A stretch of 64,000 nucleotides of DNA from Alphaproteobacteria bacterium (lineage in GTDB: Bacteria > Pseudomonadota > Alphaproteobacteria > JAAXGF01). Positions 1 to 64,000 of the stretch are shown here, one piece after another; the first letter of the stretch is position 1, and each line of letters starts with the position of its first letter. The notes under the pieces were generated by a model that was not told where the DNA came from, searched no databases, and was given only the letters and a program-made list of their open reading frames with translations. Location of the stretch: NCBI GenBank assembly GCA_963555825.3, contig CAUVXB020000002.1, forward strand, positions 2,528,001 through 2,592,000. Reading direction: 5' to 3'. A program made the position numbers and the translations under genes.

Positions 1-1286
1 CGCTCCCAGTCGGTCAGCGCGCGGCCGAAGCTGGCCCACTCCTGGAGCTTGAGCTTGACGTAGCTCGATACCAGCTCGTCGCCCAGGCCCGCGCGCACCA
101 CCTTCGACTTGTCCAACAGGCGGATCGCGTCCAGGAGGTTGAGCGGCAGCCGCTTGATGCGCTTGATGCGGTGGCCCTCCTCGTACATGTTGACGTCGAG
201 GCGCCGGCCCGGATCGCGCTTGTTCGCGATACCGTCGAGCCCGGCGGCGAACACCGCCGCCTGCATCAGATAGGGGTTGGCGGCGCCGTCCATCAGGCGC
301 AGCTCGAAGCGGCCCGGATCGGGCACGCGCACCATATGGGTGCGGTTGTTGCCCGAATAGCTGACCGCGTTTGGCGCCCAGGTGGCGCCCGACAGGGTCA
401 CCGTGCCGTTGATCCGCTTGTAGCTGTTGACCGTCGGGTTGAAGATCGCGGTCAGCGCCTCGGCCGAGTGCATGACGCCGCCGAGGAAGTCGTAGGCGAG
501 CTTCGAGAGGCCCAGCTCGTCGCGCTTGCCCTCGAACAGATTGGTGCGCCCCGTCTTGTTCCATAGCGAGACATGGGCGTGGCAGCCGTTGCCCGTCAGG
601 TTGGCGAACGGCTTGGGCATGAAGGTCGCGCGCAGGCCGTGCTTCTCGGCGATCGCCTTGGCCATGAACTTGAAGAACACGTGGCGGTCGGCGGTGAGCA
701 GACAGTCGTCGTAGTCCCAGTTCATCTCGAACTGGCCGTTGGCGTCCTCGTGGTCGTTCTGATAGGGGTTCCAGCCCAGCGCCAGCATCGAATCGCAGAT
801 CTCGGTGATGACGTCGTAGCGGCGCATCAAGGCGCTCTGGTCGTAGCACGGCTTCTCCTGGGTGTCGTGCGGGTCCGAGAGCGCGTCGCCGTCGGGCGTG
901 ATCAGGAAGTATTCGCACTCGACGCCGGTCTTCATGCGCCAACCCTTTTCGGCGGCGCGCGCGATCTGGCGCTTGAGCGCGACGCGAGGGCACTGCTCGA
1001 CCTCCTTGCCGTCCATCCACAGGTCGCCGGCCAGCCAGCCGACCTCGGGCTTCCACGGCAGCTGGATCAGGCTCGACGGATCGGGCACCGAGAACATGTC
1101 CGGATGCGCCGGCGTCATGTCGAGCCAGCTCGCGAAACCGGCGAAACCCGCGCCGTCGCGCTGCATGCCGCCGATCGCGCGCGCCGGCACCAGCTTGGCG
1201 CGCAGCGCGCCGAACAGGTCGACGAAGCTGATCAGGAAATATTTGATCTTTCTGTCCTTGGCGACCTTTGCCAGATCAACCGCCAT
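1..1286 (-). CDS. glnT: Type III glutamine synthetase / gamma-glutamylmethylamide synthetase (runs off left edge)
   Basis: Manual minus-strand translation from ATG 1286 (RBS GGGGAGG): MAVDLAKVAKDRKIKYFLISFVDLFGALRAKLVP...GFAGFA...KTGVECEYF...DHEDANGQFEMNW...FMPKPF...NGCHAH...NNRTHMVR; lies downstream of the mgd genes. Confidence 0.9.
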   Translation of the reverse strand, partial: MAVDLAKVAKDRKIKYFLISFVDLFGALRAKLVPARAIGGMQRDGAGFAGFASWLDMTPAHPDMFSVPDPSSLIQLPWKPEVGWLAGDLWMDGKEVEQCPRVALKRQIARAAEKGWRMKTGVECEYFLITPDGDALSDPHDTQEKPCYDQSALMRRYDVITEICDSMLALGWNPYQNDHEDANGQFEMNWDYDDCLLTADRHVFFKFMAKAIAEKHGLRATFMPKPFANLTGNGCHAHVSLWNKTGRTNLFEGKRDELGLSKLAYDFLGGVMHSAEALTAIFNPTVNSYKRINGTVTLSGATWAPNAVSYSGNNRTHMVRVPDPGRFELRLMDGAANPYLMQAAVFAAGLDGIANKRDPGRRLDVNMYEEGHRIKRIKRLPLNLLDAIRLLDKSKVVRAGLGDELVSSYVKLKLQEWASFGRALTDWE

Positions 1287-1378
1287 CGTTGCCTCCCCTG
1301 TGAATGTCGTTGCTATTGAGTGTCAATCATGACTCGCGATACGCGTCAACCATGCCGCTCGCCCTTGCCGGCCCGCGT

Positions 1379-2008
1379 TCAATCTTGCGGCCCGCGGCCA
1401 TAGACGATGACCGAAAGGAAGTTGATCGGCAGGGCGTCGAGCGTTTCCGGCCCGTGCGGTACGTTGGCCTCGAAGAACAGCGAATCGCCCGGCGTCATGG
1501 CGTAGACCTTGTCGCCGTGGCGGTAGCCCATCTTGCCCTCGATCATCAGCAGGAACTCGCTGCCGGCGTGCTGGAAATAGGGAAACACGTCGGATTCGTC
1601 GGTCAGCGTGATCATGTAGGGCTCGACCGCGATCGCCTTGTCGCGCGAATGGCCCAAGAGCCGGTACTGGTGGCCGTTGCGCGTGCCGCGGCGCTCGAGC
1701 GCAAGGCCCTCGCCGCGGCGCACGAAGGTCGCCTCGCGGCGCTCCTCGTATTCCTGGAAGAATGCCGTGACCGGCACGTTGAGCGCCGTCGACAAGGCCT
1801 TGAGCGTCGACAGCGACGGCGAGGTCAGGCCGTTCTCGATCTTCGACAGCATGCCCGACGACAGGCCGGCGAGGCCGGCGAGATCGGTCACCGTGATGTC
1901 GAGCCGCTTGCGCAGCGCGCGCACCTTGCGGCCGATCGCCGCTTCGAGGTCGTTGTCGCGGTCGCCGGCGAGCGAATGAGGGTCTTGAAAGTCGGTCGTC
2001 GTCGCCAT
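1379..2008 (-). CDS. XRE-family HTH regulator with C-terminal cupin
   Basis: IGRKVRALR..LSSGMLSKIENGLTSPSL HTH; QHAGSEF..GDSLFFEANVPHGP cupin. Confidence 0.9.
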   Translation of the reverse strand: MATTTDFQDPHSLAGDRDNDLEAAIGRKVRALRKRLDITVTDLAGLAGLSSGMLSKIENGLTSPSLSTLKALSTALNVPVTAFFQEYEERREATFVRRGEGLALERRGTRNGHQYRLLGHSRDKAIAVEPYMITLTDESDVFPYFQHAGSEFLLMIEGKMGYRHGDKVYAMTPGDSLFFEANVPHGPETLDALPINFLSVIVYGRGPQD

Positions 2009-2024
2009 TACCGCCGCCCCACCG

Positions 2025-2735
2025 TCAGCCGATTTCCGCGAGGCGCCGGATCGCGCCGAGGCCTACGGGTAAGCCGTCGAATTCGTCCATCGCGTCGCGC
2101 AGGCTCGCCCACATGTAGCTCGCCGATGCACTGTCGGTCAGCAGGTAATAGGCGAGCGTCTCGCCGGCATCGGCGCGCAGCACGATCGCGTTGAGCCGGG
2201 CGATCGAGGTCTGTGCGATGGCGCCGTCGCCGAACTTGTGCGGGCGCAGGTCGACACCGCACAGCTTGGCGAGCATCTCGGCCGCGTGGCGGCCCACAAG
2301 CGCGAACCAGCAGTTGGTGTCGGCGCGCGGCACCGGATAGGTCATCGGGTCGGGCTCGGGCGACCACTCGCCGGCGAGCCGGTCGAACAAGCTGCTCTCG
2401 GCGCCGAGATCGCCGAGCAGCAGCACCTCGGTCGGCGCCAGGCGCGCGGCGCGGGCGCCATCCGCTTGCCGCTCGGTCATGTTGTCGTCGGTGCTCACCA
2501 CGACGCCGTGCTCGGTCAGCCAGCCGATCGTGTTGCGGCCCTTGAAGCCGCGCCGCGGCAGCGCCGACAGGTCCGCGATCGCGAGGTCCCGCGCCTGCGC
2601 GGTCTCGGCCTCGACGTCGCGGCCGCAGGTCATCGCGCAGGCCGTGCCGTTGATTTCGGCGAACTCGGCGTCAAGCTTGACCAGCTCGCGGTAGAGGAAG
2701 CTGCGGCGCTTCAACTCGGGCGGTGCGACGCTCAC
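2025..2735 (-). CDS. mgdD: N-methylglutamate dehydrogenase subunit D (sarcosine oxidase gamma-like)
   Basis: GTG start at 2735 right after the alpha-subunit stop; ADLSALPRRGFKG, LAKLCGVDLR, AQTSIAR motifs; operon position. Confidence 0.8.
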   Translation of the reverse strand: MSVAPPELKRRSFLYRELVKLDAEFAEINGTACAMTCGRDVEAETAQARDLAIADLSALPRRGFKGRNTIGWLTEHGVVVSTDDNMTERQADGARAARLAPTEVLLLGDLGAESSLFDRLAGEWSPEPDPMTYPVPRADTNCWFALVGRHAAEMLAKLCGVDLRPHKFGDGAIAQTSIARLNAIVLRADAGETLAYYLLTDSASASYMWASLRDAMDEFDGLPVGLGAIRRLAEIG

Positions 2736-2736
2736 G

Positions 2737-5661
2737 TCAAATCTCCTGGCGCTTGCCGTCGGGGTCGTAGAACGGCAGCGGCACGACCTCGGCGTCGACC
2801 ATCCGCCCGTCGTCGACCCGGATCTGGAAATGCGAACCGATCTCGGCCTGATCGGGCGCCACATAGGCGAGCCCGATGACCTTGTCGAGCGTCGGCGATT
2901 CGACGCAGGAGGTGACCCGGCCGGTGATGTCGCCGGCGCGGATCACCAGATGGCATTCCTTGGGCACCGGCGGCTTCTCGGCGCCCTCGCGCGTTACCAG
3001 GGTGAAGCCGGCCAGCTTGCGCGTGATGCCGTTGGCCAGCCCGATCGCGACCGAGCGCATGCCGACGTAATAGGGCTTCTTGCGCGCGATCGCCCAGGCC
3101 ATGTCGGCCTCGTGCGGGTGGGTCAGCCCGTCGGTGTCCTGGCCGATGATGATGTGGCCCTTCTCGAGCCGCAAGAGGCGCTGGGCCTCGACGCCGAAGG
3201 GCCGAATGCCGGCGTCCTTGCCGGCCGCCATCATGGTGTCCCACAGCGCCTCGCCCTGGCTCGCCGGGACATGTACTTCGTAGCCCAGCTCGCCGACGAA
3301 GCCGACGCGCATCAGCCGCGCCGGAATGCCGGCGACGTGCCCGGTGCGCACGCCCATATAGGGAAACGCCGCGGCGCCGAGATCGACGTCGTCGCACAGC
3401 CTGGCAAGCACGGCGCGCGAGCGCGGCCCGGCGATATTGACGCCGGCATAGGCCCCGGTGACGTTGGTGATGTCGACATCGAGCCGCCATTGGGCGTTGT
3501 TGAACAGCATCGCCTGGTAGACGCCCTGCGCGCCGCCGGTCGTCGCCGTGACGTAGAAGTGCCGCTCGTGCAGCCGGCAGGCGACGCCATCGTCGCTGAT
3601 CACGCCCGACATGTCGGTCATCAGCACATAACGCCCGCGGCCTACCGGCTGCTTGAGATAGGCGAAGGTGTAGACGCGGTTCATGAATTCGGCGGCGTCG
3701 GGGCCGCGGATCTCGATGCCGCCCAGCGTCGAGACGTCGATCAGCCCAACGTTGTTGCGCACGTTGACCGCCTCGGCGCGGCTGTTCTCCTCGCGCGTGC
3801 CGCCGGCGCGGTAGACCGCCGGCCGGAGCCACATGCCGGCGGGCATCATCTCGGCGCCGAGCTCGATGTGGCGCCAATGCATCGCCGTGTAGCGGACCGG
3901 CTCGAACGCGCGACCGGCGAGATGGCCGAAGGATTCGGCCGCGAACGGCGGGCGCGAGGTGGTGGTGCCGGTCTCGTCGACCGTGCGCCCGGTCGCGCGC
4001 GCCGCGAGGCGCACCGAGGTGAGCGACGAGTGACGCCCCTGCGACGGCCCCATGCCGACCGTCGAGAAGCGTTTGACCAGCTCGATGTTGTCGTAGCCCT
4101 CGGCGATCGCGTTCAAGATGTCCGCAATCTGCAGGTCTTCGTCGAAATCGACGAATTCCTTGCCTTCCGGATGCGCGAAGATGGGCCAGGGATGGCTTTG
4201 GCCGACCGTCCCCTTGGCCGATTTGACGGCCGGTTTGCGGCCGACCGCGAGGCCGGCGTCCTTGGCCGCCTGCCAGCCGGCCAGGCGGCCGTCCTCGACC
4301 GCGGCGGCCAGCGCATAGGCGCCGTTCACCGAGCCGGCGGCGAACAGATGCGCGGGCAGCGCGCCGAGCGCGAACATGGCGCTCTCGGTGTCGTAGCCGA
4401 CGCGCACGCCGGCGTGGCTCGCCAGGTTCGCGGTCGGATGGTAGCCGGTCGACATGCAGATCAGGTCGCAGGCGAAGCGGTCGGCGGTCGCGGCGAAGCT
4501 GCCCTCGCCGGTGATGCGCGCGACCCGTGCGCCGGTGACGCCGGTCATGCCGGGCGCCGCGACCGCCTCGGCGATGGTCGTGTTGCGCAGCACCGGGATG
4601 CCGCGCTCGACCACCGCGGTGGCGCGTTCGCTGGCGCCCGGCGCGGCGCGCAGGTCGACGACGCAGGCGACGTCGACACCGGCATCGGACAGATCGAGCG
4701 CAACGCCATAGCCATCGCCGTTGGCGGTCGCAACCACGGCGCGCTCACCCGGCTTGACGCCCCACAGCTTGATCAGGCGCTGCGCCGCCGAGCCGAGCAT
4801 GACGCCCGGCAGGTCGTTGTTGTGGAACACCATCGGCTGCTCGTAGGAACCCGCTGCGAGCACGACCGACTTGGCGCGCAGCTTGTACATGCGGTTGCCG
4901 CGGATGATCGGCAGCCAGTTGTCGCTGAACCAGCCGTTGCACACCGCGTCGCACATGACGCGGATGGTGCCGGCACCGCCGACCGCGGCGGCCAGTTGGG
5001 CGCGCAGCTTGCCGGCGCGCGTCCCTTCGGCGTCGAAGCGGGCGTAGTTGAGCGATCCGCCGAGCTCGGCATTCTCCTCGACCAGGATGACGTCGGCGCC
5101 GCTCTTGGCGGCCTCGAGCGCCGCCGCCATGCCGGCCGGGCCACCGCCGACGACGGCGACGTCGCAGAACAGGTACTGCTTGTCGTAGTAGCCATGGGGC
5201 GTCTCGAGGTCGACCGTGCCGAGGCCGGCGAGGCGGCGGATGACGCGCTCCCACATCGGCCAGGCGAAACGCGGCCTGTAGAACGCCTTGTAGTAGAAGC
5301 CGACCGGCAGGAAGCGGGCCAGGCGGCCGATCAGCGCGCCGCGGTCCTTGTCGAGGCCGCCGAAGACGTTGACCGCCCGCGCCGCGAGCCCCGGCGTGAC
5401 GCGGTGTCGGTCGGCCAGGACGTTGGGGTCGTCGCCGACCTGGACGATCGTGTTGGCGTCCTGCCCGCAGGCCGACAGAATGCCGCGCGGCCGGTGGTAT
5501 TTGAACGAGCGCGACAGGGTAGTGACGCCGTTGGCGGCCAAGGCGCTGGCGATGGTGTCGCCAGCGAATCCGGTGTAGGCGGTCCCCTCGAACGTGAATG
5601 AGACCGGCTCCTCGTGGTCGATCAGCAGGCCCGCCGGGGCGTCGAGGCGGCTCGATCTCAT
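2737..5661 (-). CDS. mgdC: N-methylglutamate dehydrogenase subunit C (sarcosine oxidase alpha-like)
   Basis: GDTIASAL, SRSFKYHRPRG, VGGGPAG, GMGPSQGRH, and a GcvT-like folate domain (GFVGELGYE, LRLEKGH). Confidence 0.88.
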   Translation of the reverse strand: MRSSRLDAPAGLLIDHEEPVSFTFEGTAYTGFAGDTIASALAANGVTTLSRSFKYHRPRGILSACGQDANTIVQVGDDPNVLADRHRVTPGLAARAVNVFGGLDKDRGALIGRLARFLPVGFYYKAFYRPRFAWPMWERVIRRLAGLGTVDLETPHGYYDKQYLFCDVAVVGGGPAGMAAALEAAKSGADVILVEENAELGGSLNYARFDAEGTRAGKLRAQLAAAVGGAGTIRVMCDAVCNGWFSDNWLPIIRGNRMYKLRAKSVVLAAGSYEQPMVFHNNDLPGVMLGSAAQRLIKLWGVKPGERAVVATANGDGYGVALDLSDAGVDVACVVDLRAAPGASERATAVVERGIPVLRNTTIAEAVAAPGMTGVTGARVARITGEGSFAATADRFACDLICMSTGYHPTANLASHAGVRVGYDTESAMFALGALPAHLFAAGSVNGAYALAAAVEDGRLAGWQAAKDAGLAVGRKPAVKSAKGTVGQSHPWPIFAHPEGKEFVDFDEDLQIADILNAIAEGYDNIELVKRFSTVGMGPSQGRHSSLTSVRLAARATGRTVDETGTTTSRPPFAAESFGHLAGRAFEPVRYTAMHWRHIELGAEMMPAGMWLRPAVYRAGGTREENSRAEAVNVRNNVGLIDVSTLGGIEIRGPDAAEFMNRVYTFAYLKQPVGRGRYVLMTDMSGVISDDGVACRLHERHFYVTATTGGAQGVYQAMLFNNAQWRLDVDITNVTGAYAGVNIAGPRSRAVLARLCDDVDLGAAAFPYMGVRTGHVAGIPARLMRVGFVGELGYEVHVPASQGEALWDTMMAAGKDAGIRPFGVEAQRLLRLEKGHIIIGQDTDGLTHPHEADMAWAIARKKPYYVGMRSVAIGLANGITRKLAGFTLVTREGAEKPPVPKECHLVIRAGDITGRVTSCVESPTLDKVIGLAYVAPDQAEIGSHFQIRVDDGRMVDAEVVPLPFYDPDGKRQEI

Positions 5662-5978
5662 GATGTCTTTTTACCGTCGTCGGCCGTCGGCGCGGGCGGC
5701 GGCGCGAAATCCATGCGTTCGGTAAACACCTTGCTCGCCGGATAGGTGCGCTGAACTTCGTCGGTCACCGTGTTGCGCTCGGCGATGAACCAGAAGGCGG
5801 TCGGCACGTGGCACCACCACTCGCGCACGACGCCAGCGGTGTTGTTCTCGAAGAAGACGAACTCGGCCCATTCGGCCTGGCTGCAGCCGTGCGGGTCGGG
5901 ATGGGCGACGACCTCGCCGCCGAAGACGAACTCCGAGATGTTGCGCGGGCCGTTGAGCGGGCAGTTCATGAGTTTCAT
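5658..5978 (-). CDS. mgdB: N-methylglutamate dehydrogenase subunit B (sarcosine oxidase delta-like)
   Basis: MKLMNCPLNGPRNISEF..EWWCH..ERNTVTDEV; ATGA overlap with next gene. Confidence 0.85.
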   Translation of the reverse strand: MKLMNCPLNGPRNISEFVFGGEVVAHPDPHGCSQAEWAEFVFFENNTAGVVREWWCHVPTAFWFIAERNTVTDEVQRTYPASKVFTERMDFAPPPAPTADDGKKTS

Positions 5979-5992
5979 GGCGAGGACCCAGG

Positions 5993-7234
5993 CTAGTGGC
6001 CGACCGAGGCCGCGCCTTTTTCGCCGACCAGCTTGAACTCGTTGAAGCGCGACAGGCGGAAGGGCTCGATCAGGTCGGGCACCTTGCCGGTGGCGATCAA
6101 TTCGGCCATGCGGTTGCCGACCACCGGCGTCGCCTTGAAGCCCCAGGTGCCCCAGCCCGAATCGATGTAGTAGTTCTCGACCGGCGTCTCACCCATGATC
6201 GGGCTGAAGTCGGGCGTCATGTCGGCCATGCCGGCCCACTGGCGCAACAGCTTGACCTTGGAGAGGAACGGGAACAGCTCGAGTATATGCGCCATCAGCC
6301 CTTCCTTGAACTCGAGGCTCGAGCGCGTCGAGTACAGCGGATAGGGATCGGTCGCGCCGCCCATCACCAGCTCGCCGCGCGGCGACTGCGAGATGTAGAC
6401 GTGCAGGCTGCCCGACACCACGATGGCATCGAGGAACGGCTTCAACGGCTGCGAGACGCAGGCTTGCAGCGGGATGGTGCGGATCGGCACGGTGAAGCCG
6501 GCCATCTTGGTCAGCAGCGAGGTCGAGCCCGCGACCATCTGCACCGCCGTACCGCAGGTGATCGTGCCGCGGTCGGTGACGACGCCGTTGAGCCGGCCGT
6601 TCTCGATCAGCAGCCCGGTGACCGCGGTCTTCTGGTGGATCTCGACGCCGCGCCGGCTGGCGACGCCGCCATAGCCCCAGGCGACCGCGTCGTGGCGCGC
6701 GATCGAGCCGGGCGCGTGGTAGAGCGCGCCGAGGATCGGATAACGCGCGTCGCGCGACATGTTGAGCTGGGGCACCAGCTTGGCGACCTCGTCGGCCAGC
6801 ACGAGTTCGCTATCGACGCCCATATGCTTGTTGACCTCGGCCCGCCAGCGCATCGTACGCAGCGCCGCGTCGGTATGCGCGAGCGTAAAGTGGCCGCGCT
6901 CGGAATACATGATGTTGTAGTCGAATTCCTGGCTCAGTTTCCGATAGAGCTGGACCGATTCGTCATAGAAGGCGACGCCTTCGGGCGTCAGGTAGTTGGA
7001 GCGGATGATCGCCGTGTTGCGTCCGGTGTTGCCGCCGCCAATGTAGCCCTTCTCGAGCACCACGACGTTGGTGATGCCGTGGTGCTTGGCGAGGTAGTAG
7101 GCGGTCGCCAGGCCATGGCCGCCGCCGCCGATGATGACGACGTCGTAAGACGGCCTGAGCTCGCCCGGCGCGGCGAAGTGCCGCTTGGCCGGGTGTCCCT
7201 TCGAGAAACCGTATTTCAATAAGCCGAACGGCAT
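5993..7234 (-). CDS. mgdA: N-methylglutamate dehydrogenase subunit A (sarcosine oxidase beta-like, FAD)
   Basis: Start MPFGLLKYG at 7234; IIGGGGHG, GNTGRNTAIIRSNY, ARHDAVAWG, GWGTWGFKATP. Confidence 0.88.
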   Translation of the reverse strand: MPFGLLKYGFSKGHPAKRHFAAPGELRPSYDVVIIGGGGHGLATAYYLAKHHGITNVVVLEKGYIGGGNTGRNTAIIRSNYLTPEGVAFYDESVQLYRKLSQEFDYNIMYSERGHFTLAHTDAALRTMRWRAEVNKHMGVDSELVLADEVAKLVPQLNMSRDARYPILGALYHAPGSIARHDAVAWGYGGVASRRGVEIHQKTAVTGLLIENGRLNGVVTDRGTITCGTAVQMVAGSTSLLTKMAGFTVPIRTIPLQACVSQPLKPFLDAIVVSGSLHVYISQSPRGELVMGGATDPYPLYSTRSSLEFKEGLMAHILELFPFLSKVKLLRQWAGMADMTPDFSPIMGETPVENYYIDSGWGTWGFKATPVVGNRMAELIATGKVPDLIEPFRLSRFNEFKLVGEKGAASVGH

Positions 7235-7317
7235 GGCGCGGCGCTCTCTCTCCCCGACGGTTCGGTCGTTTCGGCACGGCTCTAGGCCGGCCTCGACGGA
7301 CCGTACCGAAGCTAACG

Positions 7318-7364
7318 CAATGTTTACTCTGAGGCAATATTCGTTCATAGAGTTCAGAACATTG
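7318..7364. promoter_or_regulatory. Candidate operator upstream of mgdA
   Basis: AT-rich imperfect inverted repeat CAATGTT-T-ACTCT...AGAGT-TCAG-AACATTG ~85 bp upstream of the mgdA start. Confidence 0.35.
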
Positions 7365-7737
7365 GTCGCGCAAATTGCCCCCTGCACGCCGCGCCGCTGT
7401 ACAATCGTCGGCGATGGCCCAGCCCGGCTTTCTCACCAAGGACAGGTGCGGCACGGCGGATATCGGACGACAGGCTAGGAAAAGCGTGCGGCGCGATGCT
7501 TGCGCATCGGGCAAGCGCTTTGACGCGGCCTGTCGTCCGAGATCCGCCGCCCTTCGGGTCGCGCCGCCCGGGCCGCCCGCGGCGTCGAAGACCTTGCGCG
7601 TAGCCCAGGCTACGCTCCGCGGCCATCTCCTGGCGGATCGGCGACCGCCCGACGCGATGACGCGCCTGTCCTTGGTGAGAAATCCAGGCTAGTATTTGTC
7701 GGGCGGCACTGGCGGTCGGTCGAGGGAGGATCGTGTC

Positions 7738-10700
7738 ATGACGTCACGCGCGAAAGACCTCAACGACGAACTCATCGAGACCATTGTCAGGCAGCTGCAC
7801 GACCGCGCGCCGCGCGCCGGCGCCGATCAGCTCGAGCGCTTCGTACGCGGCTACTATGACGGCGTCGCGCCCGAGGACCTGATCGGTTTCACCGCCGACA
7901 ATCTATACGGTGAAGCGTGCTGGATGTTCCGCTTCGCGCAGAAGCGCGCGCCCAACACGCCCAACATCCGCGTCTACAACCCGCACCACGAAGAGCACGG
8001 CTGGCAGTCGACACGCACGATCGTCGAGATCGTCAACGACGACATGCCCTTCCTGGTCGATTCGGTGGCCGCCGACCTGAACCGGCACGACCTGACGGTT
8101 CACCTGCTGATCCACCCGATTCTTCGGGTGCGTCGCGACGACAAGGGCCGACTGCTCGACGTGCTCGACCCGAACGACGACGCCGAGGATGCGGCGATTG
8201 AGTCGGTGTTGCACGTCGAGGTCAATCAGCAAACCGCGCAAACCGCGCTGGACGCCCTTCGCGAAAGCCTGGAACGCGTGCTCGGCGACGTGCGCGGCAC
8301 GGTCGAGGACTTCCAGCCGATGCGGGCCAAGATCGACGAGATCATCGCCGAGGTCGAGACCAGCCCGCCGACGCTCGCCGAAGGCGATGTCGCCGAGGGC
8401 AAGGCATTCCTCGAATGGGTGCGCGACGACAACTTCATCCTTCTGGGCATTCGCGACTACACGGTCGATCACGTCGAGAGCGAGGATTTCCTGCGCATCG
8501 TACCGGACTCGGGCCTCGGCATCCTGCGCCACACGCTGCCCGCATCGATCGAGCGCAGCAATCAGGCGCTGAGCGAAGACGTCAACGCGTTCACCCGGCG
8601 CAAGCGCCTGTTGTTCATCACCAAGGCCAACACGCGCTCGACGGTGCACCGGCCGGTCTACATGGACTTCGTCGGCGTCAGGACGTTCGACAAGAAGGGC
8701 GAGGTCACCGGCCAGCACCGTATCCTCGGTCTGTTCACCTCGACCGCCTACAATCGCAATCCGCGCGACATCCCGCTGCTGCGCCACAAGGTCAACAAAG
8801 TGCTGGCGCGCTCGCCATTCCCGAACAACAGCCATAACGGCAAGGCGCTGCTCAACATTCTCGAGACCTATCCGCGCGACGAGCTGTTCCAGATCCGCGA
8901 GCGCGAACTCTACGACGTCGCCCACGGCATCCTGCATCTCGAGGAACGCCAGCGCATTCGCCTGTTCATCCGGCGCGACGACTACGCGCGCTTCTTCTCC
9001 TGCCTCATCTATGTGCCGCGCGAGCGCTACAACACGGTGCTGCGCGAGCGCATGAAGGCGGTCCTGCTGCGCTCGCTGAAGGGCGCGAGCGCCGAATTCA
9101 CCGCGCAGGTCTCCGAAGCGGTGATGGCGCGGCTCCACTTCATCGTGCAGACCCCCGATCATGTGGCGCACGACTACGACGTCGAACACATCGAGGAGCT
9201 GCTCGTCAAAGCCGCGCGGCAGTGGATCGACGATCTGCGCGACGCCTGCGTCGACCACTGGGGCGAAGGCCATGGCATGGAGGTCTACAACCGCTATGAC
9301 GAGGCCTTCCCGGCGGCCTACCGCGACGACTTCAACGCCCAGACCGCCGTCTTCGACATCGACAAGATAGACGCGCTCGACGGCCCCGGCGCGATGGCGA
9401 TGAACCTCTATAACCGCATCGACGCCGCCGACGGCGTGCTCAACTTCAAGGTCTACCACCCCGGCAATCCGGTGCCGCTCTCGGACATCCTGCCGGTGCT
9501 CGAGAACATGGGGCTCAAGGTGATCGAGGAGACGCCCTACCGGGTGGGGCCCGCGGGTGACGAAGACGGCTTCTGGATCCACGACTTCAGCATGATCAGC
9601 CGGCGCGCGCTCGAGATCGATGTCGCCGAGACCAGGGAGGTGTTCCAGGATGCCTTCGCCAAGTCCTGGTATCACGAGGCCGAGGACGACGGCTTCAACG
9701 AGCTGGTGCTGTGCGCGGGCCTGACCTGGCGCGAGGTGACGGTGCTGCGCGCCTATTGCAAATACCTGCGCCAGGCGGCGATCACCTTCAGCGACCGCTA
9801 CATGGAGACGACGCTGACCGACAACGCGCCGATCGCGCGCATGCTGGTCGAGCTGTTCGTCGCGCGCTTCGACCCCGACGGCGAAAAGGGCCGGGACAAA
9901 CGTGTCAAGGAGCTGGAAAGCCGCATCGCCGAGGGGCTCGATGCGGTCGCCAATCTCGACGAGGACCGCATCCTCCGGCGCTTCCTCAATCTCGTTCAGG
10001 CGACGCTCAGAACCAACTATTTCCAGACCGGCGCCGACGGCGGGCCCAAGCCGTCGCTCGCGTTCAAGCTCGATTCGAAGGTCATCGAGGAGCTGCCGCT
10101 GCCGCGCCCCTGGGTCGATATCTTCCTGTTCTCGCCGCGCGTCGAGGCGGTGCATCTGCGCGGCGGCCCGGTTGCGCGCGGCGGCCTGCGCTGGTCGGAC
10201 CGGCGCGAGGATTTCCGCACCGAGATCCTCGGCCTGATGAAGGCACAGCAGGTCAAGAACGCGGTCATCGTGCCGCTCGGCTCGAAGGGCGGCTTCGTGG
10301 TCAAGCGCCCGCCACAGTCGGGTGGCCGCGAGGCGCAGCTGGAGGAAGGCATCGCGTGTTACAAGACGATGATCGCCGGCATGCTCGACATCACCGACAA
10401 TCTTGTCGCGGGCGCGGTCGTGGCGCCCGACCGGGTGGTGCGCTACGACGGCGACGACCCCTACCTGGTGGTCGCCGCCGACAAGGGCACGGCGACGTTC
10501 TCGGACATCGCCAACGGCATCGCCATCGACTACGGCCACTGGCTGGGCGACGCCTTCGCGAGCGGCGGCTCGGCCGGCTACGACCACAAGGGCATGGGCA
10601 TCACCGCGCGCGGCGCCTGGGAATCGGTCAAGCGCCACTTCCGCGAGATGGGCGTCGACTGCCAGACCATCGACTTCACCTGCATCGGCATCGGCGACAT

Positions 10701-12576
10701 GTCGGGCGACGTGTTCGGCAACGGCATGCTGCTGTCCGAGCACATCCGCCTGATCGGCGCGTTCAACCACCTGCATATCTTCCTCGACCCCGAGCCGGAC
10801 GCGGCCAAGAGCTTCAAGGAACGCAAGCGCATGTTCGACCTGCCGCGCTCGACATGGCAGGACTATGACGCCAAGCTGGTTTCGAAGGGCGGCGGCGTCT
10901 ATGACCGCAAGGCGAAGTCGATCGACATCTCGCCCGAGGTCAAGAAGGCGCTCGGCATCAAGGCCGACAAGCTGACGCCAAACGAGCTGATCCACGCGAT
11001 GGTGCTAGCGCCGGTCGATCTGTTGTGGAACGGCGGCATCGGCACCTACGTCAAGGCGGCCGAGGAAAGCCACACCGAGGTCGGCGACCGCGCCAACGAC
11101 GCGATCCGCGTCAACGGCAAGCAGCTGCGCTGTCGTGTCGTCGGCGAGGGCGGCAATTTGGGACTGACCCAGCGCGGCCGCATCGAATACGCACTGGCCG
11201 GCGGCCGAATATTCACCGACGCGATCGACAACTCGGCCGGCGTCGATTGCTCGGACCACGAGGTCAACATCAAGATACTGCTAGGCGCCGTGGTCGCCGA
11301 CGGCGACATGACCGACAAGCAGCGCAACGACTTGCTCGCCAAGATGACCGACGAGGTCGGCGCGCTGGTGCTGCGCGACAACTACCAGCAGACCCAGTCG
11401 CTCAGCGTCGCGCTGGCGCAGGGCGCCGGCATGCTGGGCTCGCAGGCGCGGCTGATGCGCGGCCTCGAACGCAGCGGTGAACTCGACCGCGAGGTCGAGG
11501 ACCTGCCCGACGACGAGGCCATCGCCGAGCGGCAAAAGGCCGGCCGCGGCCTCACCGCGCCCGAACTTTCGGTGCTGTTCGCGTACTCCAAGATGTCGCT
11601 CTACAAGGCGCTGCTCGGTTCGGACCTGCCCGAGGACCCCTATCTCGCGATCGACCTGATGCGCTATTTCCCCGAGCCGCTGCGCGAGCGCTTCGACGAG
11701 ACGATCCGCGGTCACCAACTGCGCCGCGAGATCATCGCCACCTCGGTGACCAACTCGACGGTCAACCGGGTCGGCATCACCTTCGTCAACCAGCTCGCCG
11801 AAGAGGCCGGCTTCGAGCGCAGCGAGATCGCCCGCGCCTACTCGATCACGCGCGACGCCTTCGGTCTGCGTGAGCTGTGGGCCGAGATCGAGAGTCTCGA
11901 CAACAAGGTGCCGAGTGACGCGCAGACCGCGATGCTGCTCGATATCGGCCAGCTCGTCGAACGCTGCACGCGCTGGTTCCTGCGCAACAGCGGCGGGCCA
12001 CTCGATATCGCCGCCTCGATCGACAACTTCACGCCGGGCATCGCCAAGCTGTCCAAGCGGCTCAAGGACGTGCTGAGCGCCGGGCGTCACGACCGGCTGA
12101 CCAAGAAGACCCGGCGCTACACGGCCAAGGGCGCGCCCAAGGCGCTCGCCCAGCGCATCGCCAGCCTCGATCCGCTGGCCGCCGCGCTCGACATCATCAA
12201 CGCCGCGCAGCGCAACGACCTCGCCGTCGAGGCGGCGGGCAAGATCTATTTCCAGGTCGGCGAGCGCCTCGGCCTCGACTGGCTGCGCACCAGCGCGCGC
12301 GGCCTCAGCGCCAACACCCATTGGCAGCGCCAGGCCGTTACCGCCATCATCGACGACCTCTACGTCCAGCAGCGCGCGCTGACCAGCTCGGTCATCGAGG
12401 CCAACGGCGACGGCGACGGCGCGGTCGACGGCGTGGTCAACGGCTGGATCGACGCGAACCGCGCGGCGGTCGGCCGCAACGAGCAATTGCTCGCCGATCT
12501 ACGCAAGTCGGGCGCGGTCGACATCGCCATGCTCACCGTGGCGAACCGGCAAATCCGCGTCCTGGCGGCCGGCTGA
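7738..12576 (+). CDS. gdhB: NAD-specific glutamate dehydrogenase, large (~1600 aa) form
   Basis: ARGGLRWSDRREDFRTE, KNAVIVP.GSKGGF, DPYLVVAADKGTATFSD, GDMSGDVFGNGM, DNSAGVDCSDHEVNIKI; RBS GAGGGAGG. Confidence 0.95.
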   Translation: MTSRAKDLNDELIETIVRQLHDRAPRAGADQLERFVRGYYDGVAPEDLIGFTADNLYGEACWMFRFAQKRAPNTPNIRVYNPHHEEHGWQSTRTIVEIVNDDMPFLVDSVAADLNRHDLTVHLLIHPILRVRRDDKGRLLDVLDPNDDAEDAAIESVLHVEVNQQTAQTALDALRESLERVLGDVRGTVEDFQPMRAKIDEIIAEVETSPPTLAEGDVAEGKAFLEWVRDDNFILLGIRDYTVDHVESEDFLRIVPDSGLGILRHTLPASIERSNQALSEDVNAFTRRKRLLFITKANTRSTVHRPVYMDFVGVRTFDKKGEVTGQHRILGLFTSTAYNRNPRDIPLLRHKVNKVLARSPFPNNSHNGKALLNILETYPRDELFQIRERELYDVAHGILHLEERQRIRLFIRRDDYARFFSCLIYVPRERYNTVLRERMKAVLLRSLKGASAEFTAQVSEAVMARLHFIVQTPDHVAHDYDVEHIEELLVKAARQWIDDLRDACVDHWGEGHGMEVYNRYDEAFPAAYRDDFNAQTAVFDIDKIDALDGPGAMAMNLYNRIDAADGVLNFKVYHPGNPVPLSDILPVLENMGLKVIEETPYRVGPAGDEDGFWIHDFSMISRRALEIDVAETREVFQDAFAKSWYHEAEDDGFNELVLCAGLTWREVTVLRAYCKYLRQAAITFSDRYMETTLTDNAPIARMLVELFVARFDPDGEKGRDKRVKELESRIAEGLDAVANLDEDRILRRFLNLVQATLRTNYFQTGADGGPKPSLAFKLDSKVIEELPLPRPWVDIFLFSPRVEAVHLRGGPVARGGLRWSDRREDFRTEILGLMKAQQVKNAVIVPLGSKGGFVVKRPPQSGGREAQLEEGIACYKTMIAGMLDITDNLVAGAVVAPDRVVRYDGDDPYLVVAADKGTATFSDIANGIAIDYGHWLGDAFASGGSAGYDHKGMGITARGAWESVKRHFREMGVDCQTIDFTCIGIGDMSGDVFGNGMLLSEHIRLIGAFNHLHIFLDPEPDAAKSFKERKRMFDLPRSTWQDYDAKLVSKGGGVYDRKAKSIDISPEVKKALGIKADKLTPNELIHAMVLAPVDLLWNGGIGTYVKAAEESHTEVGDRANDAIRVNGKQLRCRVVGEGGNLGLTQRGRIEYALAGGRIFTDAIDNSAGVDCSDHEVNIKILLGAVVADGDMTDKQRNDLLAKMTDEVGALVLRDNYQQTQSLSVALAQGAGMLGSQARLMRGLERSGELDREVEDLPDDEAIAERQKAGRGLTAPELSVLFAYSKMSLYKALLGSDLPEDPYLAIDLMRYFPEPLRERFDETIRGHQLRREIIATSVTNSTVNRVGITFVNQLAEEAGFERSEIARAYSITRDAFGLRELWAEIESLDNKVPSDAQTAMLLDIGQLVERCTRWFLRNSGGPLDIAASIDNFTPGIAKLSKRLKDVLSAGRHDRLTKKTRRYTAKGAPKALAQRIASLDPLAAALDIINAAQRNDLAVEAAGKIYFQVGERLGLDWLRTSARGLSANTHWQRQAVTAIIDDLYVQQRALTSSVIEANGDGDGAVDGVVNGWIDANRAAVGRNEQLLADLRKSGAVDIAMLTVANRQIRVLAAG

Positions 12577-13883
12577 CGGGGGCCGCTATCGCGCAAGGCG
12601 AGCACCGAACCACGGCCGCGAACCCGGCCCGGCGCCGCGCCATCGCCGCCTGGTGCCTGTTCGACTGGGCCAATTCGCCCTTCCCGACGGTCATCGTCAC
12701 CTTCGTCTTCGCCGCCTATTTCACCGAGGCCATCGTCGGCGACAGCGTGCGTGGCACCGCGATGTGGGGCAACGCGCTGGCGGCGAGCGCACTGGTGGTC
12801 GCCGTGCTCGGGCCGCTGATGGGCGCGCTGGTCGACGCCGGCGGGCGGCGCAAGCCGCTGCTCGCCGCCTGCTCGGCGGTCACCATCGTCGGCGCCGCTG
12901 CGCTCTGGTTCGCCGAGCCCGAACCATCGCACGCCTTGTGGGCGGCGGTCTGCGTCGCGGTCGCCAATGCCGGCTTCGAGCTCGGCATGGTGTTCTACAA
13001 CGCCATGCTGCCCGGCCTCGCCGGACCGGGGCGCGTCGGCCGGCTGTCGGGCTGGGGCTGGGCGCTGGGCTACGCCGGCGGCCTGGTCTGCCTGGTCGTC
13101 GCTCTGGTCGCCTTCGTCCAGGCCGACCCGGCGCCGTTTGGACTCGACGTCGCGAGCGCCGAGCATATCCGCATCGTCGCGCCGCTCGCCGCGCTCTGGT
13201 TCGTCGCCTTCGGCTGGCCGATTTTCGTCTTCACGCCGGACACGCCGTCAAGCGGCGCGCCGGTCGGCGCGACGCTGCGCCGTGGCGCCGCCCAGCTGTG
13301 GACCACGCTGCGCCAATTCCGCGCCCAGCCGACGATCTTCCGCTTCCTGATCGCGCGCATGATCTTCATCGACGGACTCAACACGCTGTTCGCCTTCGGC
13401 GGTATCTACGCGGCGGGCACCTTCGGCATGGACATGGCAGGCGTCATCGGCTTCGCCATCGCGCTCAACGTCAGCGCGGGGTTTGGCGCGCTCGGCTTCG
13501 GCTGGGTCGACGACCGGCTCGGCGCCAAGCGGACGCTTGTCATCTCGCTGATCGGCCTGCTGGTCGCCGGATCACTCGGCGTCGTGGCGCCGTCGGCGGC
13601 GTGGTTCTGGGTCGCCGGCATGGCGATCGGAGTCTTCATCGGGCCGACCCAGTCGGCCAGCCGCTCGATGATGGCCCGTCTCGCGCCGCCCGAACGCATC
13701 AACGAGATGTTCGGCCTGCTCGCGCTTTCGGGCAAGGTGACCGCCTTCGCCGGGCCGCTGTTGGTCGGCTGGGTGACGCTGGCGTCGGGCAGCCAGCGCG
13801 TCGGCATGGCGACGATCCTGGTGTTCTTCGCCGTCGGTCTCGTTCTGCTGCTGCCGCTCCGCGTGCCCGGCGAAACGGACTGA
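12573..13883 (+). CDS. MFS transporter (UMF1/ATG22-like); start uncertain
   Basis: FDWANSPF, FYNAMLP, SGWGWALGYAGG, QSASRSMMARL; about 12 hydrophobic segments; no canonical start before TM1. Confidence 0.85.
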   Translation: MTGAAIAQGEHRTTAANPARRRAIAAWCLFDWANSPFPTVIVTFVFAAYFTEAIVGDSVRGTAMWGNALAASALVVAVLGPLMGALVDAGGRRKPLLAACSAVTIVGAAALWFAEPEPSHALWAAVCVAVANAGFELGMVFYNAMLPGLAGPGRVGRLSGWGWALGYAGGLVCLVVALVAFVQADPAPFGLDVASAEHIRIVAPLAALWFVAFGWPIFVFTPDTPSSGAPVGATLRRGAAQLWTTLRQFRAQPTIFRFLIARMIFIDGLNTLFAFGGIYAAGTFGMDMAGVIGFAIALNVSAGFGALGFGWVDDRLGAKRTLVISLIGLLVAGSLGVVAPSAAWFWVAGMAIGVFIGPTQSASRSMMARLAPPERINEMFGLLALSGKVTAFAGPLLVGWVTLASGSQRVGMATILVFFAVGLVLLLPLRVPGETD

Positions 13884-14035
13884 ATCATAATCCGATCGAA
13901 TAGAATCGGCCGGACTATACCAGCCTGCGACCGCAGGCCGCCGACCGTTCGGCCAGTGTTGATCCCATAAGATTGGCATGCGCGGCGATTGAGCGCAGGT
14001 CACCTTTAGGTGACCGCACAAAGGTCTAACCCCAA

Positions 14036-14887
14036 TCAGGCGGCGCCGTAGCGGCGGCTGCGCTCGGCCTCGTCGGTCTCGGCGCTGCGGAACAGCACCT
14101 TGTGGCGGCGCCGCGGGATCTCGGCGACCAGCGCCAGCGCCGTCGGATCGAGATCGGCGGCCGGCCGCGCCTCGGGCTCGAAATGGCCGCAGGTGTCGGC
14201 GCCGCGCACCAGCAACGCCATGTCGTTGTCGATCGCGGTCTGGCGCACCTCGGGCGCGATGAACTGGAAGTTGAGGCCGATGCGCCGCTCGTCGGAATGG
14301 CTCGGCTGCGAGCCGTGCACGACGCGGCCGTGATGCAGCGACATCTGACCCGGCGCGAGCCGCACATCGACCGCGCTGTCCTCGTCGATCTCGGCGGTGA
14401 TGGTCTGACCCCGGCTCAACAGGTTGTCGGCCTCGAAGGTGTCGGCGTGCGGCAGGATGTCCTGCGCGTGGCTGCCCGGAATGACGCGCATGCCGCCGTT
14501 CTCGGGGCCGACCGGCGAGAGCGCCAGCCACACCGAGACGACGCCCTCGGCCGGCTCGACGCCCCAATAGGTCAGGTCCTGGTGCCAACTGACGAAGCGG
14601 TCGTCATGGGGCTCCTTGATGATGAAGGCGCCGTCCCACAACAGAAGGTTCGGCCCGATGACGTCCTCGGCCGCATCGAGCAGCGCCGGGTGATGCGCCA
14701 ACTCGTCAGCGAGCAGCATCGTCAGGTACGGCTTCATGGCGTATTTCATCCTGCCGTGCTCGGCCTCGAACGCCTCGAGTCGGCGGCGGCAATCGAGCGC
14801 CTCCCGCGTGCTCAAGATGTCGATTGGAAAGACGCAGCCGTCGTCGTGATAGCGGCGCAGCTCCGCGTCCGACAGATGCTTGCCCAT
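14036..14887 (-). CDS. Phytanoyl-CoA dioxygenase (PhyH) family Fe(II)/2OG dioxygenase
   Basis: WHQDLTYW (HxD), ENGGMRVIPGSH, HGRVVHGS, RIG. Confidence 0.9.
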   Translation of the reverse strand: MGKHLSDAELRRYHDDGCVFPIDILSTREALDCRRRLEAFEAEHGRMKYAMKPYLTMLLADELAHHPALLDAAEDVIGPNLLLWDGAFIIKEPHDDRFVSWHQDLTYWGVEPAEGVVSVWLALSPVGPENGGMRVIPGSHAQDILPHADTFEADNLLSRGQTITAEIDEDSAVDVRLAPGQMSLHHGRVVHGSQPSHSDERRIGLNFQFIAPEVRQTAIDNDMALLVRGADTCGHFEPEARPAADLDPTALALVAEIPRRRHKVLFRSAETDEAERSRRYGAA

Positions 14888-14991
14888 GGCGCACCCCGCT
14901 TGTCCGGCGTCTCTCGCGCCACCGTCATCGAGAGCCGGCCCCGCGTCAACGCAAAAATGCACGCGCACCCGCGGGCGCTATAGTGGTGGTC

Positions 14992-15819
14992 ATGGGCGAC
15001 GGCGATTACACCGAGGCCGACTTCACAGGCCAGCAGATCGTCTGGGGCGAGGGCTACATGTCGCCGGGCGGCGCCGCCGAGGTCGCCGCGGTGGTCGCGG
15101 GCCTCGATATCGAAGGACGCGACGTGCTCGACATCGGCTGCGGGCTGGGCGGCCCGAGCGTCGACCTGGTGGCGAACCACGGCGCCGGCCGCGTCACCGG
15201 CATCGACACCCAGGCGGCGCAAATCGCCTATGCGCGGGCGCTCGCCGATCGCCAAGATGTCGCCGACCGCACCGCCTTCGAACGCGTCGACCCGGGGTCC
15301 CTGCTTTTCGCGAACGCCACCTTCGACGTCGTCTTCTCCATGGGCGCGCTGATGCAGATCGCCGGCAAGCCGGCGCTCTTCGCTGAGGCCTTCCGCGTGC
15401 TGCGTCCGGGCGGCTCGTTCACCGCCAACGACCTGCTCAGGCCGGACGACGGGCCGCTGCCGACCGCCTTGGCCGGTTTCGTGGCAACCGCCGGCCTGAT
15501 CTACCACTGGGCCTCGCTCGCGACGACGCGCGACGCGCTCGACGGCGCCGGCTTCACCGACGTCGCGATCGACGACCGCGGCGCCTGGTACCGCGACCAG
15601 TTGCGCGGCGACATCGCGCGCCTCGAGTCGGGGCCGACGGGTGCACGTCTGCGCGCGGCGTTCGGCGACGACGGCCGCGACGCCTGGATCGATCTGTGGT
15701 CGCGTTTGGAGGCGCTGGTCGCGGCCGGCGACCTCCGCCCGGTCCAGCTGCGCGCCATCAGGCCGATCAGCCCCGGTCGTCGAACGGCGCCTCGGCGATG
15801 TCCTGGCACATTTGGATGA
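14992..15819 (+). CDS. SAM-dependent methyltransferase (phosphoethanolamine/sarcosine N-methyltransferase-like)
   Basis: WGEGYMSPGG, VLDIGCGLGG, FDVVFS, RVLRPGG. Confidence 0.85.
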   Translation: MGDGDYTEADFTGQQIVWGEGYMSPGGAAEVAAVVAGLDIEGRDVLDIGCGLGGPSVDLVANHGAGRVTGIDTQAAQIAYARALADRQDVADRTAFERVDPGSLLFANATFDVVFSMGALMQIAGKPALFAEAFRVLRPGGSFTANDLLRPDDGPLPTALAGFVATAGLIYHWASLATTRDALDGAGFTDVAIDDRGAWYRDQLRGDIARLESGPTGARLRAAFGDDGRDAWIDLWSRLEALVAAGDLRPVQLRAIRPISPGRRTAPRRCPGTFG

Positions 15820-16927
15820 CGTCGCCCATGTAGTGCTCGTCGTAGCCCGATTCGTCCTCGAGCACGCTGAAGAAGGCGACCGAGACGCCACTCTCGGGGT
15901 CGGCCAGCAGGTATTGCCCGCCATAGCCGCCGTGACCGACCCAACGGCCGTTGGTCTGCAGGTGGCGGCAATAGCGCAGCCACTCGCGCGGCGCGGGGAA
16001 ATGCTTGGCCCGGGCGGTCCGCGCCTCGTCGATGAAGGCGCGGCTGCCGACCGCCTGACCGCCGATGCCGAGGCCGCCGCGCACGAAGATCTGGCCGTAG
16101 CGGGCGAGGTCGCGCGCGGTCATGGCGCCGCCGCCGTCGAGGATCGACATGCCCTCGCGATCGGTCGAGACGTGAAAGCTGTGCTCGAGGCCCGCCGCCT
16201 CGACGATGTCGATCAGGTGGTCGCGCAGCGGCCGACCGCCGGCCAGTTCGGCGATCCAGGCCAGCACGTCGGTGTTGGCCGACTTGTAGAGCACCTCCGG
16301 GCCATCGTTGACGATGTCGTCGCTCTCGATGCCGCAGACGAATTCTCGGTTGGTGATCTCGGCCTGGCCGGGACCGGGCAGGCGCCAGCCCATCGACACC
16401 TCGTGATCGAACACGGCCTCCGCCGGGTCGCCGTAGTCCTCGCCGTAGTCGTTGGCGACATTCATGTCGAGCACGTCGCGCAGACTCGCGCCGGCATAGC
16501 CCGAACCGATCTCGGGAAGGTGATCGCCGACCTTGCTATCGAGATCGATGCGGCCCTGCTCGACGAGCCGGCCGTAGATAAGGTTGACCGTCGTCTTGGT
16601 GATCGACTGGATGCTGTGCGGCCGGTCGGGTCCGAAATCGGCCGCGTAACGCTCGTAAACGAGGGTGTTGCCACGCACCACGGCGAGGCCCGAGAAGATC
16701 GTCGTCGCGGTCATCCGGCGCACCGCGTCCATGTCGGCGATGCGCCGGTCGATGTCGCGCCGCAGCACCAGCACATCGCGCGACCGCAGGCTGAGCCCGT
16801 AGCGGTTGTTGCGATAGAGATTATGGAACCCCCAGCGCCGGTGCTCGGCGGTGTTCCACCGGGTGCGCCGGCCCTCGGTGACGACGAGGTCGGGGTTGGG
16901 CGTGGTGACGATGACGTTTGACGTCAT
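15767..16927 (-). CDS. Serine hydrolase, beta-lactamase class C / 6-aminohexanoate-dimer hydrolase family
   Basis: SITK (SxxK), YKSANT, ARDLARYGQ, HGGYGGQ. Confidence 0.85.
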   Translation of the reverse strand: MTSNVIVTTPNPDLVVTEGRRTRWNTAEHRRWGFHNLYRNNRYGLSLRSRDVLVLRRDIDRRIADMDAVRRMTATTIFSGLAVVRGNTLVYERYAADFGPDRPHSIQSITKTTVNLIYGRLVEQGRIDLDSKVGDHLPEIGSGYAGASLRDVLDMNVANDYGEDYGDPAEAVFDHEVSMGWRLPGPGQAEITNREFVCGIESDDIVNDGPEVLYKSANTDVLAWIAELAGGRPLRDHLIDIVEAAGLEHSFHVSTDREGMSILDGGGAMTARDLARYGQIFVRGGLGIGGQAVGSRAFIDEARTARAKHFPAPREWLRYCRHLQTNGRWVGHGGYGGQYLLADPESGVSVAFFSVLEDESGYDEHYMGDVIQMCQDIAEAPFDDRG

Positions 16928-17113
16928 AATGTGGACCCTCTGCGTTTTGTGTCGCGCCGGCGCGGGTTCGGCTTCGCGGCGCGTTATACCAGGGACCAAT
17001 GACAAAGGCCCAGAGAGACGGCGTTACACCGCCGCCGGTTTGGCGTTAGAATTTTGCCTCGGGCCCGGCAACGACCGGAACCGCGCCAGTCGCGCGATCA
17101 GAGGAGACAAGCC

Positions 17114-17416
17114 ATGACCGACATCGATGCCACGCGCCGTGACCTGGTCGTGGCGTTCAATGCGAACCCGGGCGGCCCGCATAGCCCCGAGCTGCAGCGC
17201 CTGGTCAACAAGCTGCGCTTCGAGCCGACCATGAAAGGCAAATACGCGGTGGTCTGCACCAAACCGCACGAGGAATGGACGCTGGCGCAGCTTCCCGGCG
17301 AGCGCGGCAAACCAATTCGCATGCACGAGGACCGGGTCTTCACCAGCCTCGACGATGCCGAGCGGGCGATCTTCAAGCTGCGCTGGGAAGCGCATACCGG
17401 TGAGACGCTGGATTGA
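17114..17416 (+). CDS. N,N-dimethylformamidase-like small subunit, copy 1
   Basis: NPGGPHSPELQRL, KY.VVCTKPHEEW, AIFKLRW; directly upstream of large subunit; RBS GAGGAG; homologous to 34505-34804. Confidence 0.75.
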   Translation: MTDIDATRRDLVVAFNANPGGPHSPELQRLVNKLRFEPTMKGKYAVVCTKPHEEWTLAQLPGERGKPIRMHEDRVFTSLDDAERAIFKLRWEAHTGETLD

Positions 17417-17438
17417 CCGGCCGGGCGGAGGACGCGCT

Positions 17439-19652
17439 ATGAGATCACTCTTCGGCTACAGCGATCGCATCAGCGCCCGGCCGGGCGATACGATCAGCTT
17501 CATGGTCAGCAGCCTCGGTGGCACGCCCTACCGGGCCGACATCGTCCAGCTGATCTGCGGTGACGACAGCCCGGCGGGACCCGGCTTCAAGGAGACGGCC
17601 GTCGAGACGGCGATCAATGGCGACTACGAGGGCCGTGCGCAAGCGATCCACGACGGCTCGTATGTGACGGTGCCGCGCGCGCCAGTGCTCGATGGCATCA
17701 CCAGCTTCACCCTGCAGGCGATGGTTTGGCCGACGACGCCGGGCCGGGGCCGCCAAGCCATGCTCGGCAAGTGGCGCGACGACACCGGGGCCGGCTTCGG
17801 CCTGTATATCGACGAGGGTGGCGCTGCCGCGCTGCGCGTCGGCGACGGTTCCGGTCGCGTCGATGTCGTGAGCGTCGGGACCGCCATGGTCGCCCGGGAA
17901 TGGTACTTCGTCGCCGCGAGCTTCGATGCCGAGAGCCGCGAGATGCGCGTCTTTCAGGAACCGTTGGCCGACAGTCCCGGTGTCGGCGATGCGACGTCGG
18001 CCGACGCCACGGCGACGATCGACGGGGCGATGAAGAGCGACGCGCCGTTGCTCATGGCGGCGCAGAGCGCGGCGCCCGACGCGCCCGTCGGCGCCCACTA
18101 CAACGGCAAGCTCGACCGTCCCCGGCTGGCGAGCCGGGCGTTGTCGAGGGCCGAAATCGAGCGCCTGAAGGCGACGACGATACCGGGAGACTTGCGCGCC
18201 GACATCGTCGGCTGGTGGGATTTCTCGTGCGACATCGACGGCACGCGCGTCACCGATCGCTCGCCCAACCGGCTGCACGGCGAGACCGTCAATCTGCCGA
18301 CGCGCGGCATGCGGGGCTTCAACTGGACCGGCGACGAGCAGTGCTGGCGCCACGCGCCCGACGAGTACGGCGCCATCCACTTCCACGACGACGACCTCTA
18401 CGACGCCGGCTGGCAGGCCGACTTCGCGCTCACCGTGCCCGAGACGATGGCGAGCGGGGTCTACTGCGCACGCCTGATCGGCGCCGACGACGAGGAGCGC
18501 ATCCCGTTCTTCGTGCGCCCCGCGGCGGGCGCGCCGACGGCCGATGCGGTGCTGCTGATCTCGACCGCGACGTTCATGGCCTACGCCAACATGCAGTGGG
18601 ACATGAACACGATCTTCGCCGAGCCAAAGAAGGGCGCCATCACGGTGCTCAGCCCGGAGGATGTATTTCTTCAGGAGAACCCTGGCTATGGCCTCTCGCT
18701 CTACGACAAGCATGCCGACCAGTCGGGCGTCTGCTATTCGTCGCGGCTCCGGCCGATCTTCAACATGCGGCCAAGGACCGGGCTGTGGAGTTTCAACGCC
18801 GACACCCATGTCACCGACTGGCTCGCGACGATCGGCCAGGCCTACGACGTGGTCACCGACGAAGACCTCCACGCCGACGGCGTCGCGGCGCTGGCGCCCT
18901 ACTGCGTGGTGGTCACCGGCGCGCACCCCGAGTACTGGTCGACGCCGATGTGGCACGCGATGGTCGCCTATCAGCGCCGCGGCGGCCGGCTGATGTACCT
19001 CGGCGGCAACGGTTTCTACTGGCGCATCGCCTATCACGACACGCTGCCCGGCGTCATCGAGCTGCGCCGCGCCGAGGGCGGCATGCGCTACCAATCGACC
19101 GAGCCGGGCGAGTACTACCAAAGCTTCAACGGCGAGCTCGGCGGGTTGCGGCGCCGGGTCGGCACGCCGCCAAACACGCTGGTCGGCGCCGGCACGGTCG
19201 CGACCGGCTTCGATTCGGCGTCGTACTACCTGCGCACCGAGGCGAGCCACGATCCACGCGCGACGTTCATCTTCGAGGGCGTCGGCGACGACGAGCTGAT
19301 CGGCGACTTCGGCACGCTGCTCGGCGGCGCCGCGGGCGTCGAGCTCGACGGCGCCAACCGCAAGCTCGGCACGCCGCCGCACGCCCTCGTCGTGGCCCGC
19401 TCGGAGGGCCATTCGCAGCTCTACTTTCTGTGCCCCGAGGAGACGCCGTTCCACCACCCGGTGATGAGCGGCGCCGAGAACCCCCGGGTGCGCGCCGACC
19501 TGTTGTTCTACGAGACGTCACGCGGCGGCGGCGTGTTTACCACCGGCTCGATTTCGTGGTGCGCGGCGCTGGCGCATAACGGCTACGACAACAACGTCGC
19601 GCGCATCACCGGCAACGTGCTGAAGCGCTTCCTCGACCCCGCGCCGCTCTAG
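17439..19652 (+). CDS. N,N-dimethylformamidase-like large subunit, copy 1
   Basis: LamG-like domain, EYGAIHFHDDDL, MAYAN, GLSLYD.H, GAHPEYW, YLGGNGFYW, GVELD, GSISW, DNNVARITGNVLKRF. Confidence 0.88.
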   Translation: MRSLFGYSDRISARPGDTISFMVSSLGGTPYRADIVQLICGDDSPAGPGFKETAVETAINGDYEGRAQAIHDGSYVTVPRAPVLDGITSFTLQAMVWPTTPGRGRQAMLGKWRDDTGAGFGLYIDEGGAAALRVGDGSGRVDVVSVGTAMVAREWYFVAASFDAESREMRVFQEPLADSPGVGDATSADATATIDGAMKSDAPLLMAAQSAAPDAPVGAHYNGKLDRPRLASRALSRAEIERLKATTIPGDLRADIVGWWDFSCDIDGTRVTDRSPNRLHGETVNLPTRGMRGFNWTGDEQCWRHAPDEYGAIHFHDDDLYDAGWQADFALTVPETMASGVYCARLIGADDEERIPFFVRPAAGAPTADAVLLISTATFMAYANMQWDMNTIFAEPKKGAITVLSPEDVFLQENPGYGLSLYDKHADQSGVCYSSRLRPIFNMRPRTGLWSFNADTHVTDWLATIGQAYDVVTDEDLHADGVAALAPYCVVVTGAHPEYWSTPMWHAMVAYQRRGGRLMYLGGNGFYWRIAYHDTLPGVIELRRAEGGMRYQSTEPGEYYQSFNGELGGLRRRVGTPPNTLVGAGTVATGFDSASYYLRTEASHDPRATFIFEGVGDDELIGDFGTLLGGAAGVELDGANRKLGTPPHALVVARSEGHSQLYFLCPEETPFHHPVMSGAENPRVRADLLFYETSRGGGVFTTGSISWCAALAHNGYDNNVARITGNVLKRFLDPAPL

Positions 19653-19695
19653 CCGTTGCGCGCGACACTTTGGCGTGGATCGGAGGATAAGTCAG

Positions 19696-20064
19696 ATGTG
19701 GCAAGCGAAAGTCATCAAGGCCGAAGACGTCGTCTTCGAGGATCGCGTCGGACAGCATCCGGTGAAGACGCGCTTCGCGCGCATCGTCCGTCAGCCGCTG
19801 AGCGGCGGCCTCGGCTTCGGAATTTTGGAGGTCGACGACATCGACGCCGACTGGTTCATAAACTACGACGAGATATTCTACATCCTGGAGGGCAATTTCC
19901 GGGTCATCATCGGCGATGAGGTCTTCGAGGGTAACGCCGGCGACACCATCTTCCGGCCCAAGGATACGCAATTGCACTACGAATCGACCGGCAAGGCGAA
20001 ACTGCTCTACATCGTCCATCCCGAGGGGAACGTCCGCTGGCGGCTGCTCGTCGGCCGCGACTGA
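19696..20064 (+). CDS. Cupin domain protein (EutQ-like)
   Basis: YDEIFYILEG..AGDTIFRPKDT; RBS GGAGG; follows DMFase copy 1. Confidence 0.8.
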   Translation: MWQAKVIKAEDVVFEDRVGQHPVKTRFARIVRQPLSGGLGFGILEVDDIDADWFINYDEIFYILEGNFRVIIGDEVFEGNAGDTIFRPKDTQLHYESTGKAKLLYIVHPEGNVRWRLLVGRD

Positions 20065-20094
20065 CCGAATTCGCCGACGGTGCGGACCTAGTCT

Positions 20095-20155
20095 CCTCAA
20101 TCGGGCATCGTGAAGGGGTCGGGGTCGAGGAAGCGGCGCACCAAGTTCTCGCTGA
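20095..20155. repeat. Direct repeat, left copy (duplicated 3' end of DMFase large subunit copy 2)
   Basis: 60/61 identical to 32238-32298; encodes ..SENLVRRFLDPDPFTMPD* on the minus strand. Confidence 0.93.
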
Positions 20156-20176
20156 CCTCAAGCGATCTCGTCTGAG

Positions 20177-20313
20177 ATGTCGGGTTCCGAGCGATAAGCG
20201 GACCTAGCTCGCGCGGTATCGGAAAATCATGACGTGCACGTCCGCTCACGAGCGGGAAGCGGACCTCGCCGCTGAATCCGCTGGAGGTCTGCCTGTAGCC
20301 AGGACCGGACATT
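20177..20313. repeat. Cluster of three GTCCGC-N-GCGGAC hairpin repeats
   Basis: atgtcgggttccgagcgataagcggacct, acgtccgctcacgagcgggaagcggacct, aggtctgcctgtagccaggaccggacatt. Confidence 0.7.
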
Positions 20314-20543
20314 AGGTGCTCCGTCACCAACAAGCCGTTGCCCGGCGCATCCTGCGGCCGCTTGACGATCTGCGAACGAGGCCACGTCCAGCATAGGCTG
20401 GTGAGACGGGTGGCAAGGTGAAAACGACGGGAGAGATGCGTCCGGATGGCGGAAAGTTGGGTCATCGGATGTCCGCCGGAGTATTACAGCCTCCTCTGGC
20501 GCCATGTGGTAGGATTCCAATGGATTCAAAGGTTATCTGATAA

Positions 20544-21365
20544 TTGGCGGCCGAAGGGGGCGGCATTTCGTTTACGCCAGACGCCATCGGCCTGATCGTG
20601 GCCGTCTTCATCGCCTCCGCCGTCGAGGTCGTCGAGGCCTTCACCATCGTGCTCGCCATGGGTATGAGCCGGGGCTGGCGTTCGGCGCTGGCGGGCACCG
20701 CGGCCGCGGTCGTCGTGCTGGCGCTGCTCGTCGCGCTCGCCGGCGTCGCGCTGCGCGACTATGTCAACGCGGCCTTCCTGCAATTCATCGTCGGCGCCCT
20801 GCTGCTCGTCTTCGGCCTGCAGTGGCTCAGAAAAGCGATGCTGCGCTCGGCCGGCTTGAAGGCGCTCCATGACGAGGACCTGATCTTCGCCGACGAAGTG
20901 GCGGCGGCCCGCGCCGCCGGCAGCGGTCAATTCTTCGGGCTCGACGCCTTCGGTTTCGTCGTCGCCTTCAAGGGCGTGTTGCTGGAAGGCATCGAGGTCG
21001 TCTTCATCGTCATCACCTTCGGGCTTGGGGCGGCCCACCGCGGCGTCCCCGACGCCATGTTGAGCGCGACGCTCGGCGCCGTGCTCGGCGCGCTGGTCGT
21101 CGTCGTCAGCGGCGTCGTCATCCGGCGCCCGCTGGCGATGGTGCCGGAGAACACGATGAAATACGCCGTCGGCCTGTTGCTCTCGAGCTTCGGCCTGTTC
21201 TGGGTCGTCGAGGGGTTGGGGTTCTTCGGCGCCGGCGGCGAGAGCCTGGCGTGGCCGGGCGGCACCTGGGCCCTGCCGGCGATCCTGCTCGCCTGGCTCG
21301 TCGTCACGCGGGCCACGGTGGCGATTCTGAAGCGCCTCGCACCCAGCCTGGCGGCATCGCCATGA
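20544..21365 (+). CDS. Multi-pass membrane protein, COG4280-like
   Basis: Duplicated acidic motifs VEVVEAFTIVLA and FKGVLLEGIEVVFIVITFG; FGLQWLRKA; VPENTMKY; start uncertain. Confidence 0.75.
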   Translation: MAAEGGGISFTPDAIGLIVAVFIASAVEVVEAFTIVLAMGMSRGWRSALAGTAAAVVVLALLVALAGVALRDYVNAAFLQFIVGALLLVFGLQWLRKAMLRSAGLKALHDEDLIFADEVAAARAAGSGQFFGLDAFGFVVAFKGVLLEGIEVVFIVITFGLGAAHRGVPDAMLSATLGAVLGALVVVVSGVVIRRPLAMVPENTMKYAVGLLLSSFGLFWVVEGLGFFGAGGESLAWPGGTWALPAILLAWLVVTRATVAILKRLAPSLAASP

Positions 21366-21592
21366 GATGGCTCACTGCCCCTCTGAAGTTTATCTATGAT
21401 TTGGTCGTCGGCGACTCCTGGCCGCTCACGGCCGCCGTCGTGCTTATTCTAGGCGTGGGCGTGCTGGTCATGCGACTCGATGCGCTGCTGCCCACCACCC
21501 TCGTCTTAGCCATCGCCGCTGGCCTCCTCCTCGGCTCCCCCCTGACGATCCTGATCGAAGTAAAGAGACACCTGCGGCGCACCTCGGAATGA
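21362..21592 (+). CDS. Small two-TM membrane protein
   Basis: ATGA overlap with upstream gene; MRWLTAPLKFIYDLVVGDSW followed by two hydrophobic helices. Confidence 0.7.
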   Translation: MRWLTAPLKFIYDLVVGDSWPLTAAVVLILGVGVLVMRLDALLPTTLVLAIAAGLLLGSPLTILIEVKRHLRRTSE

Positions 21593-21731
21593 GCACAGAG
21601 CGGATGGCCCGACCTGATCGGAAAAGCCTCTAGCCCGGCCGTTCGACGCGTGTCAGGAAGGCATCCAACGCCAGGGACATGGTCACATAAACTAAGCCAA
21701 ACTACATCACGCGTGAGGGCCGCAATGGGTC

Positions 21732-23417
21732 CAGCCTGTGTGAGAACGTTTGCTGCTATTTCTGTGTGGCGCGTCTTTGGGTTTGGATGATCAGTCGGGA
21801 CGTGTTTTCCGGGATTATGGATTTTCGCCGCTCGTGCGGGCTTTTCGGCCGGCTGGCGCCGTTGTGAGCCGCGATGTGGCCGGGTATAGGCGTAATTGTC
21901 GGCGCAGGGGCGCCTATGCCGTCCTGATCGCCGCGATCAGCGGGTCGATGCCCATGATGTTCATGACGCGCTTGAGATTGTAGGCCAGCACGTGCAAGGC
22001 CATCTCGGTCCTCACCCGCTTCAGCGTCTTCATCTGGAAGTGCGTCGCGCCCATCCAGGCCTTGAGGGTGCCGAAGGGATGCTCGGCCGTCTCGCGCCGC
22101 CGACGCATCGCCTCCGGGTGCTCGTCGAGCCGCCTCTCGACGGCCTCGAGAATGTGTTCGTGCTGCCAACGGGTGATGCGGCGCTGCTTGGCCGTGGTGC
22201 AGCGATGCTTGATGGCGCATCCCTGACAGGCGTTGGTCCAGTAGCGCCGCATGCTCAGCCCCCTCTCCTGGCTGGTGAAGCGGTAGACCAAACGCTCGCC
22301 GGCCGGGCAGCGATAGACATCGTCGGCGGCCAGATAGACGAAGTCCTGTTTGCCGAAGCGGCCCTTGGCCTTGGCTCCAGAGGTCAGCGGCTTAGGCAAT
22401 GTGACGGTGATGCCGGCCTCATCGCAGGCCAGAATCTCCTTGCCGTTGTAGTAGCCGCGATCGGCAACGACATCCAACTCGTCGGTCTCCAGAGCCGCCT
22501 TGGTCCGCTTCGCCATGGCTGAGAGCTGGGCGCGGTCGGTGCCCTGATTGGTCACCTCGTGGGCGACGATCAGGTGGTGCTTGGTGTCGACGGCGGCCTG
22601 AACGTTGTAGCCGACCACGCCGGAACCCCGGCCGCTCGTCGCCATCGAGCGGGCATCGGGATCGCTCAGAGAGATCTGCTGGTCCGGGCTCGCACGCCGC
22701 TCGACTTCAAGCGCCTTCAGGCGCCGCATCTCCTCCTTGAGGATCGCGATCTTGTCGGCCAGACGAGTCGTCTTGGTCGTGCGCGCCAGCGACGGCTCTT
22801 GCCGGTCGGCGCTGTCCAACTGGTCCAGATAGCGCGCAACGCTCTCCTCGATCTGCGCCACCCGCCGCGCCATCTTGGCCCGCGTGAAGTTCCTGTCCCG
22901 GCTGTTGACCGCCTTGAACTTCGAGCCATCGATCGCCACGCTCGCCTCGGCGAACAGCCCGAGTTGCCGGCACAGCGCGACGAACCGAGCGCAGACCTTG
23001 CGGATCGCAGAACCGTTGTCCTTGGCCGAAGTCGGCGATCGTCTTGTGATCCGGCACCAGCCGACCGACCAGCCACATCACTTCGACGTTGCGCCCGGCC
23101 TCCCGTTCGAGCCGCCGGCTCGACTGAACCCGGTTCAGGTAGCCGTAGATGTAAAGTTTCAACATATCCGCGGGATGATAGCTCGGCCGGCCGGTCGCCA
23201 GCGGCTCGACCCGGTCGAACCCGAGGCCGCCAAGATCGAGCTCATCGACGAAGACGTCGATCGCCCGAACCGGGTTATCATCGCCGATCCAGTCTTCCAG
23301 GCGCTCCGGAAACAACGTGCCCTGGCTGCGATCGACACCCTCCACAAAACGCTTCATCAGACCCTCCCGCCAAAGCACGAGAGAATCATAACACCATCGA
23401 CGTTTTCACACAGGCTG
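21732..23417 (-). mobile_element. IS1182-family element, copy 1
   Basis: IRs CAGCCTGTGTGAGAACG / CGTTTTCACACAGGCTG; 4-bp flanking duplication GGTC; near-identical to 51485-53168. Confidence 0.92.
21914..23357 (-). pseudogene. IS1182 transposase, frameshifted
   Basis: +1 base near 23025 (GACTTCGGCCAAG vs GACTTCCGCAAG in the intact copy) splits it into the 22707-23378 and 21914-22939 ORFs. Confidence 0.88.
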
Positions 23418-23587
23418 GGTCATATGCAGACAACGGCGGCATGATCGCGCGGGGCCCGCTTCCGAGCGGTAACCGGATAATCAGTGTGCCCGTCCCCGCA
23501 CCCGACCCGCAATCCATGCTATGTTTGCCGAAAGCGTGGGGAACTCATCCCAGGGACACGTCCGCTCAAATTAATCCCGGTTGGATA

Positions 23588-23770
23588 ATGTACATCACCA
23601 AGCCCAAGCCCAATTTCAGGCAGCGCAAGATGCGCGCTTGCTTAGGGCCGCACTGCAGGGGCAAGAACAAGTTGTTTCTCAGCGATCATCCCGGGCACCG
23701 GCTGTGCCCACGTTGCGCGGCCCAGGTAGAGAGCATCTCGCGCAGTTCAAGCGGGGCGACGGCCGCCTAA
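23588..23770 (+). CDS. Small putative zinc-finger protein
   Basis: MYITKPKPNFRQRKMRACLGPHC..FLSDHPGHRLCPRC: two Cys pairs; followed by a hairpin. Confidence 0.55.
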   Translation: MYITKPKPNFRQRKMRACLGPHCRGKNKLFLSDHPGHRLCPRCAAQVESISRSSSGATAA

Positions 23771-23804
23771 GCCAGCCCTTTCGGTCGGCCGGGTGGCGGG
23801 AATA

Positions 23805-23830
23805 GAAAGGCCCGCCGGGGGCGGGCCTTC
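23805..23830. terminator. Hairpin terminator between convergent small ORF and cspA
   Basis: AAGGCCCGCC-GGG-GGCGGGCCTT stem; T-run follows on the minus strand. Confidence 0.65.
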
Positions 23831-23855
23831 CATGGATTGTCGTCGTGTCGGTGCG

Positions 23856-24065
23856 TCAGTCGATGAGCTTGAGGTTCGCTGCCGCGGACTTGCCGTTCTG
23901 GCCACTCTGCAGTTCGTACTCGACGCGGTTGCCGTCGCTCAGGCCCATGAGCCCGGCGCGTTCGACGGCCGAGATATGGACGAAAGCGTCCTTCGAGCCG
24001 TCATCGGGGCTAATGAAGCCATAGCCCTTGACGGTGTTGAACCATTTCACGGTTCCTTGGGTCAT
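23856..24065 (-). CDS. cspA: Cold-shock protein
   Basis: GTVKWFN..KGYGFI..DAFVHISA..A.NL. Confidence 0.95.
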   Translation of the reverse strand: MTQGTVKWFNTVKGYGFISPDDGSKDAFVHISAVERAGLMGLSDGNRVEYELQSGQNGKSAAANLKLID

Positions 24066-24371
24066 GTAGTCGTTCCTTGGACGTTGTGTTGCAACCGGCC
24101 GCGCCCTTTGCGCGGCCGAGTCTCAGCTCATCGAAATCCTTGGGGTATTGTGGCTAGGTCGGCGTGACGAAGCGGGATACGCCGGGCCTTCGAATACTGA
24201 TGGCGGTCATATAGCGTCGAACTCACAGGAATGCAATGGCGCCTGACGGGCGGTCTATACTGGCGCCCCGGTGTGAGAGCCGGCGACGGAGGTTTGCGAT
24301 GGCCTCCGCAAGGCGGGGCTCGACGTGTGAGCAACACCGGCAAGCTCATCGCGTTGCCAATGTCCGGTTAG

Positions 24372-26321
<1,950 letters not shown>

Positions 26322-26325
<4 letters not shown>

Positions 26326-26732
26326 CGCCGCGACCTCCGCCGCCCCAAAGGGCCGGACGTCTCCGTCTTGGCCTCCAGCAGTTCCACCTGCATGATCAAC
26401 TCCCCGATCCGCTTCATGGCGATGTCCAGTTCCGCCTTCACCGGATCGCCCTTGCGTTCCTTGAGCGAGGCATCGATCCCGGCGATCGCCTTCTCACGCC
26501 ACTGCTCGAGCCGGAAAATCTCCACGCCCAACTGCCGCGACAAAAGTTCCACCGGCTCGCCACGCAAAAGCCGCAGGGCAACCTCACGCTTGCGCGTCAC
26601 CGTCCACCGCTGGCCAAGTCCCAGCGGGCCTGCCGGCGAAACCTGGCCCGGGGAAAACGTGGACGAGCCAAGCTCGCCCTCGTTTACCACAGGCCCATCA
26701 ACAGCAACTTTGTTCTCAAAATTGTCGGTCAT
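26322..26732 (-). CDS. IS OrfA (HTH)
   Basis: RWTVTRKREVALRLLRGEPVELLSRQLGV..KRIGELIMQVELL; RBS AAGGAGG; ATGA overlap with OrfB. Confidence 0.8.
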
Positions 26733-27043
26733 GTTCCGGTCCTCCTTGGACACTTCGATTAAGCCAATTCTGTGTCCAAGGAAATCGGGGCCGACTCACG
26801 AGGAGTTGAAGACGCTGAGGCACGTGCTCTACAACCGGTTCGAATTCTGAACGATTGGGAACCTTATTATGGTGTAAGCCGTGAGGCGCACTCGCTTACG
26901 ACGTTACTATCGGCTTCGTCCTCGCCGGGCAGTACCGCCCACTTTTCGGCAAGATCGCGCCGACTGGTCCAGTCCTCAAGCACTCCGCGATAGCTTCCGT
27001 GGGATAGCGCGCCGCGCTATGTGATCCGCGACCGGGGCAGCGT

Positions 27044-28084
27044 CTAGGGCACGGCGCCCGAGCCGCCCATCCGGTTGTCGATCAACACCTTGTCCATGTC
27101 GCGCATTATGACCTTCATGGTCTCCAGGTAGATGCGCCGCCTGGTGACGTCCTTCTGCTGCAGGTACTCCGCGTAGACCGACAGGAAGCGCTGCGGCTCG
27201 CCGGTGGCGATGGCGATCTTCTGCTCCTTGTAGCCCTCGGCCTCGTTGACGATCTTCTCGGCCTCGCCCTCGGCGCGCGCCACCACCTCGTTCAGGTAGG
27301 CCGTCGCCTCGTTGACCTTGCGCTCCTTGTCGGCGCGCGCCGCCTGGACGTCGCGGAAGGAGTCGAGCACGATGCCCGGCGGGTCGATCTTCTGGAGCTG
27401 CACGTCGGTCACGTCGATGCCGGAGCCGTATTGGTCGAGGATGCGCTGGACCAGCTCCTGCGCCTCGACCTCGATGCGGACGCGCCCCTGGGTGCGCGCG
27501 AACTCGAACCCGGACTTGCCGATGATCTCGCGCAGCGCGCTTTCCGAGGCGTCCTTCACCGTTCGGTCGGGGTTGCGGATGTTGAACAGGTACAGCCCGG
27601 CGTCCTTGATCCGCCAGAAGGTGACGAAGTTGACGTCGATGATGTTTTCGTCGCCGGTCAGCATCAGGCTTTCCCGGGGCACGCTGCGCACCAGTTCCGT
27701 GCGCCGCTCCTCGCCGCCCGAGGAAAAGCCTACTTCGGTGCGGTTGATACGCGTCACCTTCGGTCTCTGCACGTCGCCGATCGGCGTCGGCAGGTTGTAA
27801 TTGAGGCCCGGCTGGGTGGTGCCGACCCATGCGCCGAAGATCAGCGCGACGCCCTGTTCCTCGGGCTGCACCCGGTAGAACCCGGTGGCGAGCCAGCCGA
27901 GCAGCACGACGACGATGATGACCAAGATACCGCGCGCGCCGCCGACGCCGCCGGGGATCAGCCCGCGGACCCGGTCCTGGCCCTTGCGCAGCAGCTCCCC
28001 TAGGTCGGGTGGTTGCGGCCCCCGCGGGCCGCGGCCCCAGGGGCCCTGGCCGCCGCCCGGCCAGCCGCCTTGATTACCCGACAT
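27044..28084 (-). CDS. hflK: FtsH protease modulator HflK (C-terminus slightly short, no hflC)
   Basis: GPWG..PPDL, one TM, ESLMLTGDENIIDV, FRDVQAARAD, VTRRRIYLETM. Confidence 0.88.
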   Translation of the reverse strand: MSGNQGGWPGGGQGPWGRGPRGPQPPDLGELLRKGQDRVRGLIPGGVGGARGILVIIVVVLLGWLATGFYRVQPEEQGVALIFGAWVGTTQPGLNYNLPTPIGDVQRPKVTRINRTEVGFSSGGEERRTELVRSVPRESLMLTGDENIIDVNFVTFWRIKDAGLYLFNIRNPDRTVKDASESALREIIGKSGFEFARTQGRVRIEVEAQELVQRILDQYGSGIDVTDVQLQKIDPPGIVLDSFRDVQAARADKERKVNEATAYLNEVVARAEGEAEKIVNEAEGYKEQKIAIATGEPQRFLSVYAEYLQQKDVTRRRIYLETMKVIMRDMDKVLIDNRMGGSGAVP

Positions 28085-28337
28085 TTCCCATATATTCCCA
28101 GATAACCGTCATATCGACTCCGACAGTACCCAATTTTCACCGGTCATTGGAATCGTTTCACCTCCGCAGCCGTCTGACAGGCAGGTTTTGGTGAATTGAC
28201 CGGTGTTCGCAAGCCCATTTGGTCCAGTTTTTCGTCACCCAGACGCACCTCTCCCGTCAACCGACATGTTCCCAGGCTCCCGTTCAGCATCGTGGTGGTG
28301 GCCTTGGCCGCAGACCATCGATCAGGCGCGGGATTTA
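28085..28337 (-). pseudogene. IS1380-family transposase C-terminal remnant and end sequence
   Basis: 28284-28334 minus encodes IPRLIDGLRPRPPPRC*, resembling IS1380-type transposase C-termini (recalled, not searched). Confidence 0.5.
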
Positions 28338-28998
28338 CCGGTAGGCCAGCACCGATTGCACGGGAGATGTGAGGGTGGGACCGGAGCCCAGAGTTTCCCG
28401 CAGGACTGTGGCGGGGACACTTCGAATTCTTGCCACTCCACGGCGGAGAGTGTAAGGTTCGACCGTAAGGGGTGCATCTCTACTCCCCTTGCCACAACGG
28501 TTTTCAAGAAACGACTCGCCGAGCGAACCGCATGGTCCGCCACGAATCAGCCGAGTGGAACCGTGTCTACGGGGTCTGGTCGCTGAAAGAATAGTCGGGA
28601 AGGGCAATCCCCGGAGGGGCTGCCTTCCCCCGTATTCGCGACATCACCGTTGTGCTTTCACGAAACTGCGGCCGCTCCGGCTCGTTCGTGCGAGCTACGC
28701 TCGATGCGTCGGTGCGTAGCGGTCGCGATCCCGGCACGAGGTGGGTTTGCGGCTCGGACTCACGGATACCAGACGATCCGTTTAGGCATTGGCTTTTTGG
28801 CTGGTGCGAACGGTGGAATATTGTAGGGTGTTCGCTGGCACCACTTTTATGCTGATTTCCACCCAATATCGCTGATGGAAGAATAGATCTAATATAATAT
28901 TCAATTTCGTCGAAGGTTTTTCCAATCATGTGAACTTCTTGTGTGCGGCATTTTAGACTTTTCCGGCGGAGCTCATTGCGTCTGAAGGAATGCGTTTC

Positions 28999-29619
28999 AT
29001 GTCAAGCAATGGAAACACAAAGACAACCACGGCACCCGAAAACTTCGAGGAAAAAGAATTCCTTTTGGGAGAGTACGAGGCACTTCGTGCGGAACAATTA
29101 CACAATTTTCGATCGGTTAATCAATTGCATGCGCTTCAAATAACTGCAACAAGAGCGTTCTTAGGCGTTGCATTTTCCATTACGCCACTAAACTCATATA
29201 TTTTCCTTTTACCAATTTTATTGTTAATTCCTATTGCTTATCGTTTACTAAATTATCCGTTAGCAATACTAAGAATAGGAACATATATTGAGGTGTTTAT
29301 CGAACCGAAATTTGCATCATTTGGATGGGAGCACAGGGTTGAAGATTTTTGAAGTTCAAATAATTTAAATAATAAACCTTTCATATTTCTTAAACTAAAA
29401 CTTGCAGTGCAAGACTATACCATATTAACTTCATGGGTAATAATTGTTATCTGCCCATCATTATCTTATATTTATTGGACAGATGAGTTGTGGTATTTGG
29501 TTGTGATCATTGCTTTGTCAGGGACGACTTTGATCCCGGTAAGTTACCGATTGTCCCGTCTTGGAAAGATCAGATCAGAATTCAAGGAAAGGTGGAATCA
29601 CCTTGGGGAACAAACATGA
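28999..29619 (+). pseudogene. Low-GC ~4-TM membrane protein with one in-frame TGA (29350-29352)
   Basis: The 28990-29352 and 29407-29619 ORFs are in the same frame with no other stop between; EYEALRAE..RIGTYIEVFIEP..GWE. Confidence 0.65.
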
Positions 29620-29776
29620 AAAGAACGTCTCGCTACAAAGTTCCGCTCACAGTTCCCACAGTTCCGCAGACGGTATACCGATCTCGGAGTTTCCCGAGCG
29701 AACCGAGTCATGTTGAGCACGTTGCCAAACGGCACGGTCGCCTTTGAGAAGATAAGTGTACTGTCCCCGAAATTGA

Positions 29777-30184
29777 ATCATCGACGGTTGCGATGGCGAG
29801 ATCGCCCGGCTGAAACATTCCCAGAGCGAGTTCGGCGGCTGGTTCGACGCGGTCCTTGATCGGTATGCCGACGCCGTCCTGTTGTTCGGCCTGATGTGGC
29901 ACGAATTCGCTGCGACCGGCACGACCATATCCGTCGTGTTGGGGTTCGTGGCGATTGTAGGGTCGTTCCTAAACAGCTATACGGCGGACAAGTACGACGG
30001 ACTGATGGCTCGAAGGTTGCGAGGCGCCTCATACTTTCGGCTGGGCCGTGACGTTCGGGTTTTCGTCATCTTCCTTGGCGCCATCTTAAACCAGCCGCTA
30101 TTCACACTGCGTGTCGTTGCATTGGCGATGAATTTGGAAGTGGTTCGAAGGATCGTGATTTACAGGCGCGCTGCAGTGTTTTAG
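29777..30184 (+). pseudogene. 5'-truncated CDP-alcohol phosphotransferase (DIPP-synthase-like C-terminal part)
   Basis: Manual translation IIDGCDGEIARLKHSQSEFGGWFDAVLDRYAD matches the DxxDGxxAR...GxxxDxxxD signature; a TGA lies immediately upstream in frame. Confidence 0.8.
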
Positions 30185-30349
30185 CGGGCGAATGCCTGCT
30201 CTATTCAGCAGGACGCTGCTCAAGCATGACCGCTACGCAGCGTCGCTACAATCGAACCGTCAGCGCGCCGCCAGACCCAACCGAACCCTGTTCAATTTTC
30301 CGAAGGCCTTCACGTGCCCCCAATGTCCTGTGTGGATGGCTCCCGCGTT

Positions 30350-30591
30350 GCAAGGACTTTTTTCGGCGTAGCGACCTAGTCAGGTACAGTCTTGTGTCCG
30401 GCCTGTTGATGCGGTTTTGTTGAACCGCTGGCCCTGATGGTATCCGTGGATCGGGTCCCTATCTGCTTAGCGGGCTCGAACACCCAGGACATTCGTCGGG
30501 TTGTCCCGATCCCCGGTCTGACCGGTTCGCCATCACGTCTCGTCGTCCTTGCAATCGTCGAAAGGCGTTGTGCCTTCGAGAGATCAATTGG
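30350..30591 (-). ncRNA. Putative bridge/seek RNA of the IS1111 element
   Basis: Non-coding region 3' of the recombinase with segments matching target (AATGTCCT; AAGCAG) and donor (CCATC; ACACA), each pair separated by a stem-loop; RNA ends approximate. Confidence 0.65.
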
Positions 30592-31626
30592 TCATGCGGT
30601 CCCCTCAGTTGCGGGTCGGTGAGCGCGGTAGGCCTCGCCACGGGTCATGATGACCCAGGCGATCCGCGCGGCCTTGTTGGCCATGGCCACGGCGACCAGC
30701 TTGTTGGGCTTGCTTACCAGCAAGTTGGTGATCCAGGGGTGAACCTCGGGCTTGCGCCGTGCCGATTGAAGCTGTGATGTCATGCCGATCACCAGCAGAC
30801 GGCGAAGATAGCGGTCCGCCATCTTGGAGATGCGTCCCATGCGATCCTTGCCGGCGCTGGAATCGGCCTTGGGCGTTAGCCCGAGCGAGGCGGCAAACTG
30901 GCGAGCCGATGTGAACCGGTGCGGATCGGTGACCGAGGCCGCCAGCGCCGAGGCGGTGATGTAACCAATCCCCGGAATGGTCGCGAGCCGTTTGGCCAGG
31001 TCGTTGCCGCGGAACCAGGTCTTGATCTCGCCCTCGATCATGGCGACCCGGGCTTGCAACTCGCGGATCTGCTCGGCCAGGGCAATGACGATCTTGCATG
31101 CCAGCGGGGGAATGTCCGGCACCACTCCTTCGACAAGCTGATCGACGAGCCTCAGCGCGTGATGAATGCCTTTGGCCAGCACGATGCCCAACTCGGCCAG
31201 CTGGGACCGGATCATGTTGACCAGCTGGGTGCGCTGGCCGACCAGTAGATCCCGTGTTCGGTGGAGCGCCAGGACCGATTGCTGCTCGGCCGACTTGATC
31301 GCGACGAACCGCATCGTGGGGCGCGTCACCGCCTCGCAGATCGCCTCCGCATCGGCGGCGTCGGTCTTGCCGCGCTTGACGTATGGTTTGACGTAGATCG
31401 GTGGCATCAATTTCACCTCGTGCCCCAATGCCTGGAGCTCGCGGGACCAGAAGTGGCTCGTGCCGCACGCCTCGATACCGATCAGACACGGTTCCAGCTT
31501 GCCGAAGAACGGCATCATCTGGCGCCGGCGCAACGATCGGCGGACGATGACCTTGCCGGTGCTGTCAATGCCGTGGACTTGGAAAACGTTCTTGGCCAGA
31601 TCGAGGCCGACAGTGGTAACTTCCAT
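30592..31626 (-). CDS. IS110 DEDD recombinase/transposase
   Basis: GLDLAK, IEAC, KTDAADAEAI, IPGIG, GLTPKADSSAGK, VAMANKAARIAW. Confidence 0.93.
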   Translation of the reverse strand: MEVTTVGLDLAKNVFQVHGIDSTGKVIVRRSLRRRQMMPFFGKLEPCLIGIEACGTSHFWSRELQALGHEVKLMPPIYVKPYVKRGKTDAADAEAICEAVTRPTMRFVAIKSAEQQSVLALHRTRDLLVGQRTQLVNMIRSQLAELGIVLAKGIHHALRLVDQLVEGVVPDIPPLACKIVIALAEQIRELQARVAMIEGEIKTWFRGNDLAKRLATIPGIGYITASALAASVTDPHRFTSARQFAASLGLTPKADSSAGKDRMGRISKMADRYLRRLLVIGMTSQLQSARRKPEVHPWITNLLVSKPNKLVAVAMANKAARIAWVIMTRGEAYRAHRPATEGTA

Positions 31627-31721
31627 GGCGGATAGCTCCTCTTGCTCGTGGTTGATAACAACCACCACTTTGGCATCTCGGTGCCGGGAGCGGGAGCCAT
31701 CCACCCCATCTGCTTCGGGTT

Positions 31722-31882
31722 CAGACTGTGTAAAAACGTCATTCAATTCAGTTTTTCGAGTAAATCTGCTTGATCCCTGAAGATTGCAGCCTGCTAAGTA
31801 ATTGGTTTCATAAACACTGAAAATTCAACGAATGGGCTGAGATCACATTTCGAGCGATTCTCCGACGTTTTTACACAGCCTG
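31722..31882. mobile_element. 161-bp MITE with IS1182-type ends
   Basis: IRs CAGACTGTGTAAAAACGTC / GACGTTTTTACACAGCCTG (18/19); left IR identical to the IS1182 end at 51485; flanks GGTT/GGTC; AT-rich interior. Confidence 0.85.
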
Positions 31883-32051
31883 GGTCAGGAGCAAACATTG
31901 CCGGCGTAGGCGCGCGGCGTCCGCTTTGTCGCGGGAAGCAGACATTAGTGGTCAACATTGGGATTTCCTCGCCGGCGGGGTCCGCTTCCGAGCAGACAGC
32001 GGACGTCGCAGGGCAAAGCTGTCGACGCCGGCTTTTGCCATGAACGGACCC
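31883..32051. repeat. Cluster of GTCCGC-N-GCGGAC hairpin repeats at island right edge
   Basis: ggtcaggagcaaacatt, cgtccgctttgtcgcgggaagcagacatt, gggtccgcttccgagcagacagcggacgt, cggcttttgccatgaacggacc. Confidence 0.7.
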
Positions 32052-32237
32052 AAGGGCGAGTAATGCGGCGCCAATGCTTATCGGAACTCGGCCGATCGAG
32101 ACGAGCCCCCGCGGACAACCGACAAATCACAAACTGAACGCCCTCCCCGGGGCGATATGTACACGGGTCGTCACGTTGCACTTACTTCAAAGAATAGACC
32201 GCGACTGACGGTAACGTCGACCGTGCGGGGCGGGCCG

Positions 32238-32298
32238 CCTCAATCGGGCATCGTGAAGGGGTCGGGGTCGAGGAAGCGGCGCACCACGTTCTCGCTGA
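32238..32298. repeat. Direct repeat, right copy (3' end of DMFase large subunit copy 2)
   Basis: 60/61 identical to 20095-20155. Confidence 0.93.
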
Positions 32299-34474
32299 GC
32301 CGCGCGACGTTGTTGTCGTAGCCGTTGTGCGGCAGGCTCGCGGCCCAGGCGATCGAGCCGACCGAGAAGACCGCGCCGCCGCGCGCCGTCTCGAAGAACG
32401 TCATATCCGCCCGGATGTCCGGGTTTTGCGCGCCATCCATGGCTGAATGGTGGAAGCCGGTCTCGTCGGGCACCAGGTAGGTGTTTGCCGAATGGCCTTC
32501 CGAGCTGGCGACGATCAGCGTATGAGCGGGCGTGCCGAGCATCGGATCGGCCGCGTCGATCTCCGAGCCGCTGGCGCCGTCGCCGAGGATGCCGAAGTCG
32601 CCGATCACCTCGTCGTCGCCGATGCCCTCGAAGATGAAACTGGCGCGCGGATCGAAACTGGCTTCCTTGCGCCGGTAGTGGCCCGAGGCGTCGAAGCCGA
32701 CCGCGACCGTGCCGACGCCGACCAGCGCCTGAGGCGCCATGCCGAGGCGGCGCCACAGGCCGCCGTACTCGCCGGTGAACTCGAGATAGTACTCGCCGGG
32801 TTCCTCATCGCGGTAGCGGATGCCGTCCTCGGCCCGGCGCAGCTCGAGCACGCCCGGCATCGCGTCCGAGAAGGCGCAGCGCCAGATGAAGCCGTTGCCG
32901 CCGAGATAGACCAGCCGGCCGGCGCGCGCGAGATAGGCCCTCAGCCCGTCCCACATCGGCGTCGTATAGTATTCGGGATGCGCGCCGGTGATCACGGCAG
33001 CGTAGGGCTCGAGCAGCGCGACGCCCTCGTGATGCAGGTCCTCGTCGGTGATCACGTCGTAGTCGATGCCCTTCTCCTCGAGCCAGCCGAGAATGTGGGT
33101 ATCGGCGTTGAAGCCCCACAGCGGCGTCTTGGGCGCCATGTTGAGCACCGGCCGCAGCCGCGAGGCGTAGCGCACGCCGCTGGCGTCGGAATGGGTGTCG
33201 TAGGTCGAGAGGCCGAACTCCGAGTGCTCCTGCAGGAAGACGTCGCCCGGATCGAGCGTCGTCCAGAACGTCTCGGAGACCTCCGAGTAGTGCTGGTGCA
33301 GCATCCAGTGATAGTTCGAATACGCCATATAGGTCGCCGTCGAGGCCAGGAAGGCGAGCTTCGCCGTGGTCGTGCCCCGCGGCGGGCGCACGAAGAAGGT
33401 GACGTACCACTCATCGTCCTCGGCCCTGAGGCGCGCCGCGTAGACCCCGCTCGGCAGATCCTCGGGCACCTCGTAGTCGAAATCCGCCTCCCAGCCGACG
33501 TCGTAATGGTCGTCGTCGTGGAAGTGGATGGCGCCGTATTCCTGGGGTGCGTGGCGCCAGTTCTGTTCGGCGCCGGACCAGTTGAAGCCCTTGACGGCGC
33601 GCGAGGGCAGGTTGACGGCGCGCCCGTGCGCCCGGTTGGGGCCGAGGTCGCTGATCCGGTCTCCGCCGATGTCGCGCGCGAAGTCCCAGGACGCGATCAC
33701 CGAGGTGTCGCGCTCATGGGGCGCGGCGTCCCAGGCGAGCGCTACGATCTCGGCCCGTGACAAGGCACGGCCGGTCAGCCGTGGTCGATCGATCTTGCCG
33801 TTGAAGTGATTGCGCGCCCCGGGACCGCCGGCGGGGTGCGCCGCGGGCAGCGCCGCCATCACCAGCGGCGCGCCGCCGTTGGCCGCGACATCGAATGCGA
33901 TGGCGCTCGTGACGCTGGCGGCGCTGCTCACCTCGAGCGGTGTCTCGATGGGTTCCTGGAAGACGCTGAGGTCTCGCGTCGCCGCGTCGTAGGCAGCGGC
34001 GACCAGGTGCCAGCGCCGCACCGCGAGCGGCCCGCCCGTACTCACCTGGGCGACATTCCCGTTACCGTCGCCGAGCCGCATGGCGAGCGCGCCGGCGTCG
34101 TCGATCAACAGGGCGAAACCGCTCGCCGTCTCGCCGATCCAGTTGGCGATCAGTCCCTGCTCGCCCCTGTCGGGTGTCGTCGGAAAGACCCAGGCCTGCA
34201 CGGTGAAGCTTCCCGGCGCGGCGATCGCCGGGACATCCGGAACGATCACGTAGGAGCCGGCGACCGTCGGCTGCGTCCGGCCGGGGTATTCGCCATTGAA
34301 CGGCGCGGCGATCTCTGCTTCGCGATAGATGCCGTGGTCGGGATCGTCATCGCCGCAGATGACGCGCACCAGGTCGGCGCGATAGCGCTCGGCACCATAG
34401 GTGCTCACCTTGATGCTGAGTGTATCGCCCGGCATCACGCTCCAGGCGTTTGCGTATCCAACGACTTTCTTCAC
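32240..34474 (-). CDS. N,N-dimethylformamidase-like large subunit, copy 2
   Basis: EYGAIHFHDDD, YMAYSN, GLSTYD.H, GAHPEYY, YLGGNGF, GSEID; clear paralog of 17439-19652. Confidence 0.88.
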   Translation of the reverse strand: MKKVVGYANAWSVMPGDTLSIKVSTYGAERYRADLVRVICGDDDPDHGIYREAEIAAPFNGEYPGRTQPTVAGSYVIVPDVPAIAAPGSFTVQAWVFPTTPDRGEQGLIANWIGETASGFALLIDDAGALAMRLGDGNGNVAQVSTGGPLAVRRWHLVAAAYDAATRDLSVFQEPIETPLEVSSAASVTSAIAFDVAANGGAPLVMAALPAAHPAGGPGARNHFNGKIDRPRLTGRALSRAEIVALAWDAAPHERDTSVIASWDFARDIGGDRISDLGPNRAHGRAVNLPSRAVKGFNWSGAEQNWRHAPQEYGAIHFHDDDHYDVGWEADFDYEVPEDLPSGVYAARLRAEDDEWYVTFFVRPPRGTTTAKLAFLASTATYMAYSNYHWMLHQHYSEVSETFWTTLDPGDVFLQEHSEFGLSTYDTHSDASGVRYASRLRPVLNMAPKTPLWGFNADTHILGWLEEKGIDYDVITDEDLHHEGVALLEPYAAVITGAHPEYYTTPMWDGLRAYLARAGRLVYLGGNGFIWRCAFSDAMPGVLELRRAEDGIRYRDEEPGEYYLEFTGEYGGLWRRLGMAPQALVGVGTVAVGFDASGHYRRKEASFDPRASFIFEGIGDDEVIGDFGILGDGASGSEIDAADPMLGTPAHTLIVASSEGHSANTYLVPDETGFHHSAMDGAQNPDIRADMTFFETARGGAVFSVGSIAWAASLPHNGYDNNVARLSENVVRRFLDPDPFTMPD

Positions 34475-34504
34475 GGCTCAATTCCTCCTCGGCACGCAAA
34501 ATCG

Positions 34505-34804
34505 CTATGCGATCACCTCGCCCGTCACCGCTTCCCAGCGCAATCGGAACACTTCCCAGGCGGCGGCGTAGTAATCGTCGAAGACGCGGTCCTCGAAGAG
34601 CTCCAGCTTGGCGCCCCGGACCGTCGGCATTTTCGCCACCGTCCACTCGCGGCCGCGCTTGGTGCAGACCAGGATGTAGCGTTCCGCCATCGGTCCCAGG
34701 CGCAAGCGGTTGACCAGCAGCGTGAGCTCGGGGCCGTAGGGTCCCCCAGGGTTCTGCCGGTACTCCTCGACGAGGTCCTTTCTCGATGTGTCGATCGCGT
34801 ACAT
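34505..34804 (-). CDS. N,N-dimethylformamidase-like small subunit, copy 2
   Basis: NPGGPYGPEL..LVNRLR..RYILVCTK..VFRLRW; RBS AAGGAGG. Confidence 0.75.
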   Translation of the reverse strand: MYAIDTSRKDLVEEYRQNPGGPYGPELTLLVNRLRLGPMAERYILVCTKRGREWTVAKMPTVRGAKLELFEDRVFDDYYAAAWEVFRLRWEAVTGEVIA

Positions 34805-34983
34805 ATGCAATTGCCTCCTTCAACGTCCGAGCATCGGATGACAGTGGCCCGGCAAACCGCGTTCGATGATGGCTTTCCGGCGCCGCCCGGGCATCCGGCG
34901 ACGCTGTCGCGAAACGCCGCCGTGGCCTACAATGCGGGCAGTTTATCAGACTCTGGATCGGCCGGGTCGGTGGGAGGATCAAT

Positions 34984-35745
34984 ATGTCTGGCGTTCTGCT
35001 CGTGACCGGCGGCAGCCGGGGAATCGGCCGCGACGTCGCACTGCGCGCCGGCGAACGCGGCTGGGACGTCGTGGTCAATTACACGGCGAGCCACGACGCG
35101 GCCGAGACCGTCGCCGCCGAGGTCCGGTCGCACGGCCGCCGCTCGATCGCCGTACAGGCCGACGTCGCCAAGCACGACGACGTCGAGCGCCTATTCGCGA
35201 CGATCGACGGCGAATTCGGCCGGCTCGACGGTCTGGTCAACAACGCCGGCGTCGGCCGCAGCCAGGGCCCGTTCGAGGACTGCCGGCCCAAAGACCTGCG
35301 CGAGACCTTCGAGGTCAACGTGTTCGGCCTGTTCTACGTCTCGCAGGCGGCGGTCCGGCGCATGTCGACCAAGCACGGCGGGTCGGGCGGGTCGATCGTC
35401 AACGTGTCGTCGGCGGCGGCGCGCACCGGCGGCGTCAACGCGTTCATCGACTATGCCGCGTCGAAGGGCGCGGTCGACACGATCACCATCGGTCTGGCCA
35501 AGGAACTGGGCCCGGTCGGCATCCGCGTCAACGCCGTGCGCCCGGGCGTCACGGCGACTGAAATGCTCGAACATGTCCGCGAGTCCGACCCATCGTGGCT
35601 CGACGACGTGGTTGCGACCATGCCGATGGGCCGCATCGGCGAGGTCCGCGAGATCGCCGATCCGATCCTGTGGCTGTTGTCCGCCGAAGCGTCCTACGTC
35701 ACCGGCACGATCATCGACGCCTCGGGCGGGCGGGCGACGCCGTGA
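34984..35745 (+). CDS. Short-chain dehydrogenase/reductase
   Basis: TGGSRGIG, LVNNAG, YAASK. Confidence 0.92.
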   Translation: MSGVLLVTGGSRGIGRDVALRAGERGWDVVVNYTASHDAAETVAAEVRSHGRRSIAVQADVAKHDDVERLFATIDGEFGRLDGLVNNAGVGRSQGPFEDCRPKDLRETFEVNVFGLFYVSQAAVRRMSTKHGGSGGSIVNVSSAAARTGGVNAFIDYAASKGAVDTITIGLAKELGPVGIRVNAVRPGVTATEMLEHVRESDPSWLDDVVATMPMGRIGEVREIADPILWLLSAEASYVTGTIIDASGGRATP

Positions 35746-35785
35746 ACGACCGCAACGAAGCCGGACACGCTGGAGGAGGAAAGTC

Positions 35786-36742
35786 ATGGCCAACGAGCCC
35801 CTGAAGCCGGTCGGCGTCGAGACCATCGCGCCCTTCACCTATCCCGACTCGCTGCTGCGCGCGCAGCGCCAGACCGGGCCCGAGGGCCTCGATATCGCGT
35901 TGTTCGGCCTGCCCTACGACGGCGGCACCATCGCGCGCGACGGCGCGCGCCACGGCCCCGGCCAGATGCGCCAGATGTCGATCAACATCCGCGGCACCAA
36001 CATGTCGACCGGCGCCTCGCCGTTCGCCGCCTGCCGCATCGCCGACATCGGCGACGGGCCGGTCAACTCGTTCGACCACGTCGCCAGCGTCGACATGATG
36101 ACCGCGTTCTGCGCCGAGATCGCCGCGGCCGGCGCCTGGCCGCTGGCGGCCGGTGGCGACCACCTGATCACGCTGCCGGTGCTGCGCGGCACGGTCGATC
36201 CGGCCAACCCGGTCGGCCTGGTCCACTTCGACGCCCATCCCGATACCCACGACAACATCTTCGGCACCAAGCTCAACCACGCGACGCCGTTCCGCCGCGC
36301 CATCGAGGAGGGCCTGGTCGACCCCAAGCGCCACGTCATGATCGGCCTGCGCGGCACGACGCGCGAGACCGACGCGGCGCTCGACTGGGCGCACGACCAA
36401 GGCATCACGATGATCGACATCGACGAATTCTACGAGCTTGGACCCAAAGCGACGGCCGCCAAGGCGCGCGCGGTGGTCGGCGATGGGCCGGTCTATGTCA
36501 CGCTCGACGTCGACGGCGTCGACCCGGCCGACATGCCGGGCACCGGCTCGCCCGAGCCGGGCGGCTTGAGGATGCGTGATACGCAGGTCATCCTGCGCGG
36601 GCTTCGCGGCCTCGACATCGTCGGCGGCGACGTCAACGAGGTCTCGCCGCCGCTCGACCCGTCGGGCTACACGGCGTTCAACGCGGTCCACCTGATGTTC
36701 GAGATCCTCTGCCTGATGGCCGAGAACCGCGCGGCGCGGTGA
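35786..36742 (+). CDS. Agmatinase / ureohydrolase family protein
   Basis: GGDH, DAHPD, DVDGVDP, PGTGSPEPGG; RBS GGAGGAG. Confidence 0.9.
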   Translation: MANEPLKPVGVETIAPFTYPDSLLRAQRQTGPEGLDIALFGLPYDGGTIARDGARHGPGQMRQMSINIRGTNMSTGASPFAACRIADIGDGPVNSFDHVASVDMMTAFCAEIAAAGAWPLAAGGDHLITLPVLRGTVDPANPVGLVHFDAHPDTHDNIFGTKLNHATPFRRAIEEGLVDPKRHVMIGLRGTTRETDAALDWAHDQGITMIDIDEFYELGPKATAAKARAVVGDGPVYVTLDVDGVDPADMPGTGSPEPGGLRMRDTQVILRGLRGLDIVGGDVNEVSPPLDPSGYTAFNAVHLMFEILCLMAENRAAR

Positions 36743-36846
36743 CAGCGCATCGCGTTTTCGAGACGCCGGCTCAGGGCTTCCTGGCGCGCAGAGGGAAACT
36801 CGACGGGACGGGCGGCAGCGGCGGCGGGTAGTGGTAGAAGTATTCG

Positions 36847-37305
36847 TCAAGCGAGGATGGTACGCACATCGTCGCACGCGCGCTCGATCAATGCCACATC
36901 GTCGCCGCTCCACGCGCGCGTGCCCAGGGTGTAGTGGACCGACACGATGCCGACCATGGTGTCGCCGCGAAACACGCCGCAAACCATCTCGGCGCGAATG
37001 CCGTATTGCTCGATCACGTAATTCTCGGGCGCGACCTCGGGCGCCCAGGGGTTGAGGCAGTCCTCCATGACGAAAGGACGCCGGTTCTCGCGCAGCCAGC
37101 GGGCGGCTGCGCCGTTGCGGGCGCCGGGCGTTCGCTGCCCCTCGAGGGCGAGAACGCCGTCGGCGCGGGATTCCGCGGCGACGGTCTCGACATCCAGACC
37201 GAGGCGCGCGGAGTCGACGCGGATCGTCGTGCGCGACGCGCCGGTGCCGGCGCGCAGCCGGTCGACGATGTCACGGAAGGCGTCGATGGTCTCGTTCTCG
37301 TCCAT
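36847..37305 (-). CDS. Stand-alone GAF-domain protein
   Basis: ASRTTIR, YGIRAEM, GIVSVH..RAWS. Confidence 0.7.
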   Translation of the reverse strand: MDENETIDAFRDIVDRLRAGTGASRTTIRVDSARLGLDVETVAAESRADGVLALEGQRTPGARNGAAARWLRENRRPFVMEDCLNPWAPEVAPENYVIEQYGIRAEMVCGVFRGDTMVGIVSVHYTLGTRAWSGDDVALIERACDDVRTILA

Positions 37306-37330
37306 GGTCGATTTGCCGGAAAGCGAATCT

Positions 37331-38926
37331 CTACCCGACGTAGGTGAGCGTCGTCATCATGCCGGCGGCCATGTGGTAGAGGTTGTGGCAGTGCATCACC
37401 CAGTCGCCGGGATTGGTCGCGTCGAAGACGACCGTCACATGGATGTGCGGCGGCACCAGGACGGTGTCGCGCATGGCGCCCGGAAACCGCTCGCCGTTGA
37501 TCGCGACGACCTGGAAGGGCACGCCGTGCATGTGCATCGGGTGCGCCATCATGGTGTGATTGCGGAACGCCAGTTCGACGCGCTCGCCGGCGCGTAGTTC
37601 GAGCGGCTTGTGGTCGCCATAGGCGGCGCCGTTGATGCCCCAGACGAAGCCCTGCATCGAGCCGGTCAAATCGACGACATGCCTGCGGTCCGCCGGCCTC
37701 GCTTCGAGCGGTTGGGCAGCGGCGAGGCGGCGTTCGAGGTCGAGACCCAGCGCGGGCGCCATGTGCTCGACCTGGTCGGCGAGGTGTTTGAGGCGCCCCG
37801 CCGGGGTCGCAAGCACGATCCCGGTACGCGCCGTGTCGCCTTCGCGGTGCGCCATGATCGGATAGGCCCCTTGCCCGGCAGGCAGCGTGAGCCGGAGGTC
37901 GAGCCGCTGCGCGATGGCGATCGGAAAGCGCTGGCCGGGGACCGGCTCGACGGGCAGGCCGTCGACCGCGATCAGGCTGCCCTCGAGGCCGCCGAGACCG
38001 AGCCAGAAGTTGGTGCTGGCGGCGGCGTTGATGATACGCAGGCGCAGGCGCCCGCCGGGCGCGACGCGCACCACGTCGGGATCGGCGAGCGTGCGGTCGT
38101 TGGCCAGATAGGCGTCGAATTCGACATCGTTGAGATCCATCTCCATGGCGCCCATGGGCATGGCCTCGTTATCGCCGGACATCATGTCCATGGCCGCCAT
38201 GTCGCCGGATTGGCCGGTCATCATGTCCATGGCCGCCATGTCGCCGGATTGGCCGGACATCATGTCCATGGCCGCCGTTTCGCCGGATTGGCCGGTCATC
38301 ATGTCCATGGCCGCCGTTTCGCCCGATTGGCCGGTCGTGGCGCCGGCCATTTCCATCTGTTCCGACATGCCGCCATGGCCGCCGCCGGCGCGTAGATCGG
38401 CGAGAATCTCGTCGGGGTCGCGGAACGTGAAGTCGTGCAGCATCACGACGATTTCCTGCTCGTCGAGGCCGGCCTCGGCCGGGTCGCGGATGATGAAGGG
38501 CGCCGCCATCATCCGCTGCTCCTGGAAGCCGACGTGCGAGTGCATCCAAAACGTGCCGGGGACGTCGAGCGGGAAGTCGTAATCATACGCGGCGCCAGGC
38601 GCGAGCGCCGGTTGCGAGACATCGGGAACGCCGTCCTGCCGATATGGCGGCGACAGGCCGTGCCAGTGCACCAGGGTCGGTTCGTCGAGGTGGTTTTCGA
38701 GCGTCGCGCGGTAGCGTTGCCCGGCCTCGGCGTAAACACCCCACACGCCGTCGGGCCGACCGATATGAAGCGTCGACGCCGCCTTGCCGTTGACCTCGAT
38801 CACGCGCGTCTCGGCGCGCAGGACGATCGGCGACTGCCCGGCCATCGCCGGCCACGTCAGGGCTGCCGGCATGAGCGCCGCCCCGGCGGCGGATCCGAGG
38901 AATTCGCGGCGCGTGAAACTGGTCAT
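37331..38926 (-). CDS. Tat-exported multicopper oxidase with Met-rich insert
   Basis: TRREFL Tat signal; HWHG, WMHSH, HPMHMHG, HCHNLYHM. Confidence 0.92.
   Translation of the reverse strand: MTSFTRREFLGSAAGAALMPAALTWPAMAGQSPIVLRAETRVIEVNGKAASTLHIGRPDGVWGVYAEAGQRYRATLENHLDEPTLVHWHGLSPPYRQDGVPDVSQPALAPGAAYDYDFPLDVPGTFWMHSHVGFQEQRMMAAPFIIRDPAEAGLDEQEIVVMLHDFTFRDPDEILADLRAGGGHGGMSEQMEMAGATTGQSGETAAMDMMTGQSGETAAMDMMSGQSGDMAAMDMMTGQSGDMAAMDMMSGDNEAMPMGAMEMDLNDVEFDAYLANDRTLADPDVVRVAPGGRLRLRIINAAASTNFWLGLGGLEGSLIAVDGLPVEPVPGQRFPIAIAQRLDLRLTLPAGQGAYPIMAHREGDTARTGIVLATPAGRLKHLADQVEHMAPALGLDLERRLAAAQPLEARPADRRHVVDLTGSMQGFVWGINGAAYGDHKPLELRAGERVELAFRNHTMMAHPMHMHGVPFQVVAINGERFPGAMRDTVLVPPHIHVTVVFDATNPGDWVMHCHNLYHMAAGMMTTLTYVG
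38174..38336 (-). repeat. 39-bp coding tandem repeat, 4 units plus a partial (QSGETAAMDMMTG)
   Basis: Units start at 38174, 38213, 38252, 38291. Confidence 0.9.
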
Positions 38927-39060
38927 ATTCAATCTCCAAAACCGCGGCTGCGCAGATGGCTTCCCGCAATCGCTTGCGACAGTATCACGAGAACCGCCCC
39001 AAATCGAAAGCCGCGCCCTTTGGGATGTAGTGACTCCGAATTCGGCCTTGAACGGGCGAA

Positions 39061-39666
39061 CTAGACCGCGTCGATGCGCTCGATGGCGCCGCCGTGCAGG
39101 CGGTAGAAGGCGTTCTGGGGCTGGTCGAGGGCGAGCGTCTCGGCGGGGCTGAGGCCCAGATAGTGGCCGCGGAAGACGCGGCCGACCGCGCCGTGCGCGA
39201 CGGCGATGAGCGGTCCGCCGCCCGGCGCCAGGGCGTCGAGCCAGTCGCCGACGCGCGCCGCCAGCATGGCATAGCTCTCGCCGCCGCCCGGCGGCACGTA
39301 GTTCCAGTGGTGGTGGGTGTCCTGGCGGCGGTGCGCCAGCGCGCCGGGGTCGCGCGCCTCGATCTCGTCGAGGGTCAGGCCGTCCCAGGCGCCCCAGGTC
39401 TGCTCCTGCAAGCGGTCGTCGATCGGGATGTCTTCGGGCGCCAATCCCAGTTCGGCGCGGATCAGCGCCGCGGTCCGCCGCGTGCGGCCGAGGGGACTCG
39501 CCACCATCTTGACGTCGCCGTCGACGAGTCGGGCGAGCGCGCGGCCCATGGCGCGCGCCTGGTCCTCGCCGCGTGGCGTGAGCCGCGAATCGAGATGGCC
39601 CTGCATGCGCCGCTCGCGGTTCCACTCGGTCTCGCCGTGGCGGACCAGATAGATCACGCGGTCCAT
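39061..39666 (-). CDS. Histidine phosphatase (phosphoglycerate mutase family), copy A
   Basis: LVRHGETEWN, SPLGR, GGES, AHG. Confidence 0.9.
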   Translation of the reverse strand: MDRVIYLVRHGETEWNRERRMQGHLDSRLTPRGEDQARAMGRALARLVDGDVKMVASPLGRTRRTAALIRAELGLAPEDIPIDDRLQEQTWGAWDGLTLDEIEARDPGALAHRRQDTHHHWNYVPPGGGESYAMLAARVGDWLDALAPGGGPLIAVAHGAVGRVFRGHYLGLSPAETLALDQPQNAFYRLHGGAIERIDAV

Positions 39667-39713
39667 GGCATTCGCTGAGGATCGTCGGTATTCATTGGGG
39701 TCGACGCTTTACT

Positions 39714-40322
39714 TCATCGCCCGGCCGCGTCGATGCGCTCGATGGCGCCGCCGTGTAGGCGAAAGAATGCGTCCTGCGGCTCGTCGACGGTGAGCGTCTC
39801 GGCCTCGGAGAGCCCCGCGTAGCGCCCACGCAGCACGCGCCCCACCGGGCCATGGGTGATGGCGACGATGCGCCGGCCGGGCGCGAGGTCGTCGAGCCAG
39901 CCGCCGACGCGCGCGGCCAACGCGGCGTGGCTTTCGCCGCCCGGCGGCTCGTGGGTCCAGTGCTGCCGGGCGTCCCGGCGGCGGCGCGCCAGCTCGCCCG
40001 GGTCGCGCGCCTCGATCTCGTCGAGCGTCAGCCCGTCCCAGGCGCCCCAAGTCATCTCGTTGAGCCGGTCGTCGGCCGTGTGTTCGGCCGCGAAACCCAT
40101 CGCGTGACCGATGATCTCCGCGCTTCGCCTGGCGCGGCCCAACGGGCTGGCCACCATGTCGAAGCCGTCGCCGTCGCCGATCAGCCCGGCGAGCGCCGTG
40201 CCGACCCGCCGAGCCTGGTCCTCGCCGCGCGCGGTGAGCGGCGAATCGAGTTGGCCCTGGATGCGGCGGTCGCGGTTCCACTCGGTCTCGCCGTGACGGA
40301 CGAGGTAGATCAGGCGGTCCAT
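39714..40322 (-). CDS. Histidine phosphatase (phosphoglycerate mutase family), copy B
   Basis: LVRHGETEWN, SPLGR, GGES, THG; tandem paralog of copy A. Confidence 0.9.
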   Translation of the reverse strand: MDRLIYLVRHGETEWNRDRRIQGQLDSPLTARGEDQARRVGTALAGLIGDGDGFDMVASPLGRARRSAEIIGHAMGFAAEHTADDRLNEMTWGAWDGLTLDEIEARDPGELARRRRDARQHWTHEPPGGESHAALAARVGGWLDDLAPGRRIVAITHGPVGRVLRGRYAGLSEAETLTVDEPQDAFFRLHGGAIERIDAAGR

Positions 40323-40494
40323 CGCGCTAGTCCTCGATGCGTTTCGTCAGTTTTATGCGATTGCACTCGCCGTCGCGCCGGTCGTCGATACCATCCATCG
40401 GGTTCTTGACCAGATGGATACCGGCAGTAACGCGCCATCGAGGTCCAGGCCAACCTCGATGACATGCGCGTCGTCGTCCGCGTTATACCAGGGA

Positions 40495-41277
40495 TCAGGC
40501 GTCGGCCAGTATCTCTATCGCCTCGGCGTGCCGGCGGGTGTCGCCGGCGGCCAGGATTCGGCTACCCGAGGACAGCGTCAGCGACGCGCCCCGCCAATCG
40601 CTGATGACGCCGCCGGCGCCCTCGATGACCGGCACCAGCGCGAGGTAGTCGAACGGCTCGAGCGCGACGTCGATACCGAGGTCGATGCGCCCCGAGGCGA
40701 GCTGGGCGTACGCCAGGCAACTGCCGCCGTAGACCGTCCAGCAGACCGCCGCCTTGAGCCGCGCGAAGGCGTCGCCGTCGTCGGGACCGTAGAAGTCGGG
40801 ATTGCTGGTCGACATCAGCGCGCCCGCGAGGTCGTCGCTAGCGCGCGTACGGACCGGGGCGCCGTTGCGCGTCGTCGGCCGGCCGCGGCAGCCGAGCCAG
40901 CGTTCGTTGGTTGCCGGCATGTCGATGACGCCGATCAGCGGCGCGCCGTCCTCGATCAGCGCGATCAGCGTGCCGAAGACGGGGATGCCGGCCAGGAAGG
41001 GCAACGTGCCGTCGATCGGATCGATCACCCAGACCGGGCCGCCGTCGGCCGCCGTGGCGCCGCGTTCCTCGCCGACGACGCCGTGGCTCGGATAGGCCGC
41101 CGCGATCATCGCGCGCAGGCGGTCCTCGACGGCGCGGTCGACATCGGTCACCGGGCTGCCGTCGCCCTTCACCTCGGCCGTGAAGCCGTCCTGGTGGGCC
41201 GCGCGAATGATCGGGCCGCTGGCGTCGGCCAGCCGGCCGGCGAAGCCGGCGAGGTCGTCTACGAGGGTTTGGTCCAC
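40495..41277 (-). CDS. Inositol monophosphatase family (HisN-like)
   Basis: KGDGSPVT, GEE, WVIDPIDGT, D..A..PVIEGAGG..SDW. Confidence 0.88.
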   Translation of the reverse strand: MDQTLVDDLAGFAGRLADASGPIIRAAHQDGFTAEVKGDGSPVTDVDRAVEDRLRAMIAAAYPSHGVVGEERGATAADGGPVWVIDPIDGTLPFLAGIPVFGTLIALIEDGAPLIGVIDMPATNERWLGCRGRPTTRNGAPVRTRASDDLAGALMSTSNPDFYGPDDGDAFARLKAAVCWTVYGGSCLAYAQLASGRIDLGIDVALEPFDYLALVPVIEGAGGVISDWRGASLTLSSGSRILAAGDTRRHAEAIEILADA

Positions 41278-41287
41278 GGTGATCGGC

Positions 41288-42040
41288 TCAATGCGTCAGA
41301 ATTTGACTGAGGAACAGCTTGGTCCGCTCGCTCCTCGGGTTGTCGAAAAATTCTTTGGGCGGGTTCATTTCAACGATCTCGCCGTCATCCATGAAGACCA
41401 CATTGTCGGCCACCGAACGGGCGAAGCCCATCTCGTGGGTCACCACGATCATGGTCATGCCCTCGCGCGCCAAATCGGTCATGACGTCGAGCACTTCGGA
41501 GATCATTTCCGGATCGAGCGCCGAGGTCGGTTCGTCGAACAGCATGACCAGAGGATTCATGCACAGGGCGCGGGCAATGGCGACACGTTGCTGCTGGCCG
41601 CCGGATAGCTGGCTGGGATACTTATCCGCCTGCTCAGGGATCTTCACCCGCTCGAGATACTTCATGGCAGTGTCATAGGCCTCGGGCTTCGAGGACTTGC
41701 GCACCAGCCTGGGCGCCAGCATGAGGTTCTTGATGACCGTCAAGTGGGGAAACAGATTGAAGCTCTGAAACACCATGCCGACTTCGCTTCGCACCGAATC
41801 GATATCCTTCACCGCACTGGTCAGTTCATGGCCGTTCACGATAATCTTGCCGTTGTTGTGTTCCTCGAGCCGGTTGATGCATCGGATCAAGGTCGATTTT
41901 CCGGACCCGGAAGGGCCGCAAACGACAATCCGCTCGCCCTTCTTCACCGACAAGGTGATATTTTTCAGCGCCTGAAACTCGCCAAAAAATTTATCGACAT
42001 TCTCCAGTTGGATGATGATTGTTGGGCCGCTATCAGTCAT
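41288..42040 (-). CDS. Polar amino-acid ABC transporter ATP-binding protein
   Basis: [28 protein letters not shown]. Confidence 0.95.
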
Positions 42041-42041
42041 A

Positions 42042-42737
42042 TCATGCCTCGCTTCTTACATGACGGCTCATGCGTTTTTCGATCCCACCGAAACTTCTTT
42101 GAATCATCCACGTGATGATCAGATAGATGACCATCACCGATAGGAAAATTTCATAGGGTGCGTAGGTCTCGGCCACGATGGTTCGGGCGATCCCCATCAT
42201 ATCGAGCAACGTGATGGTGCTGGCCAGAGCGGTGCTCTTCATCAGGCTGATGACATCGTTACTGTAGGCCGGGAGACACAAACGGATGGCGATGGGGGCC
42301 GTAATGTAGATAAATCGGTGCGTTGCGGAGAGTCCCAGCGCCGCGCCCGCTTCTTTCAGGCCCCGGTCCACGCCGAGAACGCCGCCACGAAAAATTTCCG
42401 ACACATAGGCGCCGGTATTCAGCGTCAAGGCGACGATTGCACAGCCGAAAGGCTCGCGCAAAATAGGCCAGAAAATACTGTCGCGGACGAACTCCAGTTG
42501 CGGCAGGCCGTAGTAGATGATGAAGATCTGCACCAGAATGGGAGTGCCGCGAAAGATATAGATGTAGACCATTGTGGGCGCTGCGAGATACCACCGGCCG
42601 CTGATTCGCAACAACAGAAGGACAATGGCGAGCGCCGTACCCAACGCGAGCGACAGGAACAGCAACTGAAACGTCAGGCCAATTCCCATGAGAATTTGGG
42701 GAATGCTTTCGATGATCAGGGCGACATCAAAACTCAT
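42042..42737 (-). CDS. Polar amino-acid ABC permease (HisM-like)
   Basis: [26 protein letters not shown]. Confidence 0.92.
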
Positions 42738-43435
42738 CGCGCGACCTCCAGATGCCGGTTGGCATATTTTTCAAGCGCCATGACCGACAAGGTGATGATC
42801 GTTGAAAACCCCAAATAGATCACGCCGACCACGATATACATGGTAAACGGCTTGGCCGTGTAGCCGATCGCCTGTTCGGCGACAAACAGGGTTTCTTCCA
42901 GGCCGATGATGGCAATCAGCGCGGTGTCCTTGATCAGAGACAGCATGTGATTGCCGAAGGGCGGCAGCGCCAGCCGCCACATGGCCGGAATGCGCACGTA
43001 CATGAATGTCTTGATATTCGAGAGACCAAGCGCCCGGGCGGCCTCGACCTGACCTGGATCAACACCGAGGAAGGCGCCGCGAAAGGTCTCCGTGGCGTAG
43101 GAGCCGATAATCAGTGCAATGGCAAATGATCCGGCCCAAAATGGCGGGAGATCGACAAACTTGATCTCGGGATCGAAGACCTGGGCAATCGCCGTCAGGG
43201 TGATCGCCGAACCGAAGTAAAACAGCAAAAGAACCAGAATCTCGGGTGTGCCGCGAAAGATGATCGTATAGCCGTTGGCGATGGATTTGGCGACCCGATT
43301 CCCCGACAGCTTCGCGGCCGAGCCAATCAGTCCAAACAGGACCGTCAGAATCAGGGCTACAACGAAAAGCTCAACAACAACGAGAGAGCCCCAAAAAAAA
43401 TCGTCCCACCAACCATCTAATGCGTCCACGGCCAC
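42734..43435 (-). CDS. Polar amino-acid ABC permease (HisQ-like)
   Basis: FRGTPE, ETFRGA..GQVEAARALG, KDTAL. Confidence 0.92.
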   Translation of the reverse strand: MAVDALDGWWDDFFWGSLVVVELFVVALILTVLFGLIGSAAKLSGNRVAKSIANGYTIIFRGTPEILVLLLFYFGSAITLTAIAQVFDPEIKFVDLPPFWAGSFAIALIIGSYATETFRGAFLGVDPGQVEAARALGLSNIKTFMYVRIPAMWRLALPPFGNHMLSLIKDTALIAIIGLEETLFVAEQAIGYTAKPFTMYIVVGVIYLGFSTIITLSVMALEKYANRHLEVAR

Positions 43436-43503
43436 TCACCCCATTCAGTTCTCACGGCGTGACAGAGCATCATCCTGATAGGGATGGCAAATAAGAAAAA
43501 AGT

Positions 43504-43537
43504 CGCGGTGGGGGTCAATACAGCGCCCCCACCGCGG
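43504..43537. terminator. Intercistronic hairpin after the binding-protein gene
   Basis: CGCGGTGGGGG...CCCCCACCGCG stem followed on the minus strand by ACTTTTTCTT. Confidence 0.7.
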
Positions 43538-43576
43538 ACATGAAATCCAACCTACTCTGCGAGCTTTGACTTTTAC

Positions 43577-44368
43577 TTAGTGGATAGCGAAGGGGAAATA
43601 TTGCAGGGCATATTTCTCCAGCCAGCCATGATCAGTCAGGGTCTTCAAGGCGGCGTTCAGACGGGCCTTCAACTCATCATTGCCCTGGCGAAGGCCAATG
43701 CCGACACCAATGCCGAAGTATTTTTTCTCATCGATCTGCGGGCTGACATATTCGTAACCCGCGCCGTCTTCCTTGCTGAGAAACCTGAGGTGGGCTTTCA
43801 TGGGATTGGTCATGATCATATCGGTCCGGCCATTCACCAGATCGAGATACAGGGCCTCGTTTGTATCGTATAAAACCACTTCAGCTTCGGGAAGTTCGTT
43901 TTCGAACCAGTCGGAATAAGTCGTTGCCCGTTCAAGGCCGACCTTGAGGCCGGCGAAGTTGGCGGGAATCGGCTTGTCCGCATCATCGAAAAGATTGAAT
44001 CCGGCATTTTTCTTGCCGACCAGGCGGCCGACCGAAATGCGGTAAGTGTCGGAGAAATCCATTTTCTCCCGACGTTTGTCCGTAATCGACATGGAGGCGA
44101 TGACCAAATCGAACTTGTTGGCCAAGAGGGCCGGGATCATGCCGTCCCATTTCTGGCAGACAAATTCCAGATCGGCGCCAATAAGACCAGCGACACCCTT
44201 GGCGACATCGACGTCATAGCCCATGAGTTTGCCATCGGTATTCTTGAAATTGAATGGTGCATAGGTGCATTCCATTCCCACGCGAAGCGTCTCGGCCGCG
44301 GCGATGTTGACCGCGCCGAACGTAACGACGGCGAGCGCCGCCGCCATGACCGTTTGTATCTTTTTCAT
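43577..44368 (-). CDS. Polar amino-acid ABC substrate-binding protein (family 3)
   Basis: Signal peptide, YAPF, WDGMIPAL..KFD..ASMSITDKR; RBS AGGAGGAG. Confidence 0.92.
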   Translation of the reverse strand: MKKIQTVMAAALAVVTFGAVNIAAAETLRVGMECTYAPFNFKNTDGKLMGYDVDVAKGVAGLIGADLEFVCQKWDGMIPALLANKFDLVIASMSITDKRREKMDFSDTYRISVGRLVGKKNAGFNLFDDADKPIPANFAGLKVGLERATTYSDWFENELPEAEVVLYDTNEALYLDLVNGRTDMIMTNPMKAHLRFLSKEDGAGYEYVSPQIDEKKYFGIGVGIGLRQGNDELKARLNAALKTLTDHGWLEKYALQYFPFAIH

Positions 44369-44418
44369 CGTGACTCCTCCTTGTTGGGTTGGTTCGTCCG
44401 TTTGTTTTGGTTCCGCCC

Positions 44419-45663
44419 TCAGACGAGCGCGTCCAGGCCTTCGATCAGCCGGTCGACGTCTTGCGACCCATTATAGTGCGCGAGCGACGCGCGGACGACA
44501 CCGTTCTGCGGCCGTGCGCCGATCGCGTCGATGCAGCGGGCGGCGTAGAAATCGTCGGCGTAGAGGCCGATCTTGCGTTCGCGCAGCGCAGCCGGGACCT
44601 CGCGCGAATCGTGGCCGTTGACGAGGAACGAATAGACCCCGACACGCTCGCGGTCGGCCGGCGCGCCGGCGCCAATGACGCGGACCGACGGCTGCGCGCC
44701 GAGGAAATCCTCGATCTCGCGGCCCAGCACGGTCTCGTGCGCGGCGAACAGTCCGAGGACCTGCTCGATCCGCTCCGGTGCGTCGAGGTTGGCGCCCGGG
44801 AAGTGGTGCGCGTGCACCGCATCGAAGTATTCGGTGATGCCTGCGGCACCGGCGGTCAGCTCGTAGTTGAGGCCGCCCGGGCACAGCCGGCGCTGGTGGT
44901 CGTCATCGCCCAGGAAGTAGTGGCTCTGGTTGGCGGTCCGCGCCAGCGCCGCGCGCTTGCCGTAGAGCACGCCCATGTGCGGCCCGAAGATTTTGTACGG
45001 GCTGTAGAGGTAAAAGTCGACATCGAGCGCCTTGACGTCGATGCGCCGGTGCGGCGCGTAGGCGACGCCGTCGACGCAGACCATCGCGCCCGCCGCGTGC
45101 ACCTTCGCCGTGATCGCCTTCACGTCGTGGATCAGGCCGACGATGTTCGAGCAGTGGGTGAAGCAGACCAGCCGGGTGCGCGCGTTCAAGAGCGCTTCCA
45201 TATCCTCGATCTCGAGGTCGTCGGTGTCGGCGTTCATGCGCCACTCGCGGACCACCAGTCCGGTTGCCTCGAGCGCCCGCCAGGCGCCGTTGTTGGCCTC
45301 GTGATCCTGGTTGGTGACGATGATTTCGTCGCCCGCCTCGAATTGCGGACGCAGCGCGTGGGACAGCGCATAGACGTTGGACGTGGTCGACGGCCCGATG
45401 ACGATCTCGTCGATCTCGGCGTTGATCAGCGCGGCCAGCGCCGCCTTGCCCTCGTCGATCATCCGCGCGCCTTCCTCGGAGGCCGGGTAGCCTTCGCCGG
45501 GCTGCACCTGGCAGGCCGCCGTGAAGTGGCCAAGGCGATCGATTACCTGTTGCGGAACCAGCGTGCCGCCAGCGTTCTCGAGGAACACCCAGCCGGTTTC
45601 GAGCGCCGGAAAGTCGCTCCGGCAGAAGTCGACATCGAGTCGTGTGTCGACGGCCATGTCCAT
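44419..45663 (-). CDS. PLP aminotransferase class V (cysteine-desulfurase-like)
   Basis: ENAGG, DHEAN, DGVAYAPH, SPYKIFGPH, RASLAHYN. Confidence 0.88.
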   Translation of the reverse strand: MDMAVDTRLDVDFCRSDFPALETGWVFLENAGGTLVPQQVIDRLGHFTAACQVQPGEGYPASEEGARMIDEGKAALAALINAEIDEIVIGPSTTSNVYALSHALRPQFEAGDEIIVTNQDHEANNGAWRALEATGLVVREWRMNADTDDLEIEDMEALLNARTRLVCFTHCSNIVGLIHDVKAITAKVHAAGAMVCVDGVAYAPHRRIDVKALDVDFYLYSPYKIFGPHMGVLYGKRAALARTANQSHYFLGDDDHQRRLCPGGLNYELTAGAAGITEYFDAVHAHHFPGANLDAPERIEQVLGLFAAHETVLGREIEDFLGAQPSVRVIGAGAPADRERVGVYSFLVNGHDSREVPAALRERKIGLYADDFYAARCIDAIGARPQNGVVRASLAHYNGSQDVDRLIEGLDALV

Positions 45664-45791
45664 CCCTTGTTGCCTGTTCCAGTCGGTCTTTTCCCGACCG
45701 TTGCAGATATGGTAAAATGGCCGGCACGGCTTGGAAATACCCCCAGGGTATGAGGCGCCCTTGGGCGTGATCTAGGGAGCGGCTGAGCGCC

Positions 45792-46649
45792 ATGAACGCA
45801 CGTGACGACGGGCCAGCGGCGACGCAAGACGACGGCGTCGACTGGTACCGCGACATCGGCGAGATCATCGACGGCCTGGGCAGCGAGGCGCTGCCCGAGC
45901 GACTGGTGCGCGGGCTCGGCCGCCTGGTGCCGTTCGAGCTGGCCGCCGTCTTCGCCTATCGGGGCCGCTCGCGCCCGCTGGTCGTGTACGAAAATTTCGA
46001 TGCGCGCGGCGCCAAGCAAGGCGTCGCGGCCTACGTCGAGAACACCTATGTGCTAAACCCGTTCTATCACGCCCATCTCAAGGGCCTTGAGGACGGCGTC
46101 TACCGGATGCGCGACCTGGCGCCCGACGCCTTCTTCGAAAGTGAGTACTACCGCGCCTACAAGGCGCGACCCAGCGCGGCCGAGGAAATCGGCTATGTCA
46201 CCGATAACTGGCCGCCGGGCATGGAGGAACTGATGGTCGCCGTGACCCTGGGGGACGGGGTGCTCGCCGAGATTAGCCTGTCGCGGCCGCGCCGCGGCGG
46301 CGGCTTCGACGACGCCGACGTCGCGCGGCTTTCGGCGGTCGTGCCGGTGATCGGCGCGCTGCTGCGAATATACTGGGCGGAATTCGGCGCGCCCGGCGCG
46401 CACTCGGCTCCACTCGACAGCCGGGTCGACGACGCCTTCGCCGACTTCGGCAAATCGGTGCTGACCGGCCGCGAGTGCGAGGTCACGCAGCTGATTCTAC
46501 GCGGCCATTCCTCGGAATCGATCTGCGTCAACCTCGGTATCTCGCTCGGCACGGTCAAGACGCACCGCAAGAACGCCTATGCCAAACTCGCCATCTCGTC
46601 GCAGTCGGAACTGCTGGCGCGCTTCCTGCAATCGCTCCAAGCGGCGTGA
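45792..46649 (+). CDS. LuxR-type HTH regulator
   Basis: LTGRECEV..GHSSESI..TVKTHRKNAYAKL; divergent from the aminotransferase/ABC operon. Confidence 0.88.
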   Translation: MNARDDGPAATQDDGVDWYRDIGEIIDGLGSEALPERLVRGLGRLVPFELAAVFAYRGRSRPLVVYENFDARGAKQGVAAYVENTYVLNPFYHAHLKGLEDGVYRMRDLAPDAFFESEYYRAYKARPSAAEEIGYVTDNWPPGMEELMVAVTLGDGVLAEISLSRPRRGGGFDDADVARLSAVVPVIGALLRIYWAEFGAPGAHSAPLDSRVDDAFADFGKSVLTGRECEVTQLILRGHSSESICVNLGISLGTVKTHRKNAYAKLAISSQSELLARFLQSLQAA

Positions 46650-46753
46650 GCGCAATTCACGGAGGCGCGGGGGAACTGGGGCCAGATAAGTAGAAGTAAC
46701 GATTCAAATCTTAGCCATCGATCGGTCCAACGACGCCGCTTGTGCGACCGTTG

Positions 46754-48049
46754 TCAGAAATTCCTGAGATAGCGCTCGATCTCAACCGAGGTGACTTGGT
46801 CGGCGAAGAACGCAAGCTCGCGCTCGGCCTGGCCGATCAGAATCTCCAGGCGGTCAGCGCCCAAAACGTCCTTCAGCAGCGCGGATTCCCTGGCCAGGGC
46901 CACGGCGGTCGCGAGATCGGTCGGGAGCGGCGTCGCGTCCTTCGATTCGTAGGCGTTGGCGTCGGTCACGGGCGTCGGCTCCAGGCCCTCCTCGATGCCG
47001 TTCAGCCCGGCCGCGATCTCGCAGGCCATCAGGTAATAGGGGTTGCAGTCGGCCGAACCGTCGCGCTTCTCCACCCTGACCGCGCTGTCCTTGCCCCCGA
47101 TCACGCGCAGGCCGACGGTGCGGTTGTCGACGCTCCAGCTATCGTTGATCGGACAGAAGCTATCGGGCACGCGCCGACGATAGGCGTTCGGCGTGGTCGC
47201 CGCGACCAGTGTCATCTCGATCATGCCGCGCTGCATGCCGGCCAGGTAGTTGAGACCGAGCGCCGAGAGCTTGCCGCCGTCGGCGAAGAGGTTCTTGCCG
47301 TCCCGCCATAGCGAATGGTGGACGTGAAAGCCGCTGCCGGAAAGCTCGGCGAAGGGCTTCGCCATGAACGTGGCGACATAGCCGTGGGCCTGCGCCAAGT
47401 TCTTCACGTGGCCGCGAAACACCACCGCCTGGTCGGCCGCCGACAGGGCGTCGCTGTAGCGGATGTTGACCTCGACCTGGCCCGGTGCGTATTCCGGGTT
47501 CGACTGCTCGATCGGGATGCCGACCTCGTTCAGGTGGCGGCGGATGGGGCCGATCACATGCTCCATTTCCGAGGCGCGGGTCAGGCCATAGACCTGGATA
47601 CCCGAATCGCGCGGCCGCAGGGTCTCCGGGTCGAGCAGGTAAAACTCGAGCTCGGCGCCGATATTGACCTCATAGCCCATGCCGGCGGCGCGCTCGAGGA
47701 CGCCGATCAGCGCGTTGCGTGGATCGATCGCTATCGGCTTGTGGTCCATGCCCTCGGCGCGGCCGAGGCAAAACGCGACGCCTTCCTCCCAGGGCAGCGG
47801 GTAGACTTGGCCCATGGGAAAGATATGCATGTCCGGATAGCCGTTCTGGAAATTCACGTAGGGTGTTTCCCAGAGGTCGCAGGTCATGTCGACCGTTAAC
47901 AGCGCGAGCGACAGGGCGTTGCCGTCCTCGCAGACCGTCGGCCAGTGGCTGGCCGGGATGCGTTTGCCGCGCATGATGCCGTTCATGTCTGCCACGCCGA
48001 GGGCGACCGTATGGATGCCCTTGGGAAGCTCGATGGTCTTCGCGTTCAT
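46754..48049 (-). CDS. Glutamine synthetase family (gamma-glutamyl-amine ligase, PuuA-like)
   Basis: DMNGIMRGK, ELEFY, EYAPGQVE, FMAKP..SGSGFHVH, DNRTVGLR. Confidence 0.88.
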   Translation of the reverse strand: MNAKTIELPKGIHTVALGVADMNGIMRGKRIPASHWPTVCEDGNALSLALLTVDMTCDLWETPYVNFQNGYPDMHIFPMGQVYPLPWEEGVAFCLGRAEGMDHKPIAIDPRNALIGVLERAAGMGYEVNIGAELEFYLLDPETLRPRDSGIQVYGLTRASEMEHVIGPIRRHLNEVGIPIEQSNPEYAPGQVEVNIRYSDALSAADQAVVFRGHVKNLAQAHGYVATFMAKPFAELSGSGFHVHHSLWRDGKNLFADGGKLSALGLNYLAGMQRGMIEMTLVAATTPNAYRRRVPDSFCPINDSWSVDNRTVGLRVIGGKDSAVRVEKRDGSADCNPYYLMACEIAAGLNGIEEGLEPTPVTDANAYESKDATPLPTDLATAVALARESALLKDVLGADRLEILIGQAERELAFFADQVTSVEIERYLRNF

Positions 48050-48161
48050 CTCCGATACCCCCTAGAACCGGTTTGGCGCTCCCCGTAACGCCTTCGTCCC
48101 GACCCTACTATGCCGGATTTACACTGTCACCGCGGCCAGCCGTCGGGAGTCGGTGGCCGGG

Positions 48162-49583
48162 TCACCAGGTGAACGGCCGGTCGATGCCGGCCAGCTTGAC
48201 GCCGGTGAAGGCCGAAGCCTCGAGCGAGAGCGCCCGCAGGTCCTCGACCTCCAGATTATGGACCTGAGACTTGCCGCAAGCCTTGGCCAGGAGGGTGATC
48301 TCCATGGTCATCGCCGTCAGGAAGCGCGCGACGCGCTCGGCGGCCGCGGCCACGTCGACCCGTTTCTCGAGTTCCGGGTCCTGGGTCGTGATGCCGACCG
48401 GGCAGAGCCCGGTGTGGCAGTGATGGCAGCGCCCGGGCGCGGTGCCGAGGGCGGCGTAGTCGTCGAAATAGCGCGGCGAGTTGCAGCCCAGCGCCATCAG
48501 GGCGGCGGTGCCGATCATCACCGCGTCGGCGCCCAGCGCCAGGCATTTTGCGGCGTCGGTGCCGGAGCGTATGCCGCCGGCGGCGACCAGCGAGACCGCG
48601 CCCGACATGCCGCAGTCGTCGAGTGCCTCGCGCGCCGCGCGGATGGCGGAGATGGTCGGTATTCCGGTGTGGTCGAGCAGCAGCTCGGGCGAGGCGCCGG
48701 TGCCGCCCTCGGCGCCATCGACCACGATCACATCGGCGCCCGCCTTGGCCGCGATCGCCACGTCGAAGCGGGGCCGGGTTGCACCGACCTTTATGATGAT
48801 GGGCACTTGGTAGTCGGTGGCCTCTCGCAACTCCTCGATCTTGACCTGCAGATCATCGGCGCCGAGGAAATCCGGGTGGCGAACGCTGGAGCGCTGGTCG
48901 ACGCCTTTCGGCAAGGTACGCATCTCGGCGACCCGGTCCGAGACCTTCATGCCCAGAAGAATCCCACCGGTGCCGGGCTTGGCGCCCTGCCCCATGACGA
49001 GCTCGATGCCGTCCGCCATGCGCAAGTGCTCGAGGTCCAGCATGTAGCGTGACGGCGTCATCTGGTAGACCAGCTTTTGCGAGGCCGCGCGCTCGTCTTC
49101 CAGCATGCCGCCCTCGCCGGTGCAGGTCATGGTGCCGAGCTTGGACGCGCCGTAGCCGAGCGCCGCCTTGGCATTGGCCGATAGCGCGCCGAACGACATC
49201 GAGGCGATGTAAATCGGGATATCCAGCTCGAGCGGCTTGGCGACCAGCCCGGGGCGGTTGCCGAGCACGGTCTTCGTGTCGCAGCTCTCGCGATATCCCT
49301 CGAGCGGCAAGCGCGTCATGGTCGCCGGCACGAAGGTGAGGTCGTCGAAGGTCGGCATGCGGTTGTTGAAGGTGTTGAAGCCGCGAATCTGGTAGCGGCC
49401 GAGGCGCGATAGCGCGTGCACCTCGGATATCGACTCCGGCGTCCAGCGCACCGAGCTGCCCCGGTCATAGGAGGACGGTGTGCCCGCTGGCCGCTCGGCG
49501 GCCGCGCCGTCCTTCATGGCGATGGCGTCTTCAGAGGCCGGTTCGAATGGGTACGCGTAGGGGCGCTTCAGATCATCAGCCAT
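48162..49583 (-). CDS. FMN-binding glutamate synthase-like subunit (GlxD/MgsC-like)
   Basis: MSFGALS, TGEGG, GQGAKPGTGG, DGAEGGTGA, CHHCHTGLCPVGITTQ. Confidence 0.88.
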   Translation of the reverse strand: MADDLKRPYAYPFEPASEDAIAMKDGAAAERPAGTPSSYDRGSSVRWTPESISEVHALSRLGRYQIRGFNTFNNRMPTFDDLTFVPATMTRLPLEGYRESCDTKTVLGNRPGLVAKPLELDIPIYIASMSFGALSANAKAALGYGASKLGTMTCTGEGGMLEDERAASQKLVYQMTPSRYMLDLEHLRMADGIELVMGQGAKPGTGGILLGMKVSDRVAEMRTLPKGVDQRSSVRHPDFLGADDLQVKIEELREATDYQVPIIIKVGATRPRFDVAIAAKAGADVIVVDGAEGGTGASPELLLDHTGIPTISAIRAAREALDDCGMSGAVSLVAAGGIRSGTDAAKCLALGADAVMIGTAALMALGCNSPRYFDDYAALGTAPGRCHHCHTGLCPVGITTQDPELEKRVDVAAAAERVARFLTAMTMEITLLAKACGKSQVHNLEVEDLRALSLEASAFTGVKLAGIDRPFTW

Positions 49584-50260
49584 GCGTTCGCGTCCCTGCT
49601 CTCGAAATGCCATAGCTGCTCGGCGGAGACGATCTTTTGCCAGCCGCGCGAGCCGTCGCCGAGGCCGCGCCCCGCGAGAAGGCTTTCGATCGCGGCGATC
49701 TCCTCCGCCGCGGGGTCGACGACCTTCGAATCGACGCCGAGCGACCCGATCGGCCCGGCCACCCACACCTCGCCGCCCCACAGCGAGTCCGCACAGGCGC
49801 CCTCGGCGCCGCCCAGAGCGATGATCCGCCCGGCGTGGGCCATGAACCCCGACAGGTGTCCGATGCGGCCTTCGACGATGATGTCGCCGCCTTTCATAGC
49901 GACGCCGCAGCGCGGGCCGGTATTGCCCTTCACGTGAATCAAGCCGCCGCGCATCGACGCGCCGGCCGACATGCCGGCATATCCGCCGACCACGAGCTCT
50001 CCCTTGGCCATGGCCTCGCCGACGCCCCAGCCGGCGTTGCGCTCGATCTCGATGTGGGCGCCGTCGTTGAGGCCGCCGCAGTAATAGCCCACGCTGCCCT
50101 CGAAGGAGACCCGGGCGCCCTCGGCCAAGCCGATGCCGAGGTTGTGGCGCGAGCGGGTATCGCGCACGGTAACCGCATCGCCCTTGGCCAGCGCGTCGCG
50201 AATCGTCTGGTTCAACTCGCGGATCGGAAGAGCGCCGGCGGTGATGACGACGTCGCTCAT
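49568..50260 (-). CDS. GXGXG-domain subunit (GlxC/MgsB-like)
   Basis: GSVGYYCGG, GASMRGG, GPRCGVAMKGG. Confidence 0.85.
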   Translation of the reverse strand: MSDVVITAGALPIRELNQTIRDALAKGDAVTVRDTRSRHNLGIGLAEGARVSFEGSVGYYCGGLNDGAHIEIERNAGWGVGEAMAKGELVVGGYAGMSAGASMRGGLIHVKGNTGPRCGVAMKGGDIIVEGRIGHLSGFMAHAGRIIALGGAEGACADSLWGGEVWVAGPIGSLGVDSKVVDPAAEEIAAIESLLAGRGLGDGSRGWQKIVSAEQLWHFESRDANAWLMI

Positions 50261-51201
50261 GCCGCGGCCCTGCTCACCTCGATCGGCCAAGTCATGGTGA
50301 CCCCCGGCCCGTCGTAGTTGATGACGTCGACTTCGTCCCGGTAGATGGTGCGCACCGCCTGCTCCTCGGTGGCGGCGGCCAACTCGCCATCGCGCTCGAC
50401 CGAGACCAGGGGTTTGATCGCCCAGCGGTCCTTGGCGAATCCCATGCTTTCGTGGTTGGCGATGAGGAAGGTGAAGACGCCGTCGATGTCGTCGATCGAC
50501 TGGCGCAAGGCCTGCGCCTGGGTCATGCCGCGCGACATGCGATCCGATATCCACACCGCGATCAGCTCGCTGTCGTTCTCGGTCATGAAGCGATAGCCGT
50601 CCCGTTCGAGCCGCTCGCGCCAGGTGAAGTAATTGGTGATCTGGCCGTTATGGACGATCGCCACGTCGGCAAAAGGCCGCGCCCAGAACGGGTGGCTCGC
50701 GGTCGGCGAAACCGAGGACTCGGTGGCCAGGCGCGCATGGCCCAAACCGTGGGTGCCGAGGAAATCGCGCACGCCGTGCTTGTCGGCGACCACGGATGCG
50801 CTGCCGAGATCCTTGATGATTTCGAGCGACCGCCCGACCGACTGGATTTCCAGCCGGTCCGCCATTTCGTCCGCGGCGCGCACCCAGGCCTCCATCGAGT
50901 CCGGCTCGGCGATGACCATGCGCGCCGAAACATGGGCGCTGTCCGCGCCGTCCCAGCTGGGGTCGGCCAGGAAGTCCGATCGATGCGCCTTGAGAATGGC
51001 GTGAAACTCTTCGAGGGCAGACGACAGGGCCGCCCTCTGGGGCGCGATAGCGCGGACGACCAGGCCGGTCTCGAGCGGCGGGCCGTAGAGGGCGAACCCG
51101 GTCGAGTCGGCGCCACGGTGAACCTGGGCGTCCATCAACGCCACCAAATCCGCCCCGACCGTGCCGGGCGCGCCAAGAATTCTTCCGGCAATCCCGCACA
51201 T
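50257..51201 (-). CDS. Class II glutamine amidotransferase subunit (GlxB/MgsA-like)
   Basis: N-terminal MCGIAG, HRGADSTG, GHARLATES, VHNGQITN, ENDSE. Confidence 0.88.
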   Translation of the reverse strand: MCGIAGRILGAPGTVGADLVALMDAQVHRGADSTGFALYGPPLETGLVVRAIAPQRAALSSALEEFHAILKAHRSDFLADPSWDGADSAHVSARMVIAEPDSMEAWVRAADEMADRLEIQSVGRSLEIIKDLGSASVVADKHGVRDFLGTHGLGHARLATESSVSPTASHPFWARPFADVAIVHNGQITNYFTWRERLERDGYRFMTENDSELIAVWISDRMSRGMTQAQALRQSIDDIDGVFTFLIANHESMGFAKDRWAIKPLVSVERDGELAAATEEQAVRTIYRDEVDVINYDGPGVTMTWPIEVSRAAA

Positions 51202-51484
51202 TTGAAGCGCCGAGCTCCGGCTGTTGCAATGCTGACCAGTCGCCGCCGAATGATACCCGGTAGCGACGCGAGATTGGTGGAAATTCGATACGCGGCGTGC
51301 GCCGGAGCATCGGCGTTGTCACCTCGGCGAACTGCCTGATCGACCGCGGGATTCCGTGCCGGTCCTATGAAAACCGTTCGACACCGTCAACCACCAAACG
51401 ATTGTCGAACAGTATAGCACGAGGCTTGGCCAAGAGGGCCGGGACGGCGGCCGAGCCGTTGTCGTCGAATGGCGGCTTAGGACC

Positions 51485-53168
51485 CAGACTGTGTAAAAAC
51501 GTCGATGGTGTTATGATTCTCTCGTGCTTTGGCGGGAGGGTCTGATGAAGCGTTTTGTCGAGGGTGTCGATCGCAGCCAGGGCACGTTGTTTCCGGAGCG
51601 CCTGGAAGACTGGATCGGCGACGACAACCCGGTTCGGGCGATCGACGTCTTCGTCGATGAGCTCGATCTTGGCGGCCTCGGGTTCGACCGGGTCGAGCCG
51701 CTGGCGACCGGCAGGCCGGCCTATCATCCTTGCGATTTGTTGAAGCTCTACATCTACGGCTATCTCAACCGGGTTCAGTCGAGCCGTCGGCTCGAGAGGG
51801 AGGCCGGGCGCAATGTGGAAGTGATGTGGCTGGTCGGCCGGCTGGCGCCGGATCACAAGACGATCGCCGACTTCCGCAAGGACAACGGCCGTGCGATCCG
51901 CAAGGTCTGCGCCCGGTTCGTCGCGCTGTGCCGGCAACTCGGGCTGTTCGCCGAGGCGAGCGTGGCGATCGATGGCTCGAAGTTCAAGGCGGTCAACAGC
52001 CGGGACAGGAACTTCACGCGGGCCAAGATGGCGCGGCGGGTGGCGCAGATCGAGGAGAGCGTTGCGCGCTATCTGGACCAGTTGGACAGCGCCGACCGGC
52101 AAGAGCCGTCGCTGGCGCGCACGACCAAGACGACTCGTCTGGCCGACAAGATCGCGATCCTCAAGGAGGAGATGCGGCGCCTGAAGGCGCTTGAAGTCGA
52201 GCGGCGTGCGAGCCCGGACCAGCAGATCTCTCTGAGCGATCCCGATGCCCGCTCGATGGCGACGAGCGGCCGGGGTTCCGGCGTGGTCGGCTACAACGTT
52301 CAGGCCGCCGTCGACACCAAGCACCACCTGATCGTCGCCCACGAGGTGACCAATCAGGGCACCGACCGCGCCCAGCTCTCAGCCATGGCGAAGCGGACCA
52401 AGGCGGCTCTGGAGACCGACGAGTTGGATGTCGTTGCCGATCGCGGCTACTACAACGGCAAGGAGATTCTGGCCTGCGATGAGGCCGGCATCACCGTCAC
52501 ATTGCCTAAGCCGCTGACCTCTGGAGCCAAGGCCAAGGGCCGCTTCGGCAAACAGGACTTCGTCTATCTGGCCGCCGACGATGTCTATCGCTGCCCGGCC
52601 GGCGAGCGTTTGGTCTACCGCTTCACCAGCCAGGAGAGGGGGCTGAGCATGCGGCGCTACTGGACCAACGCCTGTCAGGGATGCGCCATCAAGCATCGCT
52701 GCACCACGGCCAAGCAGCGCCGCATCACCCGCTGGCAGCACGAGCATGTTCTCGAGGCCGTCGAGAGGCGGCTCGACGAGCACCCGGAGGCGATGCGTCG
52801 GCGGCGCGAGACGGCCGAGCATCCCTTCGGCACCATCAAGTCCTGGATGGGCGCGACGCATTTCCAGACGAAGACGCTGAAACGGGTGAGGACCGAGATG
52901 GCCCTGCACGTGCTGGCCTACAATCTCAAGCGCGTCATGAACATCACGGGCATCGACCCGCTGATCGCGGCGATGAGGACCGCATAGGCCTCTCTGCGCC
53001 GCAAATTGCGCCCATATCCGGCCAAATCGCAGCTCACACCGGCGCCAGCCGGCCGACAGGTCCGCACGAGTGGCGAAAATCCTTAATCCCGGAATACCCG
53101 CCGCGACGGATCATCGAAGCCAAAGACGCGCCGTACAGATCACGCAGCAAACGTTCTTACACAGTCTG
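51485..53168 (+). mobile_element. IS1182-family element, copy 2
   Basis: IRs CAGACTGTGTAAAAACG / CGTTCTTACACAGTCTG; 4-bp duplication GACC (51481-84, 53169-72). Confidence 0.93.
51545..52987 (+). CDS. IS1182 transposase, intact
   Basis: SSRRLERE, PDHKTIADFRK, AIDGSK, GYNVQ, ADRGY, EHPFGTIK. Confidence 0.93.
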   Translation: MKRFVEGVDRSQGTLFPERLEDWIGDDNPVRAIDVFVDELDLGGLGFDRVEPLATGRPAYHPCDLLKLYIYGYLNRVQSSRRLEREAGRNVEVMWLVGRLAPDHKTIADFRKDNGRAIRKVCARFVALCRQLGLFAEASVAIDGSKFKAVNSRDRNFTRAKMARRVAQIEESVARYLDQLDSADRQEPSLARTTKTTRLADKIAILKEEMRRLKALEVERRASPDQQISLSDPDARSMATSGRGSGVVGYNVQAAVDTKHHLIVAHEVTNQGTDRAQLSAMAKRTKAALETDELDVVADRGYYNGKEILACDEAGITVTLPKPLTSGAKAKGRFGKQDFVYLAADDVYRCPAGERLVYRFTSQERGLSMRRYWTNACQGCAIKHRCTTAKQRRITRWQHEHVLEAVERRLDEHPEAMRRRRETAEHPFGTIKSWMGATHFQTKTLKRVRTEMALHVLAYNLKRVMNITGIDPLIAAMRTA

Positions 53169-53348
53169 GACCGACAACGGACTCCCAACGATTGTCTCTC
53201 CGGTCTCCGTTTTCGGGCGTCAAGCGGACAATGGCGGCACGCAGGACCGCGGCGAACTCCGCCCGGCGGCGAACGAAGCCTTGCGCGACGGGGCACCGGG
53301 TGTGGTAGCTTCGGGCCCCGAGGAGGGCGACGCACGACGGGGCGATCG

Positions 53349-53768
53349 ATGATGAGACTCGTGATGGTTTTGGCCCTGTTCGGGCTGGCGGCGGAGGCAG
53401 CCTGGGCCGACGGTATGAAGGACGCGCGGCGCTGCGCCTCGCGATCGGGCGAGCTCGACGTCGACATTTAATACTGCACGCGCGCGATCCTGTCGGGCGA
53501 GTTGCCGGCCGAGTATATGGCCAAGACGTTCCACAACCGTGGCCTCGCCGAATTCAATCTGGGCTGCTTCGAAAACGCGATCGCCGACTTCGGCCGCGCC
53601 ATCATGCTCGCGCCCGATTTCGCGTACGCCCACGCCGACCGCGGCATGGCCTACGAATATCTCGGCCAGATGGACAAGGCGCTGACCAACTACAAATCGA
53701 CTTATGATCTCGGCATCAAGCCCAAGTGGCTGGTCAAGAAGCTGCGCATGAACGGTGCGCTAAACTGA
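53349..53768 (+). pseudogene. Small secreted TPR protein with in-frame TAA (53469-53471)
   Basis: Signal peptide MMRLVMVLALFGLAAEAAWA, then ..DI*YCTRAIL..FHNRG..AIADFGRAI..A.ADRGMAY in one frame. Confidence 0.7.
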
Positions 53769-53804
53769 TCCTCGGTATCAAACCGGGGCCCGCGCGCGGC
53801 GGGC

Positions 53805-54539
53805 CTATTCTGCGGCGGTCAATCGCCCGGTCAAGCCGGCCATGCGCAGCGGCCTCGGCGGGCGCGCGACGTCGGCGAAGGGGCTGAATCCCATCCATTT
53901 CCCGAAACCGGCCGCCAGTTCGCGCGCGCCGTGCAACTCGACGGCCCCCGAACGCACCGCCTCGCGCGCCGGAATGTCGCCGATGGCAACCTTGGTCAGC
54001 GTGCGCAGGTCGGTGGTGACATAGAGGTCGACGTCGAAGCCGGGGTCGTCGATGCACATGTCGACGTCGCCGTCGTCGACGACCAGCCACCAGAGATCGT
54101 AGCGCAGTTTCGGCCGGTCGCTGAAGCTGAACTGGACGACGCTGCGCGTGGCGGGGAATTCACCGGCGTCGATGGCGCCGCTGATCGCCCACATCAAGAG
54201 GCCCGCGTCGAGCTCGTCCTCGCCCAGCACGTTGCGCACCCAGCGCTGGCCCCAGACGCCGAACAGCTCGACGATGGCCGCCGTTTCGCGCCCCGCCACG
54301 GTCAGGTGGTATTCGGGCGCGCGGCCGTCGGCGCCCGAGCGCCGCGCGACGACGCCCGCCGCCTCGAGCTCCTTGAGCCGCCGCGACAGGAGCGACGGCG
54401 AGATCAGCGGCACGCCCTTGCGCAGCTGGTTGAAATGCCGGCAGCCGCCGTGCAGGTCGCGCAGGATCAGCAGCGTCCAGCGCTTGCCGAGGATCTCGGC
54501 GGCCCGGGCGACCGGGCAGTATTGTCCATAGCTTTTCAT
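53805..54539 (-). CDS. HxlR-family winged-helix regulator with SCP2-like C-terminal domain
   Basis: YGQYCPVARAAEILGKRWTLLILR..LSRRLKEL..EYHLT. Confidence 0.88.
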   Translation of the reverse strand: MKSYGQYCPVARAAEILGKRWTLLILRDLHGGCRHFNQLRKGVPLISPSLLSRRLKELEAAGVVARRSGADGRAPEYHLTVAGRETAAIVELFGVWGQRWVRNVLGEDELDAGLLMWAISGAIDAGEFPATRSVVQFSFSDRPKLRYDLWWLVVDDGDVDMCIDDPGFDVDLYVTTDLRTLTKVAIGDIPAREAVRSGAVELHGARELAAGFGKWMGFSPFADVARPPRPLRMAGLTGRLTAAE

Positions 54540-54573
54540 GACCCGAGGCTAACCCGCCCGAGCGCCGCCACCT

Positions 54574-54590
54574 AGTACAACTATTGTACT
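54574..54590. promoter_or_regulatory. Palindromic operator, probably for the HxlR regulator
   Basis: Perfect AGTACAA-CTA-TTGTACT 35 bp upstream of the regulator start. Confidence 0.6.
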
Positions 54591-54648
54591 TGATGGCGGA
54601 CGGGTGGCCGCGCGAGACTTGGCCCAAGCCACATAGTTGGCGCCCTTA

Positions 54649-55770
54649 CTAGTGTCCCGATTCCGAAGTTCGCATGATTTTCGCCTGCTGTTCAGCGATT
54701 TCGATTGTTCGGAGGCAGAAGCGCTGGATGGCGCCGAGGATGTCATCGGCGGATTTGGTCCATTTGAAGGGTTTGGGGTTCTGGTTTGTCGTGTCGATGT
54801 AGTCGAGGATGGTGCGCTCCAGCTCCTTGGTGGAGCGATGGACGCCGCGCCTGATCTGTTTGTCGGTCAGCAGCCCGAACCAGCGCTCGACCTGGTTGAG
54901 CCAGGAGGCGCTGGTGGGTGTGAAATGGGCCTGCCAGCGCGGCCGTTTGGCGAACCAGTCGCGGATCGCCTTGGTCTTGTGGGTCCCGTAGTTGTCCATG
55001 ACGATGTGGATGTCGAGATCAGCAGGGACGTTCGCCTCGACGAGGTCGAGGAATTTGCGGAACTCTCGGGCCCGATGGCGCGGGAAACATTTGCCGATGA
55101 TCTCTCCCGTGGCGATGTCGAGGGCCGCGAAGAGAGAGGTCGTGCCGTGGCGCTTGTAGTCGTGGCTGCGCCGCTCCGCCTGCCCGGGGCGCATCGGCAA
55201 GAGGGGCTGGGAACGGTCCAAGGCCTGGATCTGGCTCTTTTCGTCGACACAGAGAACCAGGGCACGATCCGGCGGCGCCAAATACAGACCGACGATGTCG
55301 CGGACCTTCTCCACGAAGAAGGGATCGCTCGACAGCTTGAAGGTCTCCGAGCGATGCGGCTGCAAGCCGAAGGCCCGCCAGATGCGATGAATGGTCGAGG
55401 GCGCGTGGCCGCTCGCCCGCGCCATCGAGCGAAGGCTCCAATGGGTCGCGTCCGGCGGCGTCTCTTCCAGCGTCAGCCGGACCGCTTCCGCGATGGCGTC
55501 ATCGCCGATTTGACGCGGCGCGCCGGGGCGGGGTTCGTCGTACAGACCGTCGAGGCCCTCCGCCGCATAGCGGCGACGCCACTTGCCCACGGTGTCCGCG
55601 CTCGCCTCGAGACGAACGGCGATCTCCTTGTTCTCCAACCCTTCCGCCGCCGCCAAGACGATCCGAGCCCGCCGCGCAAGCCCCTGCGACGTCTTGCGAC
55701 GACGAGACAGCGCCTCCAATTCGGCGCGCTCGTCATCGCTCAAAGAGATCGTCACCGCCACTCTCGCCAT
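54649..55770 (-). CDS. IS630 transposase
   Basis: [40 protein letters not shown]. Confidence 0.93.
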
Positions 55771-55833
55771 CAATCGCGCCTCCTGAAAACAAATAGAGAC
55801 ATAATCATATCAATTTATCGATCAGGACACTAG
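54649..55833 (-). mobile_element. IS630-family element
   Basis: Ends CTAGTGTCCCGAT / ATCAGGACACTAG with CTAG at both sides. Confidence 0.9.
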
Positions 55834-55846
55834 CGAGGAAAGAACC

Positions 55847-57292
55847 ATGTCCGGACTAACCGCAACGAACCGCGACGGCAACGGAACCGTCACCATCGAC
55901 GCCGAAGCGGTCGAGGCCTTCGTGGCCGGCCACCGCGGCCCGTGTCTCACCGCCGCCGCCGACGGCTACGACGCGGCGCGCGTCATCTGGAACGGTTCGG
56001 CCGACAAGCGCCCGGCGATCATCGCCCAATGCGTCGGCGCCGCCGACGTCATCGACGCGGTCAACTTCGCGCGCCAGCACGACCTCCGTGTCGCGGTGCG
56101 CGGCGGTGGCCACAACGTCGCCGGCAACGCGGTGTGCGACGACGGCATCGTCATCGATCTCTCGGCGATGAACGGCGTGCGCGTCGACGTCGCGGGGCGG
56201 ACCGCGCGCGCCGGCGGCGGCTGCACGCTGGGCGACGTCGACCGCGAGACCCAGGCCTTCGGCCTCGCCGCGCCCTTGGGCGTGGTCTCGTTGACCGGCA
56301 TCGCGGGGCTCACCTTATGCGGCGGGCTGGGCTGGCTGCGCCGCAAGCACGGCATGGCCTGCAACGCGCTGGTCTCGGTCGACATCGTCACCGCCGACGG
56401 CAATCTGGTGACCGCCAGCAAGGACGACAACGCCGATCTGTTTTGGGCCGTGCGCGGCGGCGGCGGCAACTTCGGCGTCGTCACCTCGTTCGAATACCGG
56501 CTCTACCCGGTCGGGCCGATGGTGACGCTCTGCGCGCCGTTCTACCGGCTCGGCGACGACGCCGCCAAGATCATGGCTCGCTGGAACGACTTCATGGCGA
56601 CGGCGCCCGAGGACGTCTCGTCGAACTTCATGTTCTGGAGCATCCCTCCGGTTCCCGGTTTCCCCGAGGCGCTGCACGGCACGCCCGTCGTGATCACCGC
56701 GGCGGTCCATTCGGGCGCGCTCGAGGACGGCGAGAAGCTGCTCCAGCCGCTGCGCGAGCTGGGCGAGCCGATTCTCGACCTCAGCGGGCCGGTTCCCTAC
56801 AACGGCGTGCAGACCGCCTTCGATCCGCTGTTCGTCAAGGGCGAGCGGCTGAACTACTGGAAGTCGCTCTACCTCGACCGCATCGACGACGCCGCCATCG
56901 ACCGCATCGTCGCGCGCGCCAACGACCGGCCCAATCCCTGGTCGCTGATCGCGTTCTGGCACCTGGGCGGCGCCATGAACCGCGTCGACCCGGCCGAGAC
57001 CGCGCTCGGCGTGCGCGACGCGGCCTATCTCTACAGCCTCGACACCTCGTGGACCGACCACGCCGACGACGCGCGCGCGATCGGCTGGACGCGCGACGCC
57101 TGGGCCGAGATGCAGGACTATTCGAGCGGCGCCGTCTATCTCAACTTCCCGGGCCAGGGCGAGGAGGGCGAAAAGCTGATGCGCGCGTCTTACGGCGACG
57201 CCAACTACGAGCGCCTGGTCGCACTCAAGACCAAATACGACCCGACCAACCTGTTCCGCATGAACCAGAACATCAAGCCGAACGGCGGCTGA
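55847..57292 (+). CDS. FAD-binding oxidoreductase (berberine bridge enzyme / 6-hydroxy-D-nicotine oxidase-like)
   Basis: RGGGHN, GGGGNFGVVT, YLNF, KYDPTNLFRMNQNI. Confidence 0.9.
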   Translation: MSGLTATNRDGNGTVTIDAEAVEAFVAGHRGPCLTAAADGYDAARVIWNGSADKRPAIIAQCVGAADVIDAVNFARQHDLRVAVRGGGHNVAGNAVCDDGIVIDLSAMNGVRVDVAGRTARAGGGCTLGDVDRETQAFGLAAPLGVVSLTGIAGLTLCGGLGWLRRKHGMACNALVSVDIVTADGNLVTASKDDNADLFWAVRGGGGNFGVVTSFEYRLYPVGPMVTLCAPFYRLGDDAAKIMARWNDFMATAPEDVSSNFMFWSIPPVPGFPEALHGTPVVITAAVHSGALEDGEKLLQPLRELGEPILDLSGPVPYNGVQTAFDPLFVKGERLNYWKSLYLDRIDDAAIDRIVARANDRPNPWSLIAFWHLGGAMNRVDPAETALGVRDAAYLYSLDTSWTDHADDARAIGWTRDAWAEMQDYSSGAVYLNFPGQGEEGEKLMRASYGDANYERLVALKTKYDPTNLFRMNQNIKPNGG

Positions 57293-57370
57293 CCCGCGGT
57301 GAGTTGATGTCGACGTCGGAGGGCGTTAAAGTCTTGATCTGAATGAAATGGAACTGGGTGGGGGGACACC

Positions 57371-57721
57371 ATGACCAGAAGGCTCGGCGTCACGCGTCGC
57401 GGCGCGTTGGGGCTCATCTTCGGCGCATCCAGCCTGATCTATGCGGCGGGAACGGCGCTGGCCAGCAGCTCGGCGGTGGCGACGCCGGGCGAGTCGGTCA
57501 CGATCAAGACGAACAAGGGCTCCCGCTACACTTGGGTGAAATTCATTAACCAGGGGCCCGGCGCGGCGGAGATCGAGATCGCGAGTCCCAACGTCAACGA
57601 AACCTTCGTGATCGCGGACGGTGGCACCGTCGAGATGACAAAGAGCTTCGGAACCCGATCGACGCGCATCACCAACAACAGCACCACGGCCACCGTCAGG
57701 ATCGATTCGCGCTGGCTATAA
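57371..57721 (+). CDS. Small putative Tat-exported hypothetical protein
   Basis: TRRGAL followed by a hydrophobic stretch and ALA; beta-rich mature part. Confidence 0.6.
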   Translation: MTRRLGVTRRGALGLIFGASSLIYAAGTALASSSAVATPGESVTIKTNKGSRYTWVKFINQGPGAAEIEIASPNVNETFVIADGGTVEMTKSFGTRSTRITNNSTTATVRIDSRWL

Positions 57722-57755
57722 CGCCGGCGCGGATTTCAACCAAGCGGCCGAGGTG

Positions 57756-60700
57756 ATGGGCCGCTGCCTGCGCGCGCTTGCGCTGCTGTCGGTGCTGGTC
57801 TCGACATTCGTGACCGGTGCATCGGGCCAACAGTCGGATGCCGATCTTCGGGGCCTCGGCGAGATGTTCGGCTGGGCGAGCGGCTGCCGTTGCCTCGAGT
57901 ACAATATCGCGACGCTCGAAAAGCACATGGCATCGCTGTTCCCGCAGTATTCCGAGCAGCAAATCAAGACGATCCTCCAATGGGCGCATTGGGGCCGCAA
58001 GGAATCCGACCTCGTCGATACCAGCTCCCAGGGCTGCTTTCAGGCCTGCGAGGCGGCCGGGCGCGCACAGTTCTTCGACCGGGTGAACGCGGCGATCGCC
58101 GGCTTCGCCGACAGCGGACGCGATGTGCTCGCGCGCGCCAACAGCCTGTTCGACGAGGCGCGCTATGCCGAGGCCGAACCGCTATACAAGAGCTATCTGG
58201 CCGAGCATGTGAGGCGCGGCGACGCCGATACCGGCTTGGTCGCGCTGGCATTCAACAATCTGGCGCTGCTCTACTCGACGCAGGGCCGCTATGACGAGGC
58301 CGAGCCGCTGTTCGAGCGTGGCTTGGCGATCAGGCGCAAGCTCTTCGGCGCGGCGCATCCCGAGGTCGCGCAGTCGCTCGCCGGCTTGGCGTCGCTCTAC
58401 GACGGACAAGGCCGCTACGGCGAGGCCGAGCCGTTCTATCGCGAAGCCTTGTCGATCCGTGAAGCGTCGCTTGGCGCCGAGCACCCCGACGTCGCCGCCA
58501 GCCTGGGTCAGCTCGCCGGCCTCTTGGTGAGCCAGGGCCGCTACGGCGCCGCGGACGCTCTCTATCGGCGCGCCCTCGGCATTCAGGAGCGAAACCTAGG
58601 GACGGATCATCCGGATGTCGCCGGCACCTTGAACAGCATCGCCGGACTACGCGTCAGCCAAGGCCTCTACGACGATGCCGAGGCCCTGCATCTGCGCGCC
58701 CTGCGCATCAGGGAAACCGCCTTCGGCGTCGATCATCCGGTCATCGGGCAAAGCGTCTCGAACCTCGCGCTGCTGTACGACATCCAGGGGCGTTACGGCG
58801 CGGCCGAGCCGCTGCACCGCCCCGCGCTGGCGATCTGGGAGACCGCCTTCGGCATCGACCACCCCAACGTCGCCGCCATGATGAACAATCTCGCGGTCGC
58901 CTTCGCCATCCAGGGCCGCTACGCCGAGGCGGCGCCGCTCTATGAGCGCGCGCTCGCCATTCGCGAGGTGGCGCTCGGCGCCGATCACCCCGATGTCGCC
59001 GGTGGCTTGAACAACCTCGCCTGGGTCTACGCGCGCGAGGGACGCTATGACGATGCAGTCGCGTTGCACCGCCGCGCGCTGGCCATCCGCGAGGCGGCGC
59101 TCGGGTCCGCCCATCCCGACGTCGCGGGCAGCCTGAAAAACCTGGCGAGCCTCTACGTCCGGCAACGCAGCGACGTCGACGTCGAGCCGATGCTGCGCCG
59201 CGCGCTGGCGATCCGCCAGGCGGCGTTCGGCGCCGACCACCCGCTGGTCGCCGAGAGTCTCAGTCAGCTTGCCGGGTATCTCGCGACCGACGGCGACCGG
59301 GCCGAAGCGGAACGGCTGTTCGGGCAGGCGATCGCGGCCAGCGAGAAGGCGTTGGGCGCCGACCATCCGACCGTGGCGACGCAGCTCGACGGCCTCGCCG
59401 GGCTCTATCAGGCGCAAGGCCGGATAGCCGAAGCGCTGGGGCTCGCGCGCCGCGCCACCGCGGTCTTCCGCGACCGCGCCGCGCGCGCCAGCGGCGATCT
59501 CTCCTCCGGCCAACTGCGCGAGCAGGCGAGTGTGCGGCACATCTTCCTGCGCCACGTCGACCTCGCCACGGCGGGCGCCGCGCCCACGGCCACGGCGCTG
59601 AACGAGGGGTTCGAGGCCGGTCAGCTCGCCCAGGCGACCGATGCGGCGCAAGCCGTGGCGCGCATGGGCGCCCGCTTCGCGGCCGGCGACGACGGCTTGG
59701 CGAAGGCGGTGCGCGCGCGCCAGGACGCCGTCGAGTGCTGGCGCAGGTTGGACACACAGTTGATCGAGGCGGTGAGTTCTTCGCCCGAGGCCCGTGACCG
59801 CGCCGTCGAGGAACGCCTGCGCGCCGAAACCGCTCGGCTCGAAGCGCGCATCGCCGAACTCGACAAACGGCTGGCACGCGAATTCCCCGAATTCGCCGAG
59901 CTCGCCAGCTCGAAACCACTGACGGTATCGGACGTCCAACGATTGCTCGCACCGACCGAGGCGTTGATGACCTACCTGGTCGGCGAACGGTTCAGCTATC
60001 TCTGGGTCATGCGGGGCGACCGCGTGGCGTTCCATCGCATCGACGTCGCTCGCCAGGAGATCGAGGACGCCGTGACCGTGCTTCGGTCCGGCCTGGACCA
60101 ATCGGGCATCAGGACCGTCGGCGACATCAGGCCGTTCGACGTCGAAGAGGCGTTCCTGCTCTATGCGCAAATCTTCGCCCCGGCCGAGGCCGCCCTCGAC
60201 GGCGCCAGCCACGTGTTCGTGGTACCCGATTCCGCGCTTCGCGCCTTGCCTCTCGGCGTTCTCGTCACGGCCGAGCCGAAGCGCCGCATACGGAAGCTTT
60301 CCGCCTACCGCGACGTGCCGTGGCTCGCAAAGTCGTACGCCTTCACGACGCTGCCCTCGGTGTCGTCGCTGCGCGCACTCCGGCTGTTCGCCAAGGCGAC
60401 CCGCGCGACGCGGCCCTTCGCCGGCTTCGGCGATCCGCTGCTCGACGGCGACCCGGGCGGCGGTCGCGGCGTCGACGTGGCGATCCTGTTCCAGCGCGGC
60501 GCCGTCGCCGACGTTGAATCGGTGCGCCAGTTGCCGCGTCTGCCCGAGACCGCCGACGAGCTGAACGCGATCGCACGCAGCATGGGCGCCGACACCGACG
60601 CGGTATATCTGCGGGAGCGCGCGACCGAGGCGCTGGCGCGGTCGGAAGACCTGTCGCGCTTCCGCATCCTCGCCTTCGCCACCCACGGCCTGATCGCCGG

Positions 60701-61148
60701 CGATATCAAGGGCGTCGCCGAGCCCGCCCTGGTGATGACGCCGCCCGAGGTCGGCAGCGAGCAGAACGACGGGCTGCTGACCGCGAGCGAGATCGCGACA
60801 CTCGATCTCGACGCCGACTGGGTGATTCTGTCGGCCTGCAACACCGCCGCCGCGGACGGCACGCCCGGCGGCGAGGGCTTGTCGGGGCTCGCCAAGGCGT
60901 TCTTCTTCGCCGGCGCGCGGGCGCTCTTGGTGTCGCACTGGTCGGTCGCTTCCGACGCGACGGTCAAGCTGACCACCGGCATGCTGGGCGCGCTCGCGAA
61001 GGACCCGGCGATCGGCCGCGCCGAATCGCTCAGGCGCGCGATGCTCGCCCTGATGGCCGACGAGGAGAAACTGTACTTCGCCCACCCGATGTTCTGGGCG
61101 CCCTTCGTCGTCGGCGGCGGCGAGGGCGCCGCCGCCGCCGCCGGCTAG
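57756..61148 (+). CDS. Signal-peptide TPR-repeat CHAT (caspase-like) protease
   Basis: About ten 42-aa HPxVAxxLNNLA TPRs; VVPD, FGDP, LPETADE, ATHG, LSACNT, HPMFWAPF. Confidence 0.9.
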   Translation: MGRCLRALALLSVLVSTFVTGASGQQSDADLRGLGEMFGWASGCRCLEYNIATLEKHMASLFPQYSEQQIKTILQWAHWGRKESDLVDTSSQGCFQACEAAGRAQFFDRVNAAIAGFADSGRDVLARANSLFDEARYAEAEPLYKSYLAEHVRRGDADTGLVALAFNNLALLYSTQGRYDEAEPLFERGLAIRRKLFGAAHPEVAQSLAGLASLYDGQGRYGEAEPFYREALSIREASLGAEHPDVAASLGQLAGLLVSQGRYGAADALYRRALGIQERNLGTDHPDVAGTLNSIAGLRVSQGLYDDAEALHLRALRIRETAFGVDHPVIGQSVSNLALLYDIQGRYGAAEPLHRPALAIWETAFGIDHPNVAAMMNNLAVAFAIQGRYAEAAPLYERALAIREVALGADHPDVAGGLNNLAWVYAREGRYDDAVALHRRALAIREAALGSAHPDVAGSLKNLASLYVRQRSDVDVEPMLRRALAIRQAAFGADHPLVAESLSQLAGYLATDGDRAEAERLFGQAIAASEKALGADHPTVATQLDGLAGLYQAQGRIAEALGLARRATAVFRDRAARASGDLSSGQLREQASVRHIFLRHVDLATAGAAPTATALNEGFEAGQLAQATDAAQAVARMGARFAAGDDGLAKAVRARQDAVECWRRLDTQLIEAVSSSPEARDRAVEERLRAETARLEARIAELDKRLAREFPEFAELASSKPLTVSDVQRLLAPTEALMTYLVGERFSYLWVMRGDRVAFHRIDVARQEIEDAVTVLRSGLDQSGIRTVGDIRPFDVEEAFLLYAQIFAPAEAALDGASHVFVVPDSALRALPLGVLVTAEPKRRIRKLSAYRDVPWLAKSYAFTTLPSVSSLRALRLFAKATRATRPFAGFGDPLLDGDPGGGRGVDVAILFQRGAVADVESVRQLPRLPETADELNAIARSMGADTDAVYLRERATEALARSEDLSRFRILAFATHGLIAGDIKGVAEPALVMTPPEVGSEQNDGLLTASEIATLDLDADWVILSACNTAAADGTPGGEGLSGLAKAFFFAGARALLVSHWSVASDATVKLTTGMLGALAKDPAIGRAESLRRAMLALMADEEKLYFAHPMFWAPFVVGGGEGAAAAAG

Positions 61149-62071
61149 CGCCCGCCGCCCATTCGCACCGGATCGCGGCGGAGTTCCTGTGACAGGCAAT
61201 GGACGCCGCCGCCGCCGTGCTGAAACATCGACATGTCGGGCGCATAGACCTCGAAGCCGAGCGCCTCGAGCCGCGCGTTGAGATCGGCGTTGCTGGCCAT
61301 CGACAGGATGCGCTTGTCGCCCAACGGCACGACGTTGCACCCCAGGCGCACGCACTCGCGGTAGCCGACCGGCACCATCTCGATGCCGCGCGCCTCCAAG
61401 GCGTCGGTGACGTAATCCTCGAGCGCGTCCTTGCACACCACGGCCGTCTTCTCGGCGATCATCACGACGAGCGCGTCCATATGCACGAAATGCGCCGGGA
61501 TGGCGACGGTCAGCGCCTCCCAGCCTTCCGCCTCGACCCAGCGCGCGACCTGCATGGCGCCGACCTCTTCCGAGCGCTCGCCGCCATAGCCGAGCAGCAC
61601 GAAGCCGGGTTCGACGATGTCGAAATCGCCACCCTCGAAGTGAGCCGCGGTGACCCAGTGCCAGATCGGGATGCCGGCGCGCCGGTAGAACTCGGCGACC
61701 AGCGCGTAGTCGCGCCGCCGATACGGCGTCTGAATGCTGGTGATCAGCGCGCCCCACGGCGTCATGGCGCTCGAATCGCGCGCATAGACGCTGCACGGCA
61801 GGCCCTCGTCGGCGTCGAGGAAGTGGGTGCGCACGCCGGCGCCGTGGTAGATGTCGACCATCTCGCGGTGCTGGCGCATGGCGAGCTGCTGGTCGAACTG
61901 GATGCCGAGGGTGTCGAGGTTCTCGAAGGTGCGCCGGGCGATCGCGCTGATCGGCCGCCAGCCGAAATGGTCGGGCTTGCCGAGCAACACGTCGCGCAGC
62001 ACGCCGGTCGCGTTGTCGACGCCCCAGCCGTCCGGCCAGGCCTCGCCCGGTATCGTTTCCGTCGTGCTCAT
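61145..62071 (-). CDS. Dimethylarginine dimethylaminohydrolase / amidinotransferase family
   Basis: YARDS, FEGGD, HMD, GGGVHC. Confidence 0.85.
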   Translation of the reverse strand: MSTTETIPGEAWPDGWGVDNATGVLRDVLLGKPDHFGWRPISAIARRTFENLDTLGIQFDQQLAMRQHREMVDIYHGAGVRTHFLDADEGLPCSVYARDSSAMTPWGALITSIQTPYRRRDYALVAEFYRRAGIPIWHWVTAAHFEGGDFDIVEPGFVLLGYGGERSEEVGAMQVARWVEAEGWEALTVAIPAHFVHMDALVVMIAEKTAVVCKDALEDYVTDALEARGIEMVPVGYRECVRLGCNVVPLGDKRILSMASNADLNARLEALGFEVYAPDMSMFQHGGGGVHCLSQELRRDPVRMGGGR

Positions 62072-62098
62072 GCCATCTCTCCCAAACCGCCAACCTAT

Positions 62099-63229
62099 TT
62101 AGAAAACCGACGTCTCGATGATGTCGGCGCCGGCCTGCCGGTCGGCCAGATAGATCAGGCCGCGGTCGTCGATCGTGACGTCGTTGGAACAAACGCGCTC
62201 AAAGCCATCCGGTGGGTCGGGGATATAGTGGCCGACCTCCTCTGGCTGCGCCGGGTCCGTGAGATCGACCAGGCGCAGCCCCTGGGCGAACCAGGCGAAG
62301 GGGACGACCGGGCCATTCAGGCGTTCGGACGGCTGGTGGCAGCCGGTCATTGCCGGCTGTGGGCCGTCGTCGGCGGCGAGCGAGGCGACCTGGAAGCTCG
62401 AGATCGGCGTCGGCGCGGCCGGCTCGGTGACGTCGTAGAGCGTCACGCCGGCCGGCGGCGACGGCCACAGCTTGGCGACGTCCTCCTCGGCGACGATCAT
62501 GGCCCGTCGGCCATCGCGCGTCTCGGGCAGCACGACGCAGCTATGGGTCGGATGGGCGCGCGCGCCGCCGTTGTCGTGTTCGGCGAGCAGGGCGGGCCGC
62601 GAAGGATCGGCGATGTCGAGGATGAAGAAGCCGTGGTGCCAATAGCTGACGTGGAGCCGGTCGCCGAAGCGCAACGGGTGGTGGCAGCGCATCGACAGCG
62701 CCGCCTCGTCGGCCGGGTAGACCTCGCCGCCGGCGCGCCATTGGCCGGGCGCCCACCAGCGGCCGACCTCCCGCGGGCTCGCGGGCTCGGCGAGGTCGAG
62801 GATCATGACGATGTTGCCGACATAGCCCGCGACGGTCGGCGAGATATAGGCGAAGCGGCCGTCGAAGTCGTAGCGGTGGACGCCCTTGCCGGCGGTCGGC
62901 CACTTGGCGGCCAGGCGCGGGCGTGCCGGCTCGGTGACATCGTAGATGCCCAGGCCGCCCGTGAAATCGGCGACCTCAGCGCCGCCGACGCGCTCGTGGT
63001 TGACGATCATCAGGCCGTCCACGGCGCGCACCTTGTGCGAATGCCAGCCCGGCGGCATCTCGAGGCTGGCTAGCAGCCGGGGCGATGCCGGGTCGGCGAC
63101 GTCGTAGATCGAGGTGCCGTGGGGGGCGCGCATATGGCCGACGTAGAGCGTCTCGCCGTCGACCCAGACCTGGCCGCCGCCGGCGCAATCGATATGCCCG
63201 ATCAACCGGGTGTTCGCCGCCTCCACCAT
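62099..63229 (-). CDS. LVIVD-repeat beta-propeller protein
   Basis: Repeated IYDVADPASP, IYDVTEPARP, ILDLAEPASP, ILDIADPSRP, LVDLTDPAQP. Confidence 0.85.
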   Translation of the reverse strand: MVEAANTRLIGHIDCAGGGQVWVDGETLYVGHMRAPHGTSIYDVADPASPRLLASLEMPPGWHSHKVRAVDGLMIVNHERVGGAEVADFTGGLGIYDVTEPARPRLAAKWPTAGKGVHRYDFDGRFAYISPTVAGYVGNIVMILDLAEPASPREVGRWWAPGQWRAGGEVYPADEAALSMRCHHPLRFGDRLHVSYWHHGFFILDIADPSRPALLAEHDNGGARAHPTHSCVVLPETRDGRRAMIVAEEDVAKLWPSPPAGVTLYDVTEPAAPTPISSFQVASLAADDGPQPAMTGCHQPSERLNGPVVPFAWFAQGLRLVDLTDPAQPEEVGHYIPDPPDGFERVCSNDVTIDDRGLIYLADRQAGADIIETSVF

Positions 63230-63296
63230 GCTGCATTCTCACACGATTCGCGGCATCGCCATCTGCTAATATGCGCCAAACCAGGGAGGACAGACG

Positions 63297-64000
63297 ATGA
63301 CACGGAAACTATTGAGCGCGATGATCGGCCTCGTTGCGGTCGGTGCGCTGATCACCGGCGCCGCCAGCGCGGCCGAGCTTCAGTGGTTCGGGCAGGCCGC
63401 CTTCAAGATCACCACGCCGGGCGGCAAGGTGATCCTGATCGACCCATTCATCACCAAGAACCCGAAGACGCCCGAGGCGCTCAAGGACCTCGCCAAGCTC
63501 GGGCCCGTCGATCTGATCCTGGTCACCCACGGCCACGGCGACCACGTCGGCGATACCGCTGCGATCGCCGAGTTGACCGGCGCCAAGGTCGCCCTGAACG
63601 CCGACATGGGCCAAACCTTCCGCACGCTCGGCATGGTGCCGGGCGGCCAGCTCATCCGTTTCAACAAGAGTGGCTCGATCCGCCCGCTCGGCGACGGCAT
63701 CACGATCACCATGGTGCACGCCGAGCACAGCTCGGAGGTCGTTCACAAGGACCCGGAGACCGGCAAACAATCGGTCCACCCGGGCGGCGAGCCCGCCGGC
63801 TACATCATCGCGTTGGAGGACGGCATGACGATCTACCATGCCGGCGACACTGGCGTGTTCGGCGACATGGCCTTCATCGGGTCGTACTACAAACCCGATG
63901 TCGCGCTGCTGCCGATCGGCGGCCACTTCACCATGGACCCGGCGCACGCGGCCTATGCGGTCAGGGAGCTGCTCAAGGTCAAGACGGTGGTGCCGATGCA
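63297..64000 (+). CDS. Exported metallo-beta-lactamase-fold hydrolase (UPF0173-like), runs off right edge
   Basis: Manual translation MTRKLLSAMIGL..LIDPF..THGHGDH..HAEHS..YHAGDT..LLPIGGHFTM; RBS GGAGG. Confidence 0.88.
   Translation, partial: MTRKLLSAMIGLVAVGALITGAASAAELQWFGQAAFKITTPGGKVILIDPFITKNPKTPEALKDLAKLGPVDLILVTHGHGDHVGDTAAIAELTGAKVALNADMGQTFRTLGMVPGGQLIRFNKSGSIRPLGDGITITMVHAEHSSEVVHKDPETGKQSVHPGGEPAGYIIALEDGMTIYHAGDTGVFGDMAFIGSYYKPDVALLPIGGHFTMDPAHAAYAVRELLKVKTVVPM

Follow-up and report, generated by a model that had tools for sequence, protein, structure and literature searches.

A dispersed REP/BIME-like repeat as the probable landing site of IS1182- and IS110-family elements in an IS-rich alphaproteobacterial genome

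In the 64-kb stretch of DNA analysed here (the window), the same small palindromic repeat recurs at the edges of accessory DNA and around inserted elements, which raises the question of what the repeat is and why it lies there. An earlier note had described about 11 degenerate hairpin units in the window, some of them split by inserts, and had proposed that they are recombination sites of an uncharacterized gene-capture system. We found that the sequence at every place it listed agrees with its description. We conclude that the units probably form a REP/BIME-like extragenic family that is a preferred target for IS elements, and that gene capture is very unlikely to be the explanation.

The repeat unit and the mosaic element

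A profile search of the genome recovered 112 unit loci at 10 bits or more, compared to 1 in the reversed genome, confirming that the family is real; at 8 bits, the same search gave 174 loci versus 14 in the control. The 112 units are grouped into 85 clusters distributed over both replicons (both contigs), and 107 of them fall in DNA free of putative ORFs (by a crude GC3-based call, ORFs make up 67% of the genome). This placement fits the earlier impression that units are absent from core operons. Spacing between neighbouring units is 56-64 bp in 26 of 27 cases (61 or 62 bp in 16 of these), and all units face one way in 20 of the 24 multi-unit clusters, with strand calls less certain where units are weak or near-palindromic. 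IS-free clusters show a mild preference for positions between convergent genes (13/39 versus a 21% background, by the crude gene call).

The 48 units used to build a covariance model share a palindromic 25-nt consensus core with complementary arms of 6-8 bp and a loop of 9-13 bases. This model detected six units in the window, at 31976-32010 (42.3 bits), 20236-20270 (37.8), 20175-20209 (33.9), 23450-23484 (33.5), 31915-31949 (32.8) and 53201-53235 (27.1, E 2e-4 in the window), and nothing further in the 64 kb better than E 0.3. We rejected the exact six-base arm pattern as proof of the family, which is carried by the genome-wide profile: the pattern occurs twice in the window versus 0.76 expected, a count within chance (18 of 100 shuffles reach 2). 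Genome-wide it has 18 matches, inside the range of 1-158 found for control palindromes, and the concentration of 11 of the 18 at a single spacing hints at a family signal. A survey of 11-mers in non-ORF DNA was overwhelmed by unmasked IS copies.

The units are sub-units of a mosaic element of about 160 bp, comprising four hairpins with conserved spacers, and the linkers are conserved among 14 copies and in another genome. A composite profile of its 162 positions matched 60 loci genome-wide, 23 of them covering at least 120 of the 162 positions, and none in the control. Within the window it covers 20151-20312, 23426-23487 and 31892-32044, and the units described at 20285 and 32030 correspond to the last, degenerate hairpin of the mosaic element. 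The features of the window are as follows.

20151..20312, forward strand: complete mosaic element (profile positions 1-162, 131.6 bits; aligned with 13 other copies), with the 3' half of the first hairpin, central units at 20175-20209 and 20236-20270, and an intact last hairpin at about 20283-20316
21715..21731, forward strand: 5' half of a terminal hairpin, closing with 4 bases that are one copy of the target duplication (pre-insertion site reconstructed)
21732..23417, reverse strand: IS1182-family IS, 1686 bp, with the transposase split between ORFs 21914-22939 and 22707-23378
23418..23487, forward strand: truncated mosaic element (profile positions 1-62), made up of the other copy of the duplication, the 3' half of the hairpin split by the IS, and the central unit 23450-23484
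30316..30321, forward strand: first bases of the 5' arm of a terminal hairpin, directly left of an IS110-family element (same left junction in 5/5 full copies); these bases may belong to the IS110-family element rather than to the arm
30322..31715, reverse strand: IS110-family element of IS1111 type, 1394 bp (Pfam DEDD_Tnp_IS110, Transposase_20)
31716..31721, forward strand: rest of the 5' arm and loop of the twice-split hairpin, between the two inserts (read directly)
31722..31882, no strand assigned: MITE, 161 bp, with terminal repeats as in the IS1182-family element (paired ends)
31883..32050, forward strand: 3' half of the twice-split hairpin, then an almost complete mosaic element (profile positions 2-155, 59.6 bits) with units at 31915-31949 and 31976-32010 and a degenerate last hairpin near 32022-32050
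51467..51484, forward strand: one half of a degenerate terminal hairpin, with a copy of the 4-bp duplication as its last bases
51485..53168, forward strand: IS1182-family IS, 1684 bp, with an intact 487-aa transposase (51524-52987)
53169..53235, forward strand: second duplication copy, other half of the hairpin and a weak central unit (53201-53235)

Insertions at the terminal hairpins

The split units proved to be true insertions: the IS1182-family copies at 21732-23417 and 51485-53168 lie between hairpin halves with a 4-bp duplication, and the hairpin beginning at 30316 is broken by both the IS110-family element and the 161-bp MITE. The transposase of this element carries Pfam domains DUF772, DDE_Tnp_1 and DDE_Tnp_1_6, and its tblastn matches are annotated as 'IS1182 family transposase' (best plasmid match, 72% identity). 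The first IS copy has identical 4-bp flanks and forms a 97% inverted repeat with the second copy, whose transposase is 100% identical in protein sequence to 12 other copies in the genome.

Across the genome, insertions of the IS1182-family element and its MITEs fall within the loop of a terminal hairpin, in a fixed orientation and with a 4-bp duplication. We mapped 65 ends, comprising 18 pairs 1684-1686 bp apart, 5 pairs 161-162 bp apart and 19 solo ends. The 4-bp flanks are identical in 19 of the 23 pairs, including three in which a variant tetranucleotide matches on both sides, indicating that the flanks are target DNA outside the IS; those of the MITE at 31722..31882, one of the five such pairs, differ at one base. 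Of the 36 mosaic elements that have a left end, 20 adjoin such an IS or MITE end, and all 15 ends of the full-length type turn the transposase-proximal end toward the mosaic element. A second MITE family accounts for 16 ends in the last hairpin. Terminal hairpins also occur intact and uninterrupted, at least seven first hairpins among them. In line with the earlier suggestion that units attract unrelated mobile elements, 22 of 30 IS1182-family copies have an intact unit no more than 100 bp away, compared to 17 of 2000 random non-ORF positions. At the same distance, the abundant IS3 (1/84) and IS630 (0/70) elements show no such attraction.

The five full copies of the window's IS110-family element are 99% identical and share the same hairpin-arm junctions (5/5), with subterminal inverted repeats readable in the aligned ends; two of the five lie within 100 bp of an intact unit and four within 300 bp. 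Four further IS110-family lineages are found between or inside units, and at least five lineages lie in or beside units overall. IS110-family elements choose their target through a guide RNA (seek or bridge RNA), and by analogy the elements here may be RNA-guided as well.

We also compared short contigs from four metagenome runs with window positions 17300-37000. The only well-supported joint, from 25363 to 26799 (sides of 183-191 letters, two of the four runs), represents an IS3-free allele; none of the joints listed removes the COG4280 gene pair, an IS1182 copy, an IS110 copy or the 12-kb patch. As none of the joints listed in the four runs represents an uninserted allele of an IS1182 or IS110 copy, our case for insertion is built on the duplications and on paralogous intact sites, not on polymorphism. 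Runs containing the region include sponge metagenomes.

Age of the repeat and competing readings

Pairwise identity among 18 near-complete mosaic copies (153 pairs) averages 59% and reaches at most 77%. A copy from the genome of another family, which has the same mosaic architecture together with a MITE end, shares on average 64% and at most 74% identity with the copies of the genome studied here. The repeat is present in another family of the same class, as well as in another genus. Among 30 relatives, nearly all of them fragmented MAGs, the IS1182 transposase was found in three, in each as fragments, and one relative has 94 units (E up to 1) with the transposase present only as fragments. 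Judged by their sequences, the mosaic copies are old, and the element is not moving at present; identities of no more than 77% between copies and borders at which we found no target duplication speak against its being a MITE itself. A blastn search of 72,556 plasmids with two mosaic copies returned nothing at E 1e-3 and chance-level matches of 32-35 nt at E up to 10. Searching 185,579 species genomes with an exact degenerate pattern gave 19 stretches, mostly in alphaproteobacterial MAGs, in records that include Bradyrhizobium, Methyloceanibacter, Xanthobacteraceae and a few MAGs labelled as other phyla; this survey undercounts, because the same pattern recovers only 15 units of the genome from which it came. 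A full-text search with four unit pieces of 9-10 letters found primer lists only.

Since the copy from the other family resembles the copies of this genome as closely as these resemble each other, the mosaic element could also be read not as a decaying REP but as a conserved integration platform held near one consensus across families. It would be kept either by selection as an IS-absorbing decoy or by a trans-acting enzyme, its terminal hairpins would form an att-like site for DDE (IS1182) and DEDD (IS110) enzymes alike, and genes lying between two occupied platforms could be moved by the pair. We regard this combination as improbable.

We see very little chance that the transposon itself makes the family, with the hairpin halves being either the outermost parts of the IS1182-family element or what an extinct MITE left behind as footprints or relics. 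A similar half-site does lie beyond nearly all of the 65 IS and MITE ends, the first bases of the IS end resemble the 3' arm of the hairpin, and transposase relatives of 67-68% identity on Sinorhizobium and Methylorubrum plasmids have similar flanks at 3 of 6 ends from three loci, with ends located by pattern. However, the 4 bp beside the IS are duplicated, the three variants matching on both sides included, so that the IS stops inside the supposed ends, and the flanks differ greatly among IS copies that are 96-100% identical internally. Moreover, hairpins and whole mosaic elements exist intact without any IS (for example at 20151-20312, in addition to the intact first hairpins), the mean identity among mosaic copies is just 59%, and the relative with 94 units retains only transposase fragments.

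Equally doubtful is that the arrays are structured-RNA genes or an RNA signal, such as a small RNA, a terminator or attenuator, or a degenerate CRISPR-like array. The palindromic consensus, the mild excess of clusters between convergent genes and the presence of part of the region in RNA runs would suit this reading, and a 25-28 nt repeat with a regular period of about 61 bp recalls CRISPR. The 'spacers', however, are conserved between loci and even between genomes, the opposite of CRISPR, a search of the window against Rfam gave no match at gathering score, and the hairpins, as read in the sequences, are not followed by a T run. Folding is weak as well: although 82-84% of cells pair in the unit alignment, we found no compensatory changes in the outer stem (pairing equalled or exceeded in 500 of 500 shuffles) or the inner stem (in 62 of 500), and only one of seven window units folds better than shuffles (z below -2). 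The term hairpin is generous. With compensatory changes absent and most copies folding no better than shuffles, the sequence of the unit may count for more than its structure.

We consider it extremely unlikely that the hairpins are recombination sites of a gene-capture system, in which single genes or small operons would move as cassettes, the recombinase would be encoded elsewhere and use by IS elements would be secondary. In six cases, two unit clusters 1-3 kb apart do enclose an ordinary gene or gene pair (the window's COG4280 pair, or a gene for a luciferase-like monooxygenase, ankyrin protein, sulfotransferase, zinc alcohol dehydrogenase or CBS protein), and clusters are clumped, with 27 neighbouring pairs less than 8 kb apart. 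However, 15 of these 27 enclose one of four mapped IS families, and 6 of 11 ORFs from close pairs without a mapped IS are transposases of further IS elements. The COG4280 pair, likened to a cassette in the earlier note, lies between two clusters and occurs twice in the genome, but around the second copy (95% identical) we found no unit to a distance of 1.5 kb (top score 13.2 bits, E 0.12). Homology between the copies is limited to window positions 20486-21601 and ends 170 and 114 bp from the nearest units, rather than at a fixed position within them, and other paralogous segments of the 12-kb patch likewise end away from units; orthologues of the pair in three relatives are unit-free. None of the joints listed from the reads is a circle or deletion joint of the pair, although with short contigs this counts as weak evidence.

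Nor did we find the recombinase or HUH nuclease expected to accompany such sites: none of the genome's 45 PF00589 (tyrosine recombinase) matches falls in the window, Pfam searches of the 41 window ORFs showed only transposases, and each of the three Y1 (HUH) transposase loci (PF01797) is flanked not by units but by a different palindrome (best nearby unit score 14.3 bits, E 0.045, about 900 bp away). Units scattered over 85 clusters on two replicons with no gene-site arrays, the lack of a tyrosine recombinase in the window and COG4280 breakpoints away from units together speak against gene capture.

Comparison with known systems and meaning

The units resemble the REP/BIME sequences of E. coli and Pseudomonas, which are likewise short, imperfect, extragenic palindromes in about 100 or more copies, form mosaics with regular spacing and conserved linkers, and serve as position-specific IS targets. 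They differ in having no GTAG head, in weak, non-covarying hairpins, and in mostly facing the same way where BIME units alternate; no RAYT gene is flanked by units, and without a Y1 transposase so flanked, membership among REPs in the strict, RAYT sense fails. The earlier note had named a match to a known REP family as evidence against its proposal, and the units come close to one in their REP-like behaviour but fit neither the published GTAG nor the CGTC class. By description, they are also akin to two intergenic mosaic palindromic repeats of alphaproteobacteria, RIME in rhizobia and Bru-RS in Brucella, the latter a hot spot for IS711. Integron attC sites are similarly imperfect palindromes able to flank single genes; here, in contrast, there is no integrase in the window and no array, breakpoints fall off-site and sites are spread across two replicons.

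CGTC-tagged REPs, as described in the text of PMC3733652, are also alphaproteobacterial, lack a dedicated transposase, have an uneven distribution over lineages and are regarded as ancient and perhaps in decay. That description gives them stems of 8-9 bp starting A-T, loops of 4-5 bases, a short CCA-like tail and head-to-head dimers, and it is this text that sets them apart from our units, which have arms of 6-8 bp, loops of 9-13 bases, another tail and head-to-tail arrays at 61-62 bp (PMC3733652). REPs are described as targets of IS elements from five families (PMC1525189), and REP-targeting elements include IS1397, ISKpn1, ISPpu9, ISPpu10, ISRm19, ISRm22 and IS621 (PMC1525189; PMC11208160, PMC11187229). 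Common to those accounts and to our genome are the placement of every or nearly every copy at one palindrome position and the prominence of IS110-family members; the difference is that the main user here belongs to the IS1182 family, outside the five families of PMC1525189, and that at least five IS110-family lineages, two IS1182-family lineages and two MITE families share one hairpin type. Some IS1182-family members are reported to target palindromes or hairpins, among them IS1272/TnSha1 of staphylococci, whose transposase also inserts into hairpins (PMC4923244). According to the same source, IS1272 shows no primary-sequence specificity, cuts the stem bluntly, partially deletes the hairpin and leaves no duplication (PMC4923244), whereas the element described here enters the loop in a fixed orientation, has a preferred tetranucleotide and duplicates 4 bp.

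Under the explanation that we favour, a REP/BIME- and RIME-like family targeted by IS elements, an old, dispersed, extragenic mosaic repeat of four weak hairpins about 61-62 bp apart, with conserved spacers, would serve as a multi-copy, harmless landing site. The IS1182-family transposase places its own element and two derived MITE families in the loop of either terminal hairpin, always in the same orientation and with a 4-bp duplication, and several IS110-family elements recombine into the arm of the same hairpins, where a guide RNA may choose the target. Because insertions in the repeat break no gene, they would persist and accumulate; we infer this safe-haven logic, as we would any host function of the repeat. 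Resident IS copies may then drive duplications, inversions and patchwork regions, which would account for the units at the edges of accessory DNA.

This reading would explain why the same small repeat edges the accessory, rearranged DNA of a very IS-rich genome: it is a site-specific landing place for IS elements, and no new kind of system is revealed. The analysis adds an IS1182-family element whose hairpin-loop insertion is specific in sequence, position and orientation, in contrast to the structure-only, duplication-free insertion of IS1272. It also provides a natural case in which the IS110-family and IS1182-family lineages and both MITE families compete for one family of targets, which could be used to study target choice by a DDE transposase and an RNA-guided DEDD recombinase side by side.

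A dispersed family of short palindromic repeats

The earlier note had described units of a short hairpin of the GTCCGC-N-GCGGAC type. The exact arms of this pattern match twice in the window, a count that 18 of 100 shuffles reach, so it is the family as a whole, rather than the arm pattern, that makes the case. In the 6.04-Mb genome (65% G+C, on two contigs), 11 of 18 exact-arm matches share one spacing. Using these exact-arm matches as the seed of a unit profile, iterated once and with the reversed genome as control, we found a real family, with 112 loci versus 1 in the control at 10 bits or more and 174 versus 14 at 8 bits or more. A covariance model from 48 units scored six units in the window, each where the earlier note had listed one, confirming that observation, and gave no match better than E 0.3 in the rest of the 64 kb.

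Nearly all units (107 of 112) lie outside putative ORFs, as defined by a crude, GC3-based set spanning 67% of the genome, and they fall into 85 clusters spread over both contigs, of which 61 hold a single unit, 22 hold two, one holds three and one holds four. Neighbouring units are spaced 56–64 bp apart in 26 of 27 cases, 16 of them at 61 or 62 bp. Querying with window positions 20140–20340 returned 29 related places in the genome, and an alignment of 14 of them revealed a larger, mosaic element in which a first hairpin is followed by a spacer, a pair of central units of the consensus type, more spacers and finally a last hairpin; both terminal hairpins belong to a 24-nt variant whose centre is four bases long. 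A 162-position profile of this element found 60 loci at E <1e-3 (0 in the reversed genome), 23 of which span at least 120 positions, and it places these copies in the window:

20151–20312, complete mosaic copy
23426–23487, truncated mosaic copy
31892–32044, nearly complete mosaic copy

The 18 near-complete mosaic copies average 59% identity (maximum 77%), in contrast to the 96–100% identity among the genome's insertion sequences. At E up to 1, the covariance model gave 119 matches in this genome, 94 in a genome from a different genus within the family, 32 in one from another family of the class, 13 in one further genome and 0–8 in the remaining 27 of 31 genomes; at E up to 0.01, the 13 genomes of the order gave 66, 30 and 3 matches, with at most 1 in each of the others. 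One locus in the genome of that other family has the same four-hairpin architecture, adjoining a MITE end, and its mosaic copy is as close to the copies here as these are to one another.

Compensatory change was absent from both possible stems of the units. Pairing holds for 81.8% of cells in the outer stem, a level that every one of 500 shuffles reaches or exceeds, and for 83.8% in the inner stem, which 62 of 500 shuffles reach. Folding of seven window units as single-stranded DNA gave z-scores from +0.37 to −2.07, with one below −2, and Rfam families had no match in the window. With no compensatory change, weak folding and no Rfam match, the family is defined by its sequence, with a consensus that is palindromic, and not by a demonstrably conserved fold.

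Insertion sequences at the units

That the units attract mobile elements, as the earlier note proposed, is the main point to emerge from this analysis, with IS1182-family copies commonly beside intact units and IS3 and IS630 copies almost never. The window elements concerned are:

21732–23417 and 51485–53168, two copies of a 1.68-kb element (DUF772, DDE_Tnp_1, DDE_Tnp_1_6)
30322–31715, IS110-family element (DEDD_Tnp_IS110, Transposase_20) with subterminal inverted repeats

Table. Proximity of insertion sequence copies to intact units.
Group: within 100 bp of an intact unit
IS1182-family: 22 of 30 copies
IS110-family (the window's element): 2 of 5 copies (4 of 5 within 300 bp)
IS3: 1 of 84 copies
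IS630: 0 of 70 copies
Random non-ORF positions: 17 of 2000

Relatives of the 1.68-kb element carry an IS1182-family annotation. The genome contains 65 occurrences of its end pattern, nearly all followed by half a hairpin, and these ends pair into 18 full copies and 5 MITEs (161–162 bp), leaving 19 solo ends. In 19 of the 23 pairs, the four bases that flank one end match those at the other. One tetranucleotide accounts for 16 of these 19, including two MITEs whose orientation could not be set and which were counted by reverse complement; the other three carry different tetranucleotides that are still equal on both sides. Such matched variation on the two sides identifies the four bases as a target duplication and the half-hairpins as part of the target. 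Among 36 mosaic elements with a left end, 20 abut an IS1182-type end (21 including one mutated end), and all 15 full-length-type ends at these positions are transposase-proximal, so insertion is orientation-specific. The first hairpin is intact in at least seven other mosaic elements. Another MITE family has a related terminal repeat and 16 ends, and occupies the last hairpin in 8 of 34 mosaic elements with a right end; its parent is probably a second IS1182-family gene located between two clusters.

The junctions of the IS110-family element are the same in all five full copies and are consistent with insertion within the 5' arm of a terminal hairpin. The hairpin in the window that the earlier note had read as twice split was indeed interrupted by this element and then again by a MITE. 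Four further IS110-family lineages lie inside or between units.

The genome's load of insertion sequences is very high, with 84 IS3, 70 IS630 and 30 IS1182 copies longer than 1 kb, several IS110-family lineages and an IS256-family element. The window's stretch is present in runs of nine studies, sponge metagenomes among them. One IS3-family copy (25364–26798) is polymorphic: contigs in two of four metagenome runs join 25363 to 26799, the shorter side of the joint being 183–191 letters.

The COG4280 pair and the 12-kb patch

The earlier note's further proposal, that units are recombination sites of a gene-capture system with the two-gene COG4280 unit as a cassette, found no support. The pair has a second genomic copy at 95% DNA identity, but the paralogy is confined to 20486–21601 and ends before the nearest units are reached, at distances of 170 and 114 bp. 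Units are absent from the second copy and from orthologues in three relatives, and the breakpoints of other paralogues in the 12-kb patch that includes the pair likewise miss units. A mapped insertion sequence of one of four families intervenes in 15 of 27 cluster pairs less than 8 kb apart, and 6 of 11 ORFs sampled from pairs without one are transposases of further insertion sequences. No circle or deletion of the pair was present among the joints listed from contigs of four runs, which is weak evidence.

The genome's 45 tyrosine-recombinase matches all fall outside the window, and none of its three Y1 transposase loci is flanked by units, each being bracketed by a distinct palindrome of its own:

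C2:1867017, C1:1325246 and C2:2727747 (the genome's two contigs), Y1 (IS200/RAYT-like) genes L001, L002 and L003

The palindrome at one of these loci is a GTAG-type REP, with about 42 occurrences of its core in the genome, compared with 17 and 52 for the palindrome cores at the other two. A broken tyrosine-recombinase gene with one internal TGA (C1:766046–766543) has a complete mosaic element and an IS1182 copy about 185 bp away, a closeness that could be chance because the gene is one of 45 such in the genome.

The 12-kb patch is bounded by direct repeats (20055–20155 and 32199–32298; 84–101 bp, 87–89% identity), with a mosaic element at its start and its end 155 bp past another. Both repeats copy the final codons and downstream bases of a DMFA2_C-family gene (32240–34474, minus strand), which is faced by a 73%-identical paralogue (17355–19652). 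The COG4280 pair, an MreB-like gene, an SPFH/HflK-like gene and one unannotated piece (20486–21601, 24378–25375, 27042–28329 and 29777–30194) are duplicated elsewhere in the genome. Because these second copies are 88–95% identical in DNA, the patch looks, from sequence comparison, as if pieced together from segmental duplicates or from related-strain copies. A 1088-letter contig from one run matches 20544–21310, its initial 321 letters misfitting the window, and a 476-letter contig from another fits from 20173 after 20 unlike letters; there may be variant junctions just left of the COG4280 gene and at the first unit (about 20223–20543). Elsewhere in the window, four to five tandem 39-bp repeats (38159–38353) lie inside a multicopper-oxidase gene (37331–39625, minus strand), and two tandem histidine-phosphatase genes (39061–39666 and 39714–40322) share 76–85% DNA identity.

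Relation to known repeats and their insertion elements

In PMC3733652, alpha-proteobacterial CGTC REPs are described as forming head-to-head dimers, with stems of 8–9 bp, loops of 4–5 bases and a CCA-like tail. Like the units here, they lack a transposase, but the units do not fit their definition. No description of this repeat was found in the literature searched, which cannot show that none exists. The family is REP/BIME-like, without a RAYT.

REPs are reported as specific targets for five insertion sequence families (PMC1525189), and both REP targeting and RNA guidance are reported for the IS110 family (PMC11208160, PMC11187229, PMC12288879). An IS1182-family member is described in PMC4923244 as targeting hairpins without duplication or sequence specificity; unlike that member, the element here inserts with a 4-bp duplication and with sequence specificity. 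Loop-, sequence- and orientation-specific insertion by an IS1182-family element with a 4-bp duplication is moderately new, and we infer that IS1182- and IS110-family elements use the repeat family as a safe-haven target.

Follow-up and report, generated by a model that had tools for sequence, protein, structure and literature searches.

Does the non-coding region of a bacterial insertion sequence name the site into which the element inserts? The question is raised by an element of the IS1111 group in the window, the whole 64,000-nucleotide stretch of alphaproteobacterial DNA that was analysed. RNA-guided target choice by IS110 and IS1111 elements was shown experimentally in 2024, as described in PMC11187229 and PMC11208160, and bridge RNAs have been predicted for 93% of catalogued IS1111 elements, by the account given in PMC11208160. 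Because such targeting has already been demonstrated, the mechanistic weight of the locus is small, and a natural guide directed at a natural target, regarded as new in the initial annotation of this DNA, had been published for IS110/IS1111 in the descriptions of the same two papers. The element or its close relatives may already be included in Supplementary Table 5 of PMC11208160 or in the ISfinder-based lists of PMC11187229. Its four independent insertions, together with an empty site and relatives by the dozen whose guides differ, make the locus a clean natural test set for guide-prediction tools. The stretch 30329-31709 is very probably an active or recently active element of the IS1111 group (IS110 family), whose 3' non-coding region would encode a bridge (seek) RNA.

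Anatomy of the element

IS1111 elements are defined by subterminal repeats and a non-coding region 3' of the gene, as described in PMC11187229. The anatomy of the element in the window, obtained by computation, comprises the following parts.

30329-31709, minus strand: whole IS1111-group element, delimited by comparison of copies, 73 relatives and the empty site of relative G004
30592-31626, minus strand: recombinase gene, open, 344 aa, with PF01548 and PF02371; same length in five copies
30329-30346, minus strand: right end in element orientation, a 15-bp subterminal inverted repeat, then the 3-nt extension ACA
31690-31709, minus strand: left end in element orientation, the 5-nt extension ATGGG, then the 15-bp subterminal inverted repeat

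The intact element measures 1381 bp excluding the core copies, and its end reads TGTGTGG on the plus strand. The 15-bp subterminal inverted repeats (30332-30346 and 31690-31704), extended outwards by 3 and 5 nt, lie within the 7-17 bp typical of IS1111, and the non-coding stretch 3' of the recombinase stop codon is 263 nt long versus 83 nt 5' of the start codon. The genome holds five copies of about 99-100% identity at four independent sites. Full-length relatives that include the non-coding region are also present in 16 plasmid records, where they are labelled IS110-family transposase. A sister family in the same genome, family A, forms arrays of right-end pieces, comparable to the additional copies of small-RNA regions outside complete elements described in PMC12288879.

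The recombinase carries an N-terminal DEDD (RuvC-like) domain (PF01548, E 1.1e-16, residues 6-145) and a C-terminal Transposase_20 domain (PF02371, E 7.4e-23), the latter resembling the structures of ISCro4 and IS621 (IS621 8wt6, E 1e-9). Amino acid identity across the five copies is 98.8-100%. The open frame of 344 aa agrees with the intact recombinase claimed initially, with one peculiarity: in the motif GLTPKADS-SA-G the conserved Ser is followed in all five copies by Ala in place of Gly. Among 80 relatives the residue pair is Ser-Gly in 72, Thr-Gly in seven and Gly-Gly in one, so that 79 have Ser/Thr-Gly and none Ser-Ala.

This substitution is the basis of the most serious alternative, in which the element is a genuine IS1111-type element of a crippled lineage, Ser-Ala having cut or abolished activity and the guides being relics of earlier targeting. 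In L031, the nearest relative (82% amino acid identity), the pair is Ser-Gly, and in Piv, a related protein, the Ser-Gly pair has been reported as required, according to PMC11187229. However, Ser-Ala copies with open 344-aa frames and near-identical sequence occupy four independent sites, and therefore that version itself has spread; moreover, Thr-Ala is occasionally present in IS1111 recombinases, as stated in PMC11187229. No other recombinase in the genome is associated with the same ends, the sister families being 56-58% identical and having GGACGG repeats versus GGATGG in the element studied. A crippled lineage is thus considered unlikely, and the preferred reading remains that of an active or recently active element.

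The insertion site

The target is the 11-mer AATGT-CY-GCTT, without any extra base, as judged from 73 related elements and the empty site. At the copy in the window it is divided as follows.

30322-30326, plus strand: target arm AATGT adjoining the element, identical at four independent sites and present in the G004 empty site
30327-30328, plus strand: copy of the core dinucleotide, CC (GG when read with the element); the G004 empty site reads AATGT-CC-G
31710-31711, plus strand: second copy of the core dinucleotide, CT (AG when read with the element), the same in every one of the five copies
31712-31717, plus strand: opposite target arm GCTTCG; site flanks GCTT, GCTT, GCTA and GTAA

AATGT is the left target arm on the strand whose core begins with C, and the right arm in recombinase orientation. 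All five copies, at the four independent sites, are bordered by AATGT at one end and by G(C)(T)T at the opposite end, and beyond about 7-9 nt on either side the flanks of the four independent copies diverge completely. Relative G004 retains the uninterrupted orthologous site, AATGT-CC-GTTA.., in which the flanks are adjacent with a single dinucleotide between them. Insertion is thus sequence-specific, with a 2-nt core copy on each side, although the two copies here are unequal (CC and CT). The copy at 30327-30328, CC or CT among the other copies, is read as target-derived and that at 31710-31711 as donor-type. The junctions proposed in the initial annotation, AATGTC-CT-GTGTGG and CCCCAT-CT-GCTT, are one base off with respect to the element at 30329-31709 and its flanking CC and CT.

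Structure of the predicted RNA

The following features have been recognized in the non-coding region.

30378-30523, minus strand: predicted bridge/seek RNA core, outer stem GGUCAG to CUGACU, supported by fold z-score (-3.5) and consensus structure
30505-30511, minus strand: 5' half of the target-loop closing stem, GAUCGGG, paired with 30449-30455
30449-30455, minus strand: 3' half of the target-loop closing stem, CCCGAUC, paired with 30505-30511
30472-30485, minus strand: hairpin inside the target-binding loop; its four pairs each have both bases changed in 8 to 24 sequences
30400-30433, minus strand: stem-loop inside the donor-binding loop, GGCC / GCGGUU..AACCGC / GGCC, pairs with up to 17 double-change sequences
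30348-30354, minus strand: CTTGCAA, conserved and similar to a -35 hexamer, at a distance of 19 nt from the end of the element

The predicted core surrounds two loops, one target-binding and one donor-binding. In addition to the z-score of the single-sequence fold, a consensus structure computed by RNAalifold from 57 related non-coding regions contains 25 pairs, 18 of which show compensatory changes; in the closing stem of the target loop, each of the seven pairs has 6 to 25 double-change sequences (n=57). The alignment consists of 54 of the 60 foreign regions and three from the same genome, omitting L061, L085, L097, L100, L104 and L109 (truncated flanks or near-duplicates). The CTTGC motif is invariant or nearly so among the 57 relatives, and by analogy with published elements CTTGCAA could be a half-promoter completed only at the junction of a circular form. 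A scan of 30250-31800 on both strands found no promoter-like or terminator-like site, and an Rfam scan of 29800-32200 with E up to 1, which covers only the models in the release used, gave no match.

Contigs assembled from four RNA libraries (three studies) cover the non-coding region; these contigs have neither strand nor defined ends, and DNA carry-over is possible. The unique flank 30200-30311 is uncovered in all four runs, and depth peaks at 30480-30535, but neither the gap nor the peak was taken as evidence, because the contigs pool relatives. In run X10, one contig links the non-coding region to the sequence flanking a different copy of the element.

Predicted guides against the target and the donor

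Four short segments within the predicted loops are candidate guides.

30487-30495, minus strand: target guide 1 with core, CGAAUGU-CC, matching the element's own flank
30461-30470, minus strand: target guide 2, CUAAGC, core AG, then AU, complementary to plus-strand ..CT-GCTTAG
30435-30441, minus strand: donor guide 1, ACCAU-CA, same sense as plus-strand CCCAT-CT at the circle junction
30389-30397, minus strand: donor guide 2, ACACA, core AG, then AC, matching the element right end

Motifs reported initially are where they were said to be: AATGTCCT is the reverse complement of 30486-30493 and AAGCAG that of 30463-30468, CCATC that of 30436-30440 and ACACA that of 30393-30397, and the hairpins GGG..CCC (30472-30485) and GGCC-GCGGTT..AACCGC-GGCC (30400-30433) are as described. 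A target match of eight and then six nucleotides, also claimed there, does not hold with the correct empty site; when the non-coding region is shuffled by mononucleotides, the test applied to the single element, 391 of 20000 shuffles produce such a pattern. In this copy the matching stretch is AATGTCC (7 nt), followed by AAGC(A)G at five of six positions, and in the guide comparison it scores 7/9 for target guide 1 and 5/6 for target guide 2; at two of the four independent sites target guide 2 fits poorly (3/6 and 1/6). Paired 5-nt donor matches are present in 19301 of 20000 shuffles, which bears out the early suspicion that these matches by themselves are at chance level. Because the 8-then-6 pattern failed and the donor pair was at chance, single-copy statistics were replaced by comparison across the family. 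It is the other copies and the relatives, not this single copy, that place the pattern beyond chance.

For this comparison 80 loci were fetched, 60 of which had recognizable subterminal repeats; together with 13 from the same genome they gave 73 elements, 62 of which have complete flanks and ungapped guide slices. Target guide 1 matches its own flank at seven or more of nine positions in 29 of 52 guide classes, compared with 6.9% of cross pairs, and target guide 2 at five or more of six in 25 of 52, compared with 6.5%. This flank test allowed two registers, for own and cross pairs alike. The guides of homologous elements thus track their own flanks in the covariation check that had been proposed initially. 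In permutation tests, which treat the elements as unrelated and ignore kinship, target guide 1 has 360 matching positions of 671 (permuted mean 233.5) and target guide 2 has 365 of 488 (permuted mean 197.6), with 0 of 2000 permutations as high in either case. The core of target guide 2 equals the junction dinucleotide of the same side in 51 of 62 elements; for target guide 1, a fixed-register comparison gives 24 of 62, a value lowered by a one-base register shift in a clade with TG cores.

On the donor side, donor guide 1 matches 5 contiguous nt in this copy, and its covariation is weak (315 of 427 positions versus a permuted mean of 285.6, a count reached by 0 of 2000 permutations). Donor guide 2, on the 3' strand of the loop, matches 8 nt of the circle junction (ACACAAGA). 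Among 62 relatives, 61 carry a guide identical to the terminal 5 nt of their own element, and this extends to the variants ACAGA (13/13), ACAAA and ATACA. In the copy studied, the AC that follows the core of donor guide 2 corresponds to the first two bases of the neighbouring target arm and is a predicted handshake guide; this donor-loop dinucleotide agrees with the flank in 47 of the 62 elements, a count that 0 of 5000 permutations reach. Likewise, AU after the core of target guide 2 could form a handshake-like pairing with the final two donor-arm bases, the target-loop dinucleotide being equal to donor AT in just 24 of 62 elements, in a set where the donor bases are invariant.

The domains, the anatomy and the covariation of the RNA, of guides with flanks and of guides with ends agree with the initial description of an IS1111-type element with guides in its 3' non-coding region. 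In the proposed mechanism, CGAAUGU-CC and CUAAGC-AG of the target loop would pair with opposite strands of (C)GAATGT-CY-GCTTAG, target guide 1 pairing with the opposite strand because it has the same sense as plus-strand AATGT-CC. ACCAU-CA and ACACA-AG of the donor loop would pair with both element ends joined in a circular intermediate, and the post-core dinucleotides AU and AC would be positioned like the handshake guides of IS621. On the model of IS621 and ISEc11, the DEDD/Ser recombinase with its bound RNA would draw the circle junction and the target together, strands being exchanged at the 2-nt core. Production and binding of the RNA, the chemistry of strand exchange and the circle with its junction promoter are inferred from the literature.

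It might be argued that the non-coding region is a structured 3' UTR or a protein-binding DNA serving end recognition, stability or translation control rather than target choice, considering that Rfam has no match with E up to 1. However, it is the unpaired loop strands, not the stems, that covary with DNA outside the element, a behaviour not expected of a stability element; moreover, the homologous RNAs of ISEc11, ISKpn4, ISPa11 and ISPst6 co-purify with the transposase and are needed for transposition, as reported in PMC11187229. This explanation is very improbable. Scarcely credible is an artefact of wrong ends, in which the conserved flanks belong to the element: end placement is difficult in IS110/IS1111 and some ISfinder entries are erroneous (as noted in PMC11187229), and the earlier junction parse was itself one base off, but the four independent copies diverge fully past about 7-9 nt on each side, G004 has both flanks adjacent in an uninterrupted site, and in 52 guide classes from many genomes flanks vary and guides vary along with them.

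Comparison with known systems

From their descriptions in PMC11187229, the IS1111 seekRNA elements ISEc11, ISKpn4, ISPa11 and ISPst6 share with the element studied a recombinase of the DEDD type, 330-350 aa long, subterminal inverted repeats and a long downstream non-coding region, as well as two short RNA segments that match opposite target strands and overlap at the insertion point. The guide order also agrees with that published for IS1111, as described in PMC11187229: read in the direction of the recombinase, the top-strand match comes 5' and the bottom-strand match 3'. The element studied differs from these four in its target, AATGT-CY-GCTT, and in having Ser-Ala rather than Ser/Thr-Gly after the GL-P motif.

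IS621, as described in PMC11208160, likewise has a two-loop RNA, each loop with one bottom-strand guide (arm and core) and one top-strand guide, and a 2-nt core that begins with C on the reference strand; the dinucleotides past the core may match non-cognate DNA, as handshake guides do in the description of PMC11208158, the donor-loop one tracking the target flank in 47 of 62 relatives. The handshake-guide layout of IS621 may thus extend to the IS1111 branch. Unlike IS621, the RNA here lies 3' rather than 5' of the gene, the C-first core strand is opposite the gene, the subterminal repeats are long (15 bp) and the second core base is variable, often unequal between the two junctions (23/62 relatives).

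Unequal junction dinucleotides, found in the window copy and in those 23 of 62 relatives, are uniformly AG/GG in 11 of the latter, and provide a cheap natural read-out of the core per strand. A tentative interpretation, held to be possible although not probable, is that in this clade the second core base differs between donor and target and the guide cores are split, target guide 1 carrying the target's core and target guide 2 and donor guide 2 the donor's. The asymmetry would then reflect single-strand transfer followed by replication, one side of the junction keeping the target dinucleotide and the other the donor dinucleotide. If true, this would be natural evidence, in the other branch of the family, for the copy-and-paste model proposed for IS621. 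In the same proposal, three sister elements of this one genome would have retargeted their guides a few bases apart on one repeat, which also receives an IS5/IS1182-like element.

The target repeat

ISPpu9 and ISPpu10 of Pseudomonas putida, both of the IS110 family, have repetitive extragenic palindromes as their insertion sites, according to PMC12288879 and bioRxiv 10.64898/2026.03.19.712850. Their targets, like that of the element studied, are short motifs in repeated, partly palindromic intergenic sequence or beside a transposon end, as are those of IS4321 and IS5075; hosts and motifs differ, and the repeat here is mostly the flank of IS5/IS1182-like ends rather than an abundant family of free-standing palindromes.

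The targets of IS4321 and IS5075 are the inverted repeats of Tn21-type transposons. In the window, the neighbour of the target is the following.

31722-31882, no strand assigned: miniature form (161 bp) derived from an IS5/IS1182-like element, 10 nt separating its terminus from the insertion

Full-length copies of this IS5/IS1182-like element encode DDE_Tnp_1 and DUF772, and the target motif is the conserved outer flank at 74 of its ends; at several foreign insertions the motif is one arm of an inverted repeat. The suggestion that the guide is programmed against a hairpin repeat family consequently stands as far as a repeated motif flanking IS5/IS1182-like ends is concerned, while abundant free-standing hairpins are unsupported. 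Such a hairpin family is not borne out, inverted pairs of strict 8-nt arms within 3-40 nt numbering 19 versus 12 direct-repeat controls. In a genome census, strict 8-nt arms occur 541 and 532 times, compared with about 515 expected per strand by a hand estimate from base composition. Near-perfect target sites are barely above chance: a genome scan with the 15-nt target, the core C being fixed, gave 1 site at 14/15 (0.5 expected), 20 at 13/15 (11 expected) and 170 at 12/15 (146 expected). Six of the 21 best genome target sites are flagged as lying beside an IS5-like terminus.

Element, recombinase and insertion site

The initial annotation described an IS1111 element with an intact recombinase and with guides matching its own insertion site. 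This observation is real, apart from a one-base correction, and its interpretation, borne out by comparison with relatives, is right; natural guides of this kind, presented there as new, had already been described in 2024. The parts of the element and its surroundings are as follows.

Features of the element and its neighbourhood in the window
30329-31709, minus strand: IS1111-group element
30592-31626, minus strand: recombinase gene (344 aa), with two Pfam domains of IS110-family recombinases
30332-30346 and 31690-31704: 15-bp subterminal inverted repeat, one arm on each side of the recombinase gene
30327-30328 (CC) and 31710-31711 (CT), plus strand: copies of the core dinucleotide, one per side
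31722-31882: 161-bp miniature IS5/IS1182-like derivative, directly beside the insertion
21743-23406 and 51496-53157: two IS5/IS1182-like copies of 1.66 kb (DDE_Tnp_1, DDE_Tnp_1_6, DUF772)

The recombinase domains are PF01548 (E 1e-16) and PF02371 (E 7e-23), and the solved transposases of ISCro4 (E 3.5e-11) and IS621 (E 1.3e-9) match its C-terminal domain. The stop codon is followed by a non-coding stretch of about 263 nt; membership of the IS1111 group is defined by such a long 3' region together with subterminal repeats (PMC11187229, PMC11208160). Five full copies of about 99-100% identity are present in the genome (6.04 Mb, 2 contigs), all with open frames (98.8-100% amino acid identity), and since two of them have common flanks, they represent four independent insertions. 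All five carry Ser-Ala after the GL-P motif (residues 254-255), beside the presumed catalytic serine, a position occupied in 80 relatives by Ser-Gly (72), Thr-Gly (7) or Gly-Gly (1). The Ser-Ala version has probably been mobile, because it is present at four independent sites.

Junctions of the five copies, read on the window plus strand
Window copy: left AATGT-CC, right CT-GCTT
Copy 2: left AATGT-CT, right CT-GCTT
Copy 3: left AATGT-CC, right CT-GCTA
Copies 4 and 5 (common flanks): left AATGT-CT, right CT-GTAA

The left junction had been annotated as AATGTC-CT-GTGTGG, a parse shifted by one base. Each of 73 related elements ends in ..CCAC(A/G)(C/A)A, with two bases after it, and the orthologous place in G004, the genome of a relative from the same family, holds the uninterrupted site ..CCCCCAATGT-CC-GTTATGGGTCCAGGCTGTG... 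Read from these ends and this empty site, the element spans 30329-31709 and its target is the 11-mer AATGT-CY-GCTT.

Fold and guides of the predicted RNA

Folding of the non-coding region, a check proposed with the original description, gave for the 30330-30595 minus-strand transcript a structure better than those of 200/200 shuffles (z -3.5). The predicted fold comprises two modules inside one outer stem: an internal loop that contains a small hairpin and is closed by the stem GAUCGGG/CCCGAUC, and an internal loop closed by a 3-bp stem and a GGCC stem-loop. In an alignment of 57 regions (this element, two sister families of the same genome and 54 elements from other genomes, with 52-82% recombinase identity), RNAalifold predicted 25 pairs, 18 of which are kept through two-sided changes seen in between one and 25 sequences per pair, and the variable parts are the loop strands. 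RNA family models gave no match to the non-coding region, and none of the promoter and terminator patterns looked for in the element region was present. The motif CTTGCAA, invariant or nearly so across relatives and 19 nt from the element end, may act as the -35 element of a promoter that becomes complete only once the ends are joined in the circle. Four RNA libraries, from three studies, yielded contigs over the non-coding region; these lack strand and ends, and their template could be non-RNA.

Guide strands of the window copy
Loop 1, 5' strand: CGAAUGU-CC, same sense as plus-strand AATGT-CC
Loop 1, 3' strand: CUAAGC-AG-AU, complement of plus-strand CT-GCTTAG
Loop 2, 5' strand: ACCAU-CA; the plus-strand element end plus core is CCCAT-CT
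Loop 2, 3' strand: ACACA-AG-AC; in element orientation, the opposite end with its core reads ..CCACACA-AG

Taken alone, this copy offers thin evidence, namely a target match of 7 contiguous nt plus 5/6 and donor matches of 5 and 8 nt for the two guides; the caution that 5-nt donor matches could be chance was well placed, as the donor 5-mer pair occurred in 19301/20000 shuffles. The case is carried by comparison with relatives.

Covariation of guides with flanks and ends

Identical alignment columns were sliced from each element and compared with its own flanks, with complete data in 62/73 elements. Covariation between guides and targets across homologous elements, which the initial annotation had put forward as a check, was found for both target guides: guide 1 matched its own flanks at 360/671 positions (permuted mean 233.5) and guide 2 at 365/488 (permuted mean 197.6), values reached in 0/2000 permutations each, in tests that ignore the relatedness of elements. 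Shared descent cannot give such agreement, because flanking sequence is external to the element and is not passed down along with it. Among guide classes, each represented by its first member (n=52) and with two registers allowed for own and cross pairs alike, guide 1 matched its own flank at 7/9 or better in 29/52, vs 6.9% of cross pairs, and guide 2 at 5/6 or better in 25/52, vs 6.5%. Examples include ..ACATGTCC paired with flank GG-ACATG, GTCAGTCC with GG-ACTGAC and GGTTCCCCCA with TG-GGGGAACC, as well as ATTTC-AG, ACAAC-AG and CAAAAC-TG, each with identical bases in its flank.

The donor 3' guide is identical to the final five bases of its own element in 61/62 elements and agrees with variant ends (ACAGA in 13/13, ACAAA in one, ATACA in one); covariation of the donor 5' guide across the 62 is weak. 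The two bases after the donor-guide core are the first two of the adjacent flank in 47/62 elements, and 38 of 49 class representatives agree, against a permuted mean of 20.8 (0/5000 permutations reach 38). Target guide 2 is poorly matched at two of the four independent sites (3/6 and 1/6), recalling the 'half-match' insertions of IS621 in bioRxiv 10.64898/2026.08.31.748434.

Junction dinucleotides and proposed mechanism

The order of guides, with the top-strand guide 5' of the bottom-strand guide in recombinase orientation, is that given for IS1111 seekRNAs in PMC11187229. When the layout is compared on the opposite strand, the core starts with C both here and in IS621. As in IS621, one guide of each loop spans arm plus core of the bottom strand, and the second guide spans the remaining arm, on the top strand, followed by the core and a dinucleotide that would match the non-cognate DNA; these dinucleotides are putative counterparts of the IS621 handshake guides (PMC11208158). 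By analogy, the recombinase would act as a tetramer that carries the RNA and brings circle junction and target into pairing, and the conserved serine would cleave next to the core, followed by strand exchange.

The two flanking dinucleotides are unequal in 23/62 elements, in 11 of which AG is gene-proximal and GG lies on the other side, the pattern of the window copy. The junction side that is constant over the five copies (CT, plus strand) is the core of target guide 2 and donor guide 2, a correspondence that extends family-wide to 51/62 and 52/62 elements, respectively; the variable side is the dinucleotide of the empty site (CC) and the core of target guide 1. These data fit a model in which the target-core strand stays at one junction and the donor-core strand at the other; it is a lead rather than a result, because it draws on counts of junctions and on a single empty site, found in a different genus. 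Top-strand exchange as described for IS621 would yield the same outcome (PMC11208158), and the single-strand, copy-and-paste proposal for IS621 agrees with this model.

The target repeat

The guide had been described as apparently programmed against a hairpin repeat family. The genome gives no demonstration of an abundant free-standing family of this kind, although the motif is non-random. Arms matching the strict 8 nt are about as frequent as estimated by hand from base composition, with 19 inverted pairs vs 12 in direct-repeat controls, and near-perfect 15-nt target sites are barely commoner than chance. The 1.66-kb IS5/IS1182-like element, whose full-length form encodes DDE_Tnp_1 and DUF772, and its roughly 160-bp derivatives contribute 74 termini, one of which (31722) is 10 nt from the window insertion. 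The 17 nt outside these termini have a position-specific consensus, with G, C, G, A, C and T each in 57-66/74 at fixed positions, and GCRGAC occurs there in 30/74, vs 0.6% at random places. At several insertions in other genomes (L031, L033, L035, L037), an inverted repeat TGTCCGC..N10-12..GCGGACA has, by eye, the target as its second arm. From the terminus consensus and these inverted repeats, the target is read as one arm of a palindromic repeat, degenerate in sequence, which is also used by other elements; targeting of repeats and transposon ends by IS110/IS1111 elements is already in the literature.

In the two full-length IS5/IS1182-like copies of the window, the two ORFs that carry the domains overlap, each in its own reading frame. 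After the miniature derivative, 31883-31950 holds the repeat arms ..AGCAAACATT.., ..GTCCGCT.. and ..AAGCAGACATT.

Sister families and partial copies

Three sister IS1111-type families, 56-58% identical to the window recombinase, occur in the same genome outside the window, with homologous non-coding regions, other guides and other cores (TG, TA).

Sister families on the two contigs, C1 and C2
Family A: C1:170309-171331 and six more
Family B: C2:1013291-1014322 and four more
Family C: C2:2409479-2410507

Family A adjoins AATGTCYGCT.. motifs a few bases off the site of the window element, in opposite orientation, and some copies abut the ends of other family members. Its right-end part forms tandem arrays at C1:169596-170187 (locus L015, 208-799), C2:2097748-2099389, C1:2233731-2234754 and C2:1403003-1404086, which include a 134-nt unit x 3.0 and a 94-nt unit x 3.0, both 100% identical. 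Each array junction fuses ..CACACA-TG with a TG inside the family's own non-coding region or gene end. The arrays appear to have arisen through recombination of the element end with internal pseudo-targets, a process that would have amplified the donor-loop portion of the RNA gene.

Fragments at C1:946345, C1:1263231 and C1:1714427, 89-91% identical to window 30322-30814, are truncated copies with only the gene 3' end and non-coding region. Their target-binding-loop segment is tandemly duplicated, with a joint (..CTAAGC-GG-ACAACC..) resembling the element's own target motif. Of the left flank of the window insertion, 418 nt of unique-looking sequence (window 29777-30194) have a second copy of 94% identity on the same contig, at C2:37738-38155.
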